Shown here one piece after another: positions 1-64,000 of a stretch of DNA of 64,000 nucleotides. The number at the start of each line of letters is the position of its first letter. The stretch's first letter is position 1. The notes beneath the pieces were generated by a model. That model saw nothing but the letters and a program-made list of their open reading frames with translations, was not told the origin of the DNA and searched no databases. The stretch spans positions 12,400,001 through 12,464,000 of the forward strand of contig NW_027266270.1 in assembly GCF_022045235.1 (NCBI RefSeq), in the 5' to 3' direction. The stretch is from Haliotis cracherodii (taxonomy: Eukaryota). The translations under genes were made by a program, and so were the position numbers.

Positions 1-91
1 CGACATTAGTCTGAACGCACATGTTGCTATATAAGTGCACTAATCTTGAACACCATGTCACCTCACCCCACACTATCTGCATTACCCCTTA

Positions 92-241
92 CATGGGCGG
101 ATAAAGAGGGGGGGTGCGGGGCTGCGCACACCCCCTTTTTATTTCGAAAAAAATCTTTATTTCTGTATAATCTACCACCAAAGACAATAAATAGATCTTA
201 ATTATGCACCCCCCTTTTCAAAAAAGCTGTATCCGCCCATG
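92..241. mobile_element. MITE with short TIRs; a related partial copy lies at about 45264-45401
   Basis: Ends CATGGGCGGATA...TATCCGCCCATG, flanked by CCTTA on both sides; the internal sequence is repeated at 45290-45401. Confidence 0.75.
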
Positions 242-290
242 CCTTACTTAATGCTAAGGTCCTTCAGACTCAAATCTCACTCAAAGCTAC

Positions 291-3053
291 CTTCAGTGAC
301 AGCCTGTATGTAGTTATCTCCCCCTTGTTCCACAAACAGATCCCAGGTGGCAGGCTGAGGCAGCTGGTTGATGACAGATGCTACTTTCTGTACTTTGATC
401 CTCTCCTCCAAAAGGTTGTCCCAGAGCCCTGAAAAGAGAGTGACACATCTTACCTCCCTGCTGGAAACATCACTAACAAATGACCTTGCATTTGTAGCAG
501 GGCGTGGAGTCGTCCCACAGATGACTTCCTTACCTTGTCAGCTTGCTGACGGAGTTAACCTCTTTGATCATGTGGACAAGGCGTCCGACCTTGGATCAGA
601 AGGTCCCTGGTTCAAATCCCATCACGGGACTCGGAAATTTTATGGCTGCTACGCTGGCGCCCAACATGAGGCTGAGCAAGTTCATATAAATTTGAGCAAA
701 ATAAGCCTCAGTACCCTATTATGCGGCCCAGGACGTGCCTTCCGTTGACTAGGGAGTATGTAGCAGGGTGTGGAGTCATCCCACAGATGACATCCTTACC
801 TTGTCAGATTGCTGATGGGGTTAACCTCTTTGGTCATGTGGACAAGGCGTCCGACCTCGGATCAGAAGGTCCGTGGTTCGAATCCCATCAAGGGACTCGG
901 AAATCTTATAGCCGCTACACATACATGACTACAAGCTCCTAACAATCCTAAGTTTTATAACTTGTTCCTAACCCTTTTCCATTTGTGAATAAAATATGTA
1001 CTGTATTGTACTGTATTATATGCATCTTAATGACATTTATACCAAACCGTTTCCACTGATTTTACCAGTCCCTCATAACCTCCGGGTGGTTTCTGTACAT
1101 TCAGCTATTTACTGTTTTATTAAAATGTTTTAATTCCAAGAAGAATGTAATCTGCATGATATGACTCTACAGAAAGTGAGACTTAAATAAACAACTTTTC
1201 TCTCTCATTATACTATCAATCTTGGGGTTGGCTAAACAAAGATGAATTTAACTGATGCCATCACACAAAATGCATGTGGTATTGTACATTGTGTACATTT
1301 GTGTTCAGATATCATTCCAAAGACAATGTCTCAGCTTGATATTCTTACACAATACAACCCTGAAACCTGGCACTGAAACATCACAGGTCCTCAGAGTTTG
1401 TAGCTAGCCCTGCTTGAACAAGTAAAAAATGTTTACGATGTTTACATTTTCTGTCGAGTATTATTCAGCAAAATTAAAACATTAAGAACTGGTTCAGAAT
1501 TATAGACCTCAAATGCTACTAAGCAATGAAGACTACCATCACTGGATTTTTACAATAGTAGTCTCCTGCTAACGAACTTGCATGAATATCAAAGACTGAG
1601 CACTAGCCAGCTTTTCCGAATTTTAAAATGGCATTCAATGACTTCAAATGCCCAGGATAATTTGGAAAATTGTCCAACTTTGAACCACACTTAAACTAGT
1701 TTTTCAACCAATCAGATGACAGCACATGGGTGCAATAGAAACATCAGATTACAGTAAACTAAGGTTATAACGAACTCAAAGGGATCTCAAATTTTAGTTC
1801 GTTTTAACCGTAGTTGGTTATGAGCATATATTCAGCAGTTGGCCGAGACCAAAAAAACAGTTAGTTATATCTGCCAGTTCGTTATAAACGTAGTTTACTG
1901 TTTGTTATTCCTGACATGTTACCTAGCTGAGATTGGGCTGCTTTCCCCTTCTGAATCTCCTCGCTCTGGTTGGTCCGGGAGAAACTCTCGATCCCTCCGT
2001 CTGGGACGACACAACACAAAACGATGGATAAATATTCAAATATCATTCATGCAAACGTAGGGCTGGCTATCGATGTAGATCATAGAGAACGATGATCGCA
2101 AATAATATTGATCAGTTGTCGATAAATATTGGAGAAGTACCTTTAAGCAAATATGCAAGAAAGTACCAGAAGAAATCAACATATTTTACTTCACTGGTGA
2201 GCAGTGACACATTTATGCAGGTATTACTTTGTGGACATTTGAGATATAACAAAAATAGTTGCTTTCCATCTTCAACAATTGACATTGTTGACAATAACAA
2301 GTCTGTTTCGGTAAATCTAAACTTTATTTCATTACAATTGTCTTTGTAAGTTATTATCGATGACAACAATTTCATATCGATAATCATTAATATTTCTTCC
2401 CATTGATGATAATTCTTTTTATCAATCTTTTTAGCCAGCACTTGTATATGTTTGGCAGTGCGAAGACACGACTACTCCGTCGTAAAACATGACAGAGGAA
2501 TGTACTGTATAAAATTCCCGATTTATTGAGGTATCAGATTTCATCCAAAGTAGACCCGTGAAATCCGGGGTAGAATAGGTCTTCAGCAACCCATGCTTGC
2601 CGTAAAAGGCGACTAAGCTTGTCTCTGACTTGGCTGATGCATGTCATCATATCTCAATTGTATGGATTGATGCTTATGATGTCAAACCCTGGATCGTCTG
2701 ATGGCAGTCTGTAAATAATAGTCTGAACCAGACAATCCAGAGATTGACATCATGACCATCGATCCAAGCAATTGGGACCCATGACATGCAGCAACCAAGT
2801 CAGCAAGCCGGACCACCCGATCCTGTTAGTCGCCTCTTACGACAAGCTTAGTCGCCTTTTACGACAAGCATGGGTTGCTGCAGACCTATTCTACCCTGAA
2901 TCTTCCTGGGTCAAATGTACTGTGAGAATGCATAGAACTTAAATCTGCAACCAGATTACCCTCTTGTTCCTCCTCCTCATCTTCTATTTCAGACTCTTCA
3001 GTATCTTTCTCCTTCTTGTCATCTTCTTCATCACCATCATCTTCCTCACTGCC

Positions 3054-3113
<60 letters not shown>

Positions 3114-3938
3114 TGCATATTTGCTGTAGTCTCCATCATCCTCAAAACTTCATTAAAAAGAGACATTAAATTAGTTGCAACTTAATGATTTTATCTAAAA
3201 AAGTAAAAAAAATGTAGTTTTTCTCAATCACAAATTACATATTTAAGTTATATAAAAAATAACACTTCATTACACTATTCTATGACTGAGATACTATGAT
3301 GCCTGGGTTTTTTAGCATGATAAGCATTTATCATATACTTCAGTGTGAAAGACTGAGTTTTCTTTGCCAGTCGTGAAAATATCTTCTTCCACCCCCCTCA
3401 CTCGACGAGAGAAACACGATATTTCACTTGACGCATGAAATATCCTATATGTCTTCAACAGTGTTTTGTTCTAGAGAAGTAGACATTAAATTAAGGTGTG
3501 AATGAGAGGGTTTGTGTGTATCACTGGAGTGAGTGAGTATGGTTTTACGCCGCTTTTAACAATATTCCAGCAATATCATGGCATGGGGACACCAGAAATG
3601 GGCTTCACACATTGTACCCATATCAGGAATCGAACCCGGGTCTTCGGCGTGACAAGCCAGCGCTTAAACCACTGGGCTACCTGACCGCCCCGTTTATCAC
3701 TGGAAATGACACAACACTTGATCAATGTTATGCATGTGAATACAGTCTACCGACTGACACACAGTATTGGTATTATTAACCTTGAAATTATCAGATTTCA
3801 TATGATTATGGAAAGGGCTTTGTCACTTTTATTTACAGAATTAAGTGTGTGTCAACATGCTTTCTATCTCTTACCTAAATTCCTTCTTTTCAGTGCTCAA
3901 TTTTGACCTAAACTTTTGTAAATCTGAATCATCAATTG

Positions 3939-3975
<37 letters not shown>

Positions 3976-5265
3976 GTTGTCATCTTCATCATCATCGATG
4001 TCATCGTCGTCTTCATCTTCATTATCACTCTCATCTTTATCATCCATGCTTTCATCTCCTCCCCTCAAGGATTTTTCCAGTGCATCAATTGCAGATTGAT
4101 CGATTTCATCATCTGTAAGATTTAAAAGGACACTTCAGTATGTTCAAAAAGAATATATCAGACATGAAACCAGTTCTGGCTGAAATAATGCTGATGCGAC
4201 GTTAAATTTTAAATTAAATTAAATCGCTCACTCTCATAACGTTGTACAGTCGAACAGAATTATCTTGAATGTTTCTGTATACAACAGACAAATTGTTGGT
4301 CATGGCACAAGCATGTTTAGATGTGCCGGTTGCAATATCGTTTGCCAACAAGAACGTCTTTTGAAGGCATTTTCAACAGCTATTTGAAAAAATGCAATCA
4401 TCCAGTTGATGTTTTCTTTGTGATATACCTGAGTCATCATCTTTGGATATTTTCTTCAGAGCTTTCCGCGTCACTTTTGTCCCTGCATATCTGTTATCAG
4501 AATCAGCTAGTCCAGCAACTGTTTGTCTGCGGAGCTGGCTAAATTGGTTGTCATCATCATCAAAGTCTTCATCATAATCTTTTTCAACAATCTTTGCAGC
4601 AGTATCTGGAAATCAGAGACACAATTTACTTAATGTAAAATTTCTGTTGTTCCTAAGGTCATTTTACTTCCTATATAGGCTAATCATCATGTTTAATATA
4701 GACTAGAAACTTTCAGTTATACCTTAACTACCTGAGATAATAACTTTACAACCTATTACAAGTGGAAATGGAGTAAACATTAATAATTCGGGATACCTAT
4801 TTTACAATATTCATATTTAATCGTTTTAGATGAATAAGCACATGCGGAAAATGTGTTAAACCATGTTAAACCAATGCACCGACATTATGCGTTTGCCGAT
4901 GGTATGTACGTTATTTATATTAAAAATCTTGAAATTATCTGTATCCTAATGGTGACATATCACTAGATGTAAACACTGATGCTGTCCTGACAACATTATG
5001 TTCATGTATATTGACATCATCCTGATGTGGATTAATTAACCGTCTCCTGCTTGTTGGTAAACTAATGATGATCGAAAACTGGACAGAACATACATTCATT
5101 CCCATGTGGTCCTGTACATATACTGTTATTGGACTATTCATGTCCCTTATTTTCAACACTTCATGTTTATTCAACATAATTACCGTCATCTATGTCGTCC
5201 TCGGGATCTTTGAACACCGGTGTTGGGTTAGCTAGTTTCGCAAGTTCCTCACTGAGAGAAGCCAT
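291..5265 (-). CDS. AATF: AATF/Che-1/Bfr2 homolog, 5' part. Coding exons 5265-5184, 4605-4429, 4112-3875, 3147-2960, 2000-1923 and 428-291; the gene continues beyond position 1
   Basis: The GT-AG exons join in phase. Translation: MASLSEELAKLANPTPVFKDPEDD..TAAKIVE..LRRQTVAGLADSDNRYAGTKVTRKAL..(poly-D/E)..ESFSRTNQSEEIQKGKAAQSQLGLWDNLLEERIKVQKVASVINQLPQ. This matches AATF motifs ([55 protein letters not shown]..NQLPQ). Confidence 0.92.
493..919 (+). mobile_element. TRIM (miniature non-autonomous LTR element) with tRNA-derived LTRs, Helenus-like
   Basis: Two 161-bp direct repeats (493-653 and 759-919) with ends TGTAGC...GCTACA/G. PBS TGGCGCCCAACATGAGGC at 655-672 (tRNA-Lys type); purine tract AGGGAGTA before LTR2; tRNA-Arg-like segment inside each LTR; imperfect 4-bp flank CATT/CATA. 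Confidence 0.85.
1752..1900. mobile_element. Tc1/pogo-type MITE; a related copy lies at about 51291-51450
   Basis: TIRs CAGTAAACTAAGGTTATAACGAAC / GTTCGTTATAAACGTAGTTTACTG, with TA on the left flank. Confidence 0.65.
2553..2913. mobile_element. Two SINE copies (family 3) arranged tail-to-tail in an AATF intron
   Basis: GACCCGTGAAATCCGGGGTAGAATAGGTCTTCAGCAACCCATGCTTG at 2553 and its reverse complement ending about 2913. The same family recurs at about 9965, 20530, 35924, 39350, 56787 and 63630. Confidence 0.75.
3527..3691 (-). mobile_element. tRNA-derived SINE (family 1)
   Basis: Minus strand reads GGGGCGG..GTAGCCCAGTGG (A box)..GGTTCGATTCC (B box)..GCGGCGTAAAACC-(ACTC)n tail. Confidence 0.85.
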
Positions 5266-6057
5266 GATGTGCCTGCGTTTCGACTTGGCTCCTGTCTACT
5301 TAAACTTGAAAATATACATAAAACCGCTAAGTTTGCGGCGCGTTCCAGCAGTGGAACCAGTTTAAGCGCTATGACATTACTGTTATAATGCGCATAATGT
5401 ATGATGGCCATTCGGTCAAAAAATACAAAGTTGAAAAAAAGGACAAAAGTACACAATAAAGGTGAAATATAACGAATAAAGAACCAGATGTTACTGATAA
5501 AGGTCAAAATACAAAACAAACAGACGCCGGTTAAACAAATACAAAGTTGTAATAAAGGTCGAAAGTGCGCAATATATATAGTCAAATGCTACGAAATGAA
5601 TGCATGTATTAGTAGACGCGAAACCAGTAAGGGGGGTCATTGCCGATTATTGGGATATATGGTCAACTCTCTGCGGAGTTGCGTCCCATTAGAGTGCCAG
5701 GATGCTATGGTCGTGGGCTCCAATACCATTTTCACAATTATTTTGGTCCTTGTAAGCATGGTTTCGTATTTTTGGGTTTCCCAATGAGCCTAAGAAAGTT
5801 TACATTAAGTATTTGTCAGTACGTGAGAGTGTATACAAACGGAAAATCTCTGACATCGAAAAAATCAATGATTAACAGCATGACACAGAATGGGGGAAGG
5901 AGGGGCACATAAGTTCATACTGCCAGGCGTTTGGTTGAACACGGCTTGCTAGACATCAACACATCGTACAGAAAGCCCAAACAACAGACTACATGTTACA
6001 ACCCGACAAAATGTTTTTTTAATGATGTACACAACAATATTCTGTCAACTAAAAGAC

Positions 6058-9000
6058 GATGAGGTCCGACAGTCGAGATAGGACACTATATCATGCACGA
6101 TGAGGTCCGACAGTCGAGATAGGACACTATATCATGCACGATGAGGTCCGACAGTCCAGATAGGACACTATATCATGCACGATGAGGTTCGACAGTCGAG
6201 ATAGGATACTATATCATGCACGATGAGGTCCGACAGTCGAGATAGGACACTATATCATTTAGATGACGTCCGACAGTCGAGATAGGACACTATATCATGC
6301 ACGATGAGGTTCGACAGTCGAGATAGGACACTATATCATGCACGATGAGGTTCGACAGTCGAGATAGGACACTATATCATGCTCGATGAGGTCCGACAGT
6401 TGAGATAGGACACTATATCATGCACGATGAGGTACGACAGTCGAGATAGGACACTCTATCATGCACGATGAGGTCCGACAGTCGAGATAGGACACTATAT
6501 CATTTAGATGAGGTCCGACAGTTGAGATAGGACACTATATCATTTAGATGAGGTCCGACAGTCGAGATAGGACACTATATCATGCACGATGAGGTCCGAC
6601 AGTCGAGATAGGACACTATATCATGCACGATGAGGTCCGACAGTCCAGATAGGACACTATATCATGCACGATGAGGTTCGACAGTCGAGATAGGATACTA
6701 TATCATGCACGATGAGGTCCGACAGTCGAGATAGGACACTATATCATTTAGATGACGTCCGACAGTCGAGATAGGACACTATATCATGCACGATGAGGTT
6801 CGACAGTCGAGATAGGACACTATATCATGCACGATGAGGTTCGACAGTCGAGATAGGACACTATATCATGCTCGATGAGGTCCGACAGTTGAGATAGGAC
6901 ACTATATCATGCACGATGAGGTACGACAGTCGAGATAGGACACTCTATCATGCACGATGAGGTCCGACAGTCGAGATAGGACACTATATCATTTAGATGA
7001 GGTCCGACAGTTGAGATAGGACACTATATCATTTAGATGAGGTCCGACAGTCGAGATAGGACACTATATCATGCACGATGAGGTCCGACAGTCGAGATAG
7101 GACACTATATCATGCACGATGAGGTTCGACAGTCGAGATAGGATACTATATCATGCACGATGAGGTCCGACAGTCGAGATAGGACACTATATCATTTAGA
7201 TGAGGTCCGACAGTTGAGATAGGACACTATATCATGCACGATGAGGTACGACAGTCGAGATAGGACACTGTATCATGCACGATGACGTACGACAGTGGAG
7301 ATAGGACACTATATCATTTAGATGAGGTTCGACAGTGGAGATAGGACACTATTTCATGCACGATGAGGTCCGACTGTCGAGATAGGACACTATATCATGC
7401 ACGATAAGGTCCGACAGTCGAGATAGGACACTATATCATGCACGATGAGGTCCGACAGTCGAGATAGGACACTATATCATGCACGATGAGGTCCGACAGT
7501 TGAGATAGGACACTATATCATGCACGATGAGGTACGACAGTGGAGATAGGACACTATATCATGAACGATGAGGTCCGACAGTCGAGATAGGACACTATAT
7601 CATTTATATGAGGTCCGACAGTCGAGATAGGACACTATATCATGCACGATGAGGTTCGACAGTCGATATAGGACACTATATCATGCACGATGAGGTTCGA
7701 CAGTCGAGATAGGACACTGTATCATGCACGATGACGTACGACAGTCGAGATAGGACACTATATCATTTAGATGAGGTTCGACTGTCGAGATAGGACACTA
7801 TATCATGCACGATTAGGTCCGACAGTCGAGATAGGACACTATATCATGCACGATGAGGTTCGACAGTCGAGATAGGACACTATATCATGCACGATGACGT
7901 TAGACAGTCGAGATAGGACACTATATCATGCACGATGAGTGAGTGAGTGAGTTGGGTTTAACGCCGCTTTTAACAGTATTCCAGTTATATCGCGGCGTGT
8001 CAGCTTAATGTGGGAGGAAAGCCCCAAGTGATGTAGGTCTCAGACGTTTACCACTTCGGTGAAACCCACGAGCACGGGTATGGTGCTGACAGACCTAGAA
8101 ACATAATTGGGGCGAACCGGGATTCGAACCCACAATCATAGGTTTCTGGCGTGTCCAAGGGACGCAACTCTGCACAGCGAATCGCATGCACGATGAAGTA
8201 CGACAGTCGATATAGGACACTAAATCATGCACGATGAGGTTCGACAGTCGAGATAGGACACTATATCATGCACGATTAGGTCCGACAGTCCAGATAGGAC
8301 ACTATATCATGCACGATGATGTCCGACAGTCGAGATAGGATACTATATCATGCACGATGACGTTCGACAGTCGAGATAGGACACAATATCATTTAGATGA
8401 GGTACGACAGTCGATATAGGACACTAAATCATGCACGATGAGGTTCGACAGTCGAGATAGGACACTATATCATGCACGATGAGGTCCGACAGTTGAGATA
8501 GGACACTATATCATGCACGATGAGGTACGACATTCGAGTTAGGACACTATATCATGCACGATGAGGTTCGACAGTCGAGATAGGACACTATATCATGCAC
8601 GATGAGGTTCGACAGTCGAGATAGGACACTATATCATGCACGATGAGGTTCGACAGTCGAGATAGGACACTGTATCATGCACGATGACGTACGACAGTGG
8701 AGATAGGACACTATATCATTTAGATGAGGTTCGACAGTCGAGATAGGACACTATTTCATGCACGATGAGGTCCAACAGTCGAGATAGGACACTATATCAT
8801 GCACGATGAGGTCCGACAGTCGAGATAGGACACTGTATCATGCACGATGACGTACGACAGTGGAGATAGGACACTATATCATTTAGATGAGGTTCGACAG
8901 TCGAGATAGGACACTATTTCATGCAGGATGAGGTCCGACAGTCGAGATAGGACACTATAGCATGCACGATTAGGTCCGACAGTCGAGATAGGACACTATA

Positions 9001-9138
9001 TCATGCACGATGAGGTCCGACAGTCGAGATAGGACACTATATCATGCACGATGACGTTCGACAGTCGAGATAGGACACTATTTCATGCACGATGAGGTCC
9101 GACAGTTGAGATAGTACACTATATCATGCACGATGAGG
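6058..9138. repeat. 41-bp tandem satellite/minisatellite array (about 70 units) with a 489-bp higher-order duplication
   Basis: Unit GATGAGGTCCGACAGTCGAGATAGGACACTATATCATGCAC, with a 40-bp variant containing CATTTAGAT. Diagnostic variants recur 489 bp apart (6151/6640, 6382/6871). Confidence 0.97.
7938..8185 (-). mobile_element. 5'-truncated SINE (family 2) inserted in the 41-bp array
   Basis: (GAGT)n tail followed by the family-2 body; flanked by the duplicated CATGCACGATGA. Confidence 0.85.
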
Positions 9139-9261
9139 TTTCACCGAAGTGGTAAACGTCTGAGACCTGCAGCACTTCGGGCTTTCCTCCCACGTTAAGC
9201 TGACACGCCGCGATATAACTGTAATACTGTTAAAAGCGGCGTTAAACACAACTCACTCACT
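9138..9261 (+). mobile_element. 3' part of a family-2 SINE terminating the array
   Basis: GTTTCACCGAAGTGGTAAACGTCTGAGACC...GCGGCGTTAAAC..ACTCACTCACT. Confidence 0.8.
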
Positions 9262-9964
9262 AGTTGAACTGCATGTTTTGTAAGGGCTCTGATGATACAT
9301 TTATACCTGTCCTTCGTGCTGTTTGTGTAGTGAAGGCAAAGTAACTGGATTGCACAACCAACGCTAAAAATAGATCGTTACTGAGTTACAACACACACAT
9401 AGGACATTGGTGATGTCTCGTGGGCCTGGAGAGCTAACGCGCGAATGTGAATACTGACCAAGGAGTGTTTGAGGTAGGTTTTTGTAGAAATATCTTACAT
9501 TTGATGATTTGAAGATCTTTATAACGTTTATTGCTGTGTGCGGAGTGTGGCCTGAGAAACATTCAAAGAAAGCAAATACAATCAAACTTTGACTTTGAGG
9601 ACTTTCAAACATCAGTTGGACTCCGTAAGTGAAGTAGATCAATAATATCGTATTCAGAATATGCAATAGGTAGGAGTGAGTGAGTTACAATGTAACGTTA
9701 CTTCGGCGCTGTTTCAGTCACATTGCCACGAGAACAAGTTTCAATAGCCATAAGCATGTCATATAACTACGTCAAAACTTATCAAACATATTTTAGCATA
9801 AAAGTACACATCTTCAAGAGGCGTGAGAGTTAACTGACTTTAAAGTCATATAAAGTTATACTCAGTTAACTCAGTTAACTTGCCTCGGGAAGATGAAAAG
9901 CACTATTTACAACTGCTTAAAACACTGGCTATAAGGCCACCTCGCAGGATATACTTGTAGGCAT

Positions 9965-10212
9965 ACCCGTGAAGACCCGGGTTGAAATAGGCCTTTAGTA
10001 ACCCATGCTAGCCGTAAAAGGCGACTTGTTGTAAGAGGCGACTAACGGGTCAGGCTCGCTGGCTTGGTTGATGCATGTCATTGAATCCCAATTGTGTAGA
10101 TCGATGCTCATGATATCAATCTCTAGATTGTCGGTCTAGACTCGATTATTTACAGACCACCGTCATCTAGCTGGAATATTGCTGAGGGCAGCGTTAAACA
10201 ACAAACAAAACA
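9965..10212 (+). mobile_element. SINE (family 3)
   Basis: ACCCGTGAAGACCCGGGTT head and GCGTTAAACAACAAACAAA tail. Confidence 0.8.
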
Positions 10213-10789
10213 TGTAGGTGGGATGAATGGGTCGAACATGTGTGTAGAATAACGTATTTAGTAAATATCGATTGAAAACACACCTTAAGAGGACGTCACT
10301 TAATTAACTCAGTAAATCAACATCAATGAGTCAAGTTATTATCTTTGAAATGACCCACTGTTCTTCTAAATGCGAAAGCTCAGAGAGCTTGGTAACGTGG
10401 ACATATTTTTAGGTGGATGACTCATTGAAATGCCGAGTGTCTATTAATAGTACGTGATCATAATAGACTGTCATAAAACGAAATGAACCTCGCGTCAGTG
10501 TATTCAGTCATAATACCACGTGGTGCTTTCTTTGAATGTTACCCAAGTAAAACTCCGCACACTGCACTGAACGTTATAAACATCTTCATATCATTACCGA
10601 TTTTTAGTGATCTATTCATATAATTTTCACCACCATTTTGTCTTTTACGCCTTATACTGTTTTTTTCACAACAGTCCGAGGCGTAAACGAGAAAAAAAAA
10701 ATGGCGGTGAAAATTATATGAATGGATCACTGAAAATCAGTGAAGACACTGGGTGTTCACAAAAAGCGTAAAACGGAGTAAAAGATCTG

Positions 10790-10958
10790 GAGTGAGTGAG
10801 TGAGTATGGTTTTACGCCGCTTTAAGCAATATTCCAGCAATATAACGTCGGTGGACACCAGAAATGGGCTTCACACATTGTACCCATGTCGGGAATCGAA
10901 CCCGGGTCTTCGGCGTGACGAGCGAACGCTTTAACCACTAGGCTACCCGGCCGCCCCG
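10790..10958 (-). mobile_element. tRNA-derived SINE (family 1)
   Basis: Near-identical to 3527-3691; A/B boxes and (ACTC)n tail. Confidence 0.85.
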
Positions 10959-11296
10959 GTAAAATATCTGATCCCAATTAGACAGTCTTGTCTCACAGAC
11001 TTGCTCGCTCTGTGAAGAGAAAATACATGTCATGGTTACATGGTGATTATCCCTTTGAACTAAATATTAATTCAGACAAAGGATGTCATGAATCTCTGTC
11101 ACAAATAGTGATGCACTGTCTGCATATTATGCAAAAGAAGGATTTATTTTTTTCTTGTTTTGCCACATCCTTAACTTTAAAGTTCACGGGGAGCATTATA
11201 TCTAGTGTTTGAGGAACTATCTACACAATTATATATATTCTTATCAATTTTGTTTCAGCAGGAGTAGCTTTAATTCCAGTATCCAACTGATGCAGA

Positions 11297-13558
11297 ATGG
11301 GACGAGGCCAGCTGTATTCTCGGGGCATGAAGAAACAAAGCCTTTCGACAACAGCCTTGCTGAACGCGCTGTTGTTAGGCTTATTTCTGAACCTGTGTCC
11401 TCTGTCAGTTTTCTTTACTGATCCAAATAGCCCGGAATTGTGCTTCATCAACTGGAAGAATTTGTTCTACACTGGACTCTGCTTTCTGAAACTCGTCTTC
11501 GCTCTACTGAAAAACAGGGTGCGAACGTCCCTATTGAGATATGGCGGATGGAGGGTTTTCTGCTGTGGCACGTTCATTGTCTTATCTAGTTACCTATTTG
11601 TTGTCTTAGTTTTGGACAGAGCAGCGCTTTGGACATGGGAAACATTTGAATACAATTACATCAATAGATTAGAGGATAGCGTCGTTACCATAGATGAAAC
11701 CAGATCCCAGTTTATGGTGCGTGATCGTGAGATCCCCGGTCCAGAACCCCTGAAGCTCGAGAGACACATGAGATACGAAGGTGAAGACGTAAGACTGGTA
11801 TGTGAAGACATGCTGGTTTTCAATGGAATTGTGAAATTCCACGAGAAGCAGGTGATCTGGAAGCATAATAGGCAGAAAATCGAATCATCGCCCCAGCATC
11901 ATATCACAACAGTGTTTGAAGAAGTCACTTTGAATACTTCTAAAACATTATCCACTGAGTATGACTTCTATATCTATCATGTGAAGTCAAAGCTTGACAT
12001 TAATCTTATCAATGCTGAAGATTTTGGAAAATATTCCTGTCACGTTGCAAAACTGGCCACATTGCTTGCGTCATATGCTAGCGTCAATATGAAAAAAACA
12101 AACGCGGATGAACAAAGTCAGTCTAGAAGAAAAGAATCGTATGAATGTCCGAATGTCCGCAAAGAGCCAACCAAATGCCCATGTCCTGATGAGGATTTGC
12201 CGTCCATGAACTTTAATCCCTTGCCATACACCTGGACTGCAGAGTTCAGTTTAGCAAAGATCAAACCTACGAGAAGAACTGTTTCTGTTCCAGTAGGTGG
12301 TATTGTTTCAACAAGTGCTTCATATAGTTATTTGGAAGACGCGCCAAATCTAATTGACTTTGATCATGAAATCAACGGAAAGTCCTTCCAAAATACATGC
12401 GAGGGACTTGATCAGTCATGCTCCATATTTGTGTTCCTGTACTGGTTCCTGTGGCATGATGGTGGCCATTACTCAAACATTCCTGCCTTCTATCAACAAC
12501 TTCAGATGGTGGAGGGCGTTGGCGGAACAAGCTGGCAATGCGTTTGTCCTAACACATACGGAGTCCACAAATTCGTCTTCTATCGCCAGTTCTATGATAC
12601 AACTCGGGGAACGAACACAATTATTGAAGTGGATTACCCAGACACTGTCGAACTTGTTCCCGAGGAACCCCATCTCTTAGACTTGTACTACAATGGCTCA
12701 AAGAAAGCTCTTCCGTTGCCAGAGCCGTCTTGTTGGGGGAGTGTGAAAACAAAAGCCTGTGAACTACTTGAAATGTTTCTAAAGAATCTATCCTATAACT
12801 ACTTTTATAAAGAAAAGCAGATATTCCTCGGCGGATTCATGTTTTGTCTAGTATTGCCTTGGATTTTGACCAGAACGATATTGACATGGGTGACCAATCC
12901 AATCATCAACATGATACTAGGGAGGAGACGAGTCAACATCCAACCAATCCAAGGAAGTGGTACACTGGCAGGACTTGCGCCAGCAGACAACACTGTTTTT
13001 AAATACGACCTCTACATTTCCTATGCTGATGAACAGACGGCAATGGCGTCTGAAATTGCCCAGGCGCTCACCTCGTGGGGTTTAAGGGTGTGTTTTCGTG
13101 ATAATGATGTTCTCGGAAATGAAATTGTTAACCAGGCTGTTTCAAGGCTGATTGTGGAGAGCTGGAAATTCCTCGTCATTGTCTCACAAGAATACGTCGA
13201 CAGCCAACTTCAGAATAATTTTGAAATGCACCTTATCATACAGAGGCTCCGTGATGGCTATATTAACAATAGAAATGTTGCCATGTTAGCCCTCAATCCT
13301 GATTTGATTCCAGATGTCTTCAGCAGTTTTGTTATTTTAAGCCACTATGAAAACAGTTCTGATGATTTGGATGACATAATGTTATGGCATGGACAATCTA
13401 TATTTCCTAATGATTCAAACACCTCGGCCAAAATTACAGGATCATGCCACTGCCGAGGGATCTTCGATTGCCTTCCACGATTCTTGACATATTTTATTAG
13501 AACAAGTTATGTTTTCTGTTTCATATTTTGTCTTGTACTTTTAACATGGTCTGTTTGA
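11297..13558 (+). CDS. Ig-TIR membrane receptor-like protein, paralog A (753 aa, single coding exon)
   Basis: Long ORF. Ig motifs EGEDVRLVC / VIWKHN / SKLDI..INAEDFGKYSC. TIR box 1 YDLYISY, box 2 GLRVCFRDNDV, then SWKFLVIVSQEY. Hydrophobic stretches at the N-terminus, before the TIR and at the C-terminus. Splice acceptor TTTTGTTTCAG just upstream. Confidence 0.9.
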   Translation: MGRGQLYSRGMKKQSLSTTALLNALLLGLFLNLCPLSVFFTDPNSPELCFINWKNLFYTGLCFLKLVFALLKNRVRTSLLRYGGWRVFCCGTFIVLSSYLFVVLVLDRAALWTWETFEYNYINRLEDSVVTIDETRSQFMVRDREIPGPEPLKLERHMRYEGEDVRLVCEDMLVFNGIVKFHEKQVIWKHNRQKIESSPQHHITTVFEEVTLNTSKTLSTEYDFYIYHVKSKLDINLINAEDFGKYSCHVAKLATLLASYASVNMKKTNADEQSQSRRKESYECPNVRKEPTKCPCPDEDLPSMNFNPLPYTWTAEFSLAKIKPTRRTVSVPVGGIVSTSASYSYLEDAPNLIDFDHEINGKSFQNTCEGLDQSCSIFVFLYWFLWHDGGHYSNIPAFYQQLQMVEGVGGTSWQCVCPNTYGVHKFVFYRQFYDTTRGTNTIIEVDYPDTVELVPEEPHLLDLYYNGSKKALPLPEPSCWGSVKTKACELLEMFLKNLSYNYFYKEKQIFLGGFMFCLVLPWILTRTILTWVTNPIINMILGRRRVNIQPIQGSGTLAGLAPADNTVFKYDLYISYADEQTAMASEIAQALTSWGLRVCFRDNDVLGNEIVNQAVSRLIVESWKFLVIVSQEYVDSQLQNNFEMHLIIQRLRDGYINNRNVAMLALNPDLIPDVFSSFVILSHYENSSDDLDDIMLWHGQSIFPNDSNTSAKITGSCHCRGIFDCLPRFLTYFIRTSYVFCFIFCLVLLTWSV

Positions 13559-14796
13559 TTGAAGACCTCTGTGCTTGCCTTGTTGGCCTTATATGACCGC
13601 GTTTGCCTTATATGGAGCATTGCTGTTGTATCAATATAATGTATCATTGAAAGATATGAAGAAATGAGTGCACCTGGTGTTAAATAAGTTCAGTATTAGG
13701 AGGTTAGGATCTCTACAGGGACTGAGCATCTATTTTCAACAAGACATTTGGGTGCATGAGGGATGCGATTATTATGATGACCATACTTCTCTGTACATTG
13801 TATGCTCGTCAAAACAATTTAGGGATCACTGATATTTTGTAGCACTGTTCATTCGATTCCTTAAAATTTGGTGAATGGACTCCTGATCGACGGCTAACGT
13901 ACTGATATTGAGGACTACCCTTACTCAAGTGACTACATGACCAGAACAAAGAATTTGAATCATACTGAACTCGTAAACGTTCATTTTGACCAGCACTAAT
14001 TTTCATGGAAATTCTTGTTGTAATCTCCTCCTCACATCTACCGTAAAAATGGAGATCGTTCATTTGCTCACTTATTCTCATGAAGCATGAGCCAAAAGGA
14101 ATTTTGTGCGAAATTTGGGTTGATAAAGGCAGGTCGCTATGAAACTGCATCACTGTGTTCAACATGCCACAACGTCGACACCTCACGATTGAAGAACGAG
14201 CCAGAGCTATTGGGTGGCTAAATGAGAATGTTTCACAGCGGGAAGCTGCTCCAAGGTTAAATGTTAGTACATCCGTCATCTGCATATTACGTCAGCGATT
14301 CCAACAAACACAGACAGTACATGATAGACCAAGGTCAGGACGCCCTCGTGTGACAACATGAAGAGGAGACCGGTACGTCGTTGTTGAAGCATTGAGGAGG
14401 AGAACAGTCACAGCAAACCATCTTCGAAAGCAACTGAGGGCTGCTACAGGAACAAATGTCAGTGACCAAACCATAAGAAACCGTATGAGGGAAAGAAACA
14501 TCTGGCCCCGACGTCAAGCCGTTAGACCGCTTCTTCTTCCGCGTCACAGAGCAGCCAGAGACGCATGGGCACGGCAACACCGACAGTGGACAAGACAACA
14601 GTGGTCAGCAGTTCTTTTTTTCTGACGAATCTCGGTTCTCACTGAAGCATAATGACGGTCGTGTTCTTGTCTACAGACGGCGTGGGGAACGTTTTACTGA
14701 CGTCAACGTCCGTGAGCACAATCGTTTTGGTGGTGGTAGTGTCATGATGTGGGCCGCCTTCTAATTTCATCACAGAACCAATCTTTATGTCATCAA

Positions 14797-15070
14797 CGTC
14801 TAAGGCGCCGCGATTCGCTGTGCAGAGTTGCGTCTCTTGGGCACGCCAGAAACCAATGATTGTGGGTTCGAATCCCGGTTCGCCCCGATTATGTTTGAAT
14901 TCTAGGTTTGTCAGTACAATACCCGTGCTCGTGGGTTTCACCGAAGTGGTAAACGTCCGAGACCTGCATCACTTCGGGCTTTCCTCCCACATTAAGCTGA
15001 CACGCCGTGATATAACTGGAATACTGTTAAAAGCAGCGTTAAACCCAACTCACTCTCTCACTCACTCACT
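14797..15070 (+). mobile_element. SINE (family 2) inside the Tc1 transposase
   Basis: GTCTAAGGCGCCGCG..GGTTCGAATCCC B box..(ACTC)n tail. Confidence 0.85.
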
Positions 15071-15463
15071 CCTGATATGGCACCCATTGAACACGTATGG
15101 GATCTGTTAACGAGACGTGTTAGGGAGAACCACCCTCCACCTCAAGATCTGCGCCAGCTTGCTCAATGGCTGAATTTGGAGTGGCATGCTATCCCACAGA
15201 ACACACTACAGACATTAGTGACATCCATGAGGCGTCGTTGTGTTGCATGTGTGGCTGCTAGGGGCGGACACACTCGTTACTGACTTTTCTCTCATGGCCT
15301 GGATTTCCAACTTTGACCCCAGTGACATTATTGACATCAACACTTGTTCACGTTATGAAATGAAGTGGATTGTTCATGATTCTGTCTTACTGTATGCTCG
15401 GTCATTATTGAATTTACTACACATGTCTTCGTCTTCTGTTCCTTTTTTATTTTAAGTGCTAAC

Positions 15464-15745
15464 AGGGGGCACGGGTGGCCCAGTCGTCTAAGGCGCCGCG
15501 ATTCGCTGTGCAGAGTTGTGTCCCTTGGGTACGCCAGAAACATAATTGTGGGTTCGAATCCCGATTCGCCCCGATTATGTTTCTAGGTTTGTCAGCACCA
15601 TACCCGTGCTCGTGGGTTTCACTGAAGTGGTAAACGTCTGAGACCTGCATCACTTCGAGCTTTCCTCCTACATTAAGCTGACACGCCGTGATATAACTGG
15701 AATACTGTTAAAAGCGGCGTTAAATCCAACTCACTCACTCACTCA
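15464..15745 (+). mobile_element. Full-length SINE (family 2) with TSD
   Basis: GGGGGCACGGGTGGCCCAGTCG head; flanked by TTAAGTGCTAACA / TTAAGTGCAAACA. Confidence 0.88.
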
Positions 15746-16010
15746 ATTAAGTGCAAACATATCAATGTTCCCTAACTTCTTTTGAGTAGTATATATGGAC
15801 CCCGTGAGGATTCTGGGTTGGAATAGGTCTGAAGAGCCGGTTAAAGAGGATCGACCGGTCAATCCCAGCGATTGGATTTATACAAAATCTCGTATCAAGA
15901 CTATGTAATGGGTAGATAGCATGGATGGATCATGTGTATAGGATCACGTGTGTTATATGGTATATTGGAGAGAATTATATCACATTGTAGAAGATTATCT
16001 CACATCTTAA

Positions 16011-16830
16011 GGATCCACGAGTTCGTCTTCTACCGTCAGTTCTACAATACATCCCTTGGATTATACGAAGTTATTGTTGTGGAATATTCTACTTGTGTGG
16101 TGTAATCAATGCAGATACTTGAGTATCTTTTGTAAAGGACTGGTTTGGATTTTGACCAATCTCATTAAAATCAGATCTTAGTTCTCGCTACCGCTAAACA
16201 AAGATCTGAGAACACCCCATTACTGGTCATGTCAGACCGACGTTGCGCGACCGACCGATGGAATGACCGACAAGAAGTCGACATTAGCCAATAAGAAAGC
16301 AGCTTTCTCGTGCTTTACGGCACTAATTTCAAATTGGCGACTACGTTTCGAAACATATTTTGACAAATTCTCGATTAAAAGTTTGAAATCTGAACAAAAG
16401 AACATTCTGGATTTATGGCTTATAGATGGTCTAGATTGTATGCATGGATTCAGTCGTTAAGCTCGTAACTATCGCTGGGAATACCCCGTGTTAAGGTTTT
16501 CGAGGTTGCATGATCAGAAATCATATTCCAACTGTCACTTTTATGATCTGGTAAGCGACGCTCTGATTGGTCGGATGAAAGGTGAACCCAAATGGGATGT
16601 CCTCAGACCAAGAACGATGTTGAGACGGAAGACATATCCAAGCATCAGTATGATACTTGGGAGGAGAAATGTAAATATTCAGTCAATTCAAGGAAGGGGA
16701 ACAATAGAAAGACTTGCACCACCAGACATCAATGTTGATAAATGCGACCTCTATATTCCTATGCTGACGATCAGAGGACAAAAGAGCCCAAGCTCTCAAC
16801 TGGCAAGGTTTGGGAGTGGGGTTCTAAATG
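16011..16830 (+). pseudogene. Degraded fifth copy of the Ig-TIR gene (central, TM and early TIR fragments), split by an insertion
   Basis: 16011-16090 matches GVHKFVFYRQFYNT..VEY. 16137-16158 and 16611-16780 match GLAWILT|RT..NPIINMILGRRRVNIQPIQGRGT..LAP..KYDLYI. Deletions and frameshifts are present. Confidence 0.85.
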
Positions 16831-16984
16831 TAAATTTGTAATCGCAGACCTGTTGAATATTGAATGAAATGACCTAACCTGGCTATGTATATATTTTGTA
16901 CACATACACGCACATTCGCACTTGTAAGCGATTGAGTGAACATGCCTGTTTATTGCTTCGGGCATTGCTGATCACAGCTGACGC

Positions 16985-17805
16985 AACTGATCTATTTATA
17001 TACCTTAGGTTTTACCCTGTCGCTTTTGTATTTGAGCGGCATCGACCAGTGTTTGGTTAAACAGGTAACATGTTGTTAAACAGTCTCGATAAATTAATAA
17101 TACAAAACTTAGCCATGTATATGCCACACACCGTTATATAGGACCAAATCTGTAAATAATAGTTAAAATTATGTGCAACATCTCTGTCACATGTACCAAG
17201 CGCCTGGGGCCTGTTAGGTGCTTGAATTAAGATTGATTAATGTTATGCAGAATGCACGTAATTTGTGACTTCTGTTCCCATGAAAAGTGGTGTGGTGGGA
17301 CGTTGTGTTCAGAAACCTATTTGGCGCCATTTATCAACACATCAACTTCCAACTTTATAACCGATCTTACCCCGTGGTGATTCCGGGTTAGAACAGGCAA
17401 CCGGTAATTTATTTTCATCACAAGGACCGACTGGTGAGTCGGGTGGTCAGGCTCGATGAATTGGTTGATTGTGCGTCATGGTACCCCAACAGCGTCGATC
17501 GTTGTTAATACTATCAACAGCTAAATTACCTTGCTCGGGTTCGATGATTTATAGGCCGACTTTATATAAACGTAAAAGAGTTCTAGCTGAGTATGCACAA
17601 CTTAACAAAACTAGGTATTGATATCGTCTCCAAAACGCAACCAGGTGTTATAGACGCACTCTTACTGAAAACATTATGTATGTGAAGTTGTTTATCAACA
17701 ACAGCTCCGATTGCAAGCTTGTTGTGTCTCGATGGACCCGGAGTAAATACACTGAAAAACAGCTGACTACTGCTTTTAAGATACCAGTGAATAAGGTATG
17801 CTTGT
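16985..17805 (+). promoter_or_regulatory. Putative promoter and 5'-UTR exons of paralog B
   Basis: TATTTATA at about 16994. Donor-like sites CAG|GTAACA (about 17063) and AAG|GTATGC (about 17795) are conserved in the mirror arm (about 42055, about 40015). Acceptor TTTTGTCCCCAG at about 18196. Confidence 0.4.
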
Positions 17806-18218
17806 ACACATAATAATATATTAACGTTTCCTGATGGTATCGATTTTGATAGAAGTGATGTTGAATAGTAAGCCTATCTTAAACGCAGCTTAAGAACGGC
17901 CATTTCTGTTACCTATAGGCAGGGCATTTTTAGACACAGGTAATTTCAATAATTTATATTTAATATACACAATTGATGCACGGGTTGATGCATGTCATTG
18001 TATACCAATTACGTGGACCGATGCTCATGATGTCAAACATGTGACACAATATCAATCACTGGATTGTCTGGTCCAGACTCGATTATTTACAAACCGCAGT
18101 CATATCGTTAGAATATTGATGAACGCGGCGTTAAACAACAAACAAGCAAATCATAAACAGTGGTGATTTTAGTTTATTTATTGATTTTGTCCCCAGCTCA
18201 CCAGTCGGCGTGTACAAC

Positions 18219-20480
18219 ATGGACCAACGACGAAAGCTGTATTCTGGGGCTACAAGGAAACCACCCGTTTCTACACCAGCCTTGCTATGTGTCCTGTCTG
18301 TTGGCTTAGCGCTGAACCTTTGTCCTATCATCGACTTATTTACCGACCCAAACAGCCCTGACTTGTGTTTCATTAATTGGTATAAGCTGCTGTATATTGG
18401 ATACTGTTTCCTGAACCTCATTGTTGCTCTGTTGAGAAGCTCTGCCCGGAGGTCTGTGCTGAGATATGGCGGTTGGAGGGTGTTCCTGTGTGGCATGTTC
18501 ATCGTCGTGTCGAGTTATATCTTTGTTACGGTTGTTTTGGACAGATCAGCTCTATGGACGTGGAACACTTTTGAATCCAATTTCATCAAGAGACTGGAGA
18601 GCAACGTCGTTGGGATATTCGAAACTAGGCCTGACTTCGTTGTTCGTGAGTTCCGCACTCTAGAACCCATGAAACTCGAGCGACAAGCCAGGTATGAAGG
18701 TGAAGATGTAAGACTCGTGTGTGAGAACATCTTGATTTTCAATGGAAGAGTAACATTTCACGAGAAACAGGTCATCTGGAAGCATAATAAAGAAAGAATT
18801 GAATCGTCATCCCGACACCACATCACCACGTCGTTTGACGAAATACCTACAAATGAGACTATAAGAACATTGTCGAGTCTTCTTGATATGGACCTTCATT
18901 TATATCGTGTTGAATCAAAACTTGATATCTATCTAATTGAAGATGGTGATTTTGGAAAATTCTCCTGTCATGTTGCCAAAAAAGCTATAGCTATAGAATC
19001 GCAGCACAGTAAATCAGACACAGCTTCAAAACAGACCCGAACAACCACAAAGGAAAAAGTCCAAAATAAACCAAGAGAGAAACAACAATCACCCGAATGT
19101 CCTAAAACACGTGATGAACAGAACCGATGTCCCTGTCATTTTGAGGATTGGGCCCACATGAACTTAAATGTTTTACCCTATCAGTGGACGGCAGAGTTCA
19201 GTCTGGCGAAGATCAAACCTACGAGAAGAATTGTGTCTGTTCCAATAGGTGGTATTGTTTCAACAAATGCTTCATATAGTTATTTGAATGACGGGCCAAG
19301 CGTAATTGACTTTGATCATGAAATCAACGGAAATTCCTTCGTAAGTACATGCGAGGGACTTGATCAGTCATGCTCCATATTTGTGTACCTGTACTGGTTC
19401 CTGTGGCATGATGGAGGCCATTACTCAAACATTCCTGCCTTCTATCAACAACTTCAGATGGTGGAGGGCGTTGGCGGCACAAGCTGGCAATGTGTTTGTC
19501 CTAACACATACGGAGTCCACAAATTCGTCTTCTATCGCCAGTTCTACAATACGACTCTTGGAACATACCAAGTTATTGATGTGGAATACCCAGACACTGT
19601 CGAACTTGTTCCCGAGGAACCCCATCTCTTAGACTTGCATTACAATGGCTCAAAGAAAGCTCTTCCGTTGCCAGAGCCGTCTTGTTGGGGGAATGTGGAA
19701 ACAAAAGCCTGTGAGTTACTTGAAAGGCTTCTAAGGAGTCTATGTTGTAACTACTTTAACAAAGAAAAGCAGATATTCCTCTGCGGATTAATATTTTGTT
19801 TAGGATTGGCTTGGATCTTGACCGGAACGATATTGAGATGGGTGACCAATCCATGTATCAACATGATACTTGGAAGAAGACGAGTTAACATTCAGCCAAT
19901 CCAAGGAAGAGGTACACTAGCAGGACTTGCTCCAGCAGACAACACTGTCGTTAAATACGACCTCTACATTTCCTATGCTGATGAACAGACGGCAATGGCG
20001 TCTGAAATTGCCCAGGCGCTCACCTCGCGGGGTTTGAAGGTGTGTTTTCGTGATAATGATGTTCTCGGACATGAGATTGTTACCCAGGCTGTTTCAAGGC
20101 TGATTGTGGAGAGCTGGAAATTCCTCGTCATTGTCTCACAAGAATACGTCGACAGCCAACTTCAGAATAATTTTGAAATGCCGCTTATCATACAGAGATT
20201 CCACGAGGGTTATATCAACGACAGAAACGTATCCCTCTTACCATTGCGCCATGATTTGATTTCCAATGTCTTGAACAATTTCATTGTTCTGGACAAGTGT
20301 GAAAACAGTGAGGATCTAATAGAAGATGTACTGTTATGGTATGGGCCGTCGCTATTTCCAAACACTGCCCATATCATCAGACGTCGCCACTACGGTTTTA
20401 CATCGACCTCAGCCTACTATGTCAGTGGTGTTTGCTTTTATTTGTTGCTTTGTATACTTCTTACGGGCTCTGTTTGGTAG
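18219..20480 (+). CDS. Ig-TIR membrane receptor-like protein, paralog B (first ATG at 18219)
   Basis: Same architecture as A: EGEDVRLVC..WKHN..DFGKFSC; YDLYISY..GLKVCFRDNDVLG..SWKFLVIVSQEY; hydrophobic C-terminal tail. AATAAA at about 20983. Confidence 0.9.
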   Translation: MDQRRKLYSGATRKPPVSTPALLCVLSVGLALNLCPIIDLFTDPNSPDLCFINWYKLLYIGYCFLNLIVALLRSSARRSVLRYGGWRVFLCGMFIVVSSYIFVTVVLDRSALWTWNTFESNFIKRLESNVVGIFETRPDFVVREFRTLEPMKLERQARYEGEDVRLVCENILIFNGRVTFHEKQVIWKHNKERIESSSRHHITTSFDEIPTNETIRTLSSLLDMDLHLYRVESKLDIYLIEDGDFGKFSCHVAKKAIAIESQHSKSDTASKQTRTTTKEKVQNKPREKQQSPECPKTRDEQNRCPCHFEDWAHMNLNVLPYQWTAEFSLAKIKPTRRIVSVPIGGIVSTNASYSYLNDGPSVIDFDHEINGNSFVSTCEGLDQSCSIFVYLYWFLWHDGGHYSNIPAFYQQLQMVEGVGGTSWQCVCPNTYGVHKFVFYRQFYNTTLGTYQVIDVEYPDTVELVPEEPHLLDLHYNGSKKALPLPEPSCWGNVETKACELLERLLRSLCCNYFNKEKQIFLCGLIFCLGLAWILTGTILRWVTNPCINMILGRRRVNIQPIQGRGTLAGLAPADNTVVKYDLYISYADEQTAMASEIAQALTSRGLKVCFRDNDVLGHEIVTQAVSRLIVESWKFLVIVSQEYVDSQLQNNFEMPLIIQRFHEGYINDRNVSLLPLRHDLISNVLNNFIVLDKCENSEDLIEDVLLWYGPSLFPNTAHIIRRRHYGFTSTSAYYVSGVCFYLLLCILLTGSVW

Positions 20481-20529
20481 AATATCTTTTCTAATTGTGT
20501 CATCATATATGAATTGCTGCTTAGGTTTT

Positions 20530-20780
20530 GATTTTTGTTTGTTTGTTGTTTAACGCCGCACTCAGCAATATTCCAGCTATTCCAGCGGTCTGTAAATAAA
20601 CTGCACCAGACAATCCAGTGATTGGCATCATAAGCATACATCCACGCAATTGTGATACAATGGCATGCATCAACCAAGTCAGCGAGATCCTGTTAGTCGC
20701 CTCTTACGACAAGCATAGTTGCTTTTTGCGGCAAGCATGGGTTGCTGAAGACCTTTTCTACCCCGGACCTTTACGGGTAG
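20530..20780 (-). mobile_element. SINE (family 3) in the 3' region of B
   Basis: (TTTG)n tail followed by the family-3 body; flanked by the duplicated GCTTAGGTTTTGA. Confidence 0.82.
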
Positions 20781-21287
20781 CTTAGGTTTTGAAATGGAGG
20801 AAGCAAAGGCTTGAGGGAAGGGATGTATGCGATGATGTTAGTTGTGAATTACCTCCCTTGCAATCTACGCACAGATGAAGTGACAACAATATGGTCCATA
20901 ATGTACAGAATTAACATGTTTTACATGTTGTTATAAGACTTGCATATAAATGTATATAAGACTTGTATATAAATGCTTGGTTAATAAACATATCTAGATA
21001 GACAATGACGCTTGTTCTGGTTATTGGAAACATACGATTGGATGCATCGTTATAGATATTACTAACGGTTCGAATATATTTTAATCACTTTGTATATATT
21101 TATAAGCTCGTAAAAATGCGGTAATACTCAAAGAAAAGAATAGTTTACATTGATTTAAGCAAAAGTGAAAAAAGAATTGAAATGAAATACATGTATAAAA
21201 TTTAACTATACTGAAATCTTGCATAATTTCTTACAATATTTTATTCAAAAGAAGATACTAGTAATTGATTATACACAGAAAACAATC

Positions 21288-22548
21288 AGTCAGTGAGTTG
21301 GGTTGTACGTTGTCTTTAGCACTATCCCATCTATGATACAGCAGGGGACTTTCGACACGTTGGCCTCGTATGTGAATTGAACTCGGTATTCAGTGTGAGG
21401 AGTAAACCTTTTCGGTGTGAGGAACGTTTTCGGTGTAAGGAGTGAATGTTTTCGGTGTAAGGAGTGAAGGTTTTCGGTGTGAGGAGTGAAGGTTTTCGGT
21501 GTGAAGAGTTAAGGTTTTCGGTGTAAGGAGTGAACGTTTACAGTGTAAGGAGTGAACGTTTTCGTTGTGAGGAGTGAACGTTTACGGTGTAATGAGTGAA
21601 CGTTTTCGGTGTGAAGAATGAATGTTTTCGGTGTGAGGAGTGAACGTTTACGGCGCAATGAGTGAACGTTTTCGGTGTGAAGAATGAACGTTTTCGTTGT
21701 GAGGAGTGAACATTTACGGTGCAATGAGTGAACGTTTTCGGTGTGAAGAATGAATGTTTTCGGTGTGAGGAGTGAACGTTTTCGGTGTAAGGAGTGAACG
21801 TTTTCGGTGTGAAGAATGAATGTTTTCGGTGTGAGGAGTGACATGAGGAGTGAGGAGTGAACGTTTTCGGTGTAAGGAGTGAACGTTTTCGGTGTAAGGA
21901 GTGAACGTTTTCGGTGTATGGAGTGAACGTTTTCGGTGTGAGGAGTGAACGTTTTCGGTGTAAGGAGTGAACGTTTTCGGTGTGAAGAATGAATGTTTTC
22001 GGTGTGAGGAGTGAACGTTTTCGGTGTAAGGAGTGAACGTTTTCGGTGTGAAAAATGAATGTTTTCGGTGTGAGGAGTGAACGTTTTCGGTGTGAAGAAT
22101 GAATGTTTTCGGTGTGAGGAGTGAACGTTTTCAGTGTAAGGAGTCAACGTTTTCGGTGTATGGAGTCAACGTTTTCGGTGTAAGGCGTGATCGAACGTTT
22201 TCGTGTAAGGAGTGACATGAGGAGTGAGGAGTCAACGTTTTCGGTGTAAGGAGTGAACGTTTTCGGTGTAACGAGTGTATATGTTTTCGGTGTGAGGAGT
22301 GAACGTTTTCAGTGTAAGGAGTGAACGTTTTCGGTGTGAAGAATGAATGTTTTCGGTGTGAGGAGTGAACGTTTTCGGTGTAAGGAGTGAACGTTTTTGG
22401 TGTGAAGAATGAATGTTTTCGGTGTGAGGAGTGAACGTTTTCGGTGTAAGGAGTGAACGTTTTTGGTGTGAAGAATGAATGTTTTCGGTGTGAGGAGTGA
22501 ACATTTTCGGTGTGAGGAGTGAACGTTTTAACCACCACATTATCCCAC
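21288..22548 (-). mobile_element. Old family-1-like SINE whose head region expanded into a minisatellite
   Basis: SINE tail and body at 21288-21390; SINE 5' end TTTTAACCACC..ATCCCA at about 22527-22548. The mirror copy at 34788-34955 lacks the expansion. Confidence 0.7.
21392..22530. repeat. 22-bp minisatellite (about 50 units)
   Basis: Unit GGTGT(A/G)AGGAGTGAACGTTTTC, with variant GAAGAATGAATG. Confidence 0.95.
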
Positions 22549-24134
22549 TTCATCGCAAAACATAACACTTTTCCATTACCGTCGGTAACAAAGTTTCATC
22601 AGAGACTATAAAATACATATTTTGTCAGTCGTAAACTTCTTTCAAAATTCACTATGATGGCATTCCCAAAGACATAAACAAAAGTATAAGTATTTAACCA
22701 TGTATCATATGACTAACCACGGAGCCGGGTAGTCCTGTGGGTACCCGCGGATCCTGCTCAGGACCCACCCGAACCGAGTACCCGAGCTACGTACCCGTCC
22801 CAACCCTATACATTTGGGCGCGAGGGCAATTTTTTTCTCTCAACATTCTTGTAATGGCCACGCCCGACAAGGGTGGCAGCGATGTCACTAAGAGTGTATC
22901 GAAAGTGTCACGCGCTGGGAAGGAGCATGAGCGGCGATTAAACTGGTTCCACTGTTGGTACACGACGCAAGCTTAGCGCGATCTAGTTTAGGTAGACGGA
23001 AACCCAATCTAGAGCGGCGAATAAGCTGGTTCCCGGCTCCCTATGCGCGTCGTCAACTTGCGCCAAGCTATTGGAGACGGGGCCCAGCTTAGAGCGGCAA
23101 TGAGCGCAAGCGCTCACAGAAGGCAAAACCAGTCTATCCCAGGAGTCGGAGAGCTTTAAGCTGGGCCCCGTCTCCATTATCACAATATATAGGAGCCGGT
23201 ACAGGCCAATGAGACGATGGCTGTGAGCCCCTTCGAAATATTAAACATACACTATGTTATGTAATTTTTCATTGGTCGCTATTTTTAGACGAAGCGCTAC
23301 CCTTCTACAAAAGCCTCCACTGAGAAACGTCACAAACTACTTTAAGTCATTTTGTTAGATGTGCCACCGTTGGGTGCAGGAAAGACCTTCAAACTTTAAA
23401 TTGTAATTAATTGTAGGAAATTAAATTTCCAAAATTATTTTCTTCATATATTTTACGTACATGATATCGATATGTAAGAGAAATGATAGTAAACATAGTC
23501 TAGCGTATTCTTTGCATGAACATTTCGCAGGTTTTCGAATACACCCCCAAATTGTGCTATGCGAGACAAATATTTATTATACACTTGTCAGAAAACTTTG
23601 AGCGAATAAAATATTCTCAGGTATTTGAATGAGACACGCATGTTGGAAGTTTATATATGTCGACATATGTAGAACCACCTATAAAGTATAAATGTCGCAT
23701 TGAAAATATTCCTAACTTTGTCTTTCCATTCCATGACGTCTAAAAAGTTTATTTTAGAGGGTTGGTGTTCCATTTAAAGAATAAAGAATAACTCGTAATA
23801 AATATGATGTGACTCTTCTGACAAAATAGAAATGTGTTGTACGACTCGTATGTGGTTGCAATATATTTATTGGATGATTACGTTTAAAATGATAAAACTT
23901 CTGTTGAAAATATTGAAATTGGAATAGAATAGCAATTAACTATGGCCGATGTTGATATTTTCTAGCTATATATTTTTAAACAACATTCAAATGCAATACA
24001 ATTATTAATACCAACGAAATAAGTCAATGTCCACCCAGTCATCACTTCTAACTTTGTACAACATTGTAGCTGAGTGACAGCAGTATGAAGGTGACATTCC
24101 GTTTCAAAGTGTTACAAATAATACTATATAGTAG

Positions 24135-25215
24135 TAAGTTATAGTTACAACACACCAAGGCGAGTTGTTTGGGCAGTAAGAGCACGGTTTGGCTTGGCAT
24201 TTGATTGACAGACAAAAGGACCGAGGGGCGGAGCCCCGAGGTGATCCTTTTGTCTGTCAATCAAATGCCAAGCCAAACCCATTCGTCACCACTCGCCCCT
24301 TTCCGTAACCTGCAAGAAGACTCGTCCCCCTATCGATGAATGTTATGTGCGAAAATACGACAAACCAATCAGAATGCGCGTATGATTTCAAGTTCTTCGT
24401 CAAAGAATCCCTCAGAAATAATTTTTGATTTTACATATGTCTTGCATCTAAAAATATACCCAAGACACAGTTAAATGTGTTCAATCATATATAATTCCGC
24501 ATGTCCCGATGTGCTTTAAATTGCATCTAAAATATATATAATATATGGGGAAATAAAACTGAACCATTACACAACGAGTTGACAATTGTTTTAGGTATGC
24601 CCGTTTACGCTAAGACGGAACCCGGTCACAAAAATGGCCACGAGAGGGGCACGAGTCGCTATTCGGCTTGTCCCGGAATAACACGAGTTGGTCACGAATG
24701 AAGCCAAACCGTGCTCTTACTGCCCAATCAACGAGTAGGTGGGTGTGTTGTAAGTGACTTGTAGCACGGGTTGCGACGGTCATTCCAAAATTGCGCGGGT
24801 TTGTGTAAAATTTAGTGACGTATAATATGACGTTAACTTTTAATCTAATTGTTATATCAAGTGTAAACTTTGGAATTTTCAAAGGCACATTAGAAATGTC
24901 AACTATTAATTTTCCGAATTTAGCAAAATGCGTTCTGTGTCCAGTTGTTTTTATGTTTGACAGTTATATTGTAATCTTTTAATTAAGTTATGAACATTTC
25001 TATTGTTTTTTGTTGTTTATTTACGTTATTACTCTTGAACACTGTGTACAACACTAAAGAAACATTGTAAGTTTGAAATTTCTCAAGCTAGTAGGCGGGG
25101 CTTGCTGATCTTGGCACCAGCCAATGGTAATGATCTTTAACAAACTGTGCTCTTACTACCATGATACAGCACGGGTAAGATCAAAGGTACCGCTCGCAAC
25201 CCGTGCTACAATGTA
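24135..25215. mobile_element. Non-autonomous element with a long terminal hairpin and an IR-bounded body (copy 1)
   Basis: Near-identical to 42354-42965; body bounded by GTAGCACGGGTTGCGA...TCGCAACCCGTGCTAC. Confidence 0.8.
24280..24700. mobile_element. Nested TIR element with a 10-bp TSD (Mutator-like TSD length)
   Basis: Ends CATTCGTCACCACTCG...CGAGTTGGTCACGAATG, flanked by AAGCCAAACC on both sides; the element is absent from copy 2 at about 42490. Confidence 0.82.
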
Positions 25216-28200
25216 GTTTAAGATTGCACCTGGGTGCGTCCAGGTGTCGATTTTCTTTTAAACATGGATGGTATTTAGTAACTATTTACATAAATCAAAC
25301 CTGTTGTCAACGCGCATGTTGACGGGGAATTAGCTCTTGGGGGAATGAAGGACAAAATCGACATCACTGTCCCGGAACGCTTTATGCACAACATGTAAAC
25401 AATAAACAACAATTGCACAATGAGCTGAATACCTGCTCTGACAACACAAACACAGCAATGAGCGGACCTTTCAGCTCAGGCGTACAAGAGGTGAGCGGAG
25501 CTCCAGCTCACCTCAGGGCGTTTCCTACGAGCGGCACATCCTGCTCGAGGTCGTCCCTATGCCAGGACTCGGAATTCCAAGCCTGACTAACACCGTAGTA
25601 ACTATGTAATGGTAGCACATATATAGTAATGAACAACAATGGACAGACACAGAGACAACGACGTTGCTTTGGATATTGGACATGTGGGTGTGATTAACCA
25701 ACACAGTTCATGGGATGATCAATTAGGGCAATAAATGCCATACTATAAAAAGCAGTAGTTAAATGGAAGTGATAGTCCAGGCTGACTGACAGTCAAAATA
25801 CAATGAAATGTTGGTGAGGATTAACAACGGGGATTAGTGTCTTATAAATAATGACAATTAAGTTACGGAGACATATACATGTCATGGCTACAGGGTAATC
25901 AGCCTTTGCAATCAAATGTACTTCAGACAATGGTAGTCGTAAATCAGTCGCTATGACACTGTGTTAACCTTCTGGATGCCGAGTTTTTTTTCTGACGCAC
26001 ATTTTCATAAGATCGGAAAAGTGAAGGTTGTGCGAGAATTGCGCTCACGCGGCACCCGATCTACCTCTGGCTATAAAATTATGCAGAGGTGGAGAATATT
26101 AAATTTCCTATTTGATGGTGTAAAGTTAACTGCAAATATTGAACCGGTTTTTTAAAAAAAACACTTCTAAGTGTTGCCCGAGAATTTTTTCTACCTTGAA
26201 AAACAGTAAATTTCTCCGCTTTTTATCGTACACCGATAAAAGTATTGTGCGACGATTATTTTTATTTACAAGCTTTACGGAATCTGTGAGCGAACAAAAT
26301 ACTGCCTAATATCTGAACGACATAACTATATACCAAATGCAGTTATATGCGTATGTATAACGACAAACATGCAATGACAAAAATAGCTTGCCGTAAATGA
26401 CGAAAACTGATTTTTATCTATGACGTCAAAAGGCGACAGAGAGGTTACACACGCACAAAGAAAAGGGGGCATAACTCCGCTAAGCTTAGCACTAGTTTAT
26501 TATAACTCATGTCACTTGGTGAGAATTAGCTGTGGGTAAGGATAATATATTTTCGTGGTGTTTTGTTCACGAGGAACCAAACTATTCCAACACAAATATC
26601 GATAAAGAAACTGTATACGTTTAGTTGTAAAAAACAACAACATAAGAAATGATGAAATCGTGCTTCATAAAAAAGTGGTAAAAGAGAAATGGATGGCCCT
26701 ATCTAACCTATAACTTAGTCCTTAGATTCCAACATTCTCCTGAATGTGTAAGTGTAATTTGACTAATGTTTCACCATTATTAATGGAGCACTAGCCTTAT
26801 CATCAAATGTAATGAAACCCCCCCCCAAAAATAACACCGTTCTATTTGACGTCATGGCTGTTTTTATGTCTTTGATAACGTTGGAGAAAGATGACTCTGG
26901 TATTTTGATTAATATATATCTCCCCTAATGTTCGTTCATGATATGGAAAATCTCGATGTGTAAAACGGAATTTGGCGCTTTTTCGACACAACATAAAATG
27001 ACTGCTTTTACCAATTAAATAATGTTTTGAATATGTAAACAATTAGCTAGTTTATCGTGTGTCTTAATTTGACAAGACACGCACCTGTTTGGCATCAATT
27101 ACGTAATGAAATACACAAAATAATATTTCAAAACAACCAAATTATATTCAATATTGGACAGATATTGTTATTATTTCTCTTCATCTTGTCTCAGAATTAC
27201 ACACTAAAAGATGCGAAGAAAGCTCTATTGGTATAGAATTATCAGGATAATCGTATCCGGTTGAACCAACACCTAGGGTACTTGGCATGGGTTTAATTTT
27301 ATACATTTTACAATTCCTGGAGAAATAAAGTGAACAGTTTAATATCCTGTGATCACAATATCGAAAAAAGAATGAATCCATTGATTATATAATGCAAAAC
27401 AAGAGGAATAATTCGTAAATTGTTTGTGGCTAACACGCACCTGGCGAATCGTTAGCTATCACGGGTCTGTGTATCAAAGGACAAAAAAAAAATGAAAAAA
27501 ATTCCAAGACCAAGACAATTTCAGAAATGTGTGCATATCTTTTTACGAAAAATATTATCCATGTTGTCAAAGTAACATAGAACTATTCATTTTTAGTTAT
27601 AAAATAAAATGAAACAGCTATTCAAAGACATTGGTTATATGAACTTATGATATTGACTATTACACATCCCAAGAAATACGTACATGCTGCAGTTACCTTT
27701 ACGCTTCATCTTGTAACACTTGTCCAAAGGAAAGAAATATCGTATTCGACACTAAAAACCTATCAATTGTTATGTAAACAAACAGCAGATTATTAAAGAT
27801 TCGTTCATACATGTTGTGGTTTATATTTGCGTATGATATCATTTTGAACATTGACAATATCCAAAGGGAAATTAATTGTGTGAAAAAATGTATAAAACAT
27901 ATGCAAAATCTACATCATAACTGAAACTGTAAACAGCATGATACAATGATCGTGTGCACTCTCATTCAAGGACCTTCACCTCAAAGAAATTACCAAATAT
28001 GTTTTAAAAAACGCCGTGAGTGGTAATTTAGAAATGTGTAAAAAAAATGTCGACATTTACTATGCACCTAATTTTCAGTAATTTTGCTTGGCCAAAAATG
28101 CCAGTGGATGACATGACCAAACAGGGAATTTCCCACAGTATTCAAAACTGTGAAGTGTCTCTGTGACTGCTGCAGTTTGAATTTTATTCGACTTCACAGT

Positions 28201-31163
28201 GAGGGTTGAAGAAGAGGGACAAATATGTCCCTCTATCATCCAAGGGGAAAGCCTGTGTCAGTTTCTCTACTTCATAACATTTTTAGGAATTTTGTAAGCC
28301 TTCATTCTGGACAAGGTGTAAATGGACCTCGTTGCCCGAAAATCTATAAAATCTTCGGCCTACTTTTAGAATTCAGTACCGTATTCTAAAGGTGCTCCAA
28401 AATATAGAAGTGAATTCTTGTAAATAAATATGTCAACAATGCAGCTCTTTTAACCATTAAGAGGGCAGGATCCAATTGTTTTAGGTTTATGTGAATATAC
28501 AAACGCAAACAAAATCATCGAATTTCAGAAATACTTTTTTTAAAATATTTTCTGTCTTCACTTAGAATTCAAACCATGAACCACTTTTAATCTGCCTTAG
28601 CGCTCCAAAAGATTAGCGAGACTGTTGTCAGTTGATTTTGTTTGTCTATTTTCCACTCTATAAAATTGCCCGCCATCAGATTTTGGTTTAACCACAGCAA
28701 ACGCAAGATGACACGCTTTTCACAGGTGTGTCCCTCCCTCCCCTGTATCGGTATTAGCGTAGCCATTTTTGAAAATTATTTTGGCCTGTACCGGCAATTT
28801 TTTTACTTGGTTCAATTGAGCCTCACAACCAGAAATATTAATTTAAAAACTCCTACCGTTTATCACAATTAATCTTTTATTCTTGCCCCTGCTATCAATC
28901 ACAGTCTGCAGTGTTATAACAATTATATTGCTGATGAGGTGTAACACTTTTATTTCTTCCCTCAGAATAACATTACACTTCATTTATTAGTAAGTATCTT
29001 TCTTAATGTAGGACATGTCATTGGTGATCGCCTCCATAATTCAGTGTATTTGTCTTGCATTTTGGCCACTTCTGACTTGAAGTTGCTGCGTGCTGGATGA
29101 TGCTTCATCTTTTGGTTGCTGTACAGCAGAAATTCACTCCTTTATGACCAAGAAAAAACCCTACAACAATAAGAACTAGACATCAAGTACATACACAGTG
29201 TAAAATTACCATTGTCCAACACCAGATCTATTCATCACCGGACTTAACAAATACTGTTTACACAATTTGATGAATAAGTATATCACTGTGAATATTCATA
29301 TGGAATACTAACAGCAGTTACTTGTTGCACAAACCTGAAACCACCTGAGACTAAGGGGTCTTTCATTGAAATACACGAGTAAAATACATAATTTGACTTA
29401 CATACTTTTAATATAACTATGATAATACATATTCAAATCTTAATTGTAATAAAGAAGTTGTTCATCCATAAATTCTTATCCTTACATATTCAAATGTAGT
29501 TCGAAATTAAGGGGTATGTGTGTTAAAAATTACAGGATAGGGTTTGATATATTTATTTCAAATACTAGATTATAGTAATCAATATAATGTATTGACTTGC
29601 CTTCATGGTTATTTGATTAACTGTTGAGTGATTTGTGACACTATAAGTTATTATGTTTATTTTCCCATATATTCTTTTTTGGTGCATGTTGATGAGAAGA
29701 GCTTTATTTTATTCAATTTGGATAATTATTTTTGGGATCAATATATTTACAGGCAGAGCTAAGAAAATCTATTTGTCATGCAGTAATGACTGTCATTCAT
29801 CCAAAGTGGAGGAAATTATTCATTTTCTCTCAACTTTTAATTATTTCACAAAAACATTTTTTTAATTATTATCTTTTTTTTAATGGGATGAGGTGGGGTG
29901 GGGTGGGGTGGGGTGGGGTGGGGTGGGGTGGGGGTCTTTTGAGTCTTTCTTGTTAATTTCTGACATCCACACTTCCGTACAGTCATTAAGTATATGTAGG
30001 TGAGAGTAAACTTTGGGTGCAAACTACCAACGTGCAAGAAATAGTACATCTGCATTATTATATCTTTTCACATTTAATATACAAACTAATTTTCATAATT
30101 ACACAACAATTTATGCACAGGCTTTCTACATTGCATAAAAACCCTATTGTCTCCTTCATAAAAAAATATTTATATGTAAGTTTCTTCTCCAAACTAACAA
30201 ATTTCTTAATGGAATATTATTTACTTAATTTAAGGTGTGTGACAGAGTAAACATGGTAATTATGACCAAATATAGTGCATATTAAATTTTAAATTCCAAA
30301 CACGTGATTATTAAGTACTATAATTACTAAAAAAATAAATAAATACAATATACTAAAATAAGTTTCACGTTTAAAAATATATTCATAGCATAGATTTTCC
30401 AAATTTCATCCTCCAAATCTTGCCTAATTTAATGCCTATTCAAACTGTCAAAGGCACGGCTTCCATGACACTGCTCATGCCGTCAGATACCAGAATAACG
30501 TGGAAAGTGGCCTACCTATTAGTAGTTACATCTTCATAAATAATATTACATCACAGAAACATGTGACACATCCTCCGTAATCATAAAACCCTGTCCACTG
30601 AGACTATAAATACACGTCTGAACGATAGTACCACTGGTTGTCAAAATTATTTTAAAGGTAAAGAAAAGAATACATATCTTTACGAACGGTCCCATGGTTG
30701 TCAGTTGTCAGTCAGGAACCGATAAACCTGACAGTATTGACAAATAACCGATCATATTATTCTGAAATAAGTAAACTTTTACGACTGTCAACAGAGGTGA
30801 CAACCAAGCGTGGTAGTTCACATGGTACCGTCTAAAGAGTTAGTTTTGGCGGCCGCGCATTTCGAAAGCAGCACTAGTTCACGCGGATAGGCATGTCACC
30901 GGAAATGCTGGCAACGGAAGTAGCGCTTCGCGAGACTTACGGGCCCTATTAGTTACCGATTATTGGGGTGAAATGGGTGACCCGGTAGACTAACGCTTAG
31001 TTACATAACCTGTATAGAAACAAACAACTGCATTTAAATTGAAAATGGGCTCCAGTGGACACGTGGACTTGCTTCATTTTTCATTACCGGTTTATGGTCT
31101 CTGATTTGGGGCTATATAGCCTACAGCGCCGTAAGGGCTTGGTGAAATGGAAAATCATGTGGG

Positions 31164-31341
31164 TCAGGGGCTGTGAGACAGACCAGTGAGGGGGCAGGGG
31201 GGCCAGTTGCCCCCCTGGATTTTTAAAAAAAATTTTTTTTTATAGAAAACCGTTTTATTTGAAACATGAAAATACAAGTGGTATTTGTACAAATATTTGC
31301 CTCCCCTTCCCACCTGTCCAAAAAAGTTAACTACGGCCTTG
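31164..31341. mobile_element. Short MITE
   Basis: CAGGGGCTGT...CTACGGCCTTG ends with internal G/C-rich inverted tracts. Confidence 0.45.
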
Positions 31342-31399
31342 CAGACCATTGTCGAGGGTGCATCAACTCATTGCGGAGTTGCTTCCCTTACCGGGGCGA

Positions 31400-32852
31400 A
31401 ACTGAACTCAACGGTAAAAGAAACTTTGCACCAGATTGAAGTGATTGTAATTAATAAACTAAAAATAACAAATGTTTCAGGTAAAGTATATTTAATAAGC
31501 AAACATATCCTATAGTATTGAAGAACTATTGTACAACAGACAAACAAAATCAGTGGGAGTTGAAAATTCAGTTGTCCAGATTTTCACTGCAATTCATTCT
31601 AACACGGGAAGTGGTCACAGAAACCAAATTTAGTCACTTTAATACCGAATGTGGCCACCCCGTGGGCGGAAAAACGTCAAACGTCTGATGAGGTCACGTG
31701 GCAAGCGGTTCTATTCATCTTGTAGAGCTTGCATCAACTCTTGTCTGTTGGCGGGAGGGTGAGGTCGGACTCTATAACTCGCCTGTCCAAGACGTCCCAG
31801 AGGTGTCCTATGGGTGATAAGGTAGGAGAACATGCCGGCCACGGCAAGACGTTGACGTTGTTGTTGGCAAGGAAGTCCACTACGATACGAGCTGTGAGGG
31901 GCCTGGCGTTGTCGTGTTGGTACAAAACACCTCGGGGTTGTTGCTGGAGGTAGGGCAGCACCACTGCACGGAGGATTCCATCTCTATAGCGTTGCGCGTT
32001 GAGGTTTCCATTTATGACGAGCGGCGTTGCCTGTCTCCACAAATTCCACCAAGTGCATGCTCGTCGCTATATAAGTGCAATAATCTGGGACGCGACGTTA
32101 AACCCAATTTCACCTCACCTCACCATCAACTCAAAACAAACAGAACATGCTGTCGTCCGTAAAGACCACCTGTTGCCATTCCCGACGCTGCCACCGTTGC
32201 ACTGTATTAAACCATCGTATTCGTCTGTGTTGATGTTCAGCGAACGGTCGGTAGGCCCTGATACCTGCTGCCCAAGGTCTTCTGGTCTCTGTGTGTGCTC
32301 ACCCGCCGACCCAAAAGCATTCACTGCTGATGACGTCACTGTGAGGAAGCGGTTGCGGAGGTGCAATGTTCGCAGATACCGGTCTTCCTGTGGCGTAGTG
32401 ATCCGTGGTCTCCCTGTCCTCGGCCTGTCCGATGTCCTTCCAGTCTCTCTTAAACGCTGCAACAAGTTTCCAAGGCTTAACGTGAATAGCCAAAGGCTCT
32501 TGCAACGTGGGTGTGCGTGGCTCCCATCTGAACCATCCCAATTGCTCGCTCACGTTGGTCTGATGTTAGTCTTGGTATTTCAAATGTGTTTTTTTCATAA
32601 TGTGGATGTTTGACATTGCTACTTTGTAATTGTTATACCCCTGCTGCACGTGCATTTCTACAAGCAATGACATCTCGTGATTTTACAGTTTTCGCTTTTT
32701 CTCAAAAACACGTGCGCATTGCAGGTATCCATTACAGGCACAACAACGATGCGTTTGGGCCATTTTTTAGCCTATTTGGGTTTGAACCAGTACAACTAAT
32801 TTAAAATCACATTATTTTCAAATGTGCAAAGTTTCTTTTGCAGTTCAGTTTA
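31400..32852 (-). mobile_element. Decayed Tc1-like transposon
   Basis: Fragments DRPRTGRPRITTPQEDRY, GNLNAQRY, QHDNARP, WPACSP.LSPIGHLWD. TIRs AACTGAACT..AAAAGAAACTTTGCAC / GTGCAAAGTTTCTTTTGCAGTTCAGTT. Confidence 0.88.
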
Positions 32853-34787
32853 CCTTTGTAGCAGAAAAGCAATTGACTACACCGAAAAACACACAATTTT
32901 GATTACACACAAAAAAGCTCAATCTACCATCTATGCACTAAATTATTAATTGAAACTGTACACGGTCGAGCGCCTAGTTATTGTCTAACTTGAAAATCGG
33001 AATATTTACGCACTTTAGGATTTTAGTGGTAGATAATTTGTGACGAAAGCAAACCGCGCTCACACAATTAGTTTCATTATAATGATAGGCCGGGTCGCGT
33101 TAAAGTATGAAAAAAATAACCATCACATACTACGAATGAACATGTAAAACACATAAAAGTGATATTATAGATTCGTTTTTTTATGTTCAAATTTCATTTG
33201 TCATCATAGATGTTTCTTGAATAAAAGTCTAAAATATGTTGGTTGAACACGTATATATATATTACTAATAAAAAATATAATAAAATTACCAATATTTGTT
33301 GCAAATAAAATCTAACATTAACGGTCCCAAAGTGCAGGAAATAGTATTTAAGAGCATCTTATTTTTAAAACTTTCTGGGGGAGCATGCGCCCAATTAGCC
33401 ATATTGCGCCCCTGTCTTAGGCGTGTGTTCAAATGACAATTATTTTGATCCTTAATTGGCTAATCAGCACCCTACCAGTAAGCGTTACTACCTTTGTACT
33501 TACACCTTTCACATTTACCTGACACGTCATGATAACTCACGAGCAAAAGAAAGTATGCATTTCGTTTTTTTCAGAATTTCTTTAATTATTGTGCTGTATG
33601 TAAATTTTGAACAGACATAAAAAAGATTTCTCGAAAAACACAACCAACGTGGTCTAGTTGTCGAGAGTCCGTGCATCTGAAAATAATTTTTCTTGATGGA
33701 TTAAACTGTGAAAAAAAATGTGTGTGTTTACATGACAGCACGAGGTAGTTTATACAAGCCGAAACTCTCTGATATCGCAATTTGAAAAAGATAACTGAGA
33801 CAATGCCATGATTGACAGCAGCAGTAATAGCCCAAGAGACGCTGTGCACAGGTATAGCAGTACAGTATAGCAGATATCTTGTGGCACAAGAGCACACTGC
33901 CAGAACCTTTAGGTGCACAGGGGTCGTCGCTAGACATGCAACACATCGACCAGACTGGCCAAACACCAGACTGACCAAGAAGCATCAGAACAGATAACTG
34001 CTGGGTTGTGTAGCGCAAGCGATACAACCCAGGGAAAATCTCGAAAGGATTGCTGTTTTCGCACTTGCGCGACAGGTTTCTGACAGTGATGTTATGACAC
34101 TGCAAACTAGCCCCAAACAATAACATGTACACAATATTAACATCAGTGTTCAAATTGTTGACACTTTAGGCCTTGGGCCAAATTTACTACCCGGCTATCC
34201 GGTCCCTATTACCCGACTATCCGGCCCTTATTACCCGACTATCCGGCCCTTATTACCCGACCCTACCAGGGCACCAGCTGTAGGTCACAAGCGTTGGGTA
34301 CAAAATGATTGGAAAGTGTGGAATTCAGAAGTTTGACTAACTGCTATCATCTCCATGTCCAAATATAAGTAGTACCAGCAAAGTTTTTATACTATGCAAA
34401 TGTGGAAAGATCCTATATCCTTAGTTTATGAAGGAATCTGAAATACAATTATCAATATGTACTATATGTAATGTCTATATATGTTATTTTTTACATGTAT
34501 GTAGTGCACACTCGTTTGTACTTTGCCAAGTGTATGTATACAGAGGCCTGCGGCCTACATGTACTGAAATAAAAAGATAATGATAATTGGGAATTGTGAC
34601 AAGAACTATTTAGACACATGTATAAAATGATCTATCATGCATGCACTGAAGCATTATCTTTACTCAAAAATGTAAAGTCAGACGGAATGCGTGCATACTC
34701 AGACACAGACTATGTGGCGTTAGCAGCGACTGAAATGGAAAAGAGTGCTGATTTCCTTTGACAGCTGATTCAACTTGTTCCACAAAG

Positions 34788-34955
34788 GGCGACTGGGTAG
34801 CTTTGTGGTTAAGCTTTAGCTCATCACACCAAAAGACCGGGTTCGATTCCCACAAGAGTATAACGTGTCCAAAGTCCATTTCTTGTGTCCCCTGCTGTGT
34901 TTTTGATGGAATAATGCTAAGGACAACGTCAAACCGAACTCACTGACTGACTGTT
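34788..34955 (+). mobile_element. Old family-1-like SINE (mirror counterpart of 21288-22548)
   Basis: GGGTAGCTTTGTGG..GGTTCGATTCCC..AACTCACTGACTGACTG. Confidence 0.75.
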
Positions 34956-35112
34956 TAATGGGAGAGTCCGGCCTAGCGCTGCAGAGGGGAAGGATTATCT
35001 TAGGAGGTTCAACCCTGTAGTGGTTTTAACATCATGGCGTGGGGAGATATTTCCAGACAAATCAAGACCGAGATGGTGATTTTCAAAGGGACTTTATAAG
35101 AGCACAAGGGTA

Positions 35113-35225
35113 CAGGGCCCACTTGCACAAAGCGATCTTAGCGCTAAGACCGTCGTAAGCCTATGTTAAAGTATGGGAGTGACGGTCATCTTAGCGATAA
35201 GATCGCTTTGTGCAAGTGGGCCCTG
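35113..35225. mobile_element. Palindromic MITE inserted in a Tc1-like fragment
   Basis: CAGGGCCCACTTGCACAAAGCGATCTTA...TAAGATCGCTTTGTGCAAGTGGGCCCTG. Confidence 0.75.
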
Positions 35226-35506
35226 GAATCAGGTTGTAAACCAGTCGTTCTTTATTGTTTGCAACAACAGACACAAATTATGTAATATTCTTATGTAAGC
35301 TAACCGGAATAGTTTGATTGAAACGATTTTTAAAAATGTTATACTTGTCTTTCATTTCAACTCTCTCTTCTATGAATGTTATATATATTCGTACCGATAA
35401 TAATTTGCATAAGGATGCATCCGATTGTAAGTTTCTATTAAGAACAGGATTAACCAGAACAAACTTCATTATCAGTCTATCTTGATACGTTTATTAACCA
35501 AGCATA

Positions 35507-35830
35507 CAGACAGACAGACAGACAAATTATTCGGTACTTCAGGCCACCGGCCCATTATACAATGGAAATATACTGTATATATATGTTTGCATACTGGGTA
35601 GATTTAATAATGATTTATCGTTCCACACTGTTTCCTTTCGATGTTCATGACCTGGGAGAGAAACTTACCTAAGCCTTTTATAATTTCTTCGTTTTCGGCT
35701 GACATAAGTCTTATAAAATTCTCAATAGAGGGAGGGGTAACGAGACGCTTGGGAAAAGAGTTTCTTCTTGCTCTAGAATATTGGTCACAAATCATAAGAA
35801 CATGGAATTCGTCTTCTACAAGCATACATA
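35507..35830 (-). mobile_element. 5'-truncated LINE 3' end (CR1/L2-like ORF2 C-terminus)
   Basis: VEDEFHVLMICDQY...NFIRLMS..IIKGLGKFL followed by a (TCTG)n tail; absent from the mirror arm. Confidence 0.7.
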
Positions 35831-35923
35831 CTGTCTTATAAAGGCAAATAATACATATTAATATATTGTGCCATATGAGCCACATTGTGGAAACACGTGT
35901 CATTGTAATCACTTCACGTGTGC

Positions 35924-36192
35924 GTGAAGATCCGGGTAGAGAATAGGTCTTCAGCAAACCCATGTTTGCCATAAGAGTCGACTATCCTTGCCGTAAGAGG
36001 AGACTAACGGAATCGGGTGGTCAGGCTCGCTGACTTGGTTTATGCATGTCATCGTATCCTATAATTGCTTGGATCGATGTTCATGACTTCAACCACTGGA
36101 TTGTCTGTACCGGACACGATTATTTACAGACCGCCGTCATATAGCTAGAATTTTGCTGAGTGCGGCGTTAAGCAACAAACAAACAAACAAAG
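35924..36192 (+). mobile_element. SINE (family 3)
   Basis: CGTGAAGATCCGGGTAGAG head and (AAAC)n tail. Confidence 0.82.
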
Positions 36193-36406
36193 GTACATTG
36201 CAAAGGAGCTAATTCATAACATTCAAAATCACATACTTCTAGGTTACGGAAACATGCGAGTGCTGACGAATGCATCCATATCTCCAGAAGACTTTGTTTC
36301 CCCCACTTCTAAACCTAAGCAGTAATTCATATATGACAAGTCCCAAATACTTTTCAGAAAACTATTGCATTGCTGCTGTGGAATGACACCATCAGAAGAA
36401 AGTATT

Positions 36407-38659
36407 CTACCAAACAGACCCTGTAATAAGTATACGAAACAACAAGTAAAAGCAAACACTGCTGACGCAGTAGACCGAGGTTGATGTAAAACCGCAATCA
36501 TGGCCTCTTATATTAATATGGACAGCGGTATATGGTTCGTTTTGAAATAGTGACGGTCCGTGCCATAACATTATATCCTCTACACGATCCTCACTGTTTT
36601 CATACTGGTTGAGAATAACGAAATTGTCAAAGACATCGGAAATCAAGTTTGGTTGCAATGGTAAGAGGGCTACATTTCTGTTGCTGATATAACCGTCGTG
36701 GAATCTCTGTATGATAAGGCGTATTTCAAAATCATTCTGAAATCGGCTGTCAACATACTCTTGTGAGACAATGACGAGAAATTTCCAGCTCTCCTCAATC
36801 AGCCTTGAAACAGCCTCGGTAACAATGTCATGTCCGAGAACATCATTATCACGAAAACACACTCTCAAACCCCGCGAGGTGAGAGCTTGGGCGATTTCAG
36901 TCGCCATTGCCATCTGTTCATCTGCATACGAAATGTAGAGGTCGTATTTAACAACAGTGTTGTCTGCTGGCGCAAGTCCTGCTAGCGTACCTCTTCCTTG
37001 GATTGGTTGGATGTTGACTCGTCTCCTCCCAAGTATCATGTTGATGATTGGATTGGTCACCCATGTCAATATCGTTCTGGTCAAAATCCAAGCCAGTCCT
37101 ATACAAAATGATAGTCCAAAGAGGAATATCTGCTTTTCTTTGTAAAAGAAGTGACTTGATAGATCCTCCAGCCACATTTCAAGAAACTCTTGTTTATCAA
37201 CATCCTCCCAACAAGACGACTTTGGCAACGGAAGAAGTTTCTTTGAGCCTTTGTTATACAAGTCCAAGAGATGGGGCTTCTCGGGAACAAGTTCTACAGT
37301 GTCGGGATATTCCACATCAATAACTTGGTATGTTCCAAGGGTCGTATTGTAGAACTGGCGATAGAAGACGAATTTGTGGACTCCGTATGTGTTAGGACAA
37401 ACACATTGCCAGCTTGTGCCGCCAACGCCCTCCACCATCCGAAGTTGTTGGTAGAAGGCAGGAATGTTTGAGTAATGGCCACCATCATGCCACAGGAACC
37501 AGTACAGGAACACAAATAAGGAGCATGACTGATCAAGGCCCTCGCATGTTTTAATGAAGGACCTTCCGTTGATTTCATGATCAAATTCAATGAGTCTGGG
37601 CGTGTCATCCAGATTCATATAAGACGCACTCGTAGAAACTATACCACCTATTGGAACAGACACCGTTCTTCTCGTAGGTTTGATCTTTGCTAAATTGAAC
37701 TCTGCAGTCCACTCATACGGTAAAACACTGAAGTTCTTGTGAGCCCAATCCTGAGAAAGACAGGGACATCGGTTATGTCCCTCGCGTGTATTGGGACATT
37801 CTCTGACTTTATTTTTGACTTTTTCTTTTGTTGCCGTTCGGGTCTGTTTTGAGTCTTTTCCTGATTTACTGTCCTGCGATTTTATAGCAATAGCGTCTTT
37901 GGCAACATGACAGGAAAATTTTCCAAAATCATCGTTATTAATTAGAAAAATTTCGAGTTTTGATTCAACACGATATAAATGAAGGTCCATGTCAAGTCGA
38001 CTCGACACTGTTCTGATAGTGTCATTTTCCGGTATTTCGTCAAACGACGTGGTGATGTGGTGTCGGGATGACGATTCAATTCTTTGTTTATTATGCTTCC
38101 AGATGACCTGTTTCTCGTGAAATGTTACTCTTCCATTGAAAATCAAGATGTCCTCACACACGAGTCTTACATCTTCACCCTCATACCTGGCTTGTCGCTC
38201 GAGTTTCATGGGTTCTAGGGTGCGGAGCTCACGAACAACAAAGTCAGGCCTAGTTTCGAATATACCCACGACGTTGCTCTCCAGTCTCTTGATGAAGTTG
38301 GATTCAAAAGTGTTCCACGTCTATACAGCTGATCTGTCCAAAACAACCGTAACAAAGATATAACTCGACACGACGATGAACATGCCACACAGGAACACCC
38401 TCCAACCGCCATATCTCAGCACAGACTTCCGGGCAGAACTTCTCAACAGAGCAACAATGGGGTTCAGGAAACAGTATCCAAAATACAGCAGCTTATACCA
38501 ATTAATGAAACACAAGTCAGGGCTGTTTGGGTTGGTAAACAAGTCGATGATAGGACAAAGGTTCAGCGCTAAGCCAGCAGAAAGCACACATAAAAAGGCT
38601 GATGTTGAAATGGGTGGTTTCCTCATACCCCGAGAAGACAGCTGGCACCGTTCGTCCAT
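36407..38659 (-). pseudogene. Ig-TIR paralog B': full-length frame with one in-frame TAG at 38323-38321 (TGG/Trp in B)
   Basis: ORFs 38321..38668 and 36407..38269 are in the same frame. B' reads GCT GTA TAG ACG TGG where B reads GCT CTA TGG ACG TGG; otherwise the frame is intact through to GSVW*. Confidence 0.8.
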
Positions 38660-38759
38660 GTTATACACACTGGCTGTTCAGCTGAGGATAGAATAATAAA
38701 CACCTTATAATCACCACTATTCAAAGAGTAATTGCCCCCTTATCAAAACAAATCTAAAA

Positions 38760-39790
38760 TGTATTCTACTATGACTTCGGTAAATACTCGTATTTGATTG
38801 GTCAATCAGAGGTATCAAATCACAATAACCCCCACACCCACCCCTGTTTGAAACAGCCGATTTGACGGCCGCATCAGCGTGGAAGCTAATATTTTTAGAC
38901 TAGTACTTCTTTTACAGTCATTGTCGGTGGGCATTTTAAACAAATTATATGTACAATTATACGCTATAAAAATTGCAAAGTTTCGGTTACTATGATATTC
39001 AAAGGATGTGTGTCAATAATTGCATGCAGAAAACAGGATAGGAATCTGCGTCACAATGAGCGACATGACGCCATAATAGTGACGTGTGGTGTAGAACGAA
39101 ATCTTTGCAGGTCGTGCTTGGTTTTCTTCAGGGGTGCCCACCTCATGTTAGCTTTCGATGTTGCCGTGCTACATGCTTTCACTGCCTGTCATAAGTTCGT
39201 GTGAAGTATTACGGTGTAAACAAACTGCTTGAGCATATAGAGCGCCAGCTATTGTTTAAAGGCTGTTGTCGGTGATGCCGTAAATTCTGATAGACAACCC
39301 ACTTAAAACACCGAACTCAACCCATGCCGCTTCACTTATGTATGTTCTGACCCGTGAAGATTCCGGGGTAGAATAGGTCTTCAAAAACCCAAACTTGCCG
39401 TAAAAGGCGACTAACGGGATCGGGTGGTGCATGTCATCGATCCCAATTGCGTGGATCGATGCTCATGATATTAATCACTGGATTGTCTGGTCCAGACTCG
39501 ATTATTTACAGACCGCCGTCATACAGCTGGAATATTGCTGAGTGCGGCGTTAAACAACAAACTAACCAATCAACCAATATAATTTTCTAACACCAAAGAG
39601 TTCGCCTTTTATTTAGTCATGGTAGAATGGAGATAAACATACTGTGTTTTCAATGTAGAGCCAGGTTACCTGCAGAATAAACCCCGCTAAATTTAACATT
39701 TTCGCGTTCCGTTCCAAATTCAGTTTAGCGAGGTTAATCTACAGATAGCCTAGCTCTTCATTGAAAACACATTATACTTATCTCCTTAAT
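38760..39790. mobile_element. Element with an IR-bounded body and an approximately 155-bp terminal hairpin; contains a family-3 SINE (39350-39577)
   Basis: IR ATTCTACTATGACT / AGTCATGGTAGAAT; palindrome AGATAA..TGTGTTTTCAATG...CATTGAAAACACA..TTATCT at 39631-39785. Confidence 0.6.
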
Positions 39791-40633
39791 ATACATGGCT
39801 CAATATGGTGTGAAAATGTTAACTTAAAGTTCAATTTTGAAGCCGTTAAGTGAAAATACATGTGTCTAAAAATACACTGCCTAAGGTAACCGATAAAGAG
39901 TCTTTGTCAAGCTGTGTTGAAAATGGGAGATATATTTCATTCCGAGTCTGCCGATTCTATATCACGGCTGTCAAAATAGACGCCGCCAGGAAACATTATT
40001 ACTTGTACAAGCATACCTTATTCACTCGTATAGGAAAGCAGGATTCAGCAGTTTTTCAATATATATATACTCCGGGTACTTTGAAAGGCAACACGCATCT
40101 GGGCTGTTGTTGATAAACAACTTCGTATACGTAATGTATTCAGTGACAGTGGTTGTGCAATACCAGGTTGCGTTTTGGAGACGATATCAATACCTAGTTT
40201 TCCTTTGTTATGTATACTCGACAGAGAACGCTTAGTGCGATAACCATACATTGATTTTATATCTTTGTTGCCGTTATTGAGTTTGAAACAGCTTGCACTC
40301 AACAATATCCAGCTGAATGACGTAGTCTTGGAAATAATCGAGTCTGGACCAGCCATTCCAGCGACTGATATCTCGGTTCTGACGACCAGCACTGGGTAAG
40401 GCTGAAAAAAGTTGGAGAATGGCTGTGATGCATGTTGATCAATGCCGCGGAATATGTTTGTGAACACAAAGTTCCAGCACCCCTCTTCTGCAATTATCTT
40501 CTTTTCATGGGAATAGAAGAACTTCCGAGACTTCTCCTATTTATAAGCCCCAGGCCTAATTACGGAAAATAGCGCTTTCTCATTTAAAATATGTTATCCG
40601 GAATTAAGCCCAGGGCTCAATTTCGGAAGCTAA

Positions 40634-41767
40634 CGCCCCCTTCACATACACGGATTTTTCTTACGAGTCCTTACGGATCGCACACATTCACGGATTCTTA
40701 CGATTTGGCCACTTTTACGACCGATTTAAGAGTTGTTACGAGTTATTACGAGCTATTTACGGTTTATTACGGATTATTACGATGTATTTACGGCAAAATT
40801 ATACGATTTGCTACGAGCAACTTACGGGCATTTTACGAGGTTGTTACGGATTGTTACGAGTATATTACGGATTGTTACTATTCATCGAAGCATATACGTG
40901 TTAGTTAGGACCTGTTTACGTGTTGTTACGAATAGTTACGAGTTAGTTACGAATATTTACAAGTCCTTACGATTTTTTGCCAAAAAATATATATATCCTG
41001 CAAATCTCAATGTATCATCATTCGACAAGTGACACCAAGAGAGACAACATGGCATATGAGAGAAACCGATTGCAGTTATATATTTCGAAGCGCAGGAGAC
41101 TTCTTGTTGACTGCCTTCTTCTTTGGAGCCATGCTTGTAGATATTGTGGAGTAGATATGCAGAGATGTGACTTCTATGACTTCTGAATAACATCTGAAAA
41201 TGAAGTGTTCGCTTTTGCAGCTTTTATACCTTCCCCCAAATCGTAAACATTACTTTAGAAGACGTAAAGTATACGTATCTATTCGTAAAGTACTCGTTAC
41301 TGCACGGAAAGTGCTCGTAATAACTCGTAACAATCCGTAAAGCCATCGTAACACGACCCGAATGAAATCGTAAACAGCACGTAAGCACTCGTAATAAAAC
41401 GTAAATTATCCGTAAACAAATCGTAAACTAACCGTAACAAATCGTAAAAACATTGTTACGATCCATTTACGGATTCTTGCGAGCAGTTTACGGATGGTTA
41501 CGTGTTGTTGCGAGCGGTTTACGATACTTACAGATTGTTACGAGTTATTTACGAAAATATCAAGCCGTGGACAATCGTAAGATGACTTTTGACATGTAAA
41601 AAAAATTGCCTCTCCTTTTACGGATCCTTAAGAGTGTCTGCGAGATGTTGCGAGTTGTGACGAGTTATTTACCGATACCAGCGAGTTATTTACGGATGCT
41701 TGCGATTGACTACGAGTTGGCGATCCGTAAGGACTCGTAAGAAAAATCCGTGTATGTGAAGGGGACA
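40634..41767. mobile_element. PIF/Harbinger-like MITE
   Basis: About 45-bp TIRs CCCCTTCACATACACGGATTTTTCTTACGAGTCCTTACGGATCG, TAA on both flanks, and dense internal TTACG(A/G) motifs. Confidence 0.85.
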
Positions 41768-42353
41768 TAAATAGGGGGGAAACCCTTTGCTGAAAAGCAA
41801 TTAGAAACTGTTAAGTTGTTTTTAACAGAGAAAGTATAACACGTGAATTTGAACTTTGAACCGGACTTACTGTTGAATGCACATAAGGATTTGCCTCGCG
41901 TGGTGCATCGCCACGTATTAACTTTCAAAAGGAGTAAGTTATAAATTTAAGGAAGATCACTCTAATATAAGTATCCGAATTAAGTCCATGGGCCTTTCTA
42001 AGTCCATGAGCGCAATTACGTAGTGTACGTGCATTCTGCAACACCGAACATATTACCTGTTAAACCCAACTCCGGTTGATGTAGCCAAAATACGTTACTG
42101 TACATAAACGAAGCCGGGTAAAGCCCAAGATGTATAAATAGATAGTTGCGTCAACCGAGAAAGCGAGGTCCTCAGGATCAGCGACGCCCCGAATCAATAG
42201 GCATCTGCACTCGTTTGTGCCTGTACGTTTGCGTGCCCAACACAAAATTTAAATATGCGTAGCTAGGTTTCGCAGGCCTGCAGGTAGAATTTGATGTGCG
42301 TGTTGCATGTTATAATGGCCTGTTGGAACCGACCATTGGCGAGCGACTTGCAA

Positions 42354-42965
42354 TAAGTTATAGTTACAACACACCAAGACGAGTTGTTTGGGCAGTAAGA
42401 GCACGGTTTGGCTTGGCATTTGATTGACAGACAAAAGGACCGAGGAGCGGAGCCCCGAGGTGATTCTTTTGTCTGTCAATCAAATGCCAATCCAAACCGT
42501 TCTCTTACTGCCCAAACAACGAGTAGGTGGGGTGTTGTAAGTGACTTGTAGCACGGGTTGCGACGGTCATTCCATTTAACGTTTAACTTTTAATCTTATT
42601 GTTAAATCAAGTGTAAACTTTTGAATTTTCAAAGGCACATTAGAAATGTCAACTATTAATTTTCCGAATTTAGCAAAATGCGTTCTGTGTCCAGTTGTTT
42701 TTATGTTTGACAGTTACATTGTAATCTTTTAATTAAGTTATAAACATTTCTATTGTTTTTTGTTGTTTATTTACGTTATTACTCTTGAACACTGTGTACA
42801 ACACTAAAGAAACATTGTAAGTTTGAAATTTCTCAAGCTAGTAGGCGGGGCTTGCTGATCTTGGCATCAGCCAAGTGTAATAATCTTTAACAAACCGTGC
42901 TCTTACTACCATGATACAGCACGGGTAAGATCAAAGGTACCGCTCGCAACCCGTGCTACAATGTA
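42354..42965. mobile_element. Hairpin-ended non-autonomous element (copy 2, uninterrupted)
   Basis: Hairpin 42355-42548 with arms of about 85 bp and central CCGAGGAGCGGAGCCCCGAGG; same IR-bounded body as copy 1. Confidence 0.8.
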
Positions 42966-43311
42966 TTTCACTGTGTACCACGGATACTTCCGAGGTACTA
43001 GTAGGTTTTCATTCTGTTAAAATGTATAAAAATGTGTTTATATGTTGCTAAGGAACAGGGGGCCTAGCCAATTAGCTTGAAGCAAATTATAAAGTCGACT
43101 ACACCAATATCCTTTCCACTATGGGCCATCCTACTCACGGATATAGATGAAACTATGCCATAAACCGTGATATACCGTGGAACAAACATATGTCCTACTC
43201 TTATAAAGGATCGATTTAGCGACTAGGATCCTGAATACAATCGCTGGCCGCGCACCTTATCAGTGAAAGGAGTGTTAGGGGCATCGCTTGAGAAAGAGTT
43301 CCTGCTCTTTC

Positions 43312-43436
43312 GTGAGTGAGTATGGTTTTACGCCGCTTTTAGCAATATTCCAGCAACATCACGACCCGGGACACCAGAAATGGACTTCACACATTGTACC
43401 CATGTGGGGAATGGATCCCGGGTCTTCGGCGTGACA
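43312..43436 (-). mobile_element. Truncated family-1 SINE
   Basis: GTGAGTGAGTATGGTTTTACGCCGC...GGTCTTCGGCGTGAC. Confidence 0.8.
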
Positions 43437-44733
43437 ACTGCAAGAGGCACTTTCCTAGGGATGCATTATGACCCCTCGTGACTTTCATTGCTTTGCTGAT
43501 ATTGTAACGTCAGCAAACGTTTTGGGGACCAACCATTTGATATTAGGGGGTATGGGTTTTTATTGAGAAAAAACCCATTGTCCCCAAAAAGTCTTGAAAA
43601 ACATAATTATGCTTCAGACTGCTTGACGTGCCTTCCATTACTTGTGTCAATATGGTGTTAGCAAAAGCGTCTATGCTTGTCTTAAGAGGCGACTAACGCG
43701 ATCGGGTGGTCAAGGCTCGCCAACTTGGTTGATGCATGTCATCGTATCTCAATTGCTTTGAGTGATGCTCATGATGTCACTGGATCGTCTGGTCCAGACT
43801 CGATTATTTACAGACCGTCGTCATATAGCTGGAACACTGCTAAGTATGGCGTCAAACAAAATACCATGTGGTAGTGATAGGTATAAGTCTGGTTAGATGT
43901 TGACCCCTGAACGTGTCATTAACAGGTCATGTGACTTTTCTCAGCCAATCAGAACAGACTGGATGGCTTTCAAATCGCAAGCATTACATAGGTAATGGCA
44001 TATCCAACACAAGTGATTACTAAATGTCTTTGTTTAGACCCAATACAAAGTGAAATATATCTTAAAACAATTTAGGGGAAGACCGTTTCCAAAACCATCT
44101 TGTGCATCAGGTCATTGTTTATCTGGATGAAATGCCCAGCTTACTTTCTATAAATATAAACTAGGTCATGTCTGACAAGTGCTTCTAGTGCGGACATGCA
44201 GTGAGTGATAAACATAGATATCAACAGTGAACATGACACCCCTAAAGTTCAATCGATAAAGTACAACACTAAGTGACTTTCTATGATACTGTAATCTTAT
44301 TTACTTTACTGTCAAAATCATGGGGGGATATTTGCAGATAGATCGTGATATAAGGAAACTAGGTAACGCTTATGATTGACAAGGTTCGGATTACGCTTAC
44401 TGCTTATAGAGCTTCAATAACAGTATTAACTAAAACACTATAGTATTGAAGCTCACGAGAACCCTTAAATGTGAGGATGGGGAAATACAAGAAACATTTT
44501 TTTAAATCTTTATTTTGCACAACACAAAGACCATGCATCATTATTTGTGATTGAGCCATTCATGACAAATGACCTGAATACTTAAGGCGTCTTTAACATG
44601 GCGAACCGGTCAAGCAATCAACATGAACATATAATAATAACAATGGCGTGTTGAGAATTTTGCTCAACCGTTCCACGGCCAACATCTACATACACACAGA
44701 GGATTTGCTGCAAAACCGAGTTTAGAATCAATA

Positions 44734-45063
44734 TACCGTATAGACGTAATAAGCGCGTTGCTCTAAGAAGCGCCCACGGCGATATTTGCTCATTTTTTGG
44801 CTAGTGAACAATCTCAATTAGCACCCCTTCCAACTGTACACAAGACTTATTTATTCGTGTATAATACGCACTCGTATGTTATATACACCCTTAATTATGG
44901 GCAATTAAATCCTGGAAAAATATTTCTGTCGTATATAAACATTTCAGGTTGTCAGCATAAGCCACGAAATTTACGATCTTTCGACTCAAAATAATATTCT
45001 AATAAGAGCCCCCTATTTCTAATTTTGAGAGCGCCCTGGGCGCTTATTACGTCGAATACGGTA
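44734..45063. mobile_element. pogo/Tigger-type MITE
   Basis: TACCGTATAGACGTAATAAGCGC...GCGCTTATTACGTCGAATACGGTA. Confidence 0.75.
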
Positions 45064-46065
45064 ATTCTGTATACAGATGCCTTTCATTTTTTTAATGTGT
45101 CTTTTCACCCCCTCTCTACACACCGCCATGCTGAGCTACAAAATGGACACCATTAAACGTGTACAAATAACTCAGAAATACTGGTATTTCCTACTATTGT
45201 ACTTATCTTTTACAACTAAATCATTCCTGGACGTTAAGCAAAATAATCTAGTCAATTACAACACATGGTGCGGGTGTGTGCACACACACCCTTTTATTAT
45301 TTCGAAAAAAATCTTTATTTCTGTATAAATTACCACCAAGGACAATATATAGATCTTAATTGTGCACCCCCCTCCTTTTCAAAAAGCTGTATCCGCCCAT
45401 GGTACCTATACTATTACATATATATTCTGAATGTATAAATCCAAGTCACTAGGACTGACCAACCGATCCTGTTTAAGTGGCCCTTTAGACATATTCCATC
45501 CCAGAATCCTCACAGGGTCCATACACAATGTAGAAGAAAATTATGGTCATCATAATAATTGCATCCCTCTTTTACCCAATGGGCTTTTGTTCAGAACATG
45601 CTCAGCCCATGCACATATCCTAACCTCATAATCCTAAACTAATTAGCATAAGGTGCACCTATTTCTTTAAATATTTCATTTTCATCAAAGGCTTGTTTCA
45701 AAGCTTGCCACACCAAGCCCACTTTCCTGTGCTAAAAATGATTGGACTATCGCACATATAGATAGTCCAATTAGAGAACGTTTCACAAAATCAACATCCA
45801 CGACTGGTACACCTTCGTATGAAAGTGGTTTACCGCTGGGATATGTCTTTTTCATCTTCAATTGGATATCGCGTTTTCATTACAAGGGGCACAACTCGTA
45901 GTCTACGCGAGGTGGCGCCAGGGTTGAGCCAAGAAAAGTGGCCTTGTTGTGGCAAGGGTAGAAACTAGGCTTTGATATAGGCTAGTGGACACGCTTGCCT
46001 TGAGAAGATGTCCATACCACATCAATGGTCCATATATGCCTTCAATCAAACAAACCATTTTACAA

Positions 46066-48342
46066 CTATAAAATATGAAATATAACTGCAATCAACACTA
46101 TTGTATTAAAATATATCAAGAATATGATAAAGCCATCGAAGATCCCTTGGCAGTGGCGTAGTTCTGTAATTTGGGCCGAGGTGTATGATTCATTAGGAAA
46201 TAAAGATTGTCTGTGCCATAACAGTATATCATCCAAAACATCAGAACTGTTTTCATAGTGGCTTAAAATAACGAAACCGCTGAAGACATCTGGAATCAAA
46301 TCAGGATTGATGGCTAACATAGCAACATTTTTATTGTTAATATAACCATCACGCAGCCTCTGTATGATAAGGTGTATTTCAAAATTATTCTGAAGTCCAC
46401 TGTCGACGTATTCTTGTGAGACAATGACGAGAAATTTCCAGCTCTCCCCAATCAGCCTTGAAACAGCCTGGTTAACAATTTCATTTCCGAGAACATCATT
46501 ATCACGAAAACACACTCTCAAACCCCGCGAAGTGAGCGCTTGGGCGATTTCAGTCGCCATTGCCATCTGTTCATCTGCATACGAAATGTAGAGGTCGTAT
46601 TTCACAACAGTGTTGTCTGCTGGCGCAAGTCCTGCTAGTGTACCTCTGCCTCGGATTGGCTGAATGTTGACTCGTCTCCTCCGAAGTATCATGTTGATGA
46701 TTGGATTGGTCACCCTCGTCAAGAGCGTTTTACTTAAACAATAAGAAACAGCTACACACACAATTATTCCACCGTAGAAAATTTGTTTCTCTTTGAGGAA
46801 AAAGTCACAAGCCATCGACTGTAAAATGATTTCAAGATACTTGCAGACTGTTGTTTCTATTCCCCCCCAACAAGAGAGCTCTGGCAAAGGAAGAAGTTTC
46901 TTTGAGCCATTGTAATACAAATCCAAGACAAGGGGCTCCTGAGGAACAAGTTCTACAGTGTCGGGATATTCCACATCAATAATTTCGTGTGTTCCAAGGG
47001 CCGTATTGTAGAACTGGCGATAGAAGACGAATTTGTGGACTCCATATGTGTAAGGACAAACACATTGCCAGCTTGTGCCGCCAACGCCCTCCACCATCTG
47101 AAGTTGTTTATAGAAGGCAGGAATGTTTGAGTAATGGCCACCATCATGCCACAGGAACCAGTACAGGAACACAAATATGGAGCATGACTGATCAAGTCCC
47201 TCGCATGTCTTTAGGAAGGACCTTCCGTTTATTTCATGATCAAAATCAACTACACTTGGCACGTCATTCAAGTAACTATATGACGCGCTTGTTGACACTA
47301 TACCACCAACTGGAACAGACACAATTCTTCTCGTTGGTTTGATCTTTTCTAAAATGAACTCTGCAGACCATGTGTATGGTAAGGGTTTGAAGTTCTTAGG
47401 AGGCAAATCCTCAACAGGAACTGGGCATCTGGTTTGTTCTTTGCGGACATTCGGGCATTCAGACGACTTTCTTCTTTCTGAATAATCTTCATTATTTTTA
47501 CTTTTGGCGGAACCTTGTTTACCTGTGTGTGTTTCCCTCTTTTCGTGTCTCATAGGTGTGTTGTAATTTTTGGGGTTGCTCGCAAGTGACGCAATTATTG
47601 TGGCCATTTTTGCAACGTGACAGGAATATTTTCCAAAATCTTCAGCATTGATAAGATTAATTTCAAGGTTTGACTTTACACGATAAAAATAAGTATCAGT
47701 AATATTCAAAGGGACTTCTTCAAACACTGTTGTGATATGGTGCCAGGACGATGATTCAATTATCTGTCCATTATGCTTCCAGATCACCTGCTTCTTGTGA
47801 AATTTTACAATTCCCTGGTAAATCAGCACGTCTTCACAAACCATTCTTACATCTTCACCCTCGTATCGCATGAGTCTCTCAAGCTTCAGGGGTTCTGGAC
47901 CGGGGATCTCACGGTCACGCACCATAAACTGGGATCTGGTTTCATCTATCATAACAATGCTATCCTCTAATCTATTGATGTAATTAGACTTAAATATTTC
48001 CCATGTCCAAAGAGCTGACCTGTCCAAAACTACGGCAACAAATAGGTAACTAGATAAGACAATGAACAAACCACAACAGAAAACTCTCCATACGCCATAT
48101 CTCAACAGGGACGTTCGCACTCTGTTATTCAGAAGAGCGAAGGCGAGTTTCAGAAAGCATAGTCCAGTGTAGAACAAATTCTTCAAGTTTATTAAACACA
48201 AGTCCTGGCTATTTGGATCGGTAAAGAAAACTACCAGAGGAAACAGGTTCCAAAATAAGCCAATCAACAGCACATGCAGCAAGGCTGTTGTCGAAATGTT
48301 TGGTTTCTTCATGCCCCTTGAAGACAGCTTGCCTCGTCCCAT
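46066..48342 (-). CDS. Ig-TIR membrane receptor-like protein, paralog A' (758 aa)
   Basis: Intact long ORF; N- and C-termini closest to A; same Ig, TM and TIR motifs; the same acceptor TTTTGTTTCAG lies upstream. Confidence 0.9.
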   Translation of the reverse strand: MGRGKLSSRGMKKPNISTTALLHVLLIGLFWNLFPLVVFFTDPNSQDLCLINLKNLFYTGLCFLKLAFALLNNRVRTSLLRYGVWRVFCCGLFIVLSSYLFVAVVLDRSALWTWEIFKSNYINRLEDSIVMIDETRSQFMVRDREIPGPEPLKLERLMRYEGEDVRMVCEDVLIYQGIVKFHKKQVIWKHNGQIIESSSWHHITTVFEEVPLNITDTYFYRVKSNLEINLINAEDFGKYSCHVAKMATIIASLASNPKNYNTPMRHEKRETHTGKQGSAKSKNNEDYSERRKSSECPNVRKEQTRCPVPVEDLPPKNFKPLPYTWSAEFILEKIKPTRRIVSVPVGGIVSTSASYSYLNDVPSVVDFDHEINGRSFLKTCEGLDQSCSIFVFLYWFLWHDGGHYSNIPAFYKQLQMVEGVGGTSWQCVCPYTYGVHKFVFYRQFYNTALGTHEIIDVEYPDTVELVPQEPLVLDLYYNGSKKLLPLPELSCWGGIETTVCKYLEIILQSMACDFFLKEKQIFYGGIIVCVAVSYCLSKTLLTRVTNPIINMILRRRRVNIQPIRGRGTLAGLAPADNTVVKYDLYISYADEQMAMATEIAQALTSRGLRVCFRDNDVLGNEIVNQAVSRLIGESWKFLVIVSQEYVDSGLQNNFEIHLIIQRLRDGYINNKNVAMLAINPDLIPDVFSGFVILSHYENSSDVLDDILLWHRQSLFPNESYTSAQITELRHCQGIFDGFIIFLIYFNTIVLIAVIFHIL

Positions 48343-49079
48343 TCTGCATCAGTGGGATATTAAAGGCTACTGCTGCTGAAACAAAATTGATGAGAGTATA
48401 CAATTATGTGGATATTTCCTGAAACACTGGTACTTGAGATGAACAGAACCATTAAATGTAACATTTTAAGAACTATATTTGGAATACTATTCATACAATG
48501 CACCATTATTTGTGACAACGCGATTCATGCATTGATATTTAGTCACAATGTAACCATGGCATCATTGGTCCAATAATGCTTGAAGAAAATGATATTGCGC
48601 CAGACTGTTGAAAACATATACAATTGTCTGCAACTCATCTTGAAAAAATAATTGAACTGCTATATCACTGGCGTCAGTCGTGAGCTTAGGTGAAACGGTC
48701 AATAAATTCAATCTCCTGTTTTAACACAGATGTATTCTTTATTCATTCTTTCAGAACGTTTTATTCCCTGGTCCATAAAACAAGGGTCCCAGTGGATGCC
48801 TCTAGATTCTACCCTCAGTCACAGTAGCCAATGGTGAGCTTTTCCCCATTCTCTGTTTAATGTGGATGCTAAATGAATACTAGTCAGTGTATACAATACT
48901 TTTGAATTGTATATATATACGATCATTTTCAGTGTCATAGTATACTATAGCAGGAACATTAATACTGTGTATCAATACATCAAATATAGGTACAAGAATT
49001 AAAGTTCAAGGGTTGATTGATACGTTCTGAGCCTCACATCAAGGGAATTGTGTCACCATGAAGGCTTCTATTGTGGACT

Positions 49080-49584
49080 CAGAGCTCCAGATAAGCTTTT
49101 GGTGTTGTGGGTATTTTACCCATGCATTTTAAAATCATTGGGTATCAGTAATTCAATCTGCGTATTCAAATTTCTGTTACCCACTAGTTTTTACAGATGT
49201 GGGTATTTAAGTTAAATATTTAAAAACACTATTCATCTAGTCCCTGCAAACTGGTGTCGTGTGGGTTCGAGAGCTTTATAGGACTCAAAAATACCACGAT
49301 ACTTCCACAAGAAAGTGTGATGGCAAATGATCATGATGTAACTGTCATCATGGAGTTTGGCAAGGTTGACGGAATGCCCGTTTATAATTCAAAATAAGTT
49401 GCTGATTTGCTAATCGAATACGCAGGGTTACTTCACAATATTTTGATGATACGCACAAGTTTTATTGTTGTAGCGTATCTGTAATGTTCGTTGCGTATTT
49501 GATACGCTTGGATTATATTTTACTGCGTATTTCTGCATTTCTGATGCGTATTTCACGCAGATACGCAGCTTATCTGGAGCTCTG
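49080..49584. mobile_element. TIR MITE (CAG termini, hAT-like) nested in the mariner
   Basis: CAGAGCTCCAGATAAGCT...AGCTTATCTGGAGCTCTG. Confidence 0.78.
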
Positions 49585-50341
49585 TGGACATCACATGATG
49601 TCACAGAGGTGTATCCACAAACACTTGAGTCAATGAAGTAAATTGTTTCTCGCGGCAAGTCAGTAAAAAGGTCTTAACACCAAAAGCCATCCGTGAAGAT
49701 AGAAGTGCATAACGAGGAAAGGATGCCTTTCTATGCCACTGTAAAGAGGTTTGGCAGCAGACTTTAGCATGACAGAAAGAGCCGCCCTGGAAGTCCCAGG
49801 GCGTCAGCAGCACCAGAAATGATGCAGAGAATCTACCATATGGTGATCCTACTGAGCGTCATATCGCTAGTTCAGCAGTCATTTCCCAGGAGAGAGAACA
49901 TTCCATCATCACAGAAACTTTGGCAATGAAAACAGTATCAGCTCGTGAGGTTCAAAAGCTTTTCACATCTGATAAAAAACTCACCGGGTATAAGAGGTCT
50001 GTTGATAATCTAGCTCTATTTGAAGCTGATCCAGAAGGGTTCTTGCAATGATTTGTGACTATGGGTGGAACCTGGGTTAACCACTTCGAGTAATGAAAGC
50101 ATTTGACATCCCCACCACCAAAGAAGGCAAAGACTGTCCCATCAACTGGAAAGCTTATGACCTCTGTGCTCTGGAATGCCGAGGGATGGATGTCTATTGT
50201 CTTCCAAAAGGGCAGACAATAAACAGAGCATATTAAGCTACACTTCGGGGGCTATTCCGGGGTGCAATTGAGACGTGGGAGGCTGAGAAAAGGTGTGCTC
50301 TTTCATCAGGACAATGCACCAGTGCACAAATTAGTCATCAC

Positions 50342-50627
50342 GCTACAGTCCACGAGTGTGGCTTTGGACTTTAGCTACAATCCACGAGTGTGGCTTTGAA
50401 CTTTGGATTCCCTCCACGAGTGTGGCTTTCAACTTTAACTACAACCCACGAGTGTAGCTTTGAACTTTGGCTACAATCCACGAGTGTGGCTTTGAACTTT
50501 AACTACAACCCACGAGTGTGGCTTTGAACTTTGGCTACAATCCACGAGTGTGGCCTTTTACTTTAGCTACAATCCACGAGTGTGGCTTTGAACTTTGGCT
50601 ACAGTCCAAGAGTGTGGCTTTGAACTC
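50342..50627. repeat. 32-bp minisatellite (about 9 units) within the mariner transposase
   Basis: Unit GCTACAATCCACGAGTGTGGCTTTGAACTTT(A/G). Confidence 0.92.
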
Positions 50628-50856
50628 TTTCAGCACCCACTTCTCTCCTGGTCATGGTCCTTCATACTTCCATCTGTTCCCAAACATTAGATGACGTCAT
50701 GGCAGCGGTGGCGAACAGCCAAGAATAGGACTTTTACGAAACTGGTATATAATCCCTCCAGCATCGTTGACAAAAGTGTATCATTGTGGAAGGGGATTAT
50801 GTTGAAAAATAAATCATATTAATGAGTTTAGGTCAAGTCTTTCTGCGTGAATCTCA

Positions 50857-51110
50857 GTTAGTGAGTGAGTTTGGTTGAACACCGATATGAATAGTATTCC
50901 AGTTATATCACAGAGTGTCAGCCTAATGTGGGAGGAAAGTCTGAAGTGATGAAGGTCTCACACCTTTACAACTTTGGTGAAACCCACGAGCACGGGTATG
51001 GTGCTGACAAACCATGAAACATAATCAGGGAGAGCCGAGATTCGATAGGTTTCTGGCGTGCAAACATGGGACGCAACTCCTTCGACGACTGGACCACCCG
51101 TGGCCCCCGA
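50857..51110 (-). mobile_element. SINE (family 2) inserted at the right TIR of the mariner
   Basis: Family-2 body in reverse orientation; flanks GTGAATCTCAGT / GTGAGGCTCAGT. Confidence 0.8.
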
Positions 51111-52202
51111 GTGAGGCTCAGTACTTATCAATCAGCCCTCGTATATATTGTGACAGGGATATTAAGGAGAGGATCCTGAAGCGTAAAATATCATTGTCTT
51201 AGATTTTACAGTAGTGGCAACTTTCACACAAACTATAACATTTATAACACATCATGTTATTACCTTGTCAGCTACTGTCTCCTCGCAATTGTACATTAAA
51301 CTACGCTTATAACGAACACTCTTAAAACGAACTTTTTGGGGGTTCCGGCCATTTGCTGTATATATGCTACATATGCTTATACCGAGCTACGGTTATAACG
51401 AACTAAAATTAGGGTCCCTTTGAGTTCGCTATAACGGTAGTTAACTGTATCTGGAAACAGTGGCCACTTCAACTCGAGTCTACTTATCTAAGGCAACTGG
51501 TAACCGCATGATGGACGTCGGGAATATCACAATCCCGGAATTGGACTCGAAAAAAAATGTGCCTCGTCCTATGCCATCATACAGACAATACAGTCGGTCC
51601 TTTACCCCTTACTCTGATACGATTCCTTCCTGGGTGACGCTCTGGGGGGACAGTAACCCCACAGCAGGTCGGGTCAGGGCAACCTTGGCGAGCCTAAATG
51701 AAGGACGCGTTGGTTCCTGTGCCAGTCAACTGTTAGCTTTTTAAAGGATTACAAACATACTCTGTATTGTACAACCTTTTGGATGTAGATGCCATGGCGC
51801 TCAGAAACGACTGTATGTATGAAATAGACACAGTATAGCGCGGCTATATACTTCACCTAACGAGGCGGCCTAAGGAGGTGTCCTAAGATCTTAAGCCAAA
51901 GTGATATCGGAGTAAACATCTGATCTGAATGAGATTGTGAAACAATGTGAATTTCTAAACCATACGTATTAGATATAGGTAAAGAGTACCAACACCTCTA
52001 AAGAAAAACCATTTTGTGTAAAGCAGTTGCTCGTGTTCAAATTTCAGCCGTTTTTGGTAAAAATACAACTTACATATACATTCAGTGTTGTTATAAGTCC
52101 CAAACATGCATGTGTTGAAATGAACACATCTAACAACTATAAAAGCAATTTCTAAACATTTTTCTTATTTCTGAATTATGCACATCTGGTGAGGCCAAAA
52201 GA

Positions 52203-53150
52203 TACAGTGTCTGAACAAAGTCATGAAATATAAATGTTAAAACCATGTATTAGAACCAAAGAATATACACTTATACACATCATATAATTTGCACGCGTCG
52301 CACTCAATAGCGCCACAAACGTGCGTAGGGTGGCATTCCTGGTTTTGACTATTTCAATGAAGGTCGACTGATATCTGTGGACCTTTATTTCTGTCAATCC
52401 TATTATTTATGCTTATCATACAGCTGTGCTTTCTAGTGTCTAGTTCATGGCGTGCATGTAACAGGAAGAAGACAAACTTTCAGTGGCAAAGAAGTTCAAT
52501 GTTTCACAGTCTGTAATTAGCAGACTATGGAACAGGTACCAACAAAGCCAAAATGTTGATGTGACGATCGACCCTGTTCATGGTGTCCCCAGTCAACGGC
52601 AATAGTACAGGGTCGAGTGGTCCCAAACCATGCAGGCTCTGCGAAATCGAGCTCAAATGGCAAATCAAATTGCCTTAAATGTCCTCAGGCTACTGGATTA
52701 CGAGTTACTGTTCAGACGATTAGAAATCGTCTATATGCAGCACATCTCCACACTCAATGGCCACGTATTGGGCAAACAGTCAAACTGCCATTTTTCCATA
52801 CATCAATGGCGTACACAACGTTGAAACTGGGGTAATCGTCGTGGGTCACGTGTCATGTTTTCGGATGAGTCCTGATTCACATTGCACTTTTTTATTAGGC
52901 GTGGTCGTGTCTTGCGTCGTCGAAATGAACGTCGCAGTGCACGAATAGTCAATTCTCACTTCCAGCAGCACAACATCCATAGAATGCCATTGACATCAAC
53001 AAGCCAGACCTTTCCCCCCATGAACACGTCTGGGACATGAATCATGATAGGGAGACGTGTGAGTCAACGTCATAGGCGGCCGACCACGTATGCTAAACTT
53101 GGCAAGGCACCACGTATGCTAAACTTGGCAAGGCGCCCGCCAGTGGAGTG
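52203..53150 (+). mobile_element. Highly decayed Tc1-like relic
   Basis: VAKKFNVSQSVISRLWNRY, ATGLRVTVQTIRNRL, VMFSDES, PDLSP..HVWD fragments. Confidence 0.7.
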
Positions 53151-55844
53151 GGGGTAGGTGTCTACACCATACAACATACTATACATTGGATTATATATAT
53201 ATACATATATATTATATACTATACATCTACTAGATTTACAATAACGTACCTCAAGCTTTTCTTGACCATGTGAAGGCAGGATTCATATTAGAGAATTAGC
53301 TCATCGTGCAGGCCCACCAGATGTCAGCGTCAGTATAATCTTAATACAAAAACAAACTATATTTAGTGTAGGTTGTGCAATCCCGTTATCTGGACTCGAG
53401 CTACGACCCTTCTTTCACCTGTCAGAATGTACAACATTTTTCCACGAATCTACCCAGTTTACGGGTTTTCCCCAGAAGTATTTATAGATCTATTTTCCAG
53501 CAACGTGATTCAACGAGAAACTGCATATGAGGTCAAACATGTTAGGGACTAGTTGTTATTATTAACCTCATCATAAAACTATTTCATCCTGTAGTTTAAT
53601 TGATTGGAAAGATATAAAGTCATATCTTTAAAAATTGTCAATGTTTGAGATCATTGGGCGCAAGAAAATAAAAAGAGTTATTGCCCTTTATGCTCGCTCT
53701 CTAATACCGATGGCGGACATATTCACACCTTCCGTTTCGTAGGGTAGGTAGTTTTCGCTCAAACTCTCTGGTGTGTTATGGCTTTTGAATGAGAATATTC
53801 AGTGAAACTCGGCTGTTGGTATTTGCCAACAGATAGTTTTATTGTTGACCTGTGCCACTGTCAAGGTCTTTCGCAATCTGTGAAATCATGTCTGTCGTGT
53901 TCTTTGCCATGGAATGTCAGTATTTTAGCCAAGTAAAAGTACTTCGCTTGCATGGATCAACATTCGACATATTTTATAAATATGGTGTACGTTTTAGCAG
54001 GGCAATTGACGATGACGAACAGTTGGTTGTGTTGAAACGCATGAATTATTGAATGAAAGTTAACAGTCCGTGAATAATGACAATCATTGATTGACATTTG
54101 ATGCAGAACTTGACACGTCTAGTTTATGTTCATCTTCAGTGTAATATATGTAGGAAAAATACAAATATCTGCCTGTTCCAATCTATCACATCAAGTAAAT
54201 ATCTCCTTGTAAAAATGCTGAGAATCAGTCGCGACTGTAGATCAGGTATGTAAACAAACGCCCTGCATTAAATAATGTTAAATGCATTTATTGTATGATA
54301 CATTATATTTCAGCCATAGAAATTTGCATTTCAGCTGATGTTAATTCTATGGGATAAAGGCTTTTTTAGGCTTCTTAGCGGGTGTCCTTATGTTATCACT
54401 ATTTTGGGTAAGTAAATCTCTGCTGCATTTGGTATTGAGTGTTTAAGTTGGCAAAGTCGTCCAAGACACCAGAGTAACTGAAAAACTATTCAAAGCCTCA
54501 TTAAACCCAACTTACAGAGTGTTTGTGTCATAAATTAGAGTCAAATGATGTTTGTGTTTTGTAATACTGAATATTTTATGTTTGATTGCAAATGAAGTAC
54601 CTGTTTCAATATATAATACGGGTTTAACCAAAATCCCTCTTTCGTTTCAGGGGCCTGTGAGTTGAGGCCCTGTGGAGACTGATCTGTTTGTCACAAGAGG
54701 TGACTAAATGGATCGGATGGTCAAGCTTTGGTGAGTTGTTATATTGCATGTTCATACCAAGACATTATGGGACATTGATTTCAGTAGATTATTTATAAGC
54801 AGACACAATATAGCTTTCATACAGTTGACTGTGGTGTAAAACAACAAACACACAAAACAACACATGTTAGTCAAGGGTACCCACATGCCATAGATTTCAA
54901 CCATTAACAGCTTTATTGAAAACCCTATTTAGTGTCATTACTGAACTATTTGACAACAATGCAGTTTACCTGACGCAGTTTATATAGCGCTAATTGGCTC
55001 AGCCAGGCCGCTGGCTGTGTCTCTCCATTCACAGATCTGGCAGGCTTCCTCGATCCTAAGGGTCGGTTGTGTTATGGTAGGTTACCCCTAACCTGATGAA
55101 AAGTCCTTTCATGATCCTTAGAGTTGGGCACCTGTTTACCATCCTTATGGTTAGTTGTGAGAAAGGGTATGGGAGTTTGCTATCTCTTTTAACAAATTAT
55201 TCCCGTGTAATTTGAGGAAAATCAGGACATCTTTTACCAAATTTTGAGTTTTGTTGAGAAATGTCTACTGTGCATGTGTATGAAGGGAAACAATTGGGTG
55301 CTGATCACTCTGTAGACGAACACTAATTATTTGTGATAGCTCCCATGGTATGTTGGCTAATTACATTATCTTATTAATCAAGCTATACTTCAAGCTGGCA
55401 ATGTGTGCTAGATCCTCCACTATTTGAAATATAAAAAAAGTGTGCACTGTAAAATGCACTACTCCCAACCATTTTATTTTTCAAATGTAATGAGTTTTGG
55501 TATTTAGTAATAGGACTCAACACGTGTTCATTTTTTGCAATATTTTAAATTTTGACATTTGTGTTTCTTCTATCATAATACATATTTTTCAGAAGATTAA
55601 CTTACGTTATATTTTGTTGAAATCTTTAGGACTTTTAGAGTTTGGGTTGACTGACTTTAGGTAGATAAATTAAATATCAGTGCTGACAGTAACATTTCTT
55701 AAGTGGCTAAATTTGTTGACATTTCAAACTGTTGTCTACAAGTCCAGGAGACATGCAATAGGCTTTGAATTCTGATGATAACTTTGATGTTTTCTTCCAG
55801 AATGACTAACAGTCAGATACCACATGCATTTGCCTTTCTGCAGT

Positions 55845-56747
55845 ATGGCAGCATCAGGCCTTGGGGAGGATGCCAGCGGAGACATGGAAAGTTCCAGTGC
55901 TTGTGTCAGTGACAAAATGACCAGTACCGAAGATTTACCTTGCAGTGATTCAGATGATTCTGAGGTTGATGGGAATGACAAGAGAAGTACAGATGACATA
56001 TTCTTCGAAGGTTCAGACACTGAAGATGAAATTAATTCCGACATTGAAAATAGATGCAGGTCAAGGTCAAAAGCTCCAGACTTTGGGACAGTCTCAGGGA
56101 AACCGTTTGAATGTGGTGTCTGCTGCCAGGAATTTGATTGCAGATCAACGTTAACAAGACACATGAAGATCCACTACAGTCCGAGACCGTATCAGTGTGA
56201 AGTATGTTTCACAACATTCACAGACCTGTCTTTACTTCAGAAACACTATATCATTCATTCTAGATTGGACGCTTTGAAAAAGCCACCAGCTAACGGTCAT
56301 GTGAGACCTGAAAATGGTGAAAAACCTTTTGTGTGTTTCGTGTGTGGGAAATGCTATTCTGGATCAAATTCTTTAAGTAAGCACATGAGGAAACACACTG
56401 AGATCAAATCGCACTCCTGCGATAAATGTGCCAAGACATTTCTGTTTAAAGGAGAATTAAATCGTCACCAGAAAACCCATTCTAACGATGCTCCTTATAT
56501 GTGCAGCATCTGCTGTAAGTCGTTTAAATATTCATCGCATTTGAAGGAACATATCGGGACTCATAATGAAGACAGGCCATTTTCTTGTGACAGTTGTGGA
56601 AAGTCGTTTAAGTTGAAGTCCGGCTTGAAGGCTCACAAGAGAATGCATGATGGGACGTTTGCCTGTACAATCTGTGGAACATCGTACACTCAGAAACCCA
56701 GTTTGAGACATCACATGTGGAGGAAACATCACCTTAATGACATCTGA
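55845..56747 (+). CDS. C2H2 zinc-finger protein (acidic N-terminus, 2+5 fingers)
   Basis: Seven CxxC..HxxxH motifs with GEKPF/EDRPF-type linkers. Acceptor TTTGCCTTTCTGCAG immediately precedes the ATG at 55845, so the ATG at 55824 is probably intronic. Confidence 0.92.
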   Translation: MAASGLGEDASGDMESSSACVSDKMTSTEDLPCSDSDDSEVDGNDKRSTDDIFFEGSDTEDEINSDIENRCRSRSKAPDFGTVSGKPFECGVCCQEFDCRSTLTRHMKIHYSPRPYQCEVCFTTFTDLSLLQKHYIIHSRLDALKKPPANGHVRPENGEKPFVCFVCGKCYSGSNSLSKHMRKHTEIKSHSCDKCAKTFLFKGELNRHQKTHSNDAPYMCSICCKSFKYSSHLKEHIGTHNEDRPFSCDSCGKSFKLKSGLKAHKRMHDGTFACTICGTSYTQKPSLRHHMWRKHHLNDI

Positions 56748-56786
56748 CATCATCGGTGATGATATTTGTCATCATTCATTGTCACA

Positions 56787-57030
56787 CGTGAAGATCCGGG
56801 TTAGAATAGGTCTTCAGCAAACCATGCTTGCTGTAAGAAGCAACTGTTCTTGTCGTAAGAAGCGACTAGTGGGATTGGGTAGTCAGACTCGCTGACTAGG
56901 TTGATGCATGTGTTCATATCCCAATTGCGAGGATCGATGCTCGTGCCATCAATCACTGGATTGTCTGGTGCAGACTTGATTGTTTGCAGACCGCCGTCAT
57001 ATTGCTGATTGTGGCGTTAAACAACAAACA
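56787..57030 (+). mobile_element. SINE (family 3) just downstream of the ZF stop
   Basis: Family-3 head and GGCGTTAAACAACAAAC tail. Confidence 0.8.
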
Positions 57031-57619
57031 AGCATTCATTGTCAAGTTCTGGATTTATTTATCAGATATGTTGCAAAGATATCAGTAATATGTTTGATAC
57101 TTGTTAATTATTTGCTGTTTGAAAAAAAGTTGTTAGGTTTTGAAAATCTATTCAATTTTTGTTACAAAAAAATCATACATATATTTTAAAATGTGAAACA
57201 AATCTATAATCCCATTACTCCAATGACTTTCAGCTTGATTTACAGAGTTATGTCCCTTACCTCAATTAACCCTTACAACAATGTGTGAGTGAGTGAGTAT
57301 GGTTTTAGCAATATTCCAGCAATATCACGGCAGGGGACACCACAAATGGGCTTCACACATTGTACCCATGTTACAACAATGATACAGAAATACTAAAAGT
57401 GGTGCTAAGCCCACAACCCTCGCTTGTCCTAAATGTTTGTTGTGAGATGCTGCTAGCACTCATCATTACAGGGTCAGGTAACGGCAGTCTGTGACTTTAG
57501 CCTCCAGTCTGAAGCCTGAGTCTCGTAAATGCTGATCGACCCAGTAAACTCACCTAGCTTTAGTCCACATTAAACTAAAATCTACTGAAAAAGATGCGAA
57601 GAGTCATGTACGTTCTTGT

Positions 57620-57787
57620 AGTGAGTGAGTGAGTGAGTATGGTTTTACCCAGCTTTTAGCAATATTCCAGCAATATCATGGCGGGGGGACACCAGAAATG
57701 GGCTTCACACATTGTACCCATGTCGGGACCTGTGTCTTCGGCGTGACAAGCGAACGCTTTAACCACTAGGCTACCTGACCACCCCTG
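57620..57787 (-). mobile_element. SINE (family 1); a partial copy lies at 57285-57371
   Basis: (GAGT)n tail, body and A-box head. Confidence 0.82.
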
Positions 57788-59254
57788 TACCTCCTTGTAA
57801 TGTGTAGCAGAGACTGTAGTAGGGTTCAAGAAAGCAAGCGTCAGGCTGTGTATGAAAATATTTGTATCTGTATCAGGTATCTGGATTGCAATATGTATTG
57901 CGATATACTGGGAGCTAAAGTGTTTGTCAGTGATTGACACTGATTGTACATGCTGATTCTATTTTCTGAATACTTAAGTAAATATTACGATGTCAGAATC
58001 AGCATGGTCAGTCGCTGCCATTTTGAGAGACGCTAGACTTTCAGTCAACAGCAAGCAATTGTATGGATGGCAACTTCTTTGTTTACACTGTTGTGATATC
58101 TCAGTACAGAAGCTAGAACCATGAGATGCTTGTTATTTCCTTACCCAAGTTCTATGTCAATCAAGAACTATCAGACCACACAATGCTGGATCCCTGGTTA
58201 TCAGTCAAAACAATCAGTATCACGAGTTGTTCCGATTATCAATAGGAGAACGGACAAAGGTGATTAATTTTCAGTAATTCGTGCTGAGCATTATAACCAT
58301 TGTTCGCATTGTTGCAATTATTTTAAAATGACATCATTGATTGTTCCTGATGTCATGGCAACGTGTGACAATGTTCCAACAACAGAGTGACTGAGTTGGT
58401 GTCTTCCTTTGTGATCAGGAAGCCAACACTGTTCTGCTGTTTCTTAGGAAAAACACTGTGGGTAATATCAAGAATATCCTCACAGAGTTACGGATTATGC
58501 CTCAGGTGAAATAATGTTGAAAGTCATTCACCGAGGCTTGAAACTTAAAACATTAATTCCCCCGGGACCGATAATCTGTAACTCCTTGTTCATAGGTTGA
58601 TCTCTAAGTAATATGAATAGAGAACCACACCCGAGTGTCTTTTGATATCAAATATATCAACATGAGTTGATAAAAGTCGAGGCTTTATCATCCAACATCA
58701 TTCTTCCAACTTTTTCAGTTTGTAGACAGTAATTAGCAGTGTCTTCAGTTTAAAAAGTACTGCTAACAGCTTCAGTAGCAGAGCCATTAGTGATGTCATT
58801 TGATTGTGACGTCATGGTAACCAATGACGTCACAATGGTCTGCAAAACATTGTGATGCAATTTCATTGCAGCGATATCTACAGTATAGATATTGCTTGAT
58901 CTCACCCAACAATATCTCCTGTGGGAGCCAGTTTTGGATTATAAACATGCTATGTATGTTGCATTGGATATACCCCTAGTAATTAATTTTAAGAGTCCTT
59001 GCAGGCAATATGAGGGTCCTGTGAAGTATTGAAATGGTGTTGTGTACTGTACAGTGAGATACTTACTTAGAGCCTGGAATGAATCATGTGGACAGTGGTC
59101 ATGATTGATGAGTGAAATAAGTTATTTCAAATAACTACTCTTGATGCTCTGTAAGTACAGGGAATGTTTCTGCGTCTGTTCTCTACATTTGTGCATCGCA
59201 TATAACCCTATTATATGCTGTGAATATTTGTGCCTATAACTCCTGTTCAAGAGA

Positions 59255-59533
59255 GGGGGCACAGGTGACCCAGTCATCTAAGGCGCCGCAATTGGCTGTG
59301 CAGCGTTGCGTCCCTTGGGCATGCCAGAAACCTATGATTGTGGGTTTGAACCCTGGTTTGCCCAGTGATGTTTCTAGGTTTGTCAGCACCATACCCATGC
59401 TCGTGGGTTTCACCAAAGTGGTAAACGTCTGAGACCTGCATCACTTCGGACTTTCCTCCCACATTAAGCTGACACACTGTGCCATAACTGGAATAGTGTA
59501 AAAAGTGGCGTTAAACCCAACTCACTCACTCAC
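59255..59533 (+). mobile_element. SINE (family 2)
   Basis: Full head-to-tail match; flanks CTGTTCAAGAGA / CTGTACAAGAGA. Confidence 0.85.
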
Positions 59534-59917
59534 TGTACAAGAGAAGATAATAATGTATTCCGTGTGAGAGGTTGACATTGGTTGTGATGAAGGACATTAA
59601 ATGTTTGTGATTTGTTTTTGATAGTTTTGAGTTATTATTTCGTCAAAATGCTGGAGCCTAGTGGTATTTCTGGGGCAGAGTAGATGGTCACCAGTAGTCA
59701 AAGGTGTGGGTGGAGGTGGCTGACTGTTTGTACTAGTCTGGCCAGCTTTACTGTGCCAGCCCACTGAGATACCATGCCCCAGTTTAACATGGATATCCGA
59801 CATAGACACAGTATACTGACCCCAAGCCGACAAGTCCGTGTGTCGTCCCCTTAACACTGAGTGCCAGACAGGGCACAAGAACAACTTCTTTGAGAGGCAT
59901 TTAGAAGTTGGAGTACT

Positions 59918-60012
59918 AAGTAAGGATAAGATTTATGGATGAACAACTTCTTTATTACAATTAGCAGTGACGTTTCGGTGTAGGTTCTAAGACCATTATC
60001 AGGCAAGTGATG
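59918..60012 (-). mobile_element. Penelope-like fragment with a degenerate hammerhead ribozyme motif
   Basis: Minus strand CCTGATAATGGT..ACCGAAACGTC..AATAAA; related pieces at 29440-29485 and 63938-64000. Confidence 0.5.
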
Positions 60013-61287
60013 GCTGTCATCAAGACATGGATCATTGCACATGATGTCAACAGCTGGTTTGCCTTGCCTAAACTTGATTAATTACAGGCCACCAAGATGA
60101 AGCTGAAATGCTGATGACTGGCATAAAACAGCTTTTACTCACTCACTCCATCACTCTCACAACATGCCAGAATAAGGACTTAGTTTGAGAAAAAAAGTCA
60201 ACTTTCTTCTGTTAGTGACTTTTTTCATGCTTGAGGTGATTGTGTATTACACAATATCGTTGTTGGGATTCGGGGTTAGAATTGGTTTCAAGCAACCTAT
60301 GCTTGTCATAAGAAGCGACTTAATGGTTTTGTTTCAGACTCCACGATTCAGGTTGATTGTGTATCATCATACCCAATAGCATAGGACGTTGCTCATAACA
60401 TCAATCACATAACATCATCATTTTTAGTCACTGAGTGTCACGTTGAAGAACAAATAAACAAAACACCAAATTTTAACCATTTTGAAGCATCACTTTTGTT
60501 GTATTCAACACAGACATCAACACAATGGACAATGGAAGAGCATGTATTATATTATTACAGTATTTTTGCATCATTACACAATAGTATTAGGTCTGGGGCA
60601 TATGCTGGATCAGTGGTTATGGCCCAAGCAAACTGGTGGTCGATAGTGTGAGGAAAGCTGAACACTACCAATTCCAGGTGGTTGTCCACTTAATAGTTAT
60701 TCAAGTTTGCCATTTTGACCACCAAATCCACAATATATACATGCCGGCATTGACAGATAAACACTATATTACCCGCATAAATACGGTTATGTTGACAATA
60801 CCTTACTCACATTAAGGGAACCTGTCAAGATCCAGGTTAGAATAGTCCTCAGCAAACCATGCTTGTACTTAGAGGCAGTTAACCAATCCGGTGGTCAGGC
60901 TCCCGGACTTGGTTGATACATGTTATCGTATCTCAGTTGGGTAGAGTGATGTGCATTCAATCTCTGGATCATCTACATTATTTTCAGGCCGCCGTCATAA
61001 ACTTGGAATATTGCCGAGAGCAGCGTTCAACAAACAACACATTGTGGGGACATAAGTGGTCCAGTCTTCTGAGGCGCCTTCGCTCTTGGGACCTCGTGAA
61101 GAACGTGTCTCCGGCACCTCATAGTCCTAATACGAAACAGGTGACTATTTTGGGAACCTGCGGTGATTCCGGGTTAGACGTAGTCCCAAACAACCTAAGC
61201 TTGTCGTAAAAGGTGAATGAGAGGATTAGGTAGTAAGGTTCGGTGACTTGGTTGACTGCGTGCGAACGTATCCCCACGGCGTGGATT

Positions 61288-61343
<56 letters not shown>

Positions 61344-61464
61344 CAAGCTGATATAACTGTACTTTTCAAGGCAGCGTCACACTAACTCACTCACAAAGTA
61401 GAGCTATCTGTTATTCTTGCTATATGAGCACACCTCAGAATAAGGCTATTTAGTACGTGATGAG

Positions 61465-61705
61465 ACCGCCTCCGTGGTCTAGTGGTAGGGCGTCCGCCCG
61501 GAGTGCGGAATGGGGTTCGATCCCTGGTTGCGCCATGCCACGAGACGTTTTAAATGGTACTTGTGGTTACCCTGTCAGGCGCGCGGCATAACGAGGCTAA
61601 AACAAGGACTGCATGGTCAGCTCGGAGTCAGTATACTGTGTCTGAGTAGGGTATTCATGTACTTAAACTGCGGCATGGTATCTCAGTGAGCTAGTACTAT
61701 AAACT
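61465..61705 (+). mobile_element. tRNA-derived SINE, family 4 (Meta-SINE-like core); a reverse relic lies at about 59700-59890
   Basis: A box GTGGTCTAGTGG and B box GGTTCGATCCC, followed by AAATGGTAC..GTCAGTATACTGTGTCTGAGTAGGG. Confidence 0.65.
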
Positions 61706-62155
61706 CTAACCTATTATGTGATGAAATACCGTACTTATTTAAAAAAATATAATTGATAGCTCTCAAGTGAAATACGACGGTTATGCAGAACCTATTTTCG
61801 GTCTCCTTCAAAAACGATGACTGTTACAGTAACATGGTGAAGATCATTCAGGAAGAAAATACATAATATATAGATTGGTTGGTTGATGTGTTGTTTAACG
61901 TCGCGCTCAGTAATATTCCAGCTATATGATGGCGGTCATAATATATAGAACGTATGTGCTTTCTTTTGAAATAAACTGAACATGTAAACTTTTTCACGTC
62001 GTGGATGAGATACATACCGTATGTTGCTTGACAAGGAAAACCAAATATCCTCCTATTTATTCTTTAATATTCTGAGTAGAACGTGATATGACAGACAAAT
62101 CAATTCCTTATCAATTCCGTTTCTAACCATACACGCCAGAACAGACATTGTTCAT

Positions 62156-62191
62156 GACGTCATCATACAATGACGTCACAACATCCGGAAT
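62156..62191. promoter_or_regulatory. Tandem CRE (TGACGTCA) sites plus an ETS-like CCGGAA
   Basis: TGACGTCA at about 62156 and 62171, and CCGGAA at about 62185, upstream of the coiled-coil ORF. Confidence 0.45.
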
Positions 62192-62234
62192 AACGATTGT
62201 ATTGTTTTGCATAGTAACTTTACCACACATAATC

Positions 62235-62606
62235 ATGGCCTCGTGCTCTAACATCGATCGAAGAGGGACAATGGCAGAAGCGTTTGTCTTGAGCTATTAT
62301 CAGAACATCGCAGAGGAAGAGTTCGCTAAGGCTGAAAAATGTTTGGAAAAACTTGCCAAGATGAAGCAAGAGACTAATGATCTAATCCAGAGCTGTCAAG
62401 ACCTCAACAAGGACTGTTCCCGGATGCAGGAGAGATGTACGAAGCTAAACCGTGGTAGCGTTGAACTTAAAAAGACAATTTCCAAACATAATGAACAGAT
62501 AAAGGATATCATCTACCTGGACAAAGTTATCGATCACCTGAACGACGTCGCCAGCAAAATGAAGTTGGTTCCGCTTGTTGTTGATGCTGATTCGAAGGAG
62601 GTGTGA
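62235..62606 (+). CDS. Small coiled-coil protein of unknown function (about 123 aa)
   Basis: ATCATGG start, heptad-rich E/K/L sequence, and tandem CRE motifs upstream. Confidence 0.55.
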   Translation: MASCSNIDRRGTMAEAFVLSYYQNIAEEEFAKAEKCLEKLAKMKQETNDLIQSCQDLNKDCSRMQERCTKLNRGSVELKKTISKHNEQIKDIIYLDKVIDHLNDVASKMKLVPLVVDADSKEV

Positions 62607-63099
62607 GTGAGGGGCCTCGTCGAGTCCCCGTGTCGGAACAAGTGGTTGAGGTGAAGCGAATGGTTTGCCAATTAGAGACTGAGACTGATATTAGTCAGTG
62701 AACATTGTGAAGCTTCAGATATTATGTGATAATTTAATGTTTGTACATGTGTACTGTAATGGTACATAATATCATGTTTCTATTTTTCCATGTGAAGTGA
62801 AATTCAGGATTGTGTCGTATGATTCGAATGAGTCACGAATAACATTTATCATGAGTCATAAGATCTACGTCTTTTTTGGACGACTTCAAAAGAAGAGGTG
62901 TCATGATACAATTTAAATATTCCGAATGGAGTTGCGGAAACACAAAGGGGGTTTACTCAAGAAATACTGTGTATTATGCATGGCATGTTGTTTCATGAAC
63001 GTATTCTGATGATGGCAATATATTGGATTCTGTATAAATTTGTAAAGCGATCTTTTGTATTTACGATTGAAGGAAGAAGCAAACGGCGAAGGAGCAGGA

Positions 63100-63448
63100 A
63101 CGTCTGGGTTCGAATCCCGGTTCAACCCGATTGTTTCTTGATTAGTCCGCACTATGTCCGTGCTCGTGGGTTTCACCAAAGATGTAAACGTCCCTTCAGA
63201 CTTTCCTTCCACAGGGGCGGTCGGGTAGCCTAATGGATAAAGCGTTCGATCATCACGCCGAAGACCCGGGTCCGATTCCCGACATGGGTACAATGCGTGA
63301 AGCCCATTTTTGGTGTTCCCCGCCGTGCTATTGCTTGAATATTGCTAAAAGCGGCGTAAAACCATACTCACTCACTGACTTTCCTTCCACATTAGCTGAT
63401 ACGTCGTGACCTACAGTTCAAAGCAGCGTTATACCCTACTCGCTCACT
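63100..63448 (+). mobile_element. Old family-2 SINE with a family-1 SINE (63214-63376) nested inside
   Basis: The inner SINE is flanked by the 15-bp duplication GACTTTCCTTCCACA. Confidence 0.82.
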
Positions 63449-63629
63449 CACACCAGATTATCAAAAGGTCAACCCCTTGTACATTAAAGCTTAAGACATC
63501 AATGCCACATTGCCAGTCAACTTGTTGATCGGAGGTGCCATTCCAAGAGAACAATGTGCGTGCACCTGCAATATGTACCGTCAAGTACTGGGAGTTAAGT
63601 CTTGAATTGAGGCATTTCTCGGAAGTTGA

Positions 63630-63903
63630 TGGTTGGTTGGTTGGTTGTTTGTTGTTTAACGCCGCACTCAGCAATATTCCAGCTATATGACGCCGGTCTG
63701 AAAATAATCGAGTCTGAACCAGACATTCCAGTGACTGATATCATGAGCATCGATCCACGCAAATGGGATCGATGACATGCATCAACCAAGTCAGCTAGCC
63801 TGACCACTCGATCCCGTTAGTCGCCTTTTACGACAAGCATCTAGTCGCCTTTTACGGCAAGAATGGATTGCTGAAGACTTATTCTACCCCGCATCTTCAT
63901 GGG
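63630..63903 (-). mobile_element. SINE (family 3)
   Basis: Reverse family-3 body; flanked by CGGAAGTTGATGG on both sides. Confidence 0.82.
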
Positions 63904-64000
63904 AACGGAAGTTGATGGATGACAAAGTAGACACAATTTAAGGATAACAACTACTTTACTTTACTGTAATGGCGACGTTTCGGTATAGATCCTGGTTCAT

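What the first reader, a model, noticed from the sequence alone, without database searches (positions are those of the whole stretch)
11030..48560. The cluster is a ~37-kb imperfect palindrome: the A>B> pair is duplicated in inverted orientation as <B'<A'
Seen: homology extends through non-coding DNA in reverse complement. Matches are 11030-11130 with 48490-48560, 13660-13800+15795-15880 with 45430-45660, 16830-17070 with 42040-42290, 17270-17810 with 40000-40520, 20970-21020 with 35450-35505, and the SINE at 21288 with 34955. The spacer of about 12 kb (22.5-34.8 kb) is non-coding, TE-rich DNA. Inference: A and B were duplicated and kept as a unit, which is compatible with a functional pair (receptor plus co-receptor as in IL-1R/IL-1RAcP, or sensor plus helper).
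Basis: partly seen in the sequence, partly recalled or inferred. Interest (0 to 1): 0.78.

Follow-up and report, generated by a model that had tools for sequence, protein, structure and literature searches.

The report
Inverted duplication of TIR-receptor gene pair
Two neighbouring abalone-type immune-receptor-like genes were copied long ago as one block in mirror orientation, giving an ordinary but well-preserved old inverted duplication whose copies still swap sequence; nothing shows that the two genes work as a pair.

Summary
The window, from a gastropod genome whose nearest protein hits are Haliotis, carries four single-coding-exon paralogues ordered A> B> ... <B' <A'.

- **Arms and spacer:** the left arm is about 11087-21410 and the right arm about 34811-48529. 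The spacer between them is about 13.4 kb.
- **Non-coding homology:** with genes and repeats left out, 8 colinear minus-strand matches link the arms. There were 0 plus-strand hits and 0 hits in 50 shuffles. Five of these matches have no third copy in the 1.18-Gb genome.
- **One event:** a 2-kb transposon splits a left-arm block that is continuous in the right arm. Non-coding divergence (K2P 0.17-0.34) equals the A/A' and B/B' dS of about 0.25-0.35, while A/B dS exceeds 1 at the gene ends. This fits a single en-bloc inverted duplication of an older tandem pair.
- **Later gene conversion:** the central Cys-rich/TM/TIR part was converted within arms. Codons 41-200 were converted between B and B'.

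The "functional pair" reading has no support:
- B' carries a TAG at codon 113.
- The A and B TIR domains are nearly identical.
- Two Haliotis relatives show only A-type proteins.
- A distant paralogue in this genome sits alone.

This is an ordinary kind of locus.

The parts
11087..21410 (+). Left arm of the inverted duplication (A, gene relic, B and flanks), 10.3 kb
   Evidence: Colinear minus-strand matches to 48529-34811
11297..13558 (+). Gene A, 753 aa, single coding exon. Hydrophobic segments near residues 21-39, 87-105, 511-532 and 733-751; weak Ig-like domain at 161-250; TIR at 569-667
13791..15797 (.). 2.0-kb multi-copy element inserted in the left arm only (87-94% identical to many genomic copies). 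It splits a block that is continuous in the right arm
   Evidence: The junction at 13791-13801 is bridged by contigs in 4 of 4 runs laid
15999..16823 (+). Decayed fragment of a third family gene (codons ~418-460 and ~518-613), interrupted by a multi-copy element at 16156-16607. No coding counterpart in the right arm
17576..17948 (+). Unique non-coding block upstream of B. It matches 40233-39851 upstream of B' (K2P 0.235)
18219..20480 (+). Gene B, 753 aa from the ATG (the listed ORF starts at GTG 18210), same architecture as A
20534..20779 (.). SINE just downstream of B. It has a positional counterpart at 35923-36190 downstream of B', so it was probably present before the duplication
20973..21079 (+). 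Unique non-coding block downstream of B, matching 35505-35383
21280..21410 (+). Degraded SINE at the inner edge of the left arm. Its best match in the window is 34956-34811
21411..34810 (.). Spacer, 13.4 kb. Contains the 22-bp satellite 21389-22529, nested multi-copy elements 23151-28776 and a transposase remnant 31734-32465(-). No family gene remnant
34811..48529 (-). Right arm of the inverted duplication (B', A' and flanks), 13.7 kb
36407..38659 (-). Gene B'. The frame of 750 codons is kept throughout but has one TAG at codon 113 (38321-38323; TGG in A, B and A'). The longest ORF is 620 aa and lacks the N-terminal hydrophobic segments
44430..44567 (-). Off-diagonal copy of the A-type 5' flank (73% to 11084-11213) inside the right-arm intergenic region. 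Possibly the upstream relic of the lost third gene
45391..45678 (-). Right-arm block that holds the empty site of the left-arm 2-kb insertion
46066..48342 (-). Gene A', 758 aa, intact ORF

Best explanation
The locus is an old inverted segmental duplication, a diverged palindrome with a spacer.

1. **Before the event (inferred):** an ancestral tandem array A > (third gene, now a relic) > B of a gastropod-restricted family of membrane proteins already existed. The proteins carry one Ig-like domain, a Cys-rich module and a cytoplasmic TIR domain.
2. **The event (shown):** one event copied about 10 kb holding this array, with its flanks, in reverse orientation.
3. **Afterwards (shown):** the arms drifted apart to about 0.23-0.27 substitutions per neutral site. 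They took up different transposon insertions, and the spacer was filled by transposons and a satellite.
4. **Gene conversion (shown from synonymous sites):** non-allelic conversion kept overwriting parts of the coding regions. Neighbours converted each other in the central Cys-rich/TM/TIR module. The two arms converted each other over codons 41-200 of B and B'.
5. **Selection (shown):** three genes are intact and under moderate purifying selection (dN/dS 0.3-0.4). B' recently acquired a nonsense codon.
6. **Why the genes travel together (inferred):** they are neighbours. This is birth-and-death evolution of an immune-type multigene family, not proof of a heteromeric A+B receptor.
For: Architecture:
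- Searches give the four copies and the colinear anti-diagonal.
- 9 minus-strand hits (8 colinear), 0 plus-strand hits, 0 hits in 50 shuffles.
- Uniqueness of the anchors in the 1.18-Gb genome.
- Empty site of the 2-kb element in the right arm.

Single event and timing:
- Non-coding K2P is 0.17-0.34 over 11 blocks.
- At the unconverted parts of the genes, dS(A,A') is 0.22-0.41 and dS(B,B') is 0.29-0.53. dS(A,B) is 1.1-2.5 at the gene ends.

Order of events:
- The tree of the gene ends puts (B,B') at 99/99.
- (A,A') at 85/88 is sister to the H. rubra + H. asinina proteins, with 80/89 support.

Gene conversion:
- Informative sites at codons 1-360 and 641-778 favour (A,A')(B,B').
- At codons 361-640 the counts are 21 for grouping by arm, 5 for (A,A')(B,B') and 4 for the third grouping.
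- B-B' dS is 0.071 (7 of 104 synonymous sites) in codons 41-200. It is 0.29-0.32 beside that tract, and 0.305 for A-A' in the same codons.
- In the middle-part tree the four genes of the window cluster apart from the relatives, with 75/71 support.

Gene identity:
- TIR in 10 of 10 and Ig_3 in 9 of 10 family members.
- The family profile matches TIR chains in the PDB at E of about 1e-6.
- The nearest Atlas clusters are IL-1RAcP and IL-18R, scoring 0.90-0.91.

Artefact excluded: the arms differ by 12-28%, far more than haplotypes would.
Against: - The whole-genome search did not recover the 16972-17074 anchor.
- The two SINE pairs cannot be proven to be shared insertions from sequence alone.
- The gene relic at 15999-16823 has no coding counterpart in the right arm. 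The ancestral unit is therefore partly inferred.
- Support for A/A' being younger than the split from H. rubra and H. asinina is moderate (85/88 and 80/89).
- The direction of conversion is unclear. In codons 461-560 A' is the outlier, even against the outgroups.
- No expression data were obtained and no orthologous locus was seen, so selection on the arrangement cannot be excluded.
Confidence: 0.85

Rival explanations
1. One reading: A and B form a functional heteromeric pair (receptor plus co-receptor, or sensor plus helper), and selection kept them linked, so the pair was duplicated and retained as a unit.
For: - Both arms keep the same order and orientation after about 0.25 substitutions per site.
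- A, A' and B are intact with dN/dS 0.3-0.4.
- A and B differ strongly at the N-terminal hydrophobic/Ig part and at the C-terminal tail (dS above 1, 53-60% amino-acid identity). This would allow different roles.
- The architecture resembles IL-1R-type receptors, whose members act as heterodimers. That they do so is established knowledge, not tested here. The Atlas score is 0.90-0.91.
Against: - B' has a premature TAG that removes the N-terminal hydrophobic segments.
- The A and B TIR domains are nearly identical and exchange sequence.
- No B-type protein was found outside this genome among the 7 hits, while A-type proteins exist in two Haliotis species.
- The C10 paralogue stands alone.
- Linkage after a block duplication needs no selection.
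- No co-expression data were obtained.
Confidence: 0.1
2. Two or more independent events. For example, an inner inverted duplication made B/B', and a separate later or earlier one made A/A', giving the mirror order by coincidence or by stepwise growth of the palindrome.
For: The blocks next to B/B' show somewhat lower divergence (K2P 0.17-0.22) than those next to A/A' (0.24-0.27).
Against: - The standard errors are 0.03-0.06, so the difference is not significant.
- Intergenic blocks between A and B (16972-17948) are also colinear with the right arm at K2P 0.23-0.25. The whole interval therefore shares one history.
- dS of A/A' and of B/B' overlap.
Confidence: 0.04
3. Assembly artefact: a falsely duplicated or mis-oriented haplotype contig.
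For: No contig in the four runs laid spans A to B.
Against: - The arms differ by 12-28% and by kilobase-scale transposon insertions. That is far beyond allelic divergence.
- The arms carry different coding sequences, each with its own open frame.
- The left-arm junction between the A 3' flank and the transposon is present in 4 of 4 independent runs.
Confidence: 0.01

Closest known systems
Inverted segmental duplications and palindromes with arm-to-arm gene conversion. Examples are the two large inverted segmental duplications of the human IGK locus (PMC11327106, abstract seen in the listing) and the palindromes of ape sex chromosomes (PMC11168930, listing only). That Y-palindrome arms exceed 99% identity is recalled, not taken from a call.
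   Same: - Two arms in mirror orientation around a spacer.
- Multigene-family members inside the arms.
- Evidence of non-allelic gene conversion between the arms (B/B' codons 41-200).
   Different: - The arms here are small (10-14 kb) and old (12-28% diverged).
- Conversion is patchy and confined to coding parts. Non-coding DNA has drifted at the neutral rate.
- One gene is already disabled.
Tandem-duplication-driven expansion of TIR-domain receptor genes in molluscs (mussel TLRs: PMC10279657, passages read)
   Same: Lineage-specific local duplication of TIR-bearing membrane receptor genes, with copy number differing between related species.
   Different: - The genes here have no LRR ectodomain, so they are not TLRs.
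- The duplication is inverted and moved a two-gene block.
- The terms 'gene conversion' and 'inverted' occur 0 times in that paper.
IL-1 receptor family (IL-1R1, IL-1RAcP, IL-18R): Ig ectodomain, transmembrane segment, TIR
   Same: - An Ig-like domain outside and a TIR inside, separated by a hydrophobic segment.
- The nearest Atlas clusters by features (0.90-0.91).
- IL-1RAcP TIR is among the best PDB profile hits.
   Different: - Only one weak Ig-like domain (below Pfam's cut-off).
- Two or three extra N-terminal hydrophobic segments.
- A conserved Cys/Trp-rich module with no family match.
- A C-terminal hydrophobic tail after the TIR.
- No sequence similarity outside the TIR.
[quoted passage not shown]
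   Same: The TIR sits between hydrophobic segments, in an abalone genome. This is probably the same family.
   Different: The paper gives a count only (one instance). It has no locus structure, and the term 'tandem' occurs 0 times. Identity with this family was not tested, because no sequence was available.

Membership tests
Inverted segmental duplication / palindrome | Two copies in reverse-complement orientation with colinear homology that extends beyond coding sequence | tested here: met
   Eight colinear non-coding minus-strand anchors, 0 plus-strand hits and 0 hits in 50 shuffles. Five anchors are unique in the genome
Inverted segmental duplication / palindrome | Both copies derive from one event (equal divergence along the arms) | tested here: met
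   K2P is 0.17-0.34 over 11 blocks with overlapping errors. dS of A/A' and of B/B' overlap
Inverted segmental duplication / palindrome | Not an assembly artefact | tested here: inconclusive
   Divergence of 12-28% plus arm-specific transposons argue strongly for a real duplication. No read or contig spanning an arm-spacer junction was examined (one search covered 12900-18899 only)
Homogenised palindrome of the sex-chromosome type | Arms kept near-identical along their length by ongoing arm-to-arm conversion | tested here: not met
   Non-coding identity is 73-85%. Only one ~480-nt coding tract (B/B' codons 41-200) shows reduced dS, at 0.071
Receptor/co-receptor (or sensor/helper) gene pair | The pair is conserved as neighbours in related genomes | not testable with these tools
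Only A-type proteins from H. rubra and H. asinina were found
Receptor/co-receptor (or sensor/helper) gene pair | Co-expression of the two partners | not testable with these tools
   No RNA run holds the locus. The four runs laid cover intergenic DNA and genes at similar depth, as genomic DNA would
Receptor/co-receptor (or sensor/helper) gene pair | Division of labour visible in the signalling domains of the two partners | tested here: not met
   In TIR codons 561-680, A-B dN is 0.039 and dS 0.22, with sequence exchange between A and B
IL-1 receptor family | Cytoplasmic TIR domain | tested here: met
   PF01582 and PF13676 score above their cut-offs in all four genes and in 10 of 10 family members
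IL-1 receptor family | Ectodomain made of (usually three) Ig domains, with a single-pass topology | tested here: not met
   One Ig_3 match below the curated cut-off (17 bits against 30). It is seen in 9 of 10 members, best E 4.7e-05. There are four to five hydrophobic segments.
Toll-like receptors | Leucine-rich-repeat ectodomain | tested here: not met
   No LRR family matched at E up to 0.1 in any of the four genes or the 10 family members

The most novel reading that the evidence does not exclude
The mirror arrangement is functional, not just a relic. Conversion between neighbours and between arms keeps one shared signalling core (Cys-rich module, membrane segment, TIR) uniform across four receptor genes. 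The N-terminal membrane/Ig part and the C-terminal tail are left free to diversify into A and B types, which assemble as heteromers. The locus would then be a small concerted-evolution cassette for a gastropod-specific TIR receptor system.
Probability: 0.1. Interest if true: 0.55.

Novelty: new member of a known kind. Interest (0 to 1): 0.3.

Why it matters
The locus is a clean, datable example of how a lineage-restricted immune-type gene family grows in a mollusc. The sequence of events is a block inverted duplication, then transposon insertions, then patchy gene conversion that homogenises the signalling module while the ends diverge, and then loss of one copy.

The gene family itself is the more interesting object. 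It is uncharacterised, its TIR lies between membrane segments, and it was found only in Haliotis, Gigantopelta and two unnamed ENA assemblies. The palindrome adds little that is new in kind.

For annotation, three points matter:
- B' should be flagged as carrying a nonsense codon.
- The 600-aa model for it (P0003) starts downstream of that stop.
- The central parts of the four genes cannot be used for orthology.

Tried and rejected
- **Synteny in relatives:** The look-up of encoding contigs for the H. rubra and H. asinina proteins was closed, so the orthologous loci were never seen.
- **Expression:** The look-up of sequencing runs (kind rna) listed 22 runs, none on record as RNA. The four runs laid (X19, X1, X5, X10) cover the intergenic region and transposons at about the same depth as the genes. 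They look like low-coverage genomic DNA about 97% identical to the window. They say nothing on expression, and no contig spans A to B.
- **Structure:** In its place I used a family profile against PDB sequences, Pfam on all family members and the Atlas.
- **Extension of the palindrome:** I looked outside 11087/48529 and inside the spacer. There are no colinear unique anchors.
- **Right-arm counterpart of the gene relic:** I looked for coding remains matching 15999-16823. There are none. Only an off-diagonal copy of the A-type 5' flank turned up.
- **Searches not spent:** the big representative-protein search was not used. Its 50% clusters cannot separate A-type from B-type, which are 65-70% identical. 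The third word search was not used either.
- **Literature:** no paper in the library holds 'abalone', 'TIR domain' and 'inverted duplication' together. The top-ranked paper held two of the three terms. Supplementary files were not requested. Table 2 of PMC11103948 and any supplements listing its ORFs might identify this family in H. laevigata.
- **Rejected readings:**
  - Parallel tandem duplications in each arm. The gene ends group A with A' and B with B'.
  - Purifying selection alone as the cause of the similar middle part. Synonymous divergence drops from above 1 to 0.1-0.3 there.
Full report
**What is in the window.** The 64-kb window has about 40% G+C and no N. It lies at C7:12400001-12464000 of a 1.18-Gb, 80-contig assembly. 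It holds four long ORFs of one family:

| Gene | Coordinates | Strand | Length |
|---|---|---|---|
| A | 11297-13558 | + | 753 aa |
| B | 18219-20480 | + | 753 aa from the ATG |
| B' | 36407-38659 | - | 750 codons, one stop |
| A' | 46066-48342 | - | 758 aa |

The best proteins from other organisms are uncharacterised proteins of Haliotis rubra and H. asinina, 61% identical to B. More distant ones come from Gigantopelta aegis and from two unnamed ENA assemblies. The genome is therefore a gastropod, probably an abalone or a close relative. That last point is an inference.

**Checking the observation.**
- Self-BLAST shows A/A' matching in reverse complement over 11087-13573 with 48529-46031 (82%). 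B/B' match over 18156-20503 with 38721-36383 (87%). The cross pairs are weaker, at 75-76%.
- Over aligned codons, A/A' is 85.2% identical, B/B' 88.3% and A/B 77.2%.
They are listed one by one in the observation check.
- The anchors run in strict mirror order from 11087 with 48529 inward to 21410 with 34811.
- For the control I took the 2447 nt of left-arm DNA that is neither coding nor a known repeat. I searched it against the right arm's non-coding DNA. This gave 9 minus-strand hits, 8 of them colinear. There were no plus-strand hits and no hits in 50 shuffles.
- Whole-genome searches show that five anchors occur only twice in 1.18 Gb, once in each arm. These are 11204-11296, 13648-13792, 15798-15884, 17589-17948 and 20973-21079.
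- The anchor at 16972-17074 was too weak to be recovered genome-wide.
- Nothing colinear lies outside the arms or within the spacer.

**A transposon insertion that proves arm homology.** Positions 13791-15797 are a 2.0-kb element with many copies, 87-94% identical, across the genome. It sits exactly between two left-arm blocks, 13648-13801 and 15794-15930. Their right-arm counterparts abut at 45525/45523. The right arm therefore preserves the empty site. A second element at 16156-16607 and several SINE/MITE-like repeats account for most of the rest of the left intergenic region. About 940 of the roughly 1630 non-repeat intergenic bases still align to the right arm (my count).

**One event, and its age relative to the A/B split.**
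- Eleven non-coding blocks give K2P of 0.17-0.34, each with a standard error of 0.03-0.09.
- Synonymous divergence at the unconverted parts of the genes is the same size. For A-A' it is 0.22-0.41. For B-B' it is 0.29-0.53.
- A-B synonymous divergence is saturated at the gene ends, at 1.1-2.5.
- Informative sites: 234 favour (A,A')(B,B'), 32 favour grouping by arm and 7 favour the third grouping.
- A protein tree of the gene ends was rooted with the Gigantopelta/ENA proteins. It puts (B,B') at 99/99. It puts (A,A') at 85/88 as sister to the H. rubra + H. asinina proteins, with 80/89 support.
- The tandem A/B pair is therefore older than the split from those abalones. The inverted duplication is younger, with moderate support.

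**Gene conversion.**
- In codons 361-640 (Cys-rich module, membrane segment, TIR) the (A,A')(B,B') signal vanishes. The counts are 5 sites for it, 21 for grouping by arm and 4 for the third grouping.
- A-B dS falls to 0.11-0.22 there.
- In the tree of this part, the four genes of the window cluster together apart from the relatives, with 75/71 support.
- Since synonymous sites are affected, this is sequence exchange and not selection.
- Separately, B and B' differ at only 7 of 104 synonymous sites in codons 41-200 (dS 0.071). The value is 0.29-0.32 on either side of the tract. It is 0.305 for A-A' in the same codons. That is an arm-to-arm conversion tract.
- The direction of the exchanges is unclear. 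In codons 461-560 A' is the outlier, even against the outgroups.

**State of the genes.**
- A, B and A' are intact.
- B' keeps the frame over all 750 codons but has TAG at codon 113 (38321-38323), where the other three genes have TGG.
- The stop lies inside the recently converted tract, so it is probably young. This is an inference.
- The remaining ORF, modelled as the 600-aa protein P0003, lacks the N-terminal hydrophobic segments.
- Whole-gene dN/dS is 0.30-0.40 for all pairs.

**What the genes encode.**
- Pfam finds only a TIR domain, above its cut-off in all four genes.
- It also finds one weak Ig-like domain, seen in 9 of 10 family members with best E of 4.7e-05.
- A family profile hits only TIR chains in the PDB, at E of about 1e-6. 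The hits include IL-1RAcP, MyD88, a TIR-STING fusion and bacterial TIR NADases.
- The Atlas places the protein next to IL-1RAcP and IL-18R clusters at 0.90-0.91, which is a lead only.
- Hydrophobic segments lie near residues 21-39, (54-75), 87-106, 511-532 and 733-751. The TIR therefore sits between two of them.
- No structure could be predicted.

**The spacer.** The spacer 21411-34810 holds a 22-bp satellite at 21389-22529. It also holds a young 2-kb element at 25964-28002, 87-97% identical to its other copies, most of them 93% or more. That element is nested in another element spanning 23151-28776. A DDE_3/HTH_32 transposase remnant lies at 31734-32465. There is no remnant of the gene family. 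The spacer is therefore at least half repeat-derived. The stretch 28.8-31.7 kb was not assessed.

**The pairing hypothesis.** I found nothing that requires it.

Against it:
- The nonsense codon in B'.
- The near-identity and the exchange of the A and B signalling modules.
- Only A-type proteins in H. rubra and H. asinina among the 7 hits. This is weak evidence, because annotation may be incomplete.
- A solitary family member on contig C10.

For it:
- The arrangement and three intact genes have persisted.
- A and B differ strongly at both ends.

The decisive tests could not be run. Those are synteny in relatives, co-expression and physical interaction. No RNA run held the locus. The four runs laid behave as genomic DNA of organisms about 97% identical to the window. 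All four bridge the junction between the A 3' flank and the transposon. None spans A to B.

**Verdict.** Duplication of A and B as a unit is supported, and the functional pair is unsupported. The locus is an old inverted segmental duplication of a tandem gene pair, with later transposon insertions, patchy gene conversion and one disabled copy. It is a new example of a well-known kind of structure. The uncharacterised gene family inside it is the more interesting lead.

Noticed in passing
window 15999-16823 and 44430-44567: The left arm holds a decayed fragment of a third family gene between A and B. It covers codons ~418-613 and is 72-83% identical to all four genes. The right arm has no coding remnant there. 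At the corresponding place it has a third copy of the A-type 5' flank (73% to 11084-11213). The duplicated unit may have been A-third gene-B.
   Followed up: partly
window 11297-13558 and its paralogues; proteins P0005-P0011: The gene family is uncharacterised. It was found only in Haliotis, Gigantopelta and two unnamed ENA assemblies. It has an unusual layout: 2-3 N-terminal hydrophobic segments, one Ig-like domain, a nearly invariant Cys/Trp-rich module with no family match, a membrane segment, a TIR, and a C-terminal hydrophobic tail.
   Followed up: partly
window 11245-11296, 48343-48395, 18175-18218, 38660-38700: Splice-acceptor-like motifs (a polypyrimidine run followed by AG) lie 25-50 nt upstream of the ATG of all four genes. 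They are conserved within A/A' and within B/B'. The genes may have an upstream non-coding exon.
   Followed up: no
window 21389-22529; G000:C1:75478052-75479568: A 22-bp satellite of 52 copies starts inside the degraded SINE at the inner edge of the left arm, and its unit resembles the SINE's own sequence. A 71-75% similar array lies on contig C1. A 212-aa ORF across the array is a repeat artefact.
   Followed up: no
window 46800-47100 (A' codons ~461-560): In this segment A' is the outlier of the four genes. Its dS to A is 0.84, and it is only 51% identical to the H. rubra and H. asinina proteins, against 61-66% for A, B and B'. It may have been converted from an unknown donor, or it may have evolved fast.
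   Followed up: partly
window 6056-9139: A 41-bp satellite of about 75 copies (82% matches) lies just left of the palindrome.
   Followed up: no
window 55824-56747: An intact 307-aa ORF with six or seven C2H2 zinc fingers lies to the right of the palindrome.
   Followed up: no
G000:C12:36225337-36225801: A 534-aa open frame on another contig shares only the Cys/Trp-rich module (26-28% identity over about 145 residues) with the family. The module may occur without the TIR.
   Followed up: no
window 35113-35225: A MITE-like hairpin (37-nt arms, 97% complementary, 39 nt apart) lies in a stretch present only in the right arm, between the unique anchor and the inner SINE.
   Followed up: no
window 10791-10960 (tRNA-like part 10881-10952): A tRNA-derived SINE family has at least six copies in the window. 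One copy lies just outside the left arm and one at the inner edge of the right arm (34787-34956).
   Followed up: partly

Follow-up and report, generated by a model that had tools for sequence, protein, structure and literature searches.

Receptors of the IL-1 receptor (IL-1R) type cross the membrane once, in type I orientation; their signal peptide is cleaved, they mostly carry three Ig domains, and the TIR domain forms a free C-terminus. Toll-like receptors and the TIR-only transmembrane TRR proteins of Hydra are also single-pass, and in classical tail-anchored proteins the anchor is the sole membrane span and all that precedes it is cytosolic. Ig-TIR combinations have probably arisen more than once (PMC2858798), so that a likeness to IL-1R does not imply common descent. 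Surveys of oyster, Aplysia, cnidarians and amphioxus have counted Ig-TIR or 'IL-1R-like' proteins (PMC4346834, PMC9334734, PMC5094078, PMC2858798); in molluscs, the class has already been tallied (PMC4346834, PMC9334734). In contrast to receptors of the Toll and IL-1 types, the mollusc proteins described here have several predicted membrane crossings, and in snails the TIR domain is apparently tied to the membrane at both ends.

ORF analysis of a 64,000-nucleotide window of the Haliotis cracherodii assembly (NW_027266270.1, positions 12,400,001 to 12,464,000) showed four intronless Ig-TIR paralogs, each of about 755 aa (Table 1). A first-pass annotation had given all four the same architecture: three N-terminal hydrophobic helices, an Ig domain, a Cys/aromatic module (here the X module), a TM followed by RRR, a TIR domain and a hydrophobic C-terminus. 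The four ORFs lie where it placed them, and these elements exist and evolve under purifying selection (dN/dS of 0.3-0.4 for the gene as a whole, 0.24-0.57 in the N-terminal helices), but the helices at the N-terminus number two to three per paralog, and copy C is broken by an in-frame TAG. This codon occupies the first Trp position of the ALWTW motif found in A, B and D, and the frame is unchanged downstream. Hence, the cluster consists of three intact genes (A, B and D) and one with a nonsense codon, which is probably a young pseudogene or null allele. Similarity between the paralogs runs from about 60-95 bp upstream of the ATG to about 5-25 bp past the stop, and the cluster shows tandem duplication specific to its lineage, along with gene conversion and a variable loop in the Ig domain.

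Table 1. Positions of the paralogs within the window, and of the features of paralog A.
Feature	Residues (paralog A)	Positions	Strand	Remarks
Paralog A		11297..13558	+	Intact single-exon ORF, 753 aa; 3 hydrophobic helices-Ig-X-TM-TIR-C-terminal hydrophobic tail
TM1 or signal anchor	18-41	11348..11419	+	KD 2.0; basic N-terminus before (K+R = 4)
TM2	54-73	11456..11515	+	Marginally hydrophobic; basic loop after (K+R = 3)
TM3	86-107	11552..11617	+	Strongly hydrophobic; helical stalk onward to residue 127
Ig domain 1 (V/I-set type)	129-251	11681..12049	+	G strand = residues 311-321
Insertion between Ig1 F and G strands	258-307	12068..12217	+	Long, pLDDT < 50
X module	326-456	12272..12664	+	Beta-sandwich with one inserted helix (377-390); C375/C415 pair
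TM4 then RRR	508-541	12818..12919	+	Within one long model helix, 486-541
TIR domain	568-702	12998..13402	+	Pfam TIR 33.3 bits, TIR_2 34.8 bits
C-terminal hydrophobic helix (putative membrane anchor)	725-752	13469..13552	+	1-2 residues beyond
Paralog B		18219..20480	+	Intact ORF, 753 aa counted from first ATG; architecture as A
Paralog C		36407..38659	-	Architecture as A; single in-frame TAG at 38321-38323 (codon 113)
Paralog D		46066..48342	-	Intact ORF, 758 aa; architecture as A; nearest A (78% identity)

A profile search returned 100 relatives, 45 of them with E < 1e-10. Those that are named all come from molluscs, namely six gastropod genera (Haliotis, Gigantopelta, Pomacea, Babylonia, Biomphalaria and Bulinus) and five bivalve genera (Mercenaria, Mactra, Mya, Sinanodonta and Ostrea), and the range is mollusc-wide, beyond abalone. 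Conservation was assessed in 53 sequences (gastropod clade 36, bivalve clade 17), and the predicted polytopic N-terminus, Ig, X module, TM and TIR are common to the whole family. The relatives are all annotated as uncharacterised or hypothetical, standing in RefSeq as 'uncharacterized protein', and our literature search found no description of this mollusc Ig-TIR family or of its topology. The suggestion of a distinct undescribed class is partly supported, although Ig-TIR proteins as such have been counted in mollusc surveys and members are present in RefSeq. In summary, this is a real, uncharacterised family of Ig-TIR proteins of unusual predicted topology, for which an immune function is suggested by domain content.

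The TIR domain is the most readily recognised part: the four copies exceed the Pfam gathering cut-offs both for TIR (31.7-35.5 bits against 21.3) and for TIR_2 (34.8-40.1 bits against 28), and 48/53 relatives also score above the Pfam cut-offs for this domain. The model, with pLDDT 88-95 for the greater part of residues 570-690, matches known TIR folds with VIA Z 16-17, rmsd 2.0-3.0 A and 121-138 residues aligned, including those of TIRAP, MyD88, Hydra TRR-2 (Z 17.3) and SARM1 (Z 16.0) and, within the IL-1R family, IL-18Rbeta and IL-1RAcPb. With phmmer against the PDB, the best sequence matches are the TLR15/TLR2 TIRs, also MyD88, the strength of the match being similar across TLR, MyD88, IL-1RAcP and SARM1 TIRs. 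As in Toll-like receptors, the TIR is of the kind that serves signalling in animals, is tethered to the membrane and has a conserved box 1 motif (Y-D-x-Y/F-I-S-Y). Unlike in Toll-like receptors and Hydra TRR, the window copies have another residue in place of the proline of box 2 (BB-loop RDxxPG), reading D-V-L-G-N compared to D-V-L-P-G in MyD88, and the column holds Pro in 25/53 family members; this proline is no strict requirement for membership of the TIR superfamily. Neither the four copies nor the 53 relatives have a Pfam match to an LRR ectodomain.

The ectodomain was less evident from profiles, since Pfam Ig scores fall below the cut-off in all four window copies. Nevertheless, the one clear Ig domain that had been proposed is real: Ig Pfam families match 34/53 members, the core C169/W188/Y246/C248 is retained in 49-52/53 relatives, and the model aligns with V/I-set Ig domains (VIA Z ~10, rmsd 2.2-2.8 A, ~90 residues aligned, model range 150..323). 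The insertion between its F and G strands varies in length, with indels in the alignment, and is the most divergent stretch across the paralogs (dN 0.17-0.66). The X module, modelled with a pLDDT of ~90, was likewise borne out. Two conserved Cys pairs in it speak for an extracellular or luminal site, and C375 and C415 do not vary across the family (53/53). Profile comparison gave no similarity of this module to Ig1, but in structural alignments it takes the place of the second domain of tandem-Ig chains (span 150..457, 159-178 residues aligned). Hence, it is most likely a second Ig-like beta-sandwich, which would make the ectodomain resemble a tandem Ig. The family thus shares with IL-1R and invertebrate Ig-TIR proteins an Ig-fold ectodomain and one TM directly before a predicted cytosolic TIR; it differs from IL-1R in having one canonical Ig and one atypical sandwich, Ig-like only by the tandem-Ig structural alignment, in two to three additional N-terminal hydrophobic helices, in predicted membrane helices flanking the ectodomain on both sides and, in snails, in an added putative C-terminal anchor.

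Hydrophobicity was calculated with the Kyte-Doolittle (KD) scale in a 19-residue window, and insertion energies are crude, the scale values for these and for the Eisenberg hydrophobicity and moment being approximate. Where IL-1R proteins are type I single-pass, the intact copies have five KD hydrophobic segments (peaks at residues 21-39, 54-72, 87-105, 511-529 and 733-751), one of them C-terminal to the TIR, the number of true spans being a prediction. TM1 has KD 2.0-2.2, at the widest 2.0-2.5 (model helix 18-33 in A, low pLDDT), and TM3 reaches 2.4-2.6 (A 2.4) with a crude insertion energy of -1.6 and a model helix 84-127 in A at pLDDT 84-90. TM2 is marginal, with KD just 1.4-1.6 in the paralogs; its crude insertion energy exceeds +2.7 kcal/mol in B, and in A and D goes beyond the reporting limit of 3.0, while its model helix (53-82 in A) has pLDDT 73-79. 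TM4 has KD 1.65-2.2 in the paralogs (A 1.7) and 2.2-3.3 in relatives, and in D is weak by crude insertion energy. A single TM between Ig and TIR places the Ig outside and the TIR inside. The charges (N-terminus K+R = 3-5; loop 1 K+R = 0, D+E = 2; loop 2 K+R = 3-4; RRR past TM4) follow a positive-inside pattern in five Haliotis proteins, and together with this parity fit the topology in-out-in-out(Ig)-in(TIR)-out. The first-pass annotation had also relied on N-glycosylation sequons in the middle region, an argument that falls away, as sequons occur in the TIR and tail linker too and so do not discriminate between topologies. The multi-pass arrangement is accordingly a prediction from hydrophobicity, charge bias and parity.

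The C-terminal segment has KD 1.9-2.6 in the paralogs (A 1.9), with 0-3 residues beyond; in A its crude insertion energy is +0.4 and its model helix, 725-752, has a pLDDT of only 57-72. The tail segments combine a high mean Eisenberg hydrophobicity (0.62-0.96) with a low hydrophobic moment (0.04-0.26), which points to a membrane-spanning rather than an amphipathic type. In snails, the tails are uniformly hydrophobic over 19-22 residues, followed by 0-11 residues in most members and 24-27 in three, with a recurrent Pro near the start, and their hydrophobicity is kept despite high dN across four snail lineages. Of the 36 gastropod-clade sequences, 30 have a tail, against 0 of 17 in the bivalve clade, where the TIR is C-terminal and free. 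The double anchoring of the TIR therefore appears to hold for snails and does not extend to the bivalve relatives. Such a stretch at the extreme C-terminus recalls tail-anchored proteins, which are defined by a single TM within the ~30 C-terminal residues and the lack of any other TM or signal sequence; here, further hydrophobic spans lie upstream, and a polytopic protein would end in the putative anchor as its last helix.

Taken together, we think it somewhat probable that the genes of the cluster belong to an uncharacterised family of integral membrane Ig-TIR receptors spread across molluscs, built and working as follows. The basic N-terminus would be cytosolic, TM1 and TM2 would form a hairpin, and TM3 would act as a signal anchor exporting the ectodomain. 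The latter would consist of a canonical Ig with a long variable F-G insertion and of a second Ig-like sandwich with a disulfide bond, with helical stalks on either side running into TM3 and TM4. TM4 and its RRR would return the chain to the cytosol, where a linker of ~27 residues would lead to the TIR and, in gastropods, a second linker of ~25 residues to the C-terminal membrane anchor. An extracellular ligand on the Ig domains may alter helix packing or oligomeric state, which would let the membrane-tethered TIRs meet and, by TIR-TIR assembly, signal with adaptors of the MyD88 type; the second tether may restrict this assembly to the membrane plane or couple it to the helix bundle. By design analogy only, this recalls bacterial two-TM sensors (chemoreceptors and sensor kinases), in which the ectodomain also lies between two membrane helices with helical stalks (84-127 and 486-541 in our model) and the signalling domain follows the second helix in the cytosol; there is no sequence or fold relationship, the proteins here are from animals, and the output is a TIR rather than kinase or HAMP modules.

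An immune function is suggested by the domain content, and the same protein could instead serve as a cell-adhesion or neuronal organiser, as IL1RAPL1 does in vertebrates, or as a TIR NADase effector consuming NAD+ upon activation. Non-immune roles do exist among Ig-TIR proteins, E643 lies at the catalytic position of enzymatic TIRs (Glu in 35/53 family members), and the match to the SARM1 TIR is on par with those to adaptor TIRs. However, the same Glu is found in non-enzymatic TIRs such as those of TLRs, the best sequence matches are to TLR15/TLR2 and MyD88, and the duplication, gene conversion and Ig-loop variability of the cluster are what immune receptor families typically show. None of these points is decisive, and we consider a non-immune job unlikely, though far from negligible.

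A simpler membrane arrangement, in which the chain spans the membrane only at TM3, a type II-like signal anchor, and at TM4, would also put the Ig outside and the TIR inside, TM3 alone satisfying this parity. The first two helices would then be a cytosolic, peripheral or re-entrant hairpin, in keeping with the marginal TM2 and the low model confidence for TM1, and the C-terminal helix, without which the bivalve clade functions, might pack on the TIR in an autoinhibitory manner or be a lipid-surface or degradation signal. This seems rather improbable to us, as TM1 is hydrophobic and preceded by a basic N-terminus, loop 1 (short, acidic) and loop 2 (basic) obey the positive-inside rule, and the snail tails are uniformly hydrophobic, low in moment and evolutionarily maintained, all of which speaks for the multi-pass model.

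It is quite doubtful that TM1 is instead a cleaved signal peptide, leaving a mature start outside, a TM2-TM3 hairpin and the remainder as in the multi-pass model. A basic region followed by a hydrophobic core would suit this, as would the first hydrophobic stretch of some bivalve relatives (at residues 3-8, signal-peptide-like), and the Ig would still be outside by parity; but a signal peptide would rarely have a core as long as ~23 residues, a clear cleavage motif of small residues was not seen, TM2, the weakest segment, would have to insert, and the basic loop 2 is correctly placed only by the logic of the multi-pass model. Finally, it is very improbable that the hydrophobic termini are annotation or ORF artefacts removed by alternative starts, splicing or early polyadenylation, since, although the database model of copy C starts downstream (600 aa) and that of H. 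asinina has a different C-terminus without the tail, the ORFs run uninterrupted from ATG to stop, the N-terminal helices are constrained, the similarity between paralogs extends beyond both ends, and both ends are present in RefSeq/GenBank models of Haliotis rubra (whose RefSeq model spans 99% of the ORF), Gigantopelta, Pomacea, Babylonia and Biomphalaria.

The four Ig-TIR paralogs of the cluster (A to D) were found as long, intronless open reading frames at the places predicted by the first-pass annotation, and the window that holds them sits on contig 7 of the 1.18-Gb genome. The best full-length relatives of the first reading frame are LOC124264548 of Haliotis rubra, an "uncharacterized protein" with 73% identity over 99% coverage, and, at 71%, a protein of Haliotis asinina. 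The expectation of four paralogs with a common architecture held for A, B and D, which are intact, but C carries an in-frame TAG (38321-38323, minus strand) at the first Trp of an ALWTW motif kept in the other three copies. The reading frame of C is unbroken apart from this codon, and its database model (600 aa) begins at a downstream Met and is without the N-terminal helices. We regard C as a null allele or a pseudogene of recent origin.

Features of the window, a fifth genomic copy and hydrophobic segments of the proteins (residues as in A; KD, Kyte-Doolittle score)
Feature	Position	Strand	Size or KD	Remark
Copy A	11297-13558	+	753 aa	intact
Copy B	18219-20480, from first ATG	+	753 aa	intact
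Copy C	36407-38659	-	~750 aa	one in-frame TAG
Copy D	46066-48342	-	758 aa	intact
Fifth copy (locus L005)	contig 10, 24260319-24262307			29% identity
Acceptor-like site	~11250-11259			38 bp before the ATG of A
SINE-like sequence, first	10900-10960			~340 bp upstream of A
SINE-like sequence, second	62913-63293
Tandem DNA repeat	21509-22568	-	212 + 145 aa	between B and C
Probable zinc-finger gene or exon	55824-56747	+	307 aa
TM1	~21-39		2.0-2.2
TM2	54-72		1.4-1.6	marginal
TM3	87-105		2.4-2.6
TM4	511-529		1.65-2.2
C-terminal tail	last ~20 residues		1.9-2.6

The closest pairs are A/D (78% identity) and B/C, which puts both the four genes and their strands in mirror order. The nucleotide similarity within these pairs (83% for A/D, window 11204-13564 versus 46040-48428; 87% for B/C, 18156-20503 versus 36383-38721) is limited to the gene bodies and the 60-95 bp or so upstream of them. 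When the A/D group is compared with the B/C group, the synonymous divergence of about 1-2.7 at both ends of the genes drops to only 0.2-0.55 from the conserved module that follows the Ig domain (X) to the TIR domain (residues 308-460 and 546-702), a pattern which fits gene conversion in this part. The dN/dS ratio among the four copies is 0.3-0.4 overall, indicating coding sequences under constraint, and 0.24-0.57 over the N-terminal helices. In the hydrophobic C-terminal tail, dN is high and the hydrophobicity is kept; only in the A/D pair does the dN/dS of the tail exceed 1 (1.33, on about 50 codons). Upstream of A, a polypyrimidine-AG sequence resembles a splice acceptor and suggests a spliced 5′-UTR exon, and two stretches of the window resemble tRNA-derived SINE sequence.

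One more family member, distant in sequence, is present in the genome. It has the N-terminal helices, Ig, X, TM and TIR of the cluster copies, together with a proline-rich, Cys-containing insertion after the first Ig domain (Ig1), and one TAG breaks its TIR region. Its H. rubra counterpart (LOC124284695) is 699 aa long and without the C-terminal tail.

We then examined the range of the family by a profile search of 1.8 billion representatives, which returned 100 proteins at E <= 0.001, 45 of them at E <= 1e-10. Most relatives are 700-800 aa long and aligned from the N-terminal helices through the end of the TIR. All named members are molluscs, labelled uncharacterised or hypothetical without exception, and they come from gastropods (Haliotis, Gigantopelta, Pomacea, Babylonia, Biomphalaria, Bulinus) and bivalves (Mercenaria, Mactra, Mya, Sinanodonta, Ostrea). 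Some relatives are atypical: a Bulinus truncatus protein (P0031) is, at 1897 aa, much longer than the others, and a Mactra protein (P0047) and a further relative (P0078) have an N-terminal region of about 300 aa with 4-8 hydrophobic peaks. Either fusion of gene models or real variation may account for them.

A midpoint-rooted tree of 53 members has two clades, in one of which all named members are bivalve and in the other gastropod. Several N-terminal hydrophobic segments, Ig, X, TM and TIR are common to all members, with three clear N-terminal spans in the best-resolved cases, such as Ostrea. The tail, scored at 1.5 or more, is present in 30/36 proteins of the gastropod clade versus 0/17 of the bivalve clade, whose scores do not exceed 1.3. 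Hence, the earlier suggestion of a TIR anchored on both sides applies, as a prediction, to the gastropod clade but not to the family as a whole. Apart from its hydrophobicity and a recurrent Pro near its start, the tail is poorly conserved in sequence; being divergent but hydrophobic, it has the look of a membrane span under constraint.

In the window copies, Ig1 scores under the Pfam cut-off. Ig1 is nevertheless a real domain, in agreement with the single clear Ig domain originally described: Cys169, Trp188, Tyr246 and Cys248 are retained in 49-52 of the 53 relatives, Ig Pfam families match 34 of the 53, and the modelled domain superimposes on antibody V and I-set domains at Z of about 10, with some 90 residues aligned at an rmsd of 2.2-2.8 A. 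These alignments span residues 150-323 approximately, which places the G strand at 311-321 and makes the poorly modelled, indel-rich stretch 258-307 a long F-G loop insertion. The X module (326-456), first noticed as a Cys/aromatic module, also proved real and is the best conserved part of the protein, with C375 and C415 invariant in 53/53 members and C368 and C417 common. The model, at a pLDDT of about 90 here, makes it a beta-sandwich that contains a single inserted helix, and in Foldseek and VIA-align comparisons it falls on the second domain of chains with tandem Ig domains (titin, NCAM2, DSCAM, Axl, LRIG1), in alignments of 159-178 residues over 150..457. Profile comparison by hhalign found no similarity of X to Ig1 or to the TIR. 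As X and Ig1 share no profile similarity, calling X Ig-like is a structural reading based on the model, in which we have moderate confidence. A search of the ESM Atlas gave weak Ig leads for residues 1-540 (0.82-0.87, guide value 0.9) and no match for the N-terminal 130 residues.

The AlphaFold model was built from the 53-sequence alignment and reached a mean pLDDT of 76.6, compared with only 30 from six near-identical Haliotis sequences. Its TIR part (570-701) has a pLDDT of 88-95 across most of its length and matches TIRAP, Hydra TRR-2, IL-18Rbeta, oyster TIR-STING, MyD88, IL-1RAcPb and SARM1 at Z 16-17. Pfam TIR and TIR_2 exceed their curated cut-offs in all four copies, and the nearest TIRs by sequence are those of TLR and MyD88. 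Box 1 is kept in the window TIRs, the Glu that is catalytic in enzymatic TIRs is present (35/53 of the family), and the proline of the BB loop, still present in about half of the family, is replaced by Gly. These features do not discriminate between a scaffold and an NADase mode of action.

The order of N-terminal helices, Ig, module, TM-RRR, TIR and hydrophobic tail was largely right as first described, and we looked at how these segments could cross the membrane. On the Kyte-Doolittle scale with a 19-residue window, a crude measure, the intact copies have five peaks. A biological hydrophobicity scale, applied as a crude sum without position weighting, ranks the segments in the same way: TM3 and the tail score as clearly insertion-competent and TM1 as borderline, TM2 is poor, and TM4 varies. 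In five Haliotis proteins, the N-terminus contains 3-5 K+R; the TM1-TM2 loop contains no K/R and two acidic residues (one in H. asinina); the TM2-TM3 loop contains 3-4 K+R; and RRR follows TM4. This charge pattern obeys the positive-inside rule for a predicted N-in topology. As exactly one hydrophobic helix lies between a disulfide-bonded Ig outside and a TIR inside, TM3 should run from in to out, and by the same parity TM1 and TM2 either both span the membrane or both do not. This parity is the strongest argument for a topology that we infer from sequence.

In the model, TM3 and TM4 are helices (84-127 and 486-541) that extend past the membrane as stalks flanking the ectodomain, and the tail is a helix (725-752, pLDDT 57-72) joined to the TIR by a disordered linker. 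The high mean hydrophobicity of the tail and its very low hydrophobic moment make the tail segments look like membrane spans, not amphipathic helices. We rejected a reading of the tail as a GPI signal, which would need a luminal TIR, whereas a single TM with RRR separates the disulfide-bonded Ig domains from the TIR. A hairpin in the 34-residue TM4 region was dismissed, as its halves are too short, the model has one helix there and relatives have a single hydrophobic peak. We also rejected the middle-region N-glycosylation sequons, previously offered in support of the topology, since the TIR and the tail linker carry sequons too and their distribution does not discriminate. In summary, the proposed in-out-in-out(Ig)-in(TIR)-out topology is a plausible prediction.

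To our knowledge, the animal TIR receptors that have been studied well (Toll, TLR, IL-1R) all cross the membrane once, and their free cytosolic TIRs assemble after ectodomain dimerisation. With their predicted multi-pass topology, the proteins of this family differ from the single-pass type I IL-1R and Toll families; they contain none of the LRRs of Toll and fall outside the definition of classical tail-anchored proteins. Surveys of invertebrates recognise Ig-TIR ("IL-1R-like") proteins as a class, with more than one origin proposed (PMC2858798, PMC5094078), and have counted them in oyster and Aplysia (PMC4346834, PMC9334734). The odd arrangement is already glimpsed in a published table. In the literature covered, we found no publication defining the family, the multi-pass N-terminus, the second sandwich or the clade-specific tail, and the principal inventory of bivalve TIR proteins (Gerdol et al. 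2017, to which PMC10279657 and PMC6321704 refer) may list the architecture.

The family is real, conserved and uncharacterised, and its members are Ig-TIR receptors of unusual predicted topology, for which a polytopic receptor is the best-supported reading. A ligand outside the cell would bind the Ig/Ig-like ectodomain, and the change would pass via the two stalk helices or via oligomerisation, whereupon the TIRs, kept close to the membrane on linkers some 25 residues long, would assemble and recruit TIR adaptors. An immune role is suggested by the domain content and the tandem-duplicated, gene-converting cluster only. We tentatively put forward, as a possibility rather than an expectation, a distinct mollusc TIR-receptor class in which a ligand-binding Ig ectodomain lies between membrane helices of a small bundle, the gastropod TIR is membrane-tethered at both ends, and signalling occurs as a polytopic protein changes conformation or rearranges in the plane of the membrane. 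If true, this would set the class apart from Toll and IL-1 receptors, which are defined by dimerising single-pass chains. With a TIR between two membrane anchors and a sensor between two membrane helices, it would solve the engineering problem of TIR signalling in a different way, and it would offer a natural test of the freedom required by a TIR domain for signalling assembly. The immune repertoires of abalone and of schistosome-carrying snails (Biomphalaria, Bulinus), which are poorly understood, would gain a defined, expanded receptor family, and the RefSeq models in many species make experiments possible at once.

Two other features of the window were observed. The tandem repeat comprises two adjoining ORFs of a unit of about 22 residues, with the motif TPKTFTPHTENVHS...HRKRSLL, and its GC skew is strongly positive (0.16-0.25). 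The other is an ORF with an acidic N-terminal part followed by a run of C2H2 zinc-finger motifs.

What the first reader, a model, noticed from the sequence alone, without database searches (positions are those of the whole stretch)
12280..13230. Mosaic ancestry: gene ends follow A/A' versus B/B', the middle follows the tandem neighbour (gene conversion)
Seen: the N-terminus/Ig domain and the TIR C-terminus group A with A' (NVAMLA.NPDLIPDVF) and B with B' (NV.LLPL..LIS.V). In contrast, A and B share VPEEPHLLDL.YNGSKKALPLPEPSCWG and DEQTAMASEIAQ, including synonymous sites. A' and B' share KKLLPLP and DEQMAMATEIAQ, with an identical stretch TGGGCGATTTCAGTCGCCATTGCCATCTGTTCATCTGCATACGAAATG at about 36888 and 46541. 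Inference: after the inversion, repeated conversion between same-strand neighbours homogenised a defined tract while the putative ligand-binding part stayed divergent.
Basis: seen in the sequence. Interest (0 to 1): 0.8.

Follow-up and report, generated by a model that had tools for sequence, protein, structure and literature searches.

The report
Gene conversion among four abalone TIR-receptor paralogs
Four neighbouring copies of an abalone immune-type (Ig/TIR) receptor gene have repeatedly copied a ~950-base middle section into one another while their two ends stayed distinct. This is a clear but ordinary case of gene conversion, very like the one known for mammalian TLR1 and TLR6.

Summary
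The window is from a Haliotis genome. It carries four intronless Ig/TIR transmembrane genes laid out as A> B> ... <B' <A', inside a collinear inverted segmental duplication.

- **Gene ends:** 228 informative sites support AA'|BB' against 7-9 for AB|A'B' (ML support 100/100). Synonymous divergence between A-type and B-type is about 1.2-1.3.
- **Middle tract:** The signal flips to AB|A'B' (23-25 sites against 6; ML 99/99) and A-B dS falls to 0.15.
- **Internal control:** A-A' and B-B' dS do not fall in the middle, so neither constraint nor a low mutation rate explains the pattern.
- **Artefact check:** no two copies share more than 100 identical bases in a row. Contigs from two other studies reproduce gene A across both junctions. 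A second species label shows a contig that branches from A-type to B-type at the 3' boundary.

- The tract is a patchwork of several events.
- A' keeps an unconverted block and A keeps another.
- There is also exchange between the inverted arms: A-B', and a 550-nt B-B' tract in the "divergent" N-terminal part.

The closest precedent is TLR1/TLR6 (Kruithof 2007), which has nearly the same tract architecture. I rate this a new member of a known kind, of moderate interest. Two earlier scan notes lie on this same stretch; no look-up was made for other DNA.

The parts
11297..13558 (+). Gene A: intronless 753-aa ORF. N-terminal hydrophobic helices, weak Ig-like region, Cys/Trp-rich ectodomain module, TM, TIR, C-terminal hydrophobic tail.
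   Evidence: ORF. Pfam TIR/TIR_2 above threshold, Ig_3 below. Hydropathy.
18219..20480 (+). Gene B: 753-aa tandem neighbour of A, 4.7 kb downstream on the same strand.
36407..38659 (-). Gene B': inverted copy of B. It has one in-frame TAG at 38321-38323 (codon 113, where B has TGG).
46066..48342 (-). Gene A': 758-aa inverted copy of A.
12255..13237 (+). Converted tract in A. The 5' switch lies between 12231 and 12279, the 3' switch between 13228 and 13246. It encodes the membrane-proximal ectodomain module, the TM and about the first 60% of the TIR (A aa ~320-647).
   Evidence: Breakpoints. dS. Trees. Codon identity at conserved residues 91.9% against 56.7% and 53.8% at the ends.
19207..20189 (+). 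Same tract in B (switches at 19183-19231 and 20180-20198).
36713..37689 (-). Same tract in B' (switches at 37713-37665 and 36722-36704).
46366..47348 (-). Same tract in A' (switches at 47372-47324 and 46375-46357). The block 46746-46938 is unconverted: it is 31% different from the other three copies.
12637..12887 (+). A-B fragment (B 19589-19839), the best-scoring A/B stretch. Here A carries B-type sequence: B' is nearer to A and B than A' is.
   Evidence: Mismatch-tolerant Sawyer-type test, p<=0.001. Distances for M3.
12861..12955 (+). A-B' fragment (B' 36995-37089): 27 polymorphic sites with 1 mismatch. This is exchange between non-orthologous copies on opposite, inverted arms.
   Evidence: p<=0.001. 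(2/102 differences). (the relic fragment agrees with B and A' at the two AB'|A'B sites).
46516..46636 (-). A'-B' fragment (B' 36863-36983) at the start of the TIR.
   Evidence: p~0.003. M5 tree, AB|A'B' 98/98.
18302..18846 (+). B-B' low-divergence tract (B' 38032-38576) in the N-terminal part. Divergence is 3.2% against 15.8% downstream, and pS is 0.075 against 0.29. I read it as a recent arm-to-arm conversion. The TAG of B' lies inside it.
   Evidence: (Fisher p=1e-4; A-A' shows no such drop).
16014..16818 (+). Decayed partial fifth copy between A and B, in pieces at 16014-16087, 16121-16158 and 16606-16818. It holds middle-tract sequence only, at about 68-86% identity, with indels.
11087..21410 (.). 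Left arm of the inverted segmental duplication.
   Evidence: Thirteen collinear inverted blocks, with intergenic pieces at about 72-93% identity.
34811..48529 (.). Right arm of the inverted segmental duplication. The spacer between the arms is about 13.4 kb.

Best explanation
Inferred history:
1. An old tandem duplication produced an A-type and a B-type Ig/TIR receptor gene. Synonymous divergence at the gene ends is about 1.3.
2. The pair, with its flanks, was later duplicated in inverted orientation. The arm-to-arm baseline dS is about 0.2-0.4.
3. Before and after that, non-reciprocal recombination (interlocus gene conversion) repeatedly copied patches of a ~950-nt internal tract from one paralog to another. 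The exchange was mostly between same-strand neighbours 5-7 kb apart and sometimes between the inverted arms.

Result: the tract encoding the membrane-proximal ectodomain module, the TM helix and the first ~60% of the TIR evolves in concert. The N-terminal part (TM helices plus Ig-like region) and the C-terminal TIR and tail keep their type identity.

In two adjacent sub-tracts B-type sequence overwrote A-type: in the right arm at alignment nt 1366-1440, and in the left arm at 1441-1633.

The sharp, shared boundaries are most simply explained by a feedback. Conversion needs near-identical sequence, so it cannot extend into flanks that are about 35% diverged. Selection for type-specific ends and a common signalling core may add to this.

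Shown here: the mosaic, the synonymous-site contrast, the breakpoints, and that the pattern is not an assembly artefact for gene A. Inferred: the order and direction of events, and the reason for the boundaries.
For: - **Site patterns and breakpoints:** (Fisher p = 1.2e-20; 2dLL 119.5 against at most 26.1 in permutations).
- **Synonymous divergence:** A-B 1.26 / 0.15 / 1.19 and A'-B' 1.31 / 0.27 / 1.64 across the N / middle / C parts. The controls A-A' (0.29 / 0.39 / 0.23) and B-B' (0.19 / 0.25 / 0.50) do not fall in the middle.
- **Codon identity at conserved residues, A-B:** 56.7% / 91.9% / 53.8%.
- **DNA ML trees:** N and C parts (A,A')|(B,B') 100/100; middle (A,B)|(A',B') 99/99; TIR 5' half 98/98.
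- **Sawyer-type fragment tests with permutation:** A-B, A-B' and B-B' at p<=0.001; A'-B' at p~0.003.
- **Sub-tract distances:** M2, A is the outlier; M3, A' is the outlier at 31%; M4, A-B' differ at 2/102.
- **Inverted segmental duplication:** collinear flanks.
- **No other possible donor:** the genome holds no other close copy, only a 29%-identical paralog on another contig.
- **Independent reads:** contigs from two other studies of the same organism match gene A across both junctions with 0-2 differences per piece. Contigs that leave A at 12594 continue as exact B' sequence. Under another species label, a contig identical to A over 13200-13242 continues as B-type sequence.
- **No long identical runs:** the longest exact run shared by any pair is 100 nt or less.
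Against: - No GC3 rise in the tract, so there is no signature of GC-biased conversion.
- Strict no-mismatch runs for A-B are short and not significant globally. The events are old or overlapping, so single tracts and their directions cannot be reconstructed cleanly.
- In the block where A' looks unconverted, the H. rubra and H. asinina orthologs agree with A/B/B' at 7 of 12 protein columns and with A' at 1. The origin of that A' block is therefore not settled.
- Only gene A was checked against independent reads.
- No genomic DNA of other species' clusters could be fetched. No B-type ortholog is annotated elsewhere. Timing relative to speciation is open.
Confidence: 0.9

Rival explanations
1. 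There was no exchange. The middle tract is simply under much stronger purifying selection, or mutates more slowly, so A-type and B-type have diverged less there.
For: - The tract holds the most conserved protein module: codons 391-455 have pN 0.006-0.026.
- The module is also conserved in H. rubra and H. asinina.
Against: - Synonymous divergence between types drops about 8-fold in the tract, while A-A' and B-B' synonymous divergence does not drop.
- The topology changes to AB|A'B' with 99/99 support, rather than merely shortening.
- Codon identity at conserved residues jumps from 57% to 92%.
Confidence: 0.02
2. This is an assembly or polishing artefact. Reads from one paralog were used to correct another, producing false shared tracts.
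For: - The four copies are similar enough in the middle for reads to be mis-mapped.
- Logan contigs break up in this region.
Against: - No two copies share more than 100 identical bases. The tracts differ by 2-11% and form a graded mosaic.
- Independent short-read contigs from two other studies reproduce gene A across both switch points with 0-2 differences.
- The same 3' boundary shows up as an A/B branch point in contigs of another species label.
Confidence: 0.03
3. A single ancient replacement, before the inverted duplication, made the middle of A0 and B0 identical. Everything since is independent divergence, so there was no repeated or post-inversion conversion.
For: - Sub-tract M1 (alignment nt 1056-1365) is star-like, with all six pairs 5.5-10.6% apart. 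That fits homogenisation before the duplication.
- The tract boundaries are the same in both arms.
Against: - A star tree predicts equal numbers of the three informative patterns. The observed counts in the tract are 25 / 6 / 5.
- A' keeps a block 31% diverged and A keeps another at 16-24%. A0 and B0 were therefore not identical there at the time of the duplication, and each arm was converted later in a different place.
- A-B' differ at 2/102, and the B-B' tract has pS 0.075. Both are younger than the arm baseline.
Confidence: 0.05

Closest known systems
Gene conversion between mammalian TLR1 and TLR6 (Kruithof et al. 2007, PMC2077338)
   Same: - Tandem paralogs of a TIR-bearing transmembrane receptor.
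[quoted passage not shown] It is homogenised by repeated independent conversion, with nearly fixed boundaries.
- The N-terminal sensing part and the last part of the TIR are excluded.
- Codon identity at conserved residues is 56% / 96% / 65% there and 57% / 92% / 54% here.
   Different: - A different, unrelated ectodomain: no LRRs, but a weak Ig-like region plus a Cys/Trp-rich module, and extra N- and C-terminal hydrophobic segments.
- A mollusc rather than a mammal.
- Four copies in an inverted-duplicate layout, with inter-arm as well as neighbour exchange.
- A patchier tract that retains unconverted blocks.
- Independence across species is not yet shown here.
Vertebrate TLR1-family evolution, including bird TLR1A/B and TLR2A/B (PMC3125219; title and start of abstract only)
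   Same: The paper's title names gene duplication, gene conversion, positive selection and co-evolution in a TIR receptor family.
   Different: I did not read that paper beyond its title and the start of its abstract. It concerns LRR receptors of vertebrates.
Arm-to-arm gene conversion in large inverted repeats or palindromes, for example on the human Y chromosome (from my own knowledge, not checked here)
   Same: Inverted duplicate arms exchange sequence without crossing over. Here that applies to B-B' (about 550 nt) and A-B' (about 95 nt).
   Different: The arms here are old and mostly diverged (dS 0.2-0.4), not kept near-identical. Exchange is confined to pieces of the coding sequence.

Membership tests
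Interlocus (ectopic) gene conversion between paralogs | Different segments of the same genes support different, well-supported tree topologies. | tested here: met
   Gene ends (A,A')|(B,B') 100/100; middle (A,B)|(A',B') 99/99. Site patterns.
Interlocus (ectopic) gene conversion between paralogs | Homogenisation extends to synonymous sites and is not explained by local constraint or mutation rate. | tested here: met
   A-B dS is 1.26 / 0.15 / 1.19, with A-A' and B-B' as internal controls. Codon identity.
Interlocus (ectopic) gene conversion between paralogs | Pairwise fragments longer than expected under permutation of polymorphic sites (Sawyer/GENECONV logic). | tested here: met
   I wrote my own implementation. 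A-B, A-B' and B-B' reach p<=0.001 and A'-B' p~0.003. The strict no-mismatch version is weaker. The GENECONV and RDP programs themselves were not available.
Interlocus (ectopic) gene conversion between paralogs | Internal patch with two switch points and flanks unchanged, as opposed to a single crossover chimera. | tested here: met
   Two breakpoints, both gene ends keep their type, and the flanks are collinear.
Interlocus (ectopic) gene conversion between paralogs | Present in the organism's DNA, not only in this assembly. | tested here: met
   Shown for gene A only: contigs from two other studies and from other species labels.
TIR-domain receptor | TIR domain above the curated threshold, on the cytoplasmic side of a TM helix. 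| tested here: met
   PF01582 and PF13676 are above their gathering scores in A, B and A'. A hydrophobic segment lies about 40 aa upstream. Topology is inferred only.
IL-1 receptor family (Ig ectodomain + TM + TIR) | Recognisable Ig domains in the ectodomain. | tested here: inconclusive
   Ig_3 and I-set hits are below threshold (17-18 bits against a cutoff of 30; E = 0.004-0.09). B has none. Language-model neighbours are IL-1R/IL-18R-type clusters at 0.90-0.91, which is a lead only. The AlphaFold model was unusable. The extra N-terminal TM helices and the C-terminal hydrophobic tail are not features of IL-1R.
Toll-like receptor | Leucine-rich-repeat ectodomain. | tested here: not met
   No LRR family among the Pfam hits at E<=0.1.

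The most novel reading that the evidence does not exclude
The tract boundaries may be held by selection rather than being a passive by-product of divergence. On this reading, conversion works as a module-level mechanism. It keeps a shared core (membrane-proximal module, TM, and TIR boxes 1-2) co-evolving with common partners across all four receptors. The N-terminal sensor part and the C-terminal TIR and tail stay type-specific. That would be a convergent re-invention, in a mollusc Ig/TIR family, of the architecture seen in vertebrate TLR1/TLR6, run here across a four-copy inverted cluster. The same boundaries in sister species (contig break points at about 12310 and 13242) hint at recurrence.
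Probability: 0.3. Interest if true: 0.5.

Novelty: new member of a known kind. Interest (0 to 1): 0.35.

Why it matters
- **A clean natural experiment.** Two gene types sit on two arms, so each pair serves as the other's control for mutation rate. The case for conversion is therefore unusually tight from a single genome.
- **A parallel with TLR1/TLR6.** The tract has nearly the same length, covers the same parts of the protein and excludes the end of the TIR. This suggests a general rule for duplicated TIR receptors: the signalling and dimerisation core is kept uniform while the sensing ends diverge.
- **A practical warning.** Trees, dating and selection scans for this family, and probably for other mollusc immune-gene clusters, will mislead unless they are done segment by segment.
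- **A caution for the neighbouring scan note.** The "almost invariant" module noted there is nearly invariant at synonymous sites too. That may reflect conversion rather than constraint alone.

Tried and rejected
I could not fetch the H. rubra and H. asinina loci, so the cross-species work is at protein level only.
- **AlphaFold2** on the 6-sequence alignment gave pLDDT 30.5. The model is unusable, I ran no fold search, and the ectodomain module remains unassigned.
- **A search for B-type orthologs** using B's N-terminal 340 aa found only the same two A-like proteins from other species.
- **Rooting the protein trees** with the 29%-identical paralog left the order of (A,A'), (B,B') and the orthologs unresolved.
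- **GC-biased conversion** shows no GC3 excess in the tract.
- **The strict no-mismatch Sawyer run test** gave only short A-B runs with poor global p-values. I replaced it with a mismatch-tolerant score.
- **The relic fragment at 16014-16818** is not closer to any one copy (67-71% over the aligned piece). It is not a plausible recent donor.
- **The large profile search** (search of protein representatives) was not used. The claim does not rest on the family's identity.

Full report
**What is there**

The window has no N and about 40% G+C. It carries four long intronless ORFs:
- A, 11297-13558 (+)
- B, 18219-20480 (+)
- B', 36407-38659 (-), with a single in-frame TAG at 38321-38323 where B has TGG
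- A', 46066-48342 (-)

The layout is A> B> ... <B' <A'. A self-comparison shows thirteen collinear inverted blocks linking 11087-21410 to 48529-34811. These include decayed intergenic pieces at about 72-93% identity. The two pairs are therefore arms of an inverted segmental duplication around a ~13.4-kb spacer.

The whole 1.18-Gb assembly holds no further close copy. There is only a decayed fragment between A and B, and a 29%-identical paralog on another contig.

The proteins have a TIR domain above Pfam threshold, and A and A' have a sub-threshold Ig-like match. Hydrophobic segments lie at the N-terminus, before the TIR, and at the C-terminus. The nearest database proteins are uncharacterised proteins of Haliotis rubra and H. 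asinina at 73% and 71% identity, so the genome is an abalone's.

**Checking the observation**

The 48-mer is exact at 36888 and 46541.

Parsimony-informative sites in the codon alignment:

| Alignment nt | AA'\|BB' | AB\|A'B' | AB'\|A'B |
|---|---|---|---|
| 1-1060 | 177 | 3 | 2 |
| 1061-1965 | 6 | 23 | 4 |
| 1966-end | 51 | 6 | 1 |

Fisher's test gives p = 1.2e-20. The best two-breakpoint model puts the switches at A 12231-12279 and A 13228-13246. Its 2dLL is 119.5, against a maximum of 26.1 in 100 permutations.

**Is it conversion?**

The four-copy design supplies its own control. Nei-Gojobori dS by segment:

| Pair | N part | Middle | C part |
|---|---|---|---|
| A-B | 1.26 | 0.15 | 1.19 |
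| A'-B' | 1.31 | 0.27 | 1.64 |
| A-A' | 0.29 | 0.39 | 0.23 |
| B-B' | 0.19 | 0.25 | 0.50 |

The tract is therefore not cold for synonymous change. What collapses there is only the distance between gene types.

Identical codons at conserved residues between A and B run 56.7% / 91.9% / 53.8%. ML trees on DNA give (A,A')|(B,B') 100/100 for both ends and (A,B)|(A',B') 99/99 for the middle.

My own Sawyer-type test, with mismatch penalty and permutation, finds these significant fragments:
- A-B: A 12637-12887
- A-B': A 12861-12955
- A'-B': A' 46516-46636
- B-B': B 18302-18846

**Not an artefact**

- No pair shares more than 100 identical bases in a row, and the tracts differ by 2-11%. This is not what polishing errors look like.
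- Twenty public runs hold part of gene A.
- Contigs from two other studies of the same organism label match gene A with 0-2 differences per piece, and they bridge both switch points.
- A contig that follows A to 12594 continues as sequence identical to B' 37320-37349.
- Under another species label, a contig identical to A over 13200-13242 runs on into B-type sequence, 2 mismatches from B 20195-20224. That species therefore has the same 3' boundary.
- Runs of transcriptome size hold the gene in related species. Their RNA status is a guess by the tool, so expression is not shown.
- Only gene A could be laid, because one call was allowed.

**Anatomy of the mosaic**

| Sub-tract (alignment nt) | Pattern |
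|---|---|
| M1, 1056-1365 | Star-like; all six pairs 5.5-10.6% apart. Codons 391-455 have pS 0.05-0.10 in every pair. |
| M2, 1366-1440 | A is the outlier at 16-24%; B, B' and A' are close to one another. |
| M3, 1441-1633 | A' is the outlier at 31%, the same as the type-to-type distance at the gene ends. A-B are 11% apart. |
| M4, 1634-1735 | A and B' differ at 2 of 102 nt. |
| M5, 1736-2004 | Clean AB\|A'B', support 98/98. |

In M2, A shares several residues with the abalone orthologs. This fits A keeping A-type sequence there and A' having been overwritten from B'.

In M3, B' is nearer to A and B than A' is. A was therefore overwritten by B-type sequence in the left arm.

Protein columns shared within one arm are derived in the left arm at some sites and in the right arm at another. 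Both arms have therefore had exchange since the duplication.

Outside the tract, B and B' are 3.2% apart over alignment nt 91-635 and 15.8% apart after it. Their pS is 0.075 against 0.29 (Fisher p = 1e-4), while A-A' shows no such step. I read this as a recent arm-to-arm conversion. The B' stop codon lies inside it.

**Most likely history and mechanism**

1. An old tandem duplication gave the A-type and B-type genes.
2. The pair was later duplicated in inverted orientation.
3. Patchy non-reciprocal exchange occurred before and after that. It was mainly between neighbours and sometimes between arms.

I infer that the common boundaries reflect the need for near-identity to start and extend heteroduplex. 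Once the ends are about 35% diverged, exchange stays confined to the middle. Selection for a uniform signalling core may add to this. The boundary explanation is inference, not shown.

**What remains unexplained**

- In M3 the orthologs agree with A/B/B' at 7 of 12 columns and with A' at only 1. Either the orthologs were themselves converted, or the A' block has another origin.
- No B-type ortholog is annotated in other species, and the rooted protein trees are unresolved. The age of the A/B split relative to speciation is therefore open.
- There is no GC3 rise in the tract.

**Comparison with what is known**

The closest precedent is mammalian TLR1/TLR6 (PMC2077338).
- It was converted independently in nine species with almost fixed boundaries.
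- Codon identity there is 56% / 96% / 65%.

The present case has the same logic and almost the same numbers. It occurs in an unrelated ectodomain family, in a mollusc, and in a four-copy inverted layout that adds inter-arm exchange. It is not a TLR, since no LRR is found. Membership of the IL-1R family is inconclusive.

**Verdict**

The process is well known and this is a new instance in a little-studied gene family, of moderate interest.

- The AlphaFold model was unusable.

Noticed in passing
window 38321-38323 (- strand): B' has a single in-frame TAG at codon 113, where B has TGG. It lies inside the B-B' tract that is only 3.2% diverged. Downstream dN/dS for B-B' (0.36-0.39) shows no relaxation. 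The stop therefore looks recent, allelic, or an error.
   Followed up: partly
window 16014-16087, 16121-16158, 16606-16818 (+): A decayed partial fifth copy sits between A and B. It holds only middle-tract sequence (ectodomain module piece, juxtamembrane region, start of the TIR) and has indels. No counterpart was seen in the right arm.
   Followed up: partly
window 13548: Contigs of two independent runs of the same organism both lack one base here relative to the window. The site is 10 nt before A's stop codon, so the last residues of A may differ between individuals or be an assembly slip.
   Followed up: no
window 6056-9139: A 3.1-kb tandem array of a 41-nt unit (about 75 copies, 82% matches), interrupted at 7936-8185 by a ~250-nt element. 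Copies of that element are also at 14797-15064, 15485-15745, 50856-51079 and 59277-59534.
   Followed up: no
window 21389-22529: A 1.1-kb tandem array of a 22-nt unit (about 52 copies) lies just inside the spacer, next to the left arm. Strong positive GC skew (0.25) over 20-22 kb.
   Followed up: no
window 9965-10209, 17983-18153, 20534-20778, 35923-36187, 39394-39572, 43663-43859, 56784-57034, 63641-63903, 2699-2910: A ~250-nt dispersed repeat family (SINE-like, 70-85% identity between copies) flanks the receptor genes on both arms. One copy sits right after the stop of B and another right after the stop of B'.
   Followed up: no
window 55824-56747 (+): A 307-aa ORF with four C2H2 zinc fingers (Pfam E = 1.6e-25).
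   Followed up: partly
L005 (G000 contig 10, 24260319-24262307, -): A distant paralog (26-29% identity) with the same overall layout. It has one in-frame TAG late in the TIR region.
   Followed up: partly
window 24701-25218 and 42489-42968: A 518-nt direct repeat at 90% identity. One copy lies in the spacer and the other in the A'-B' intergenic region. It is not part of the inverted collinear chain.
   Followed up: no
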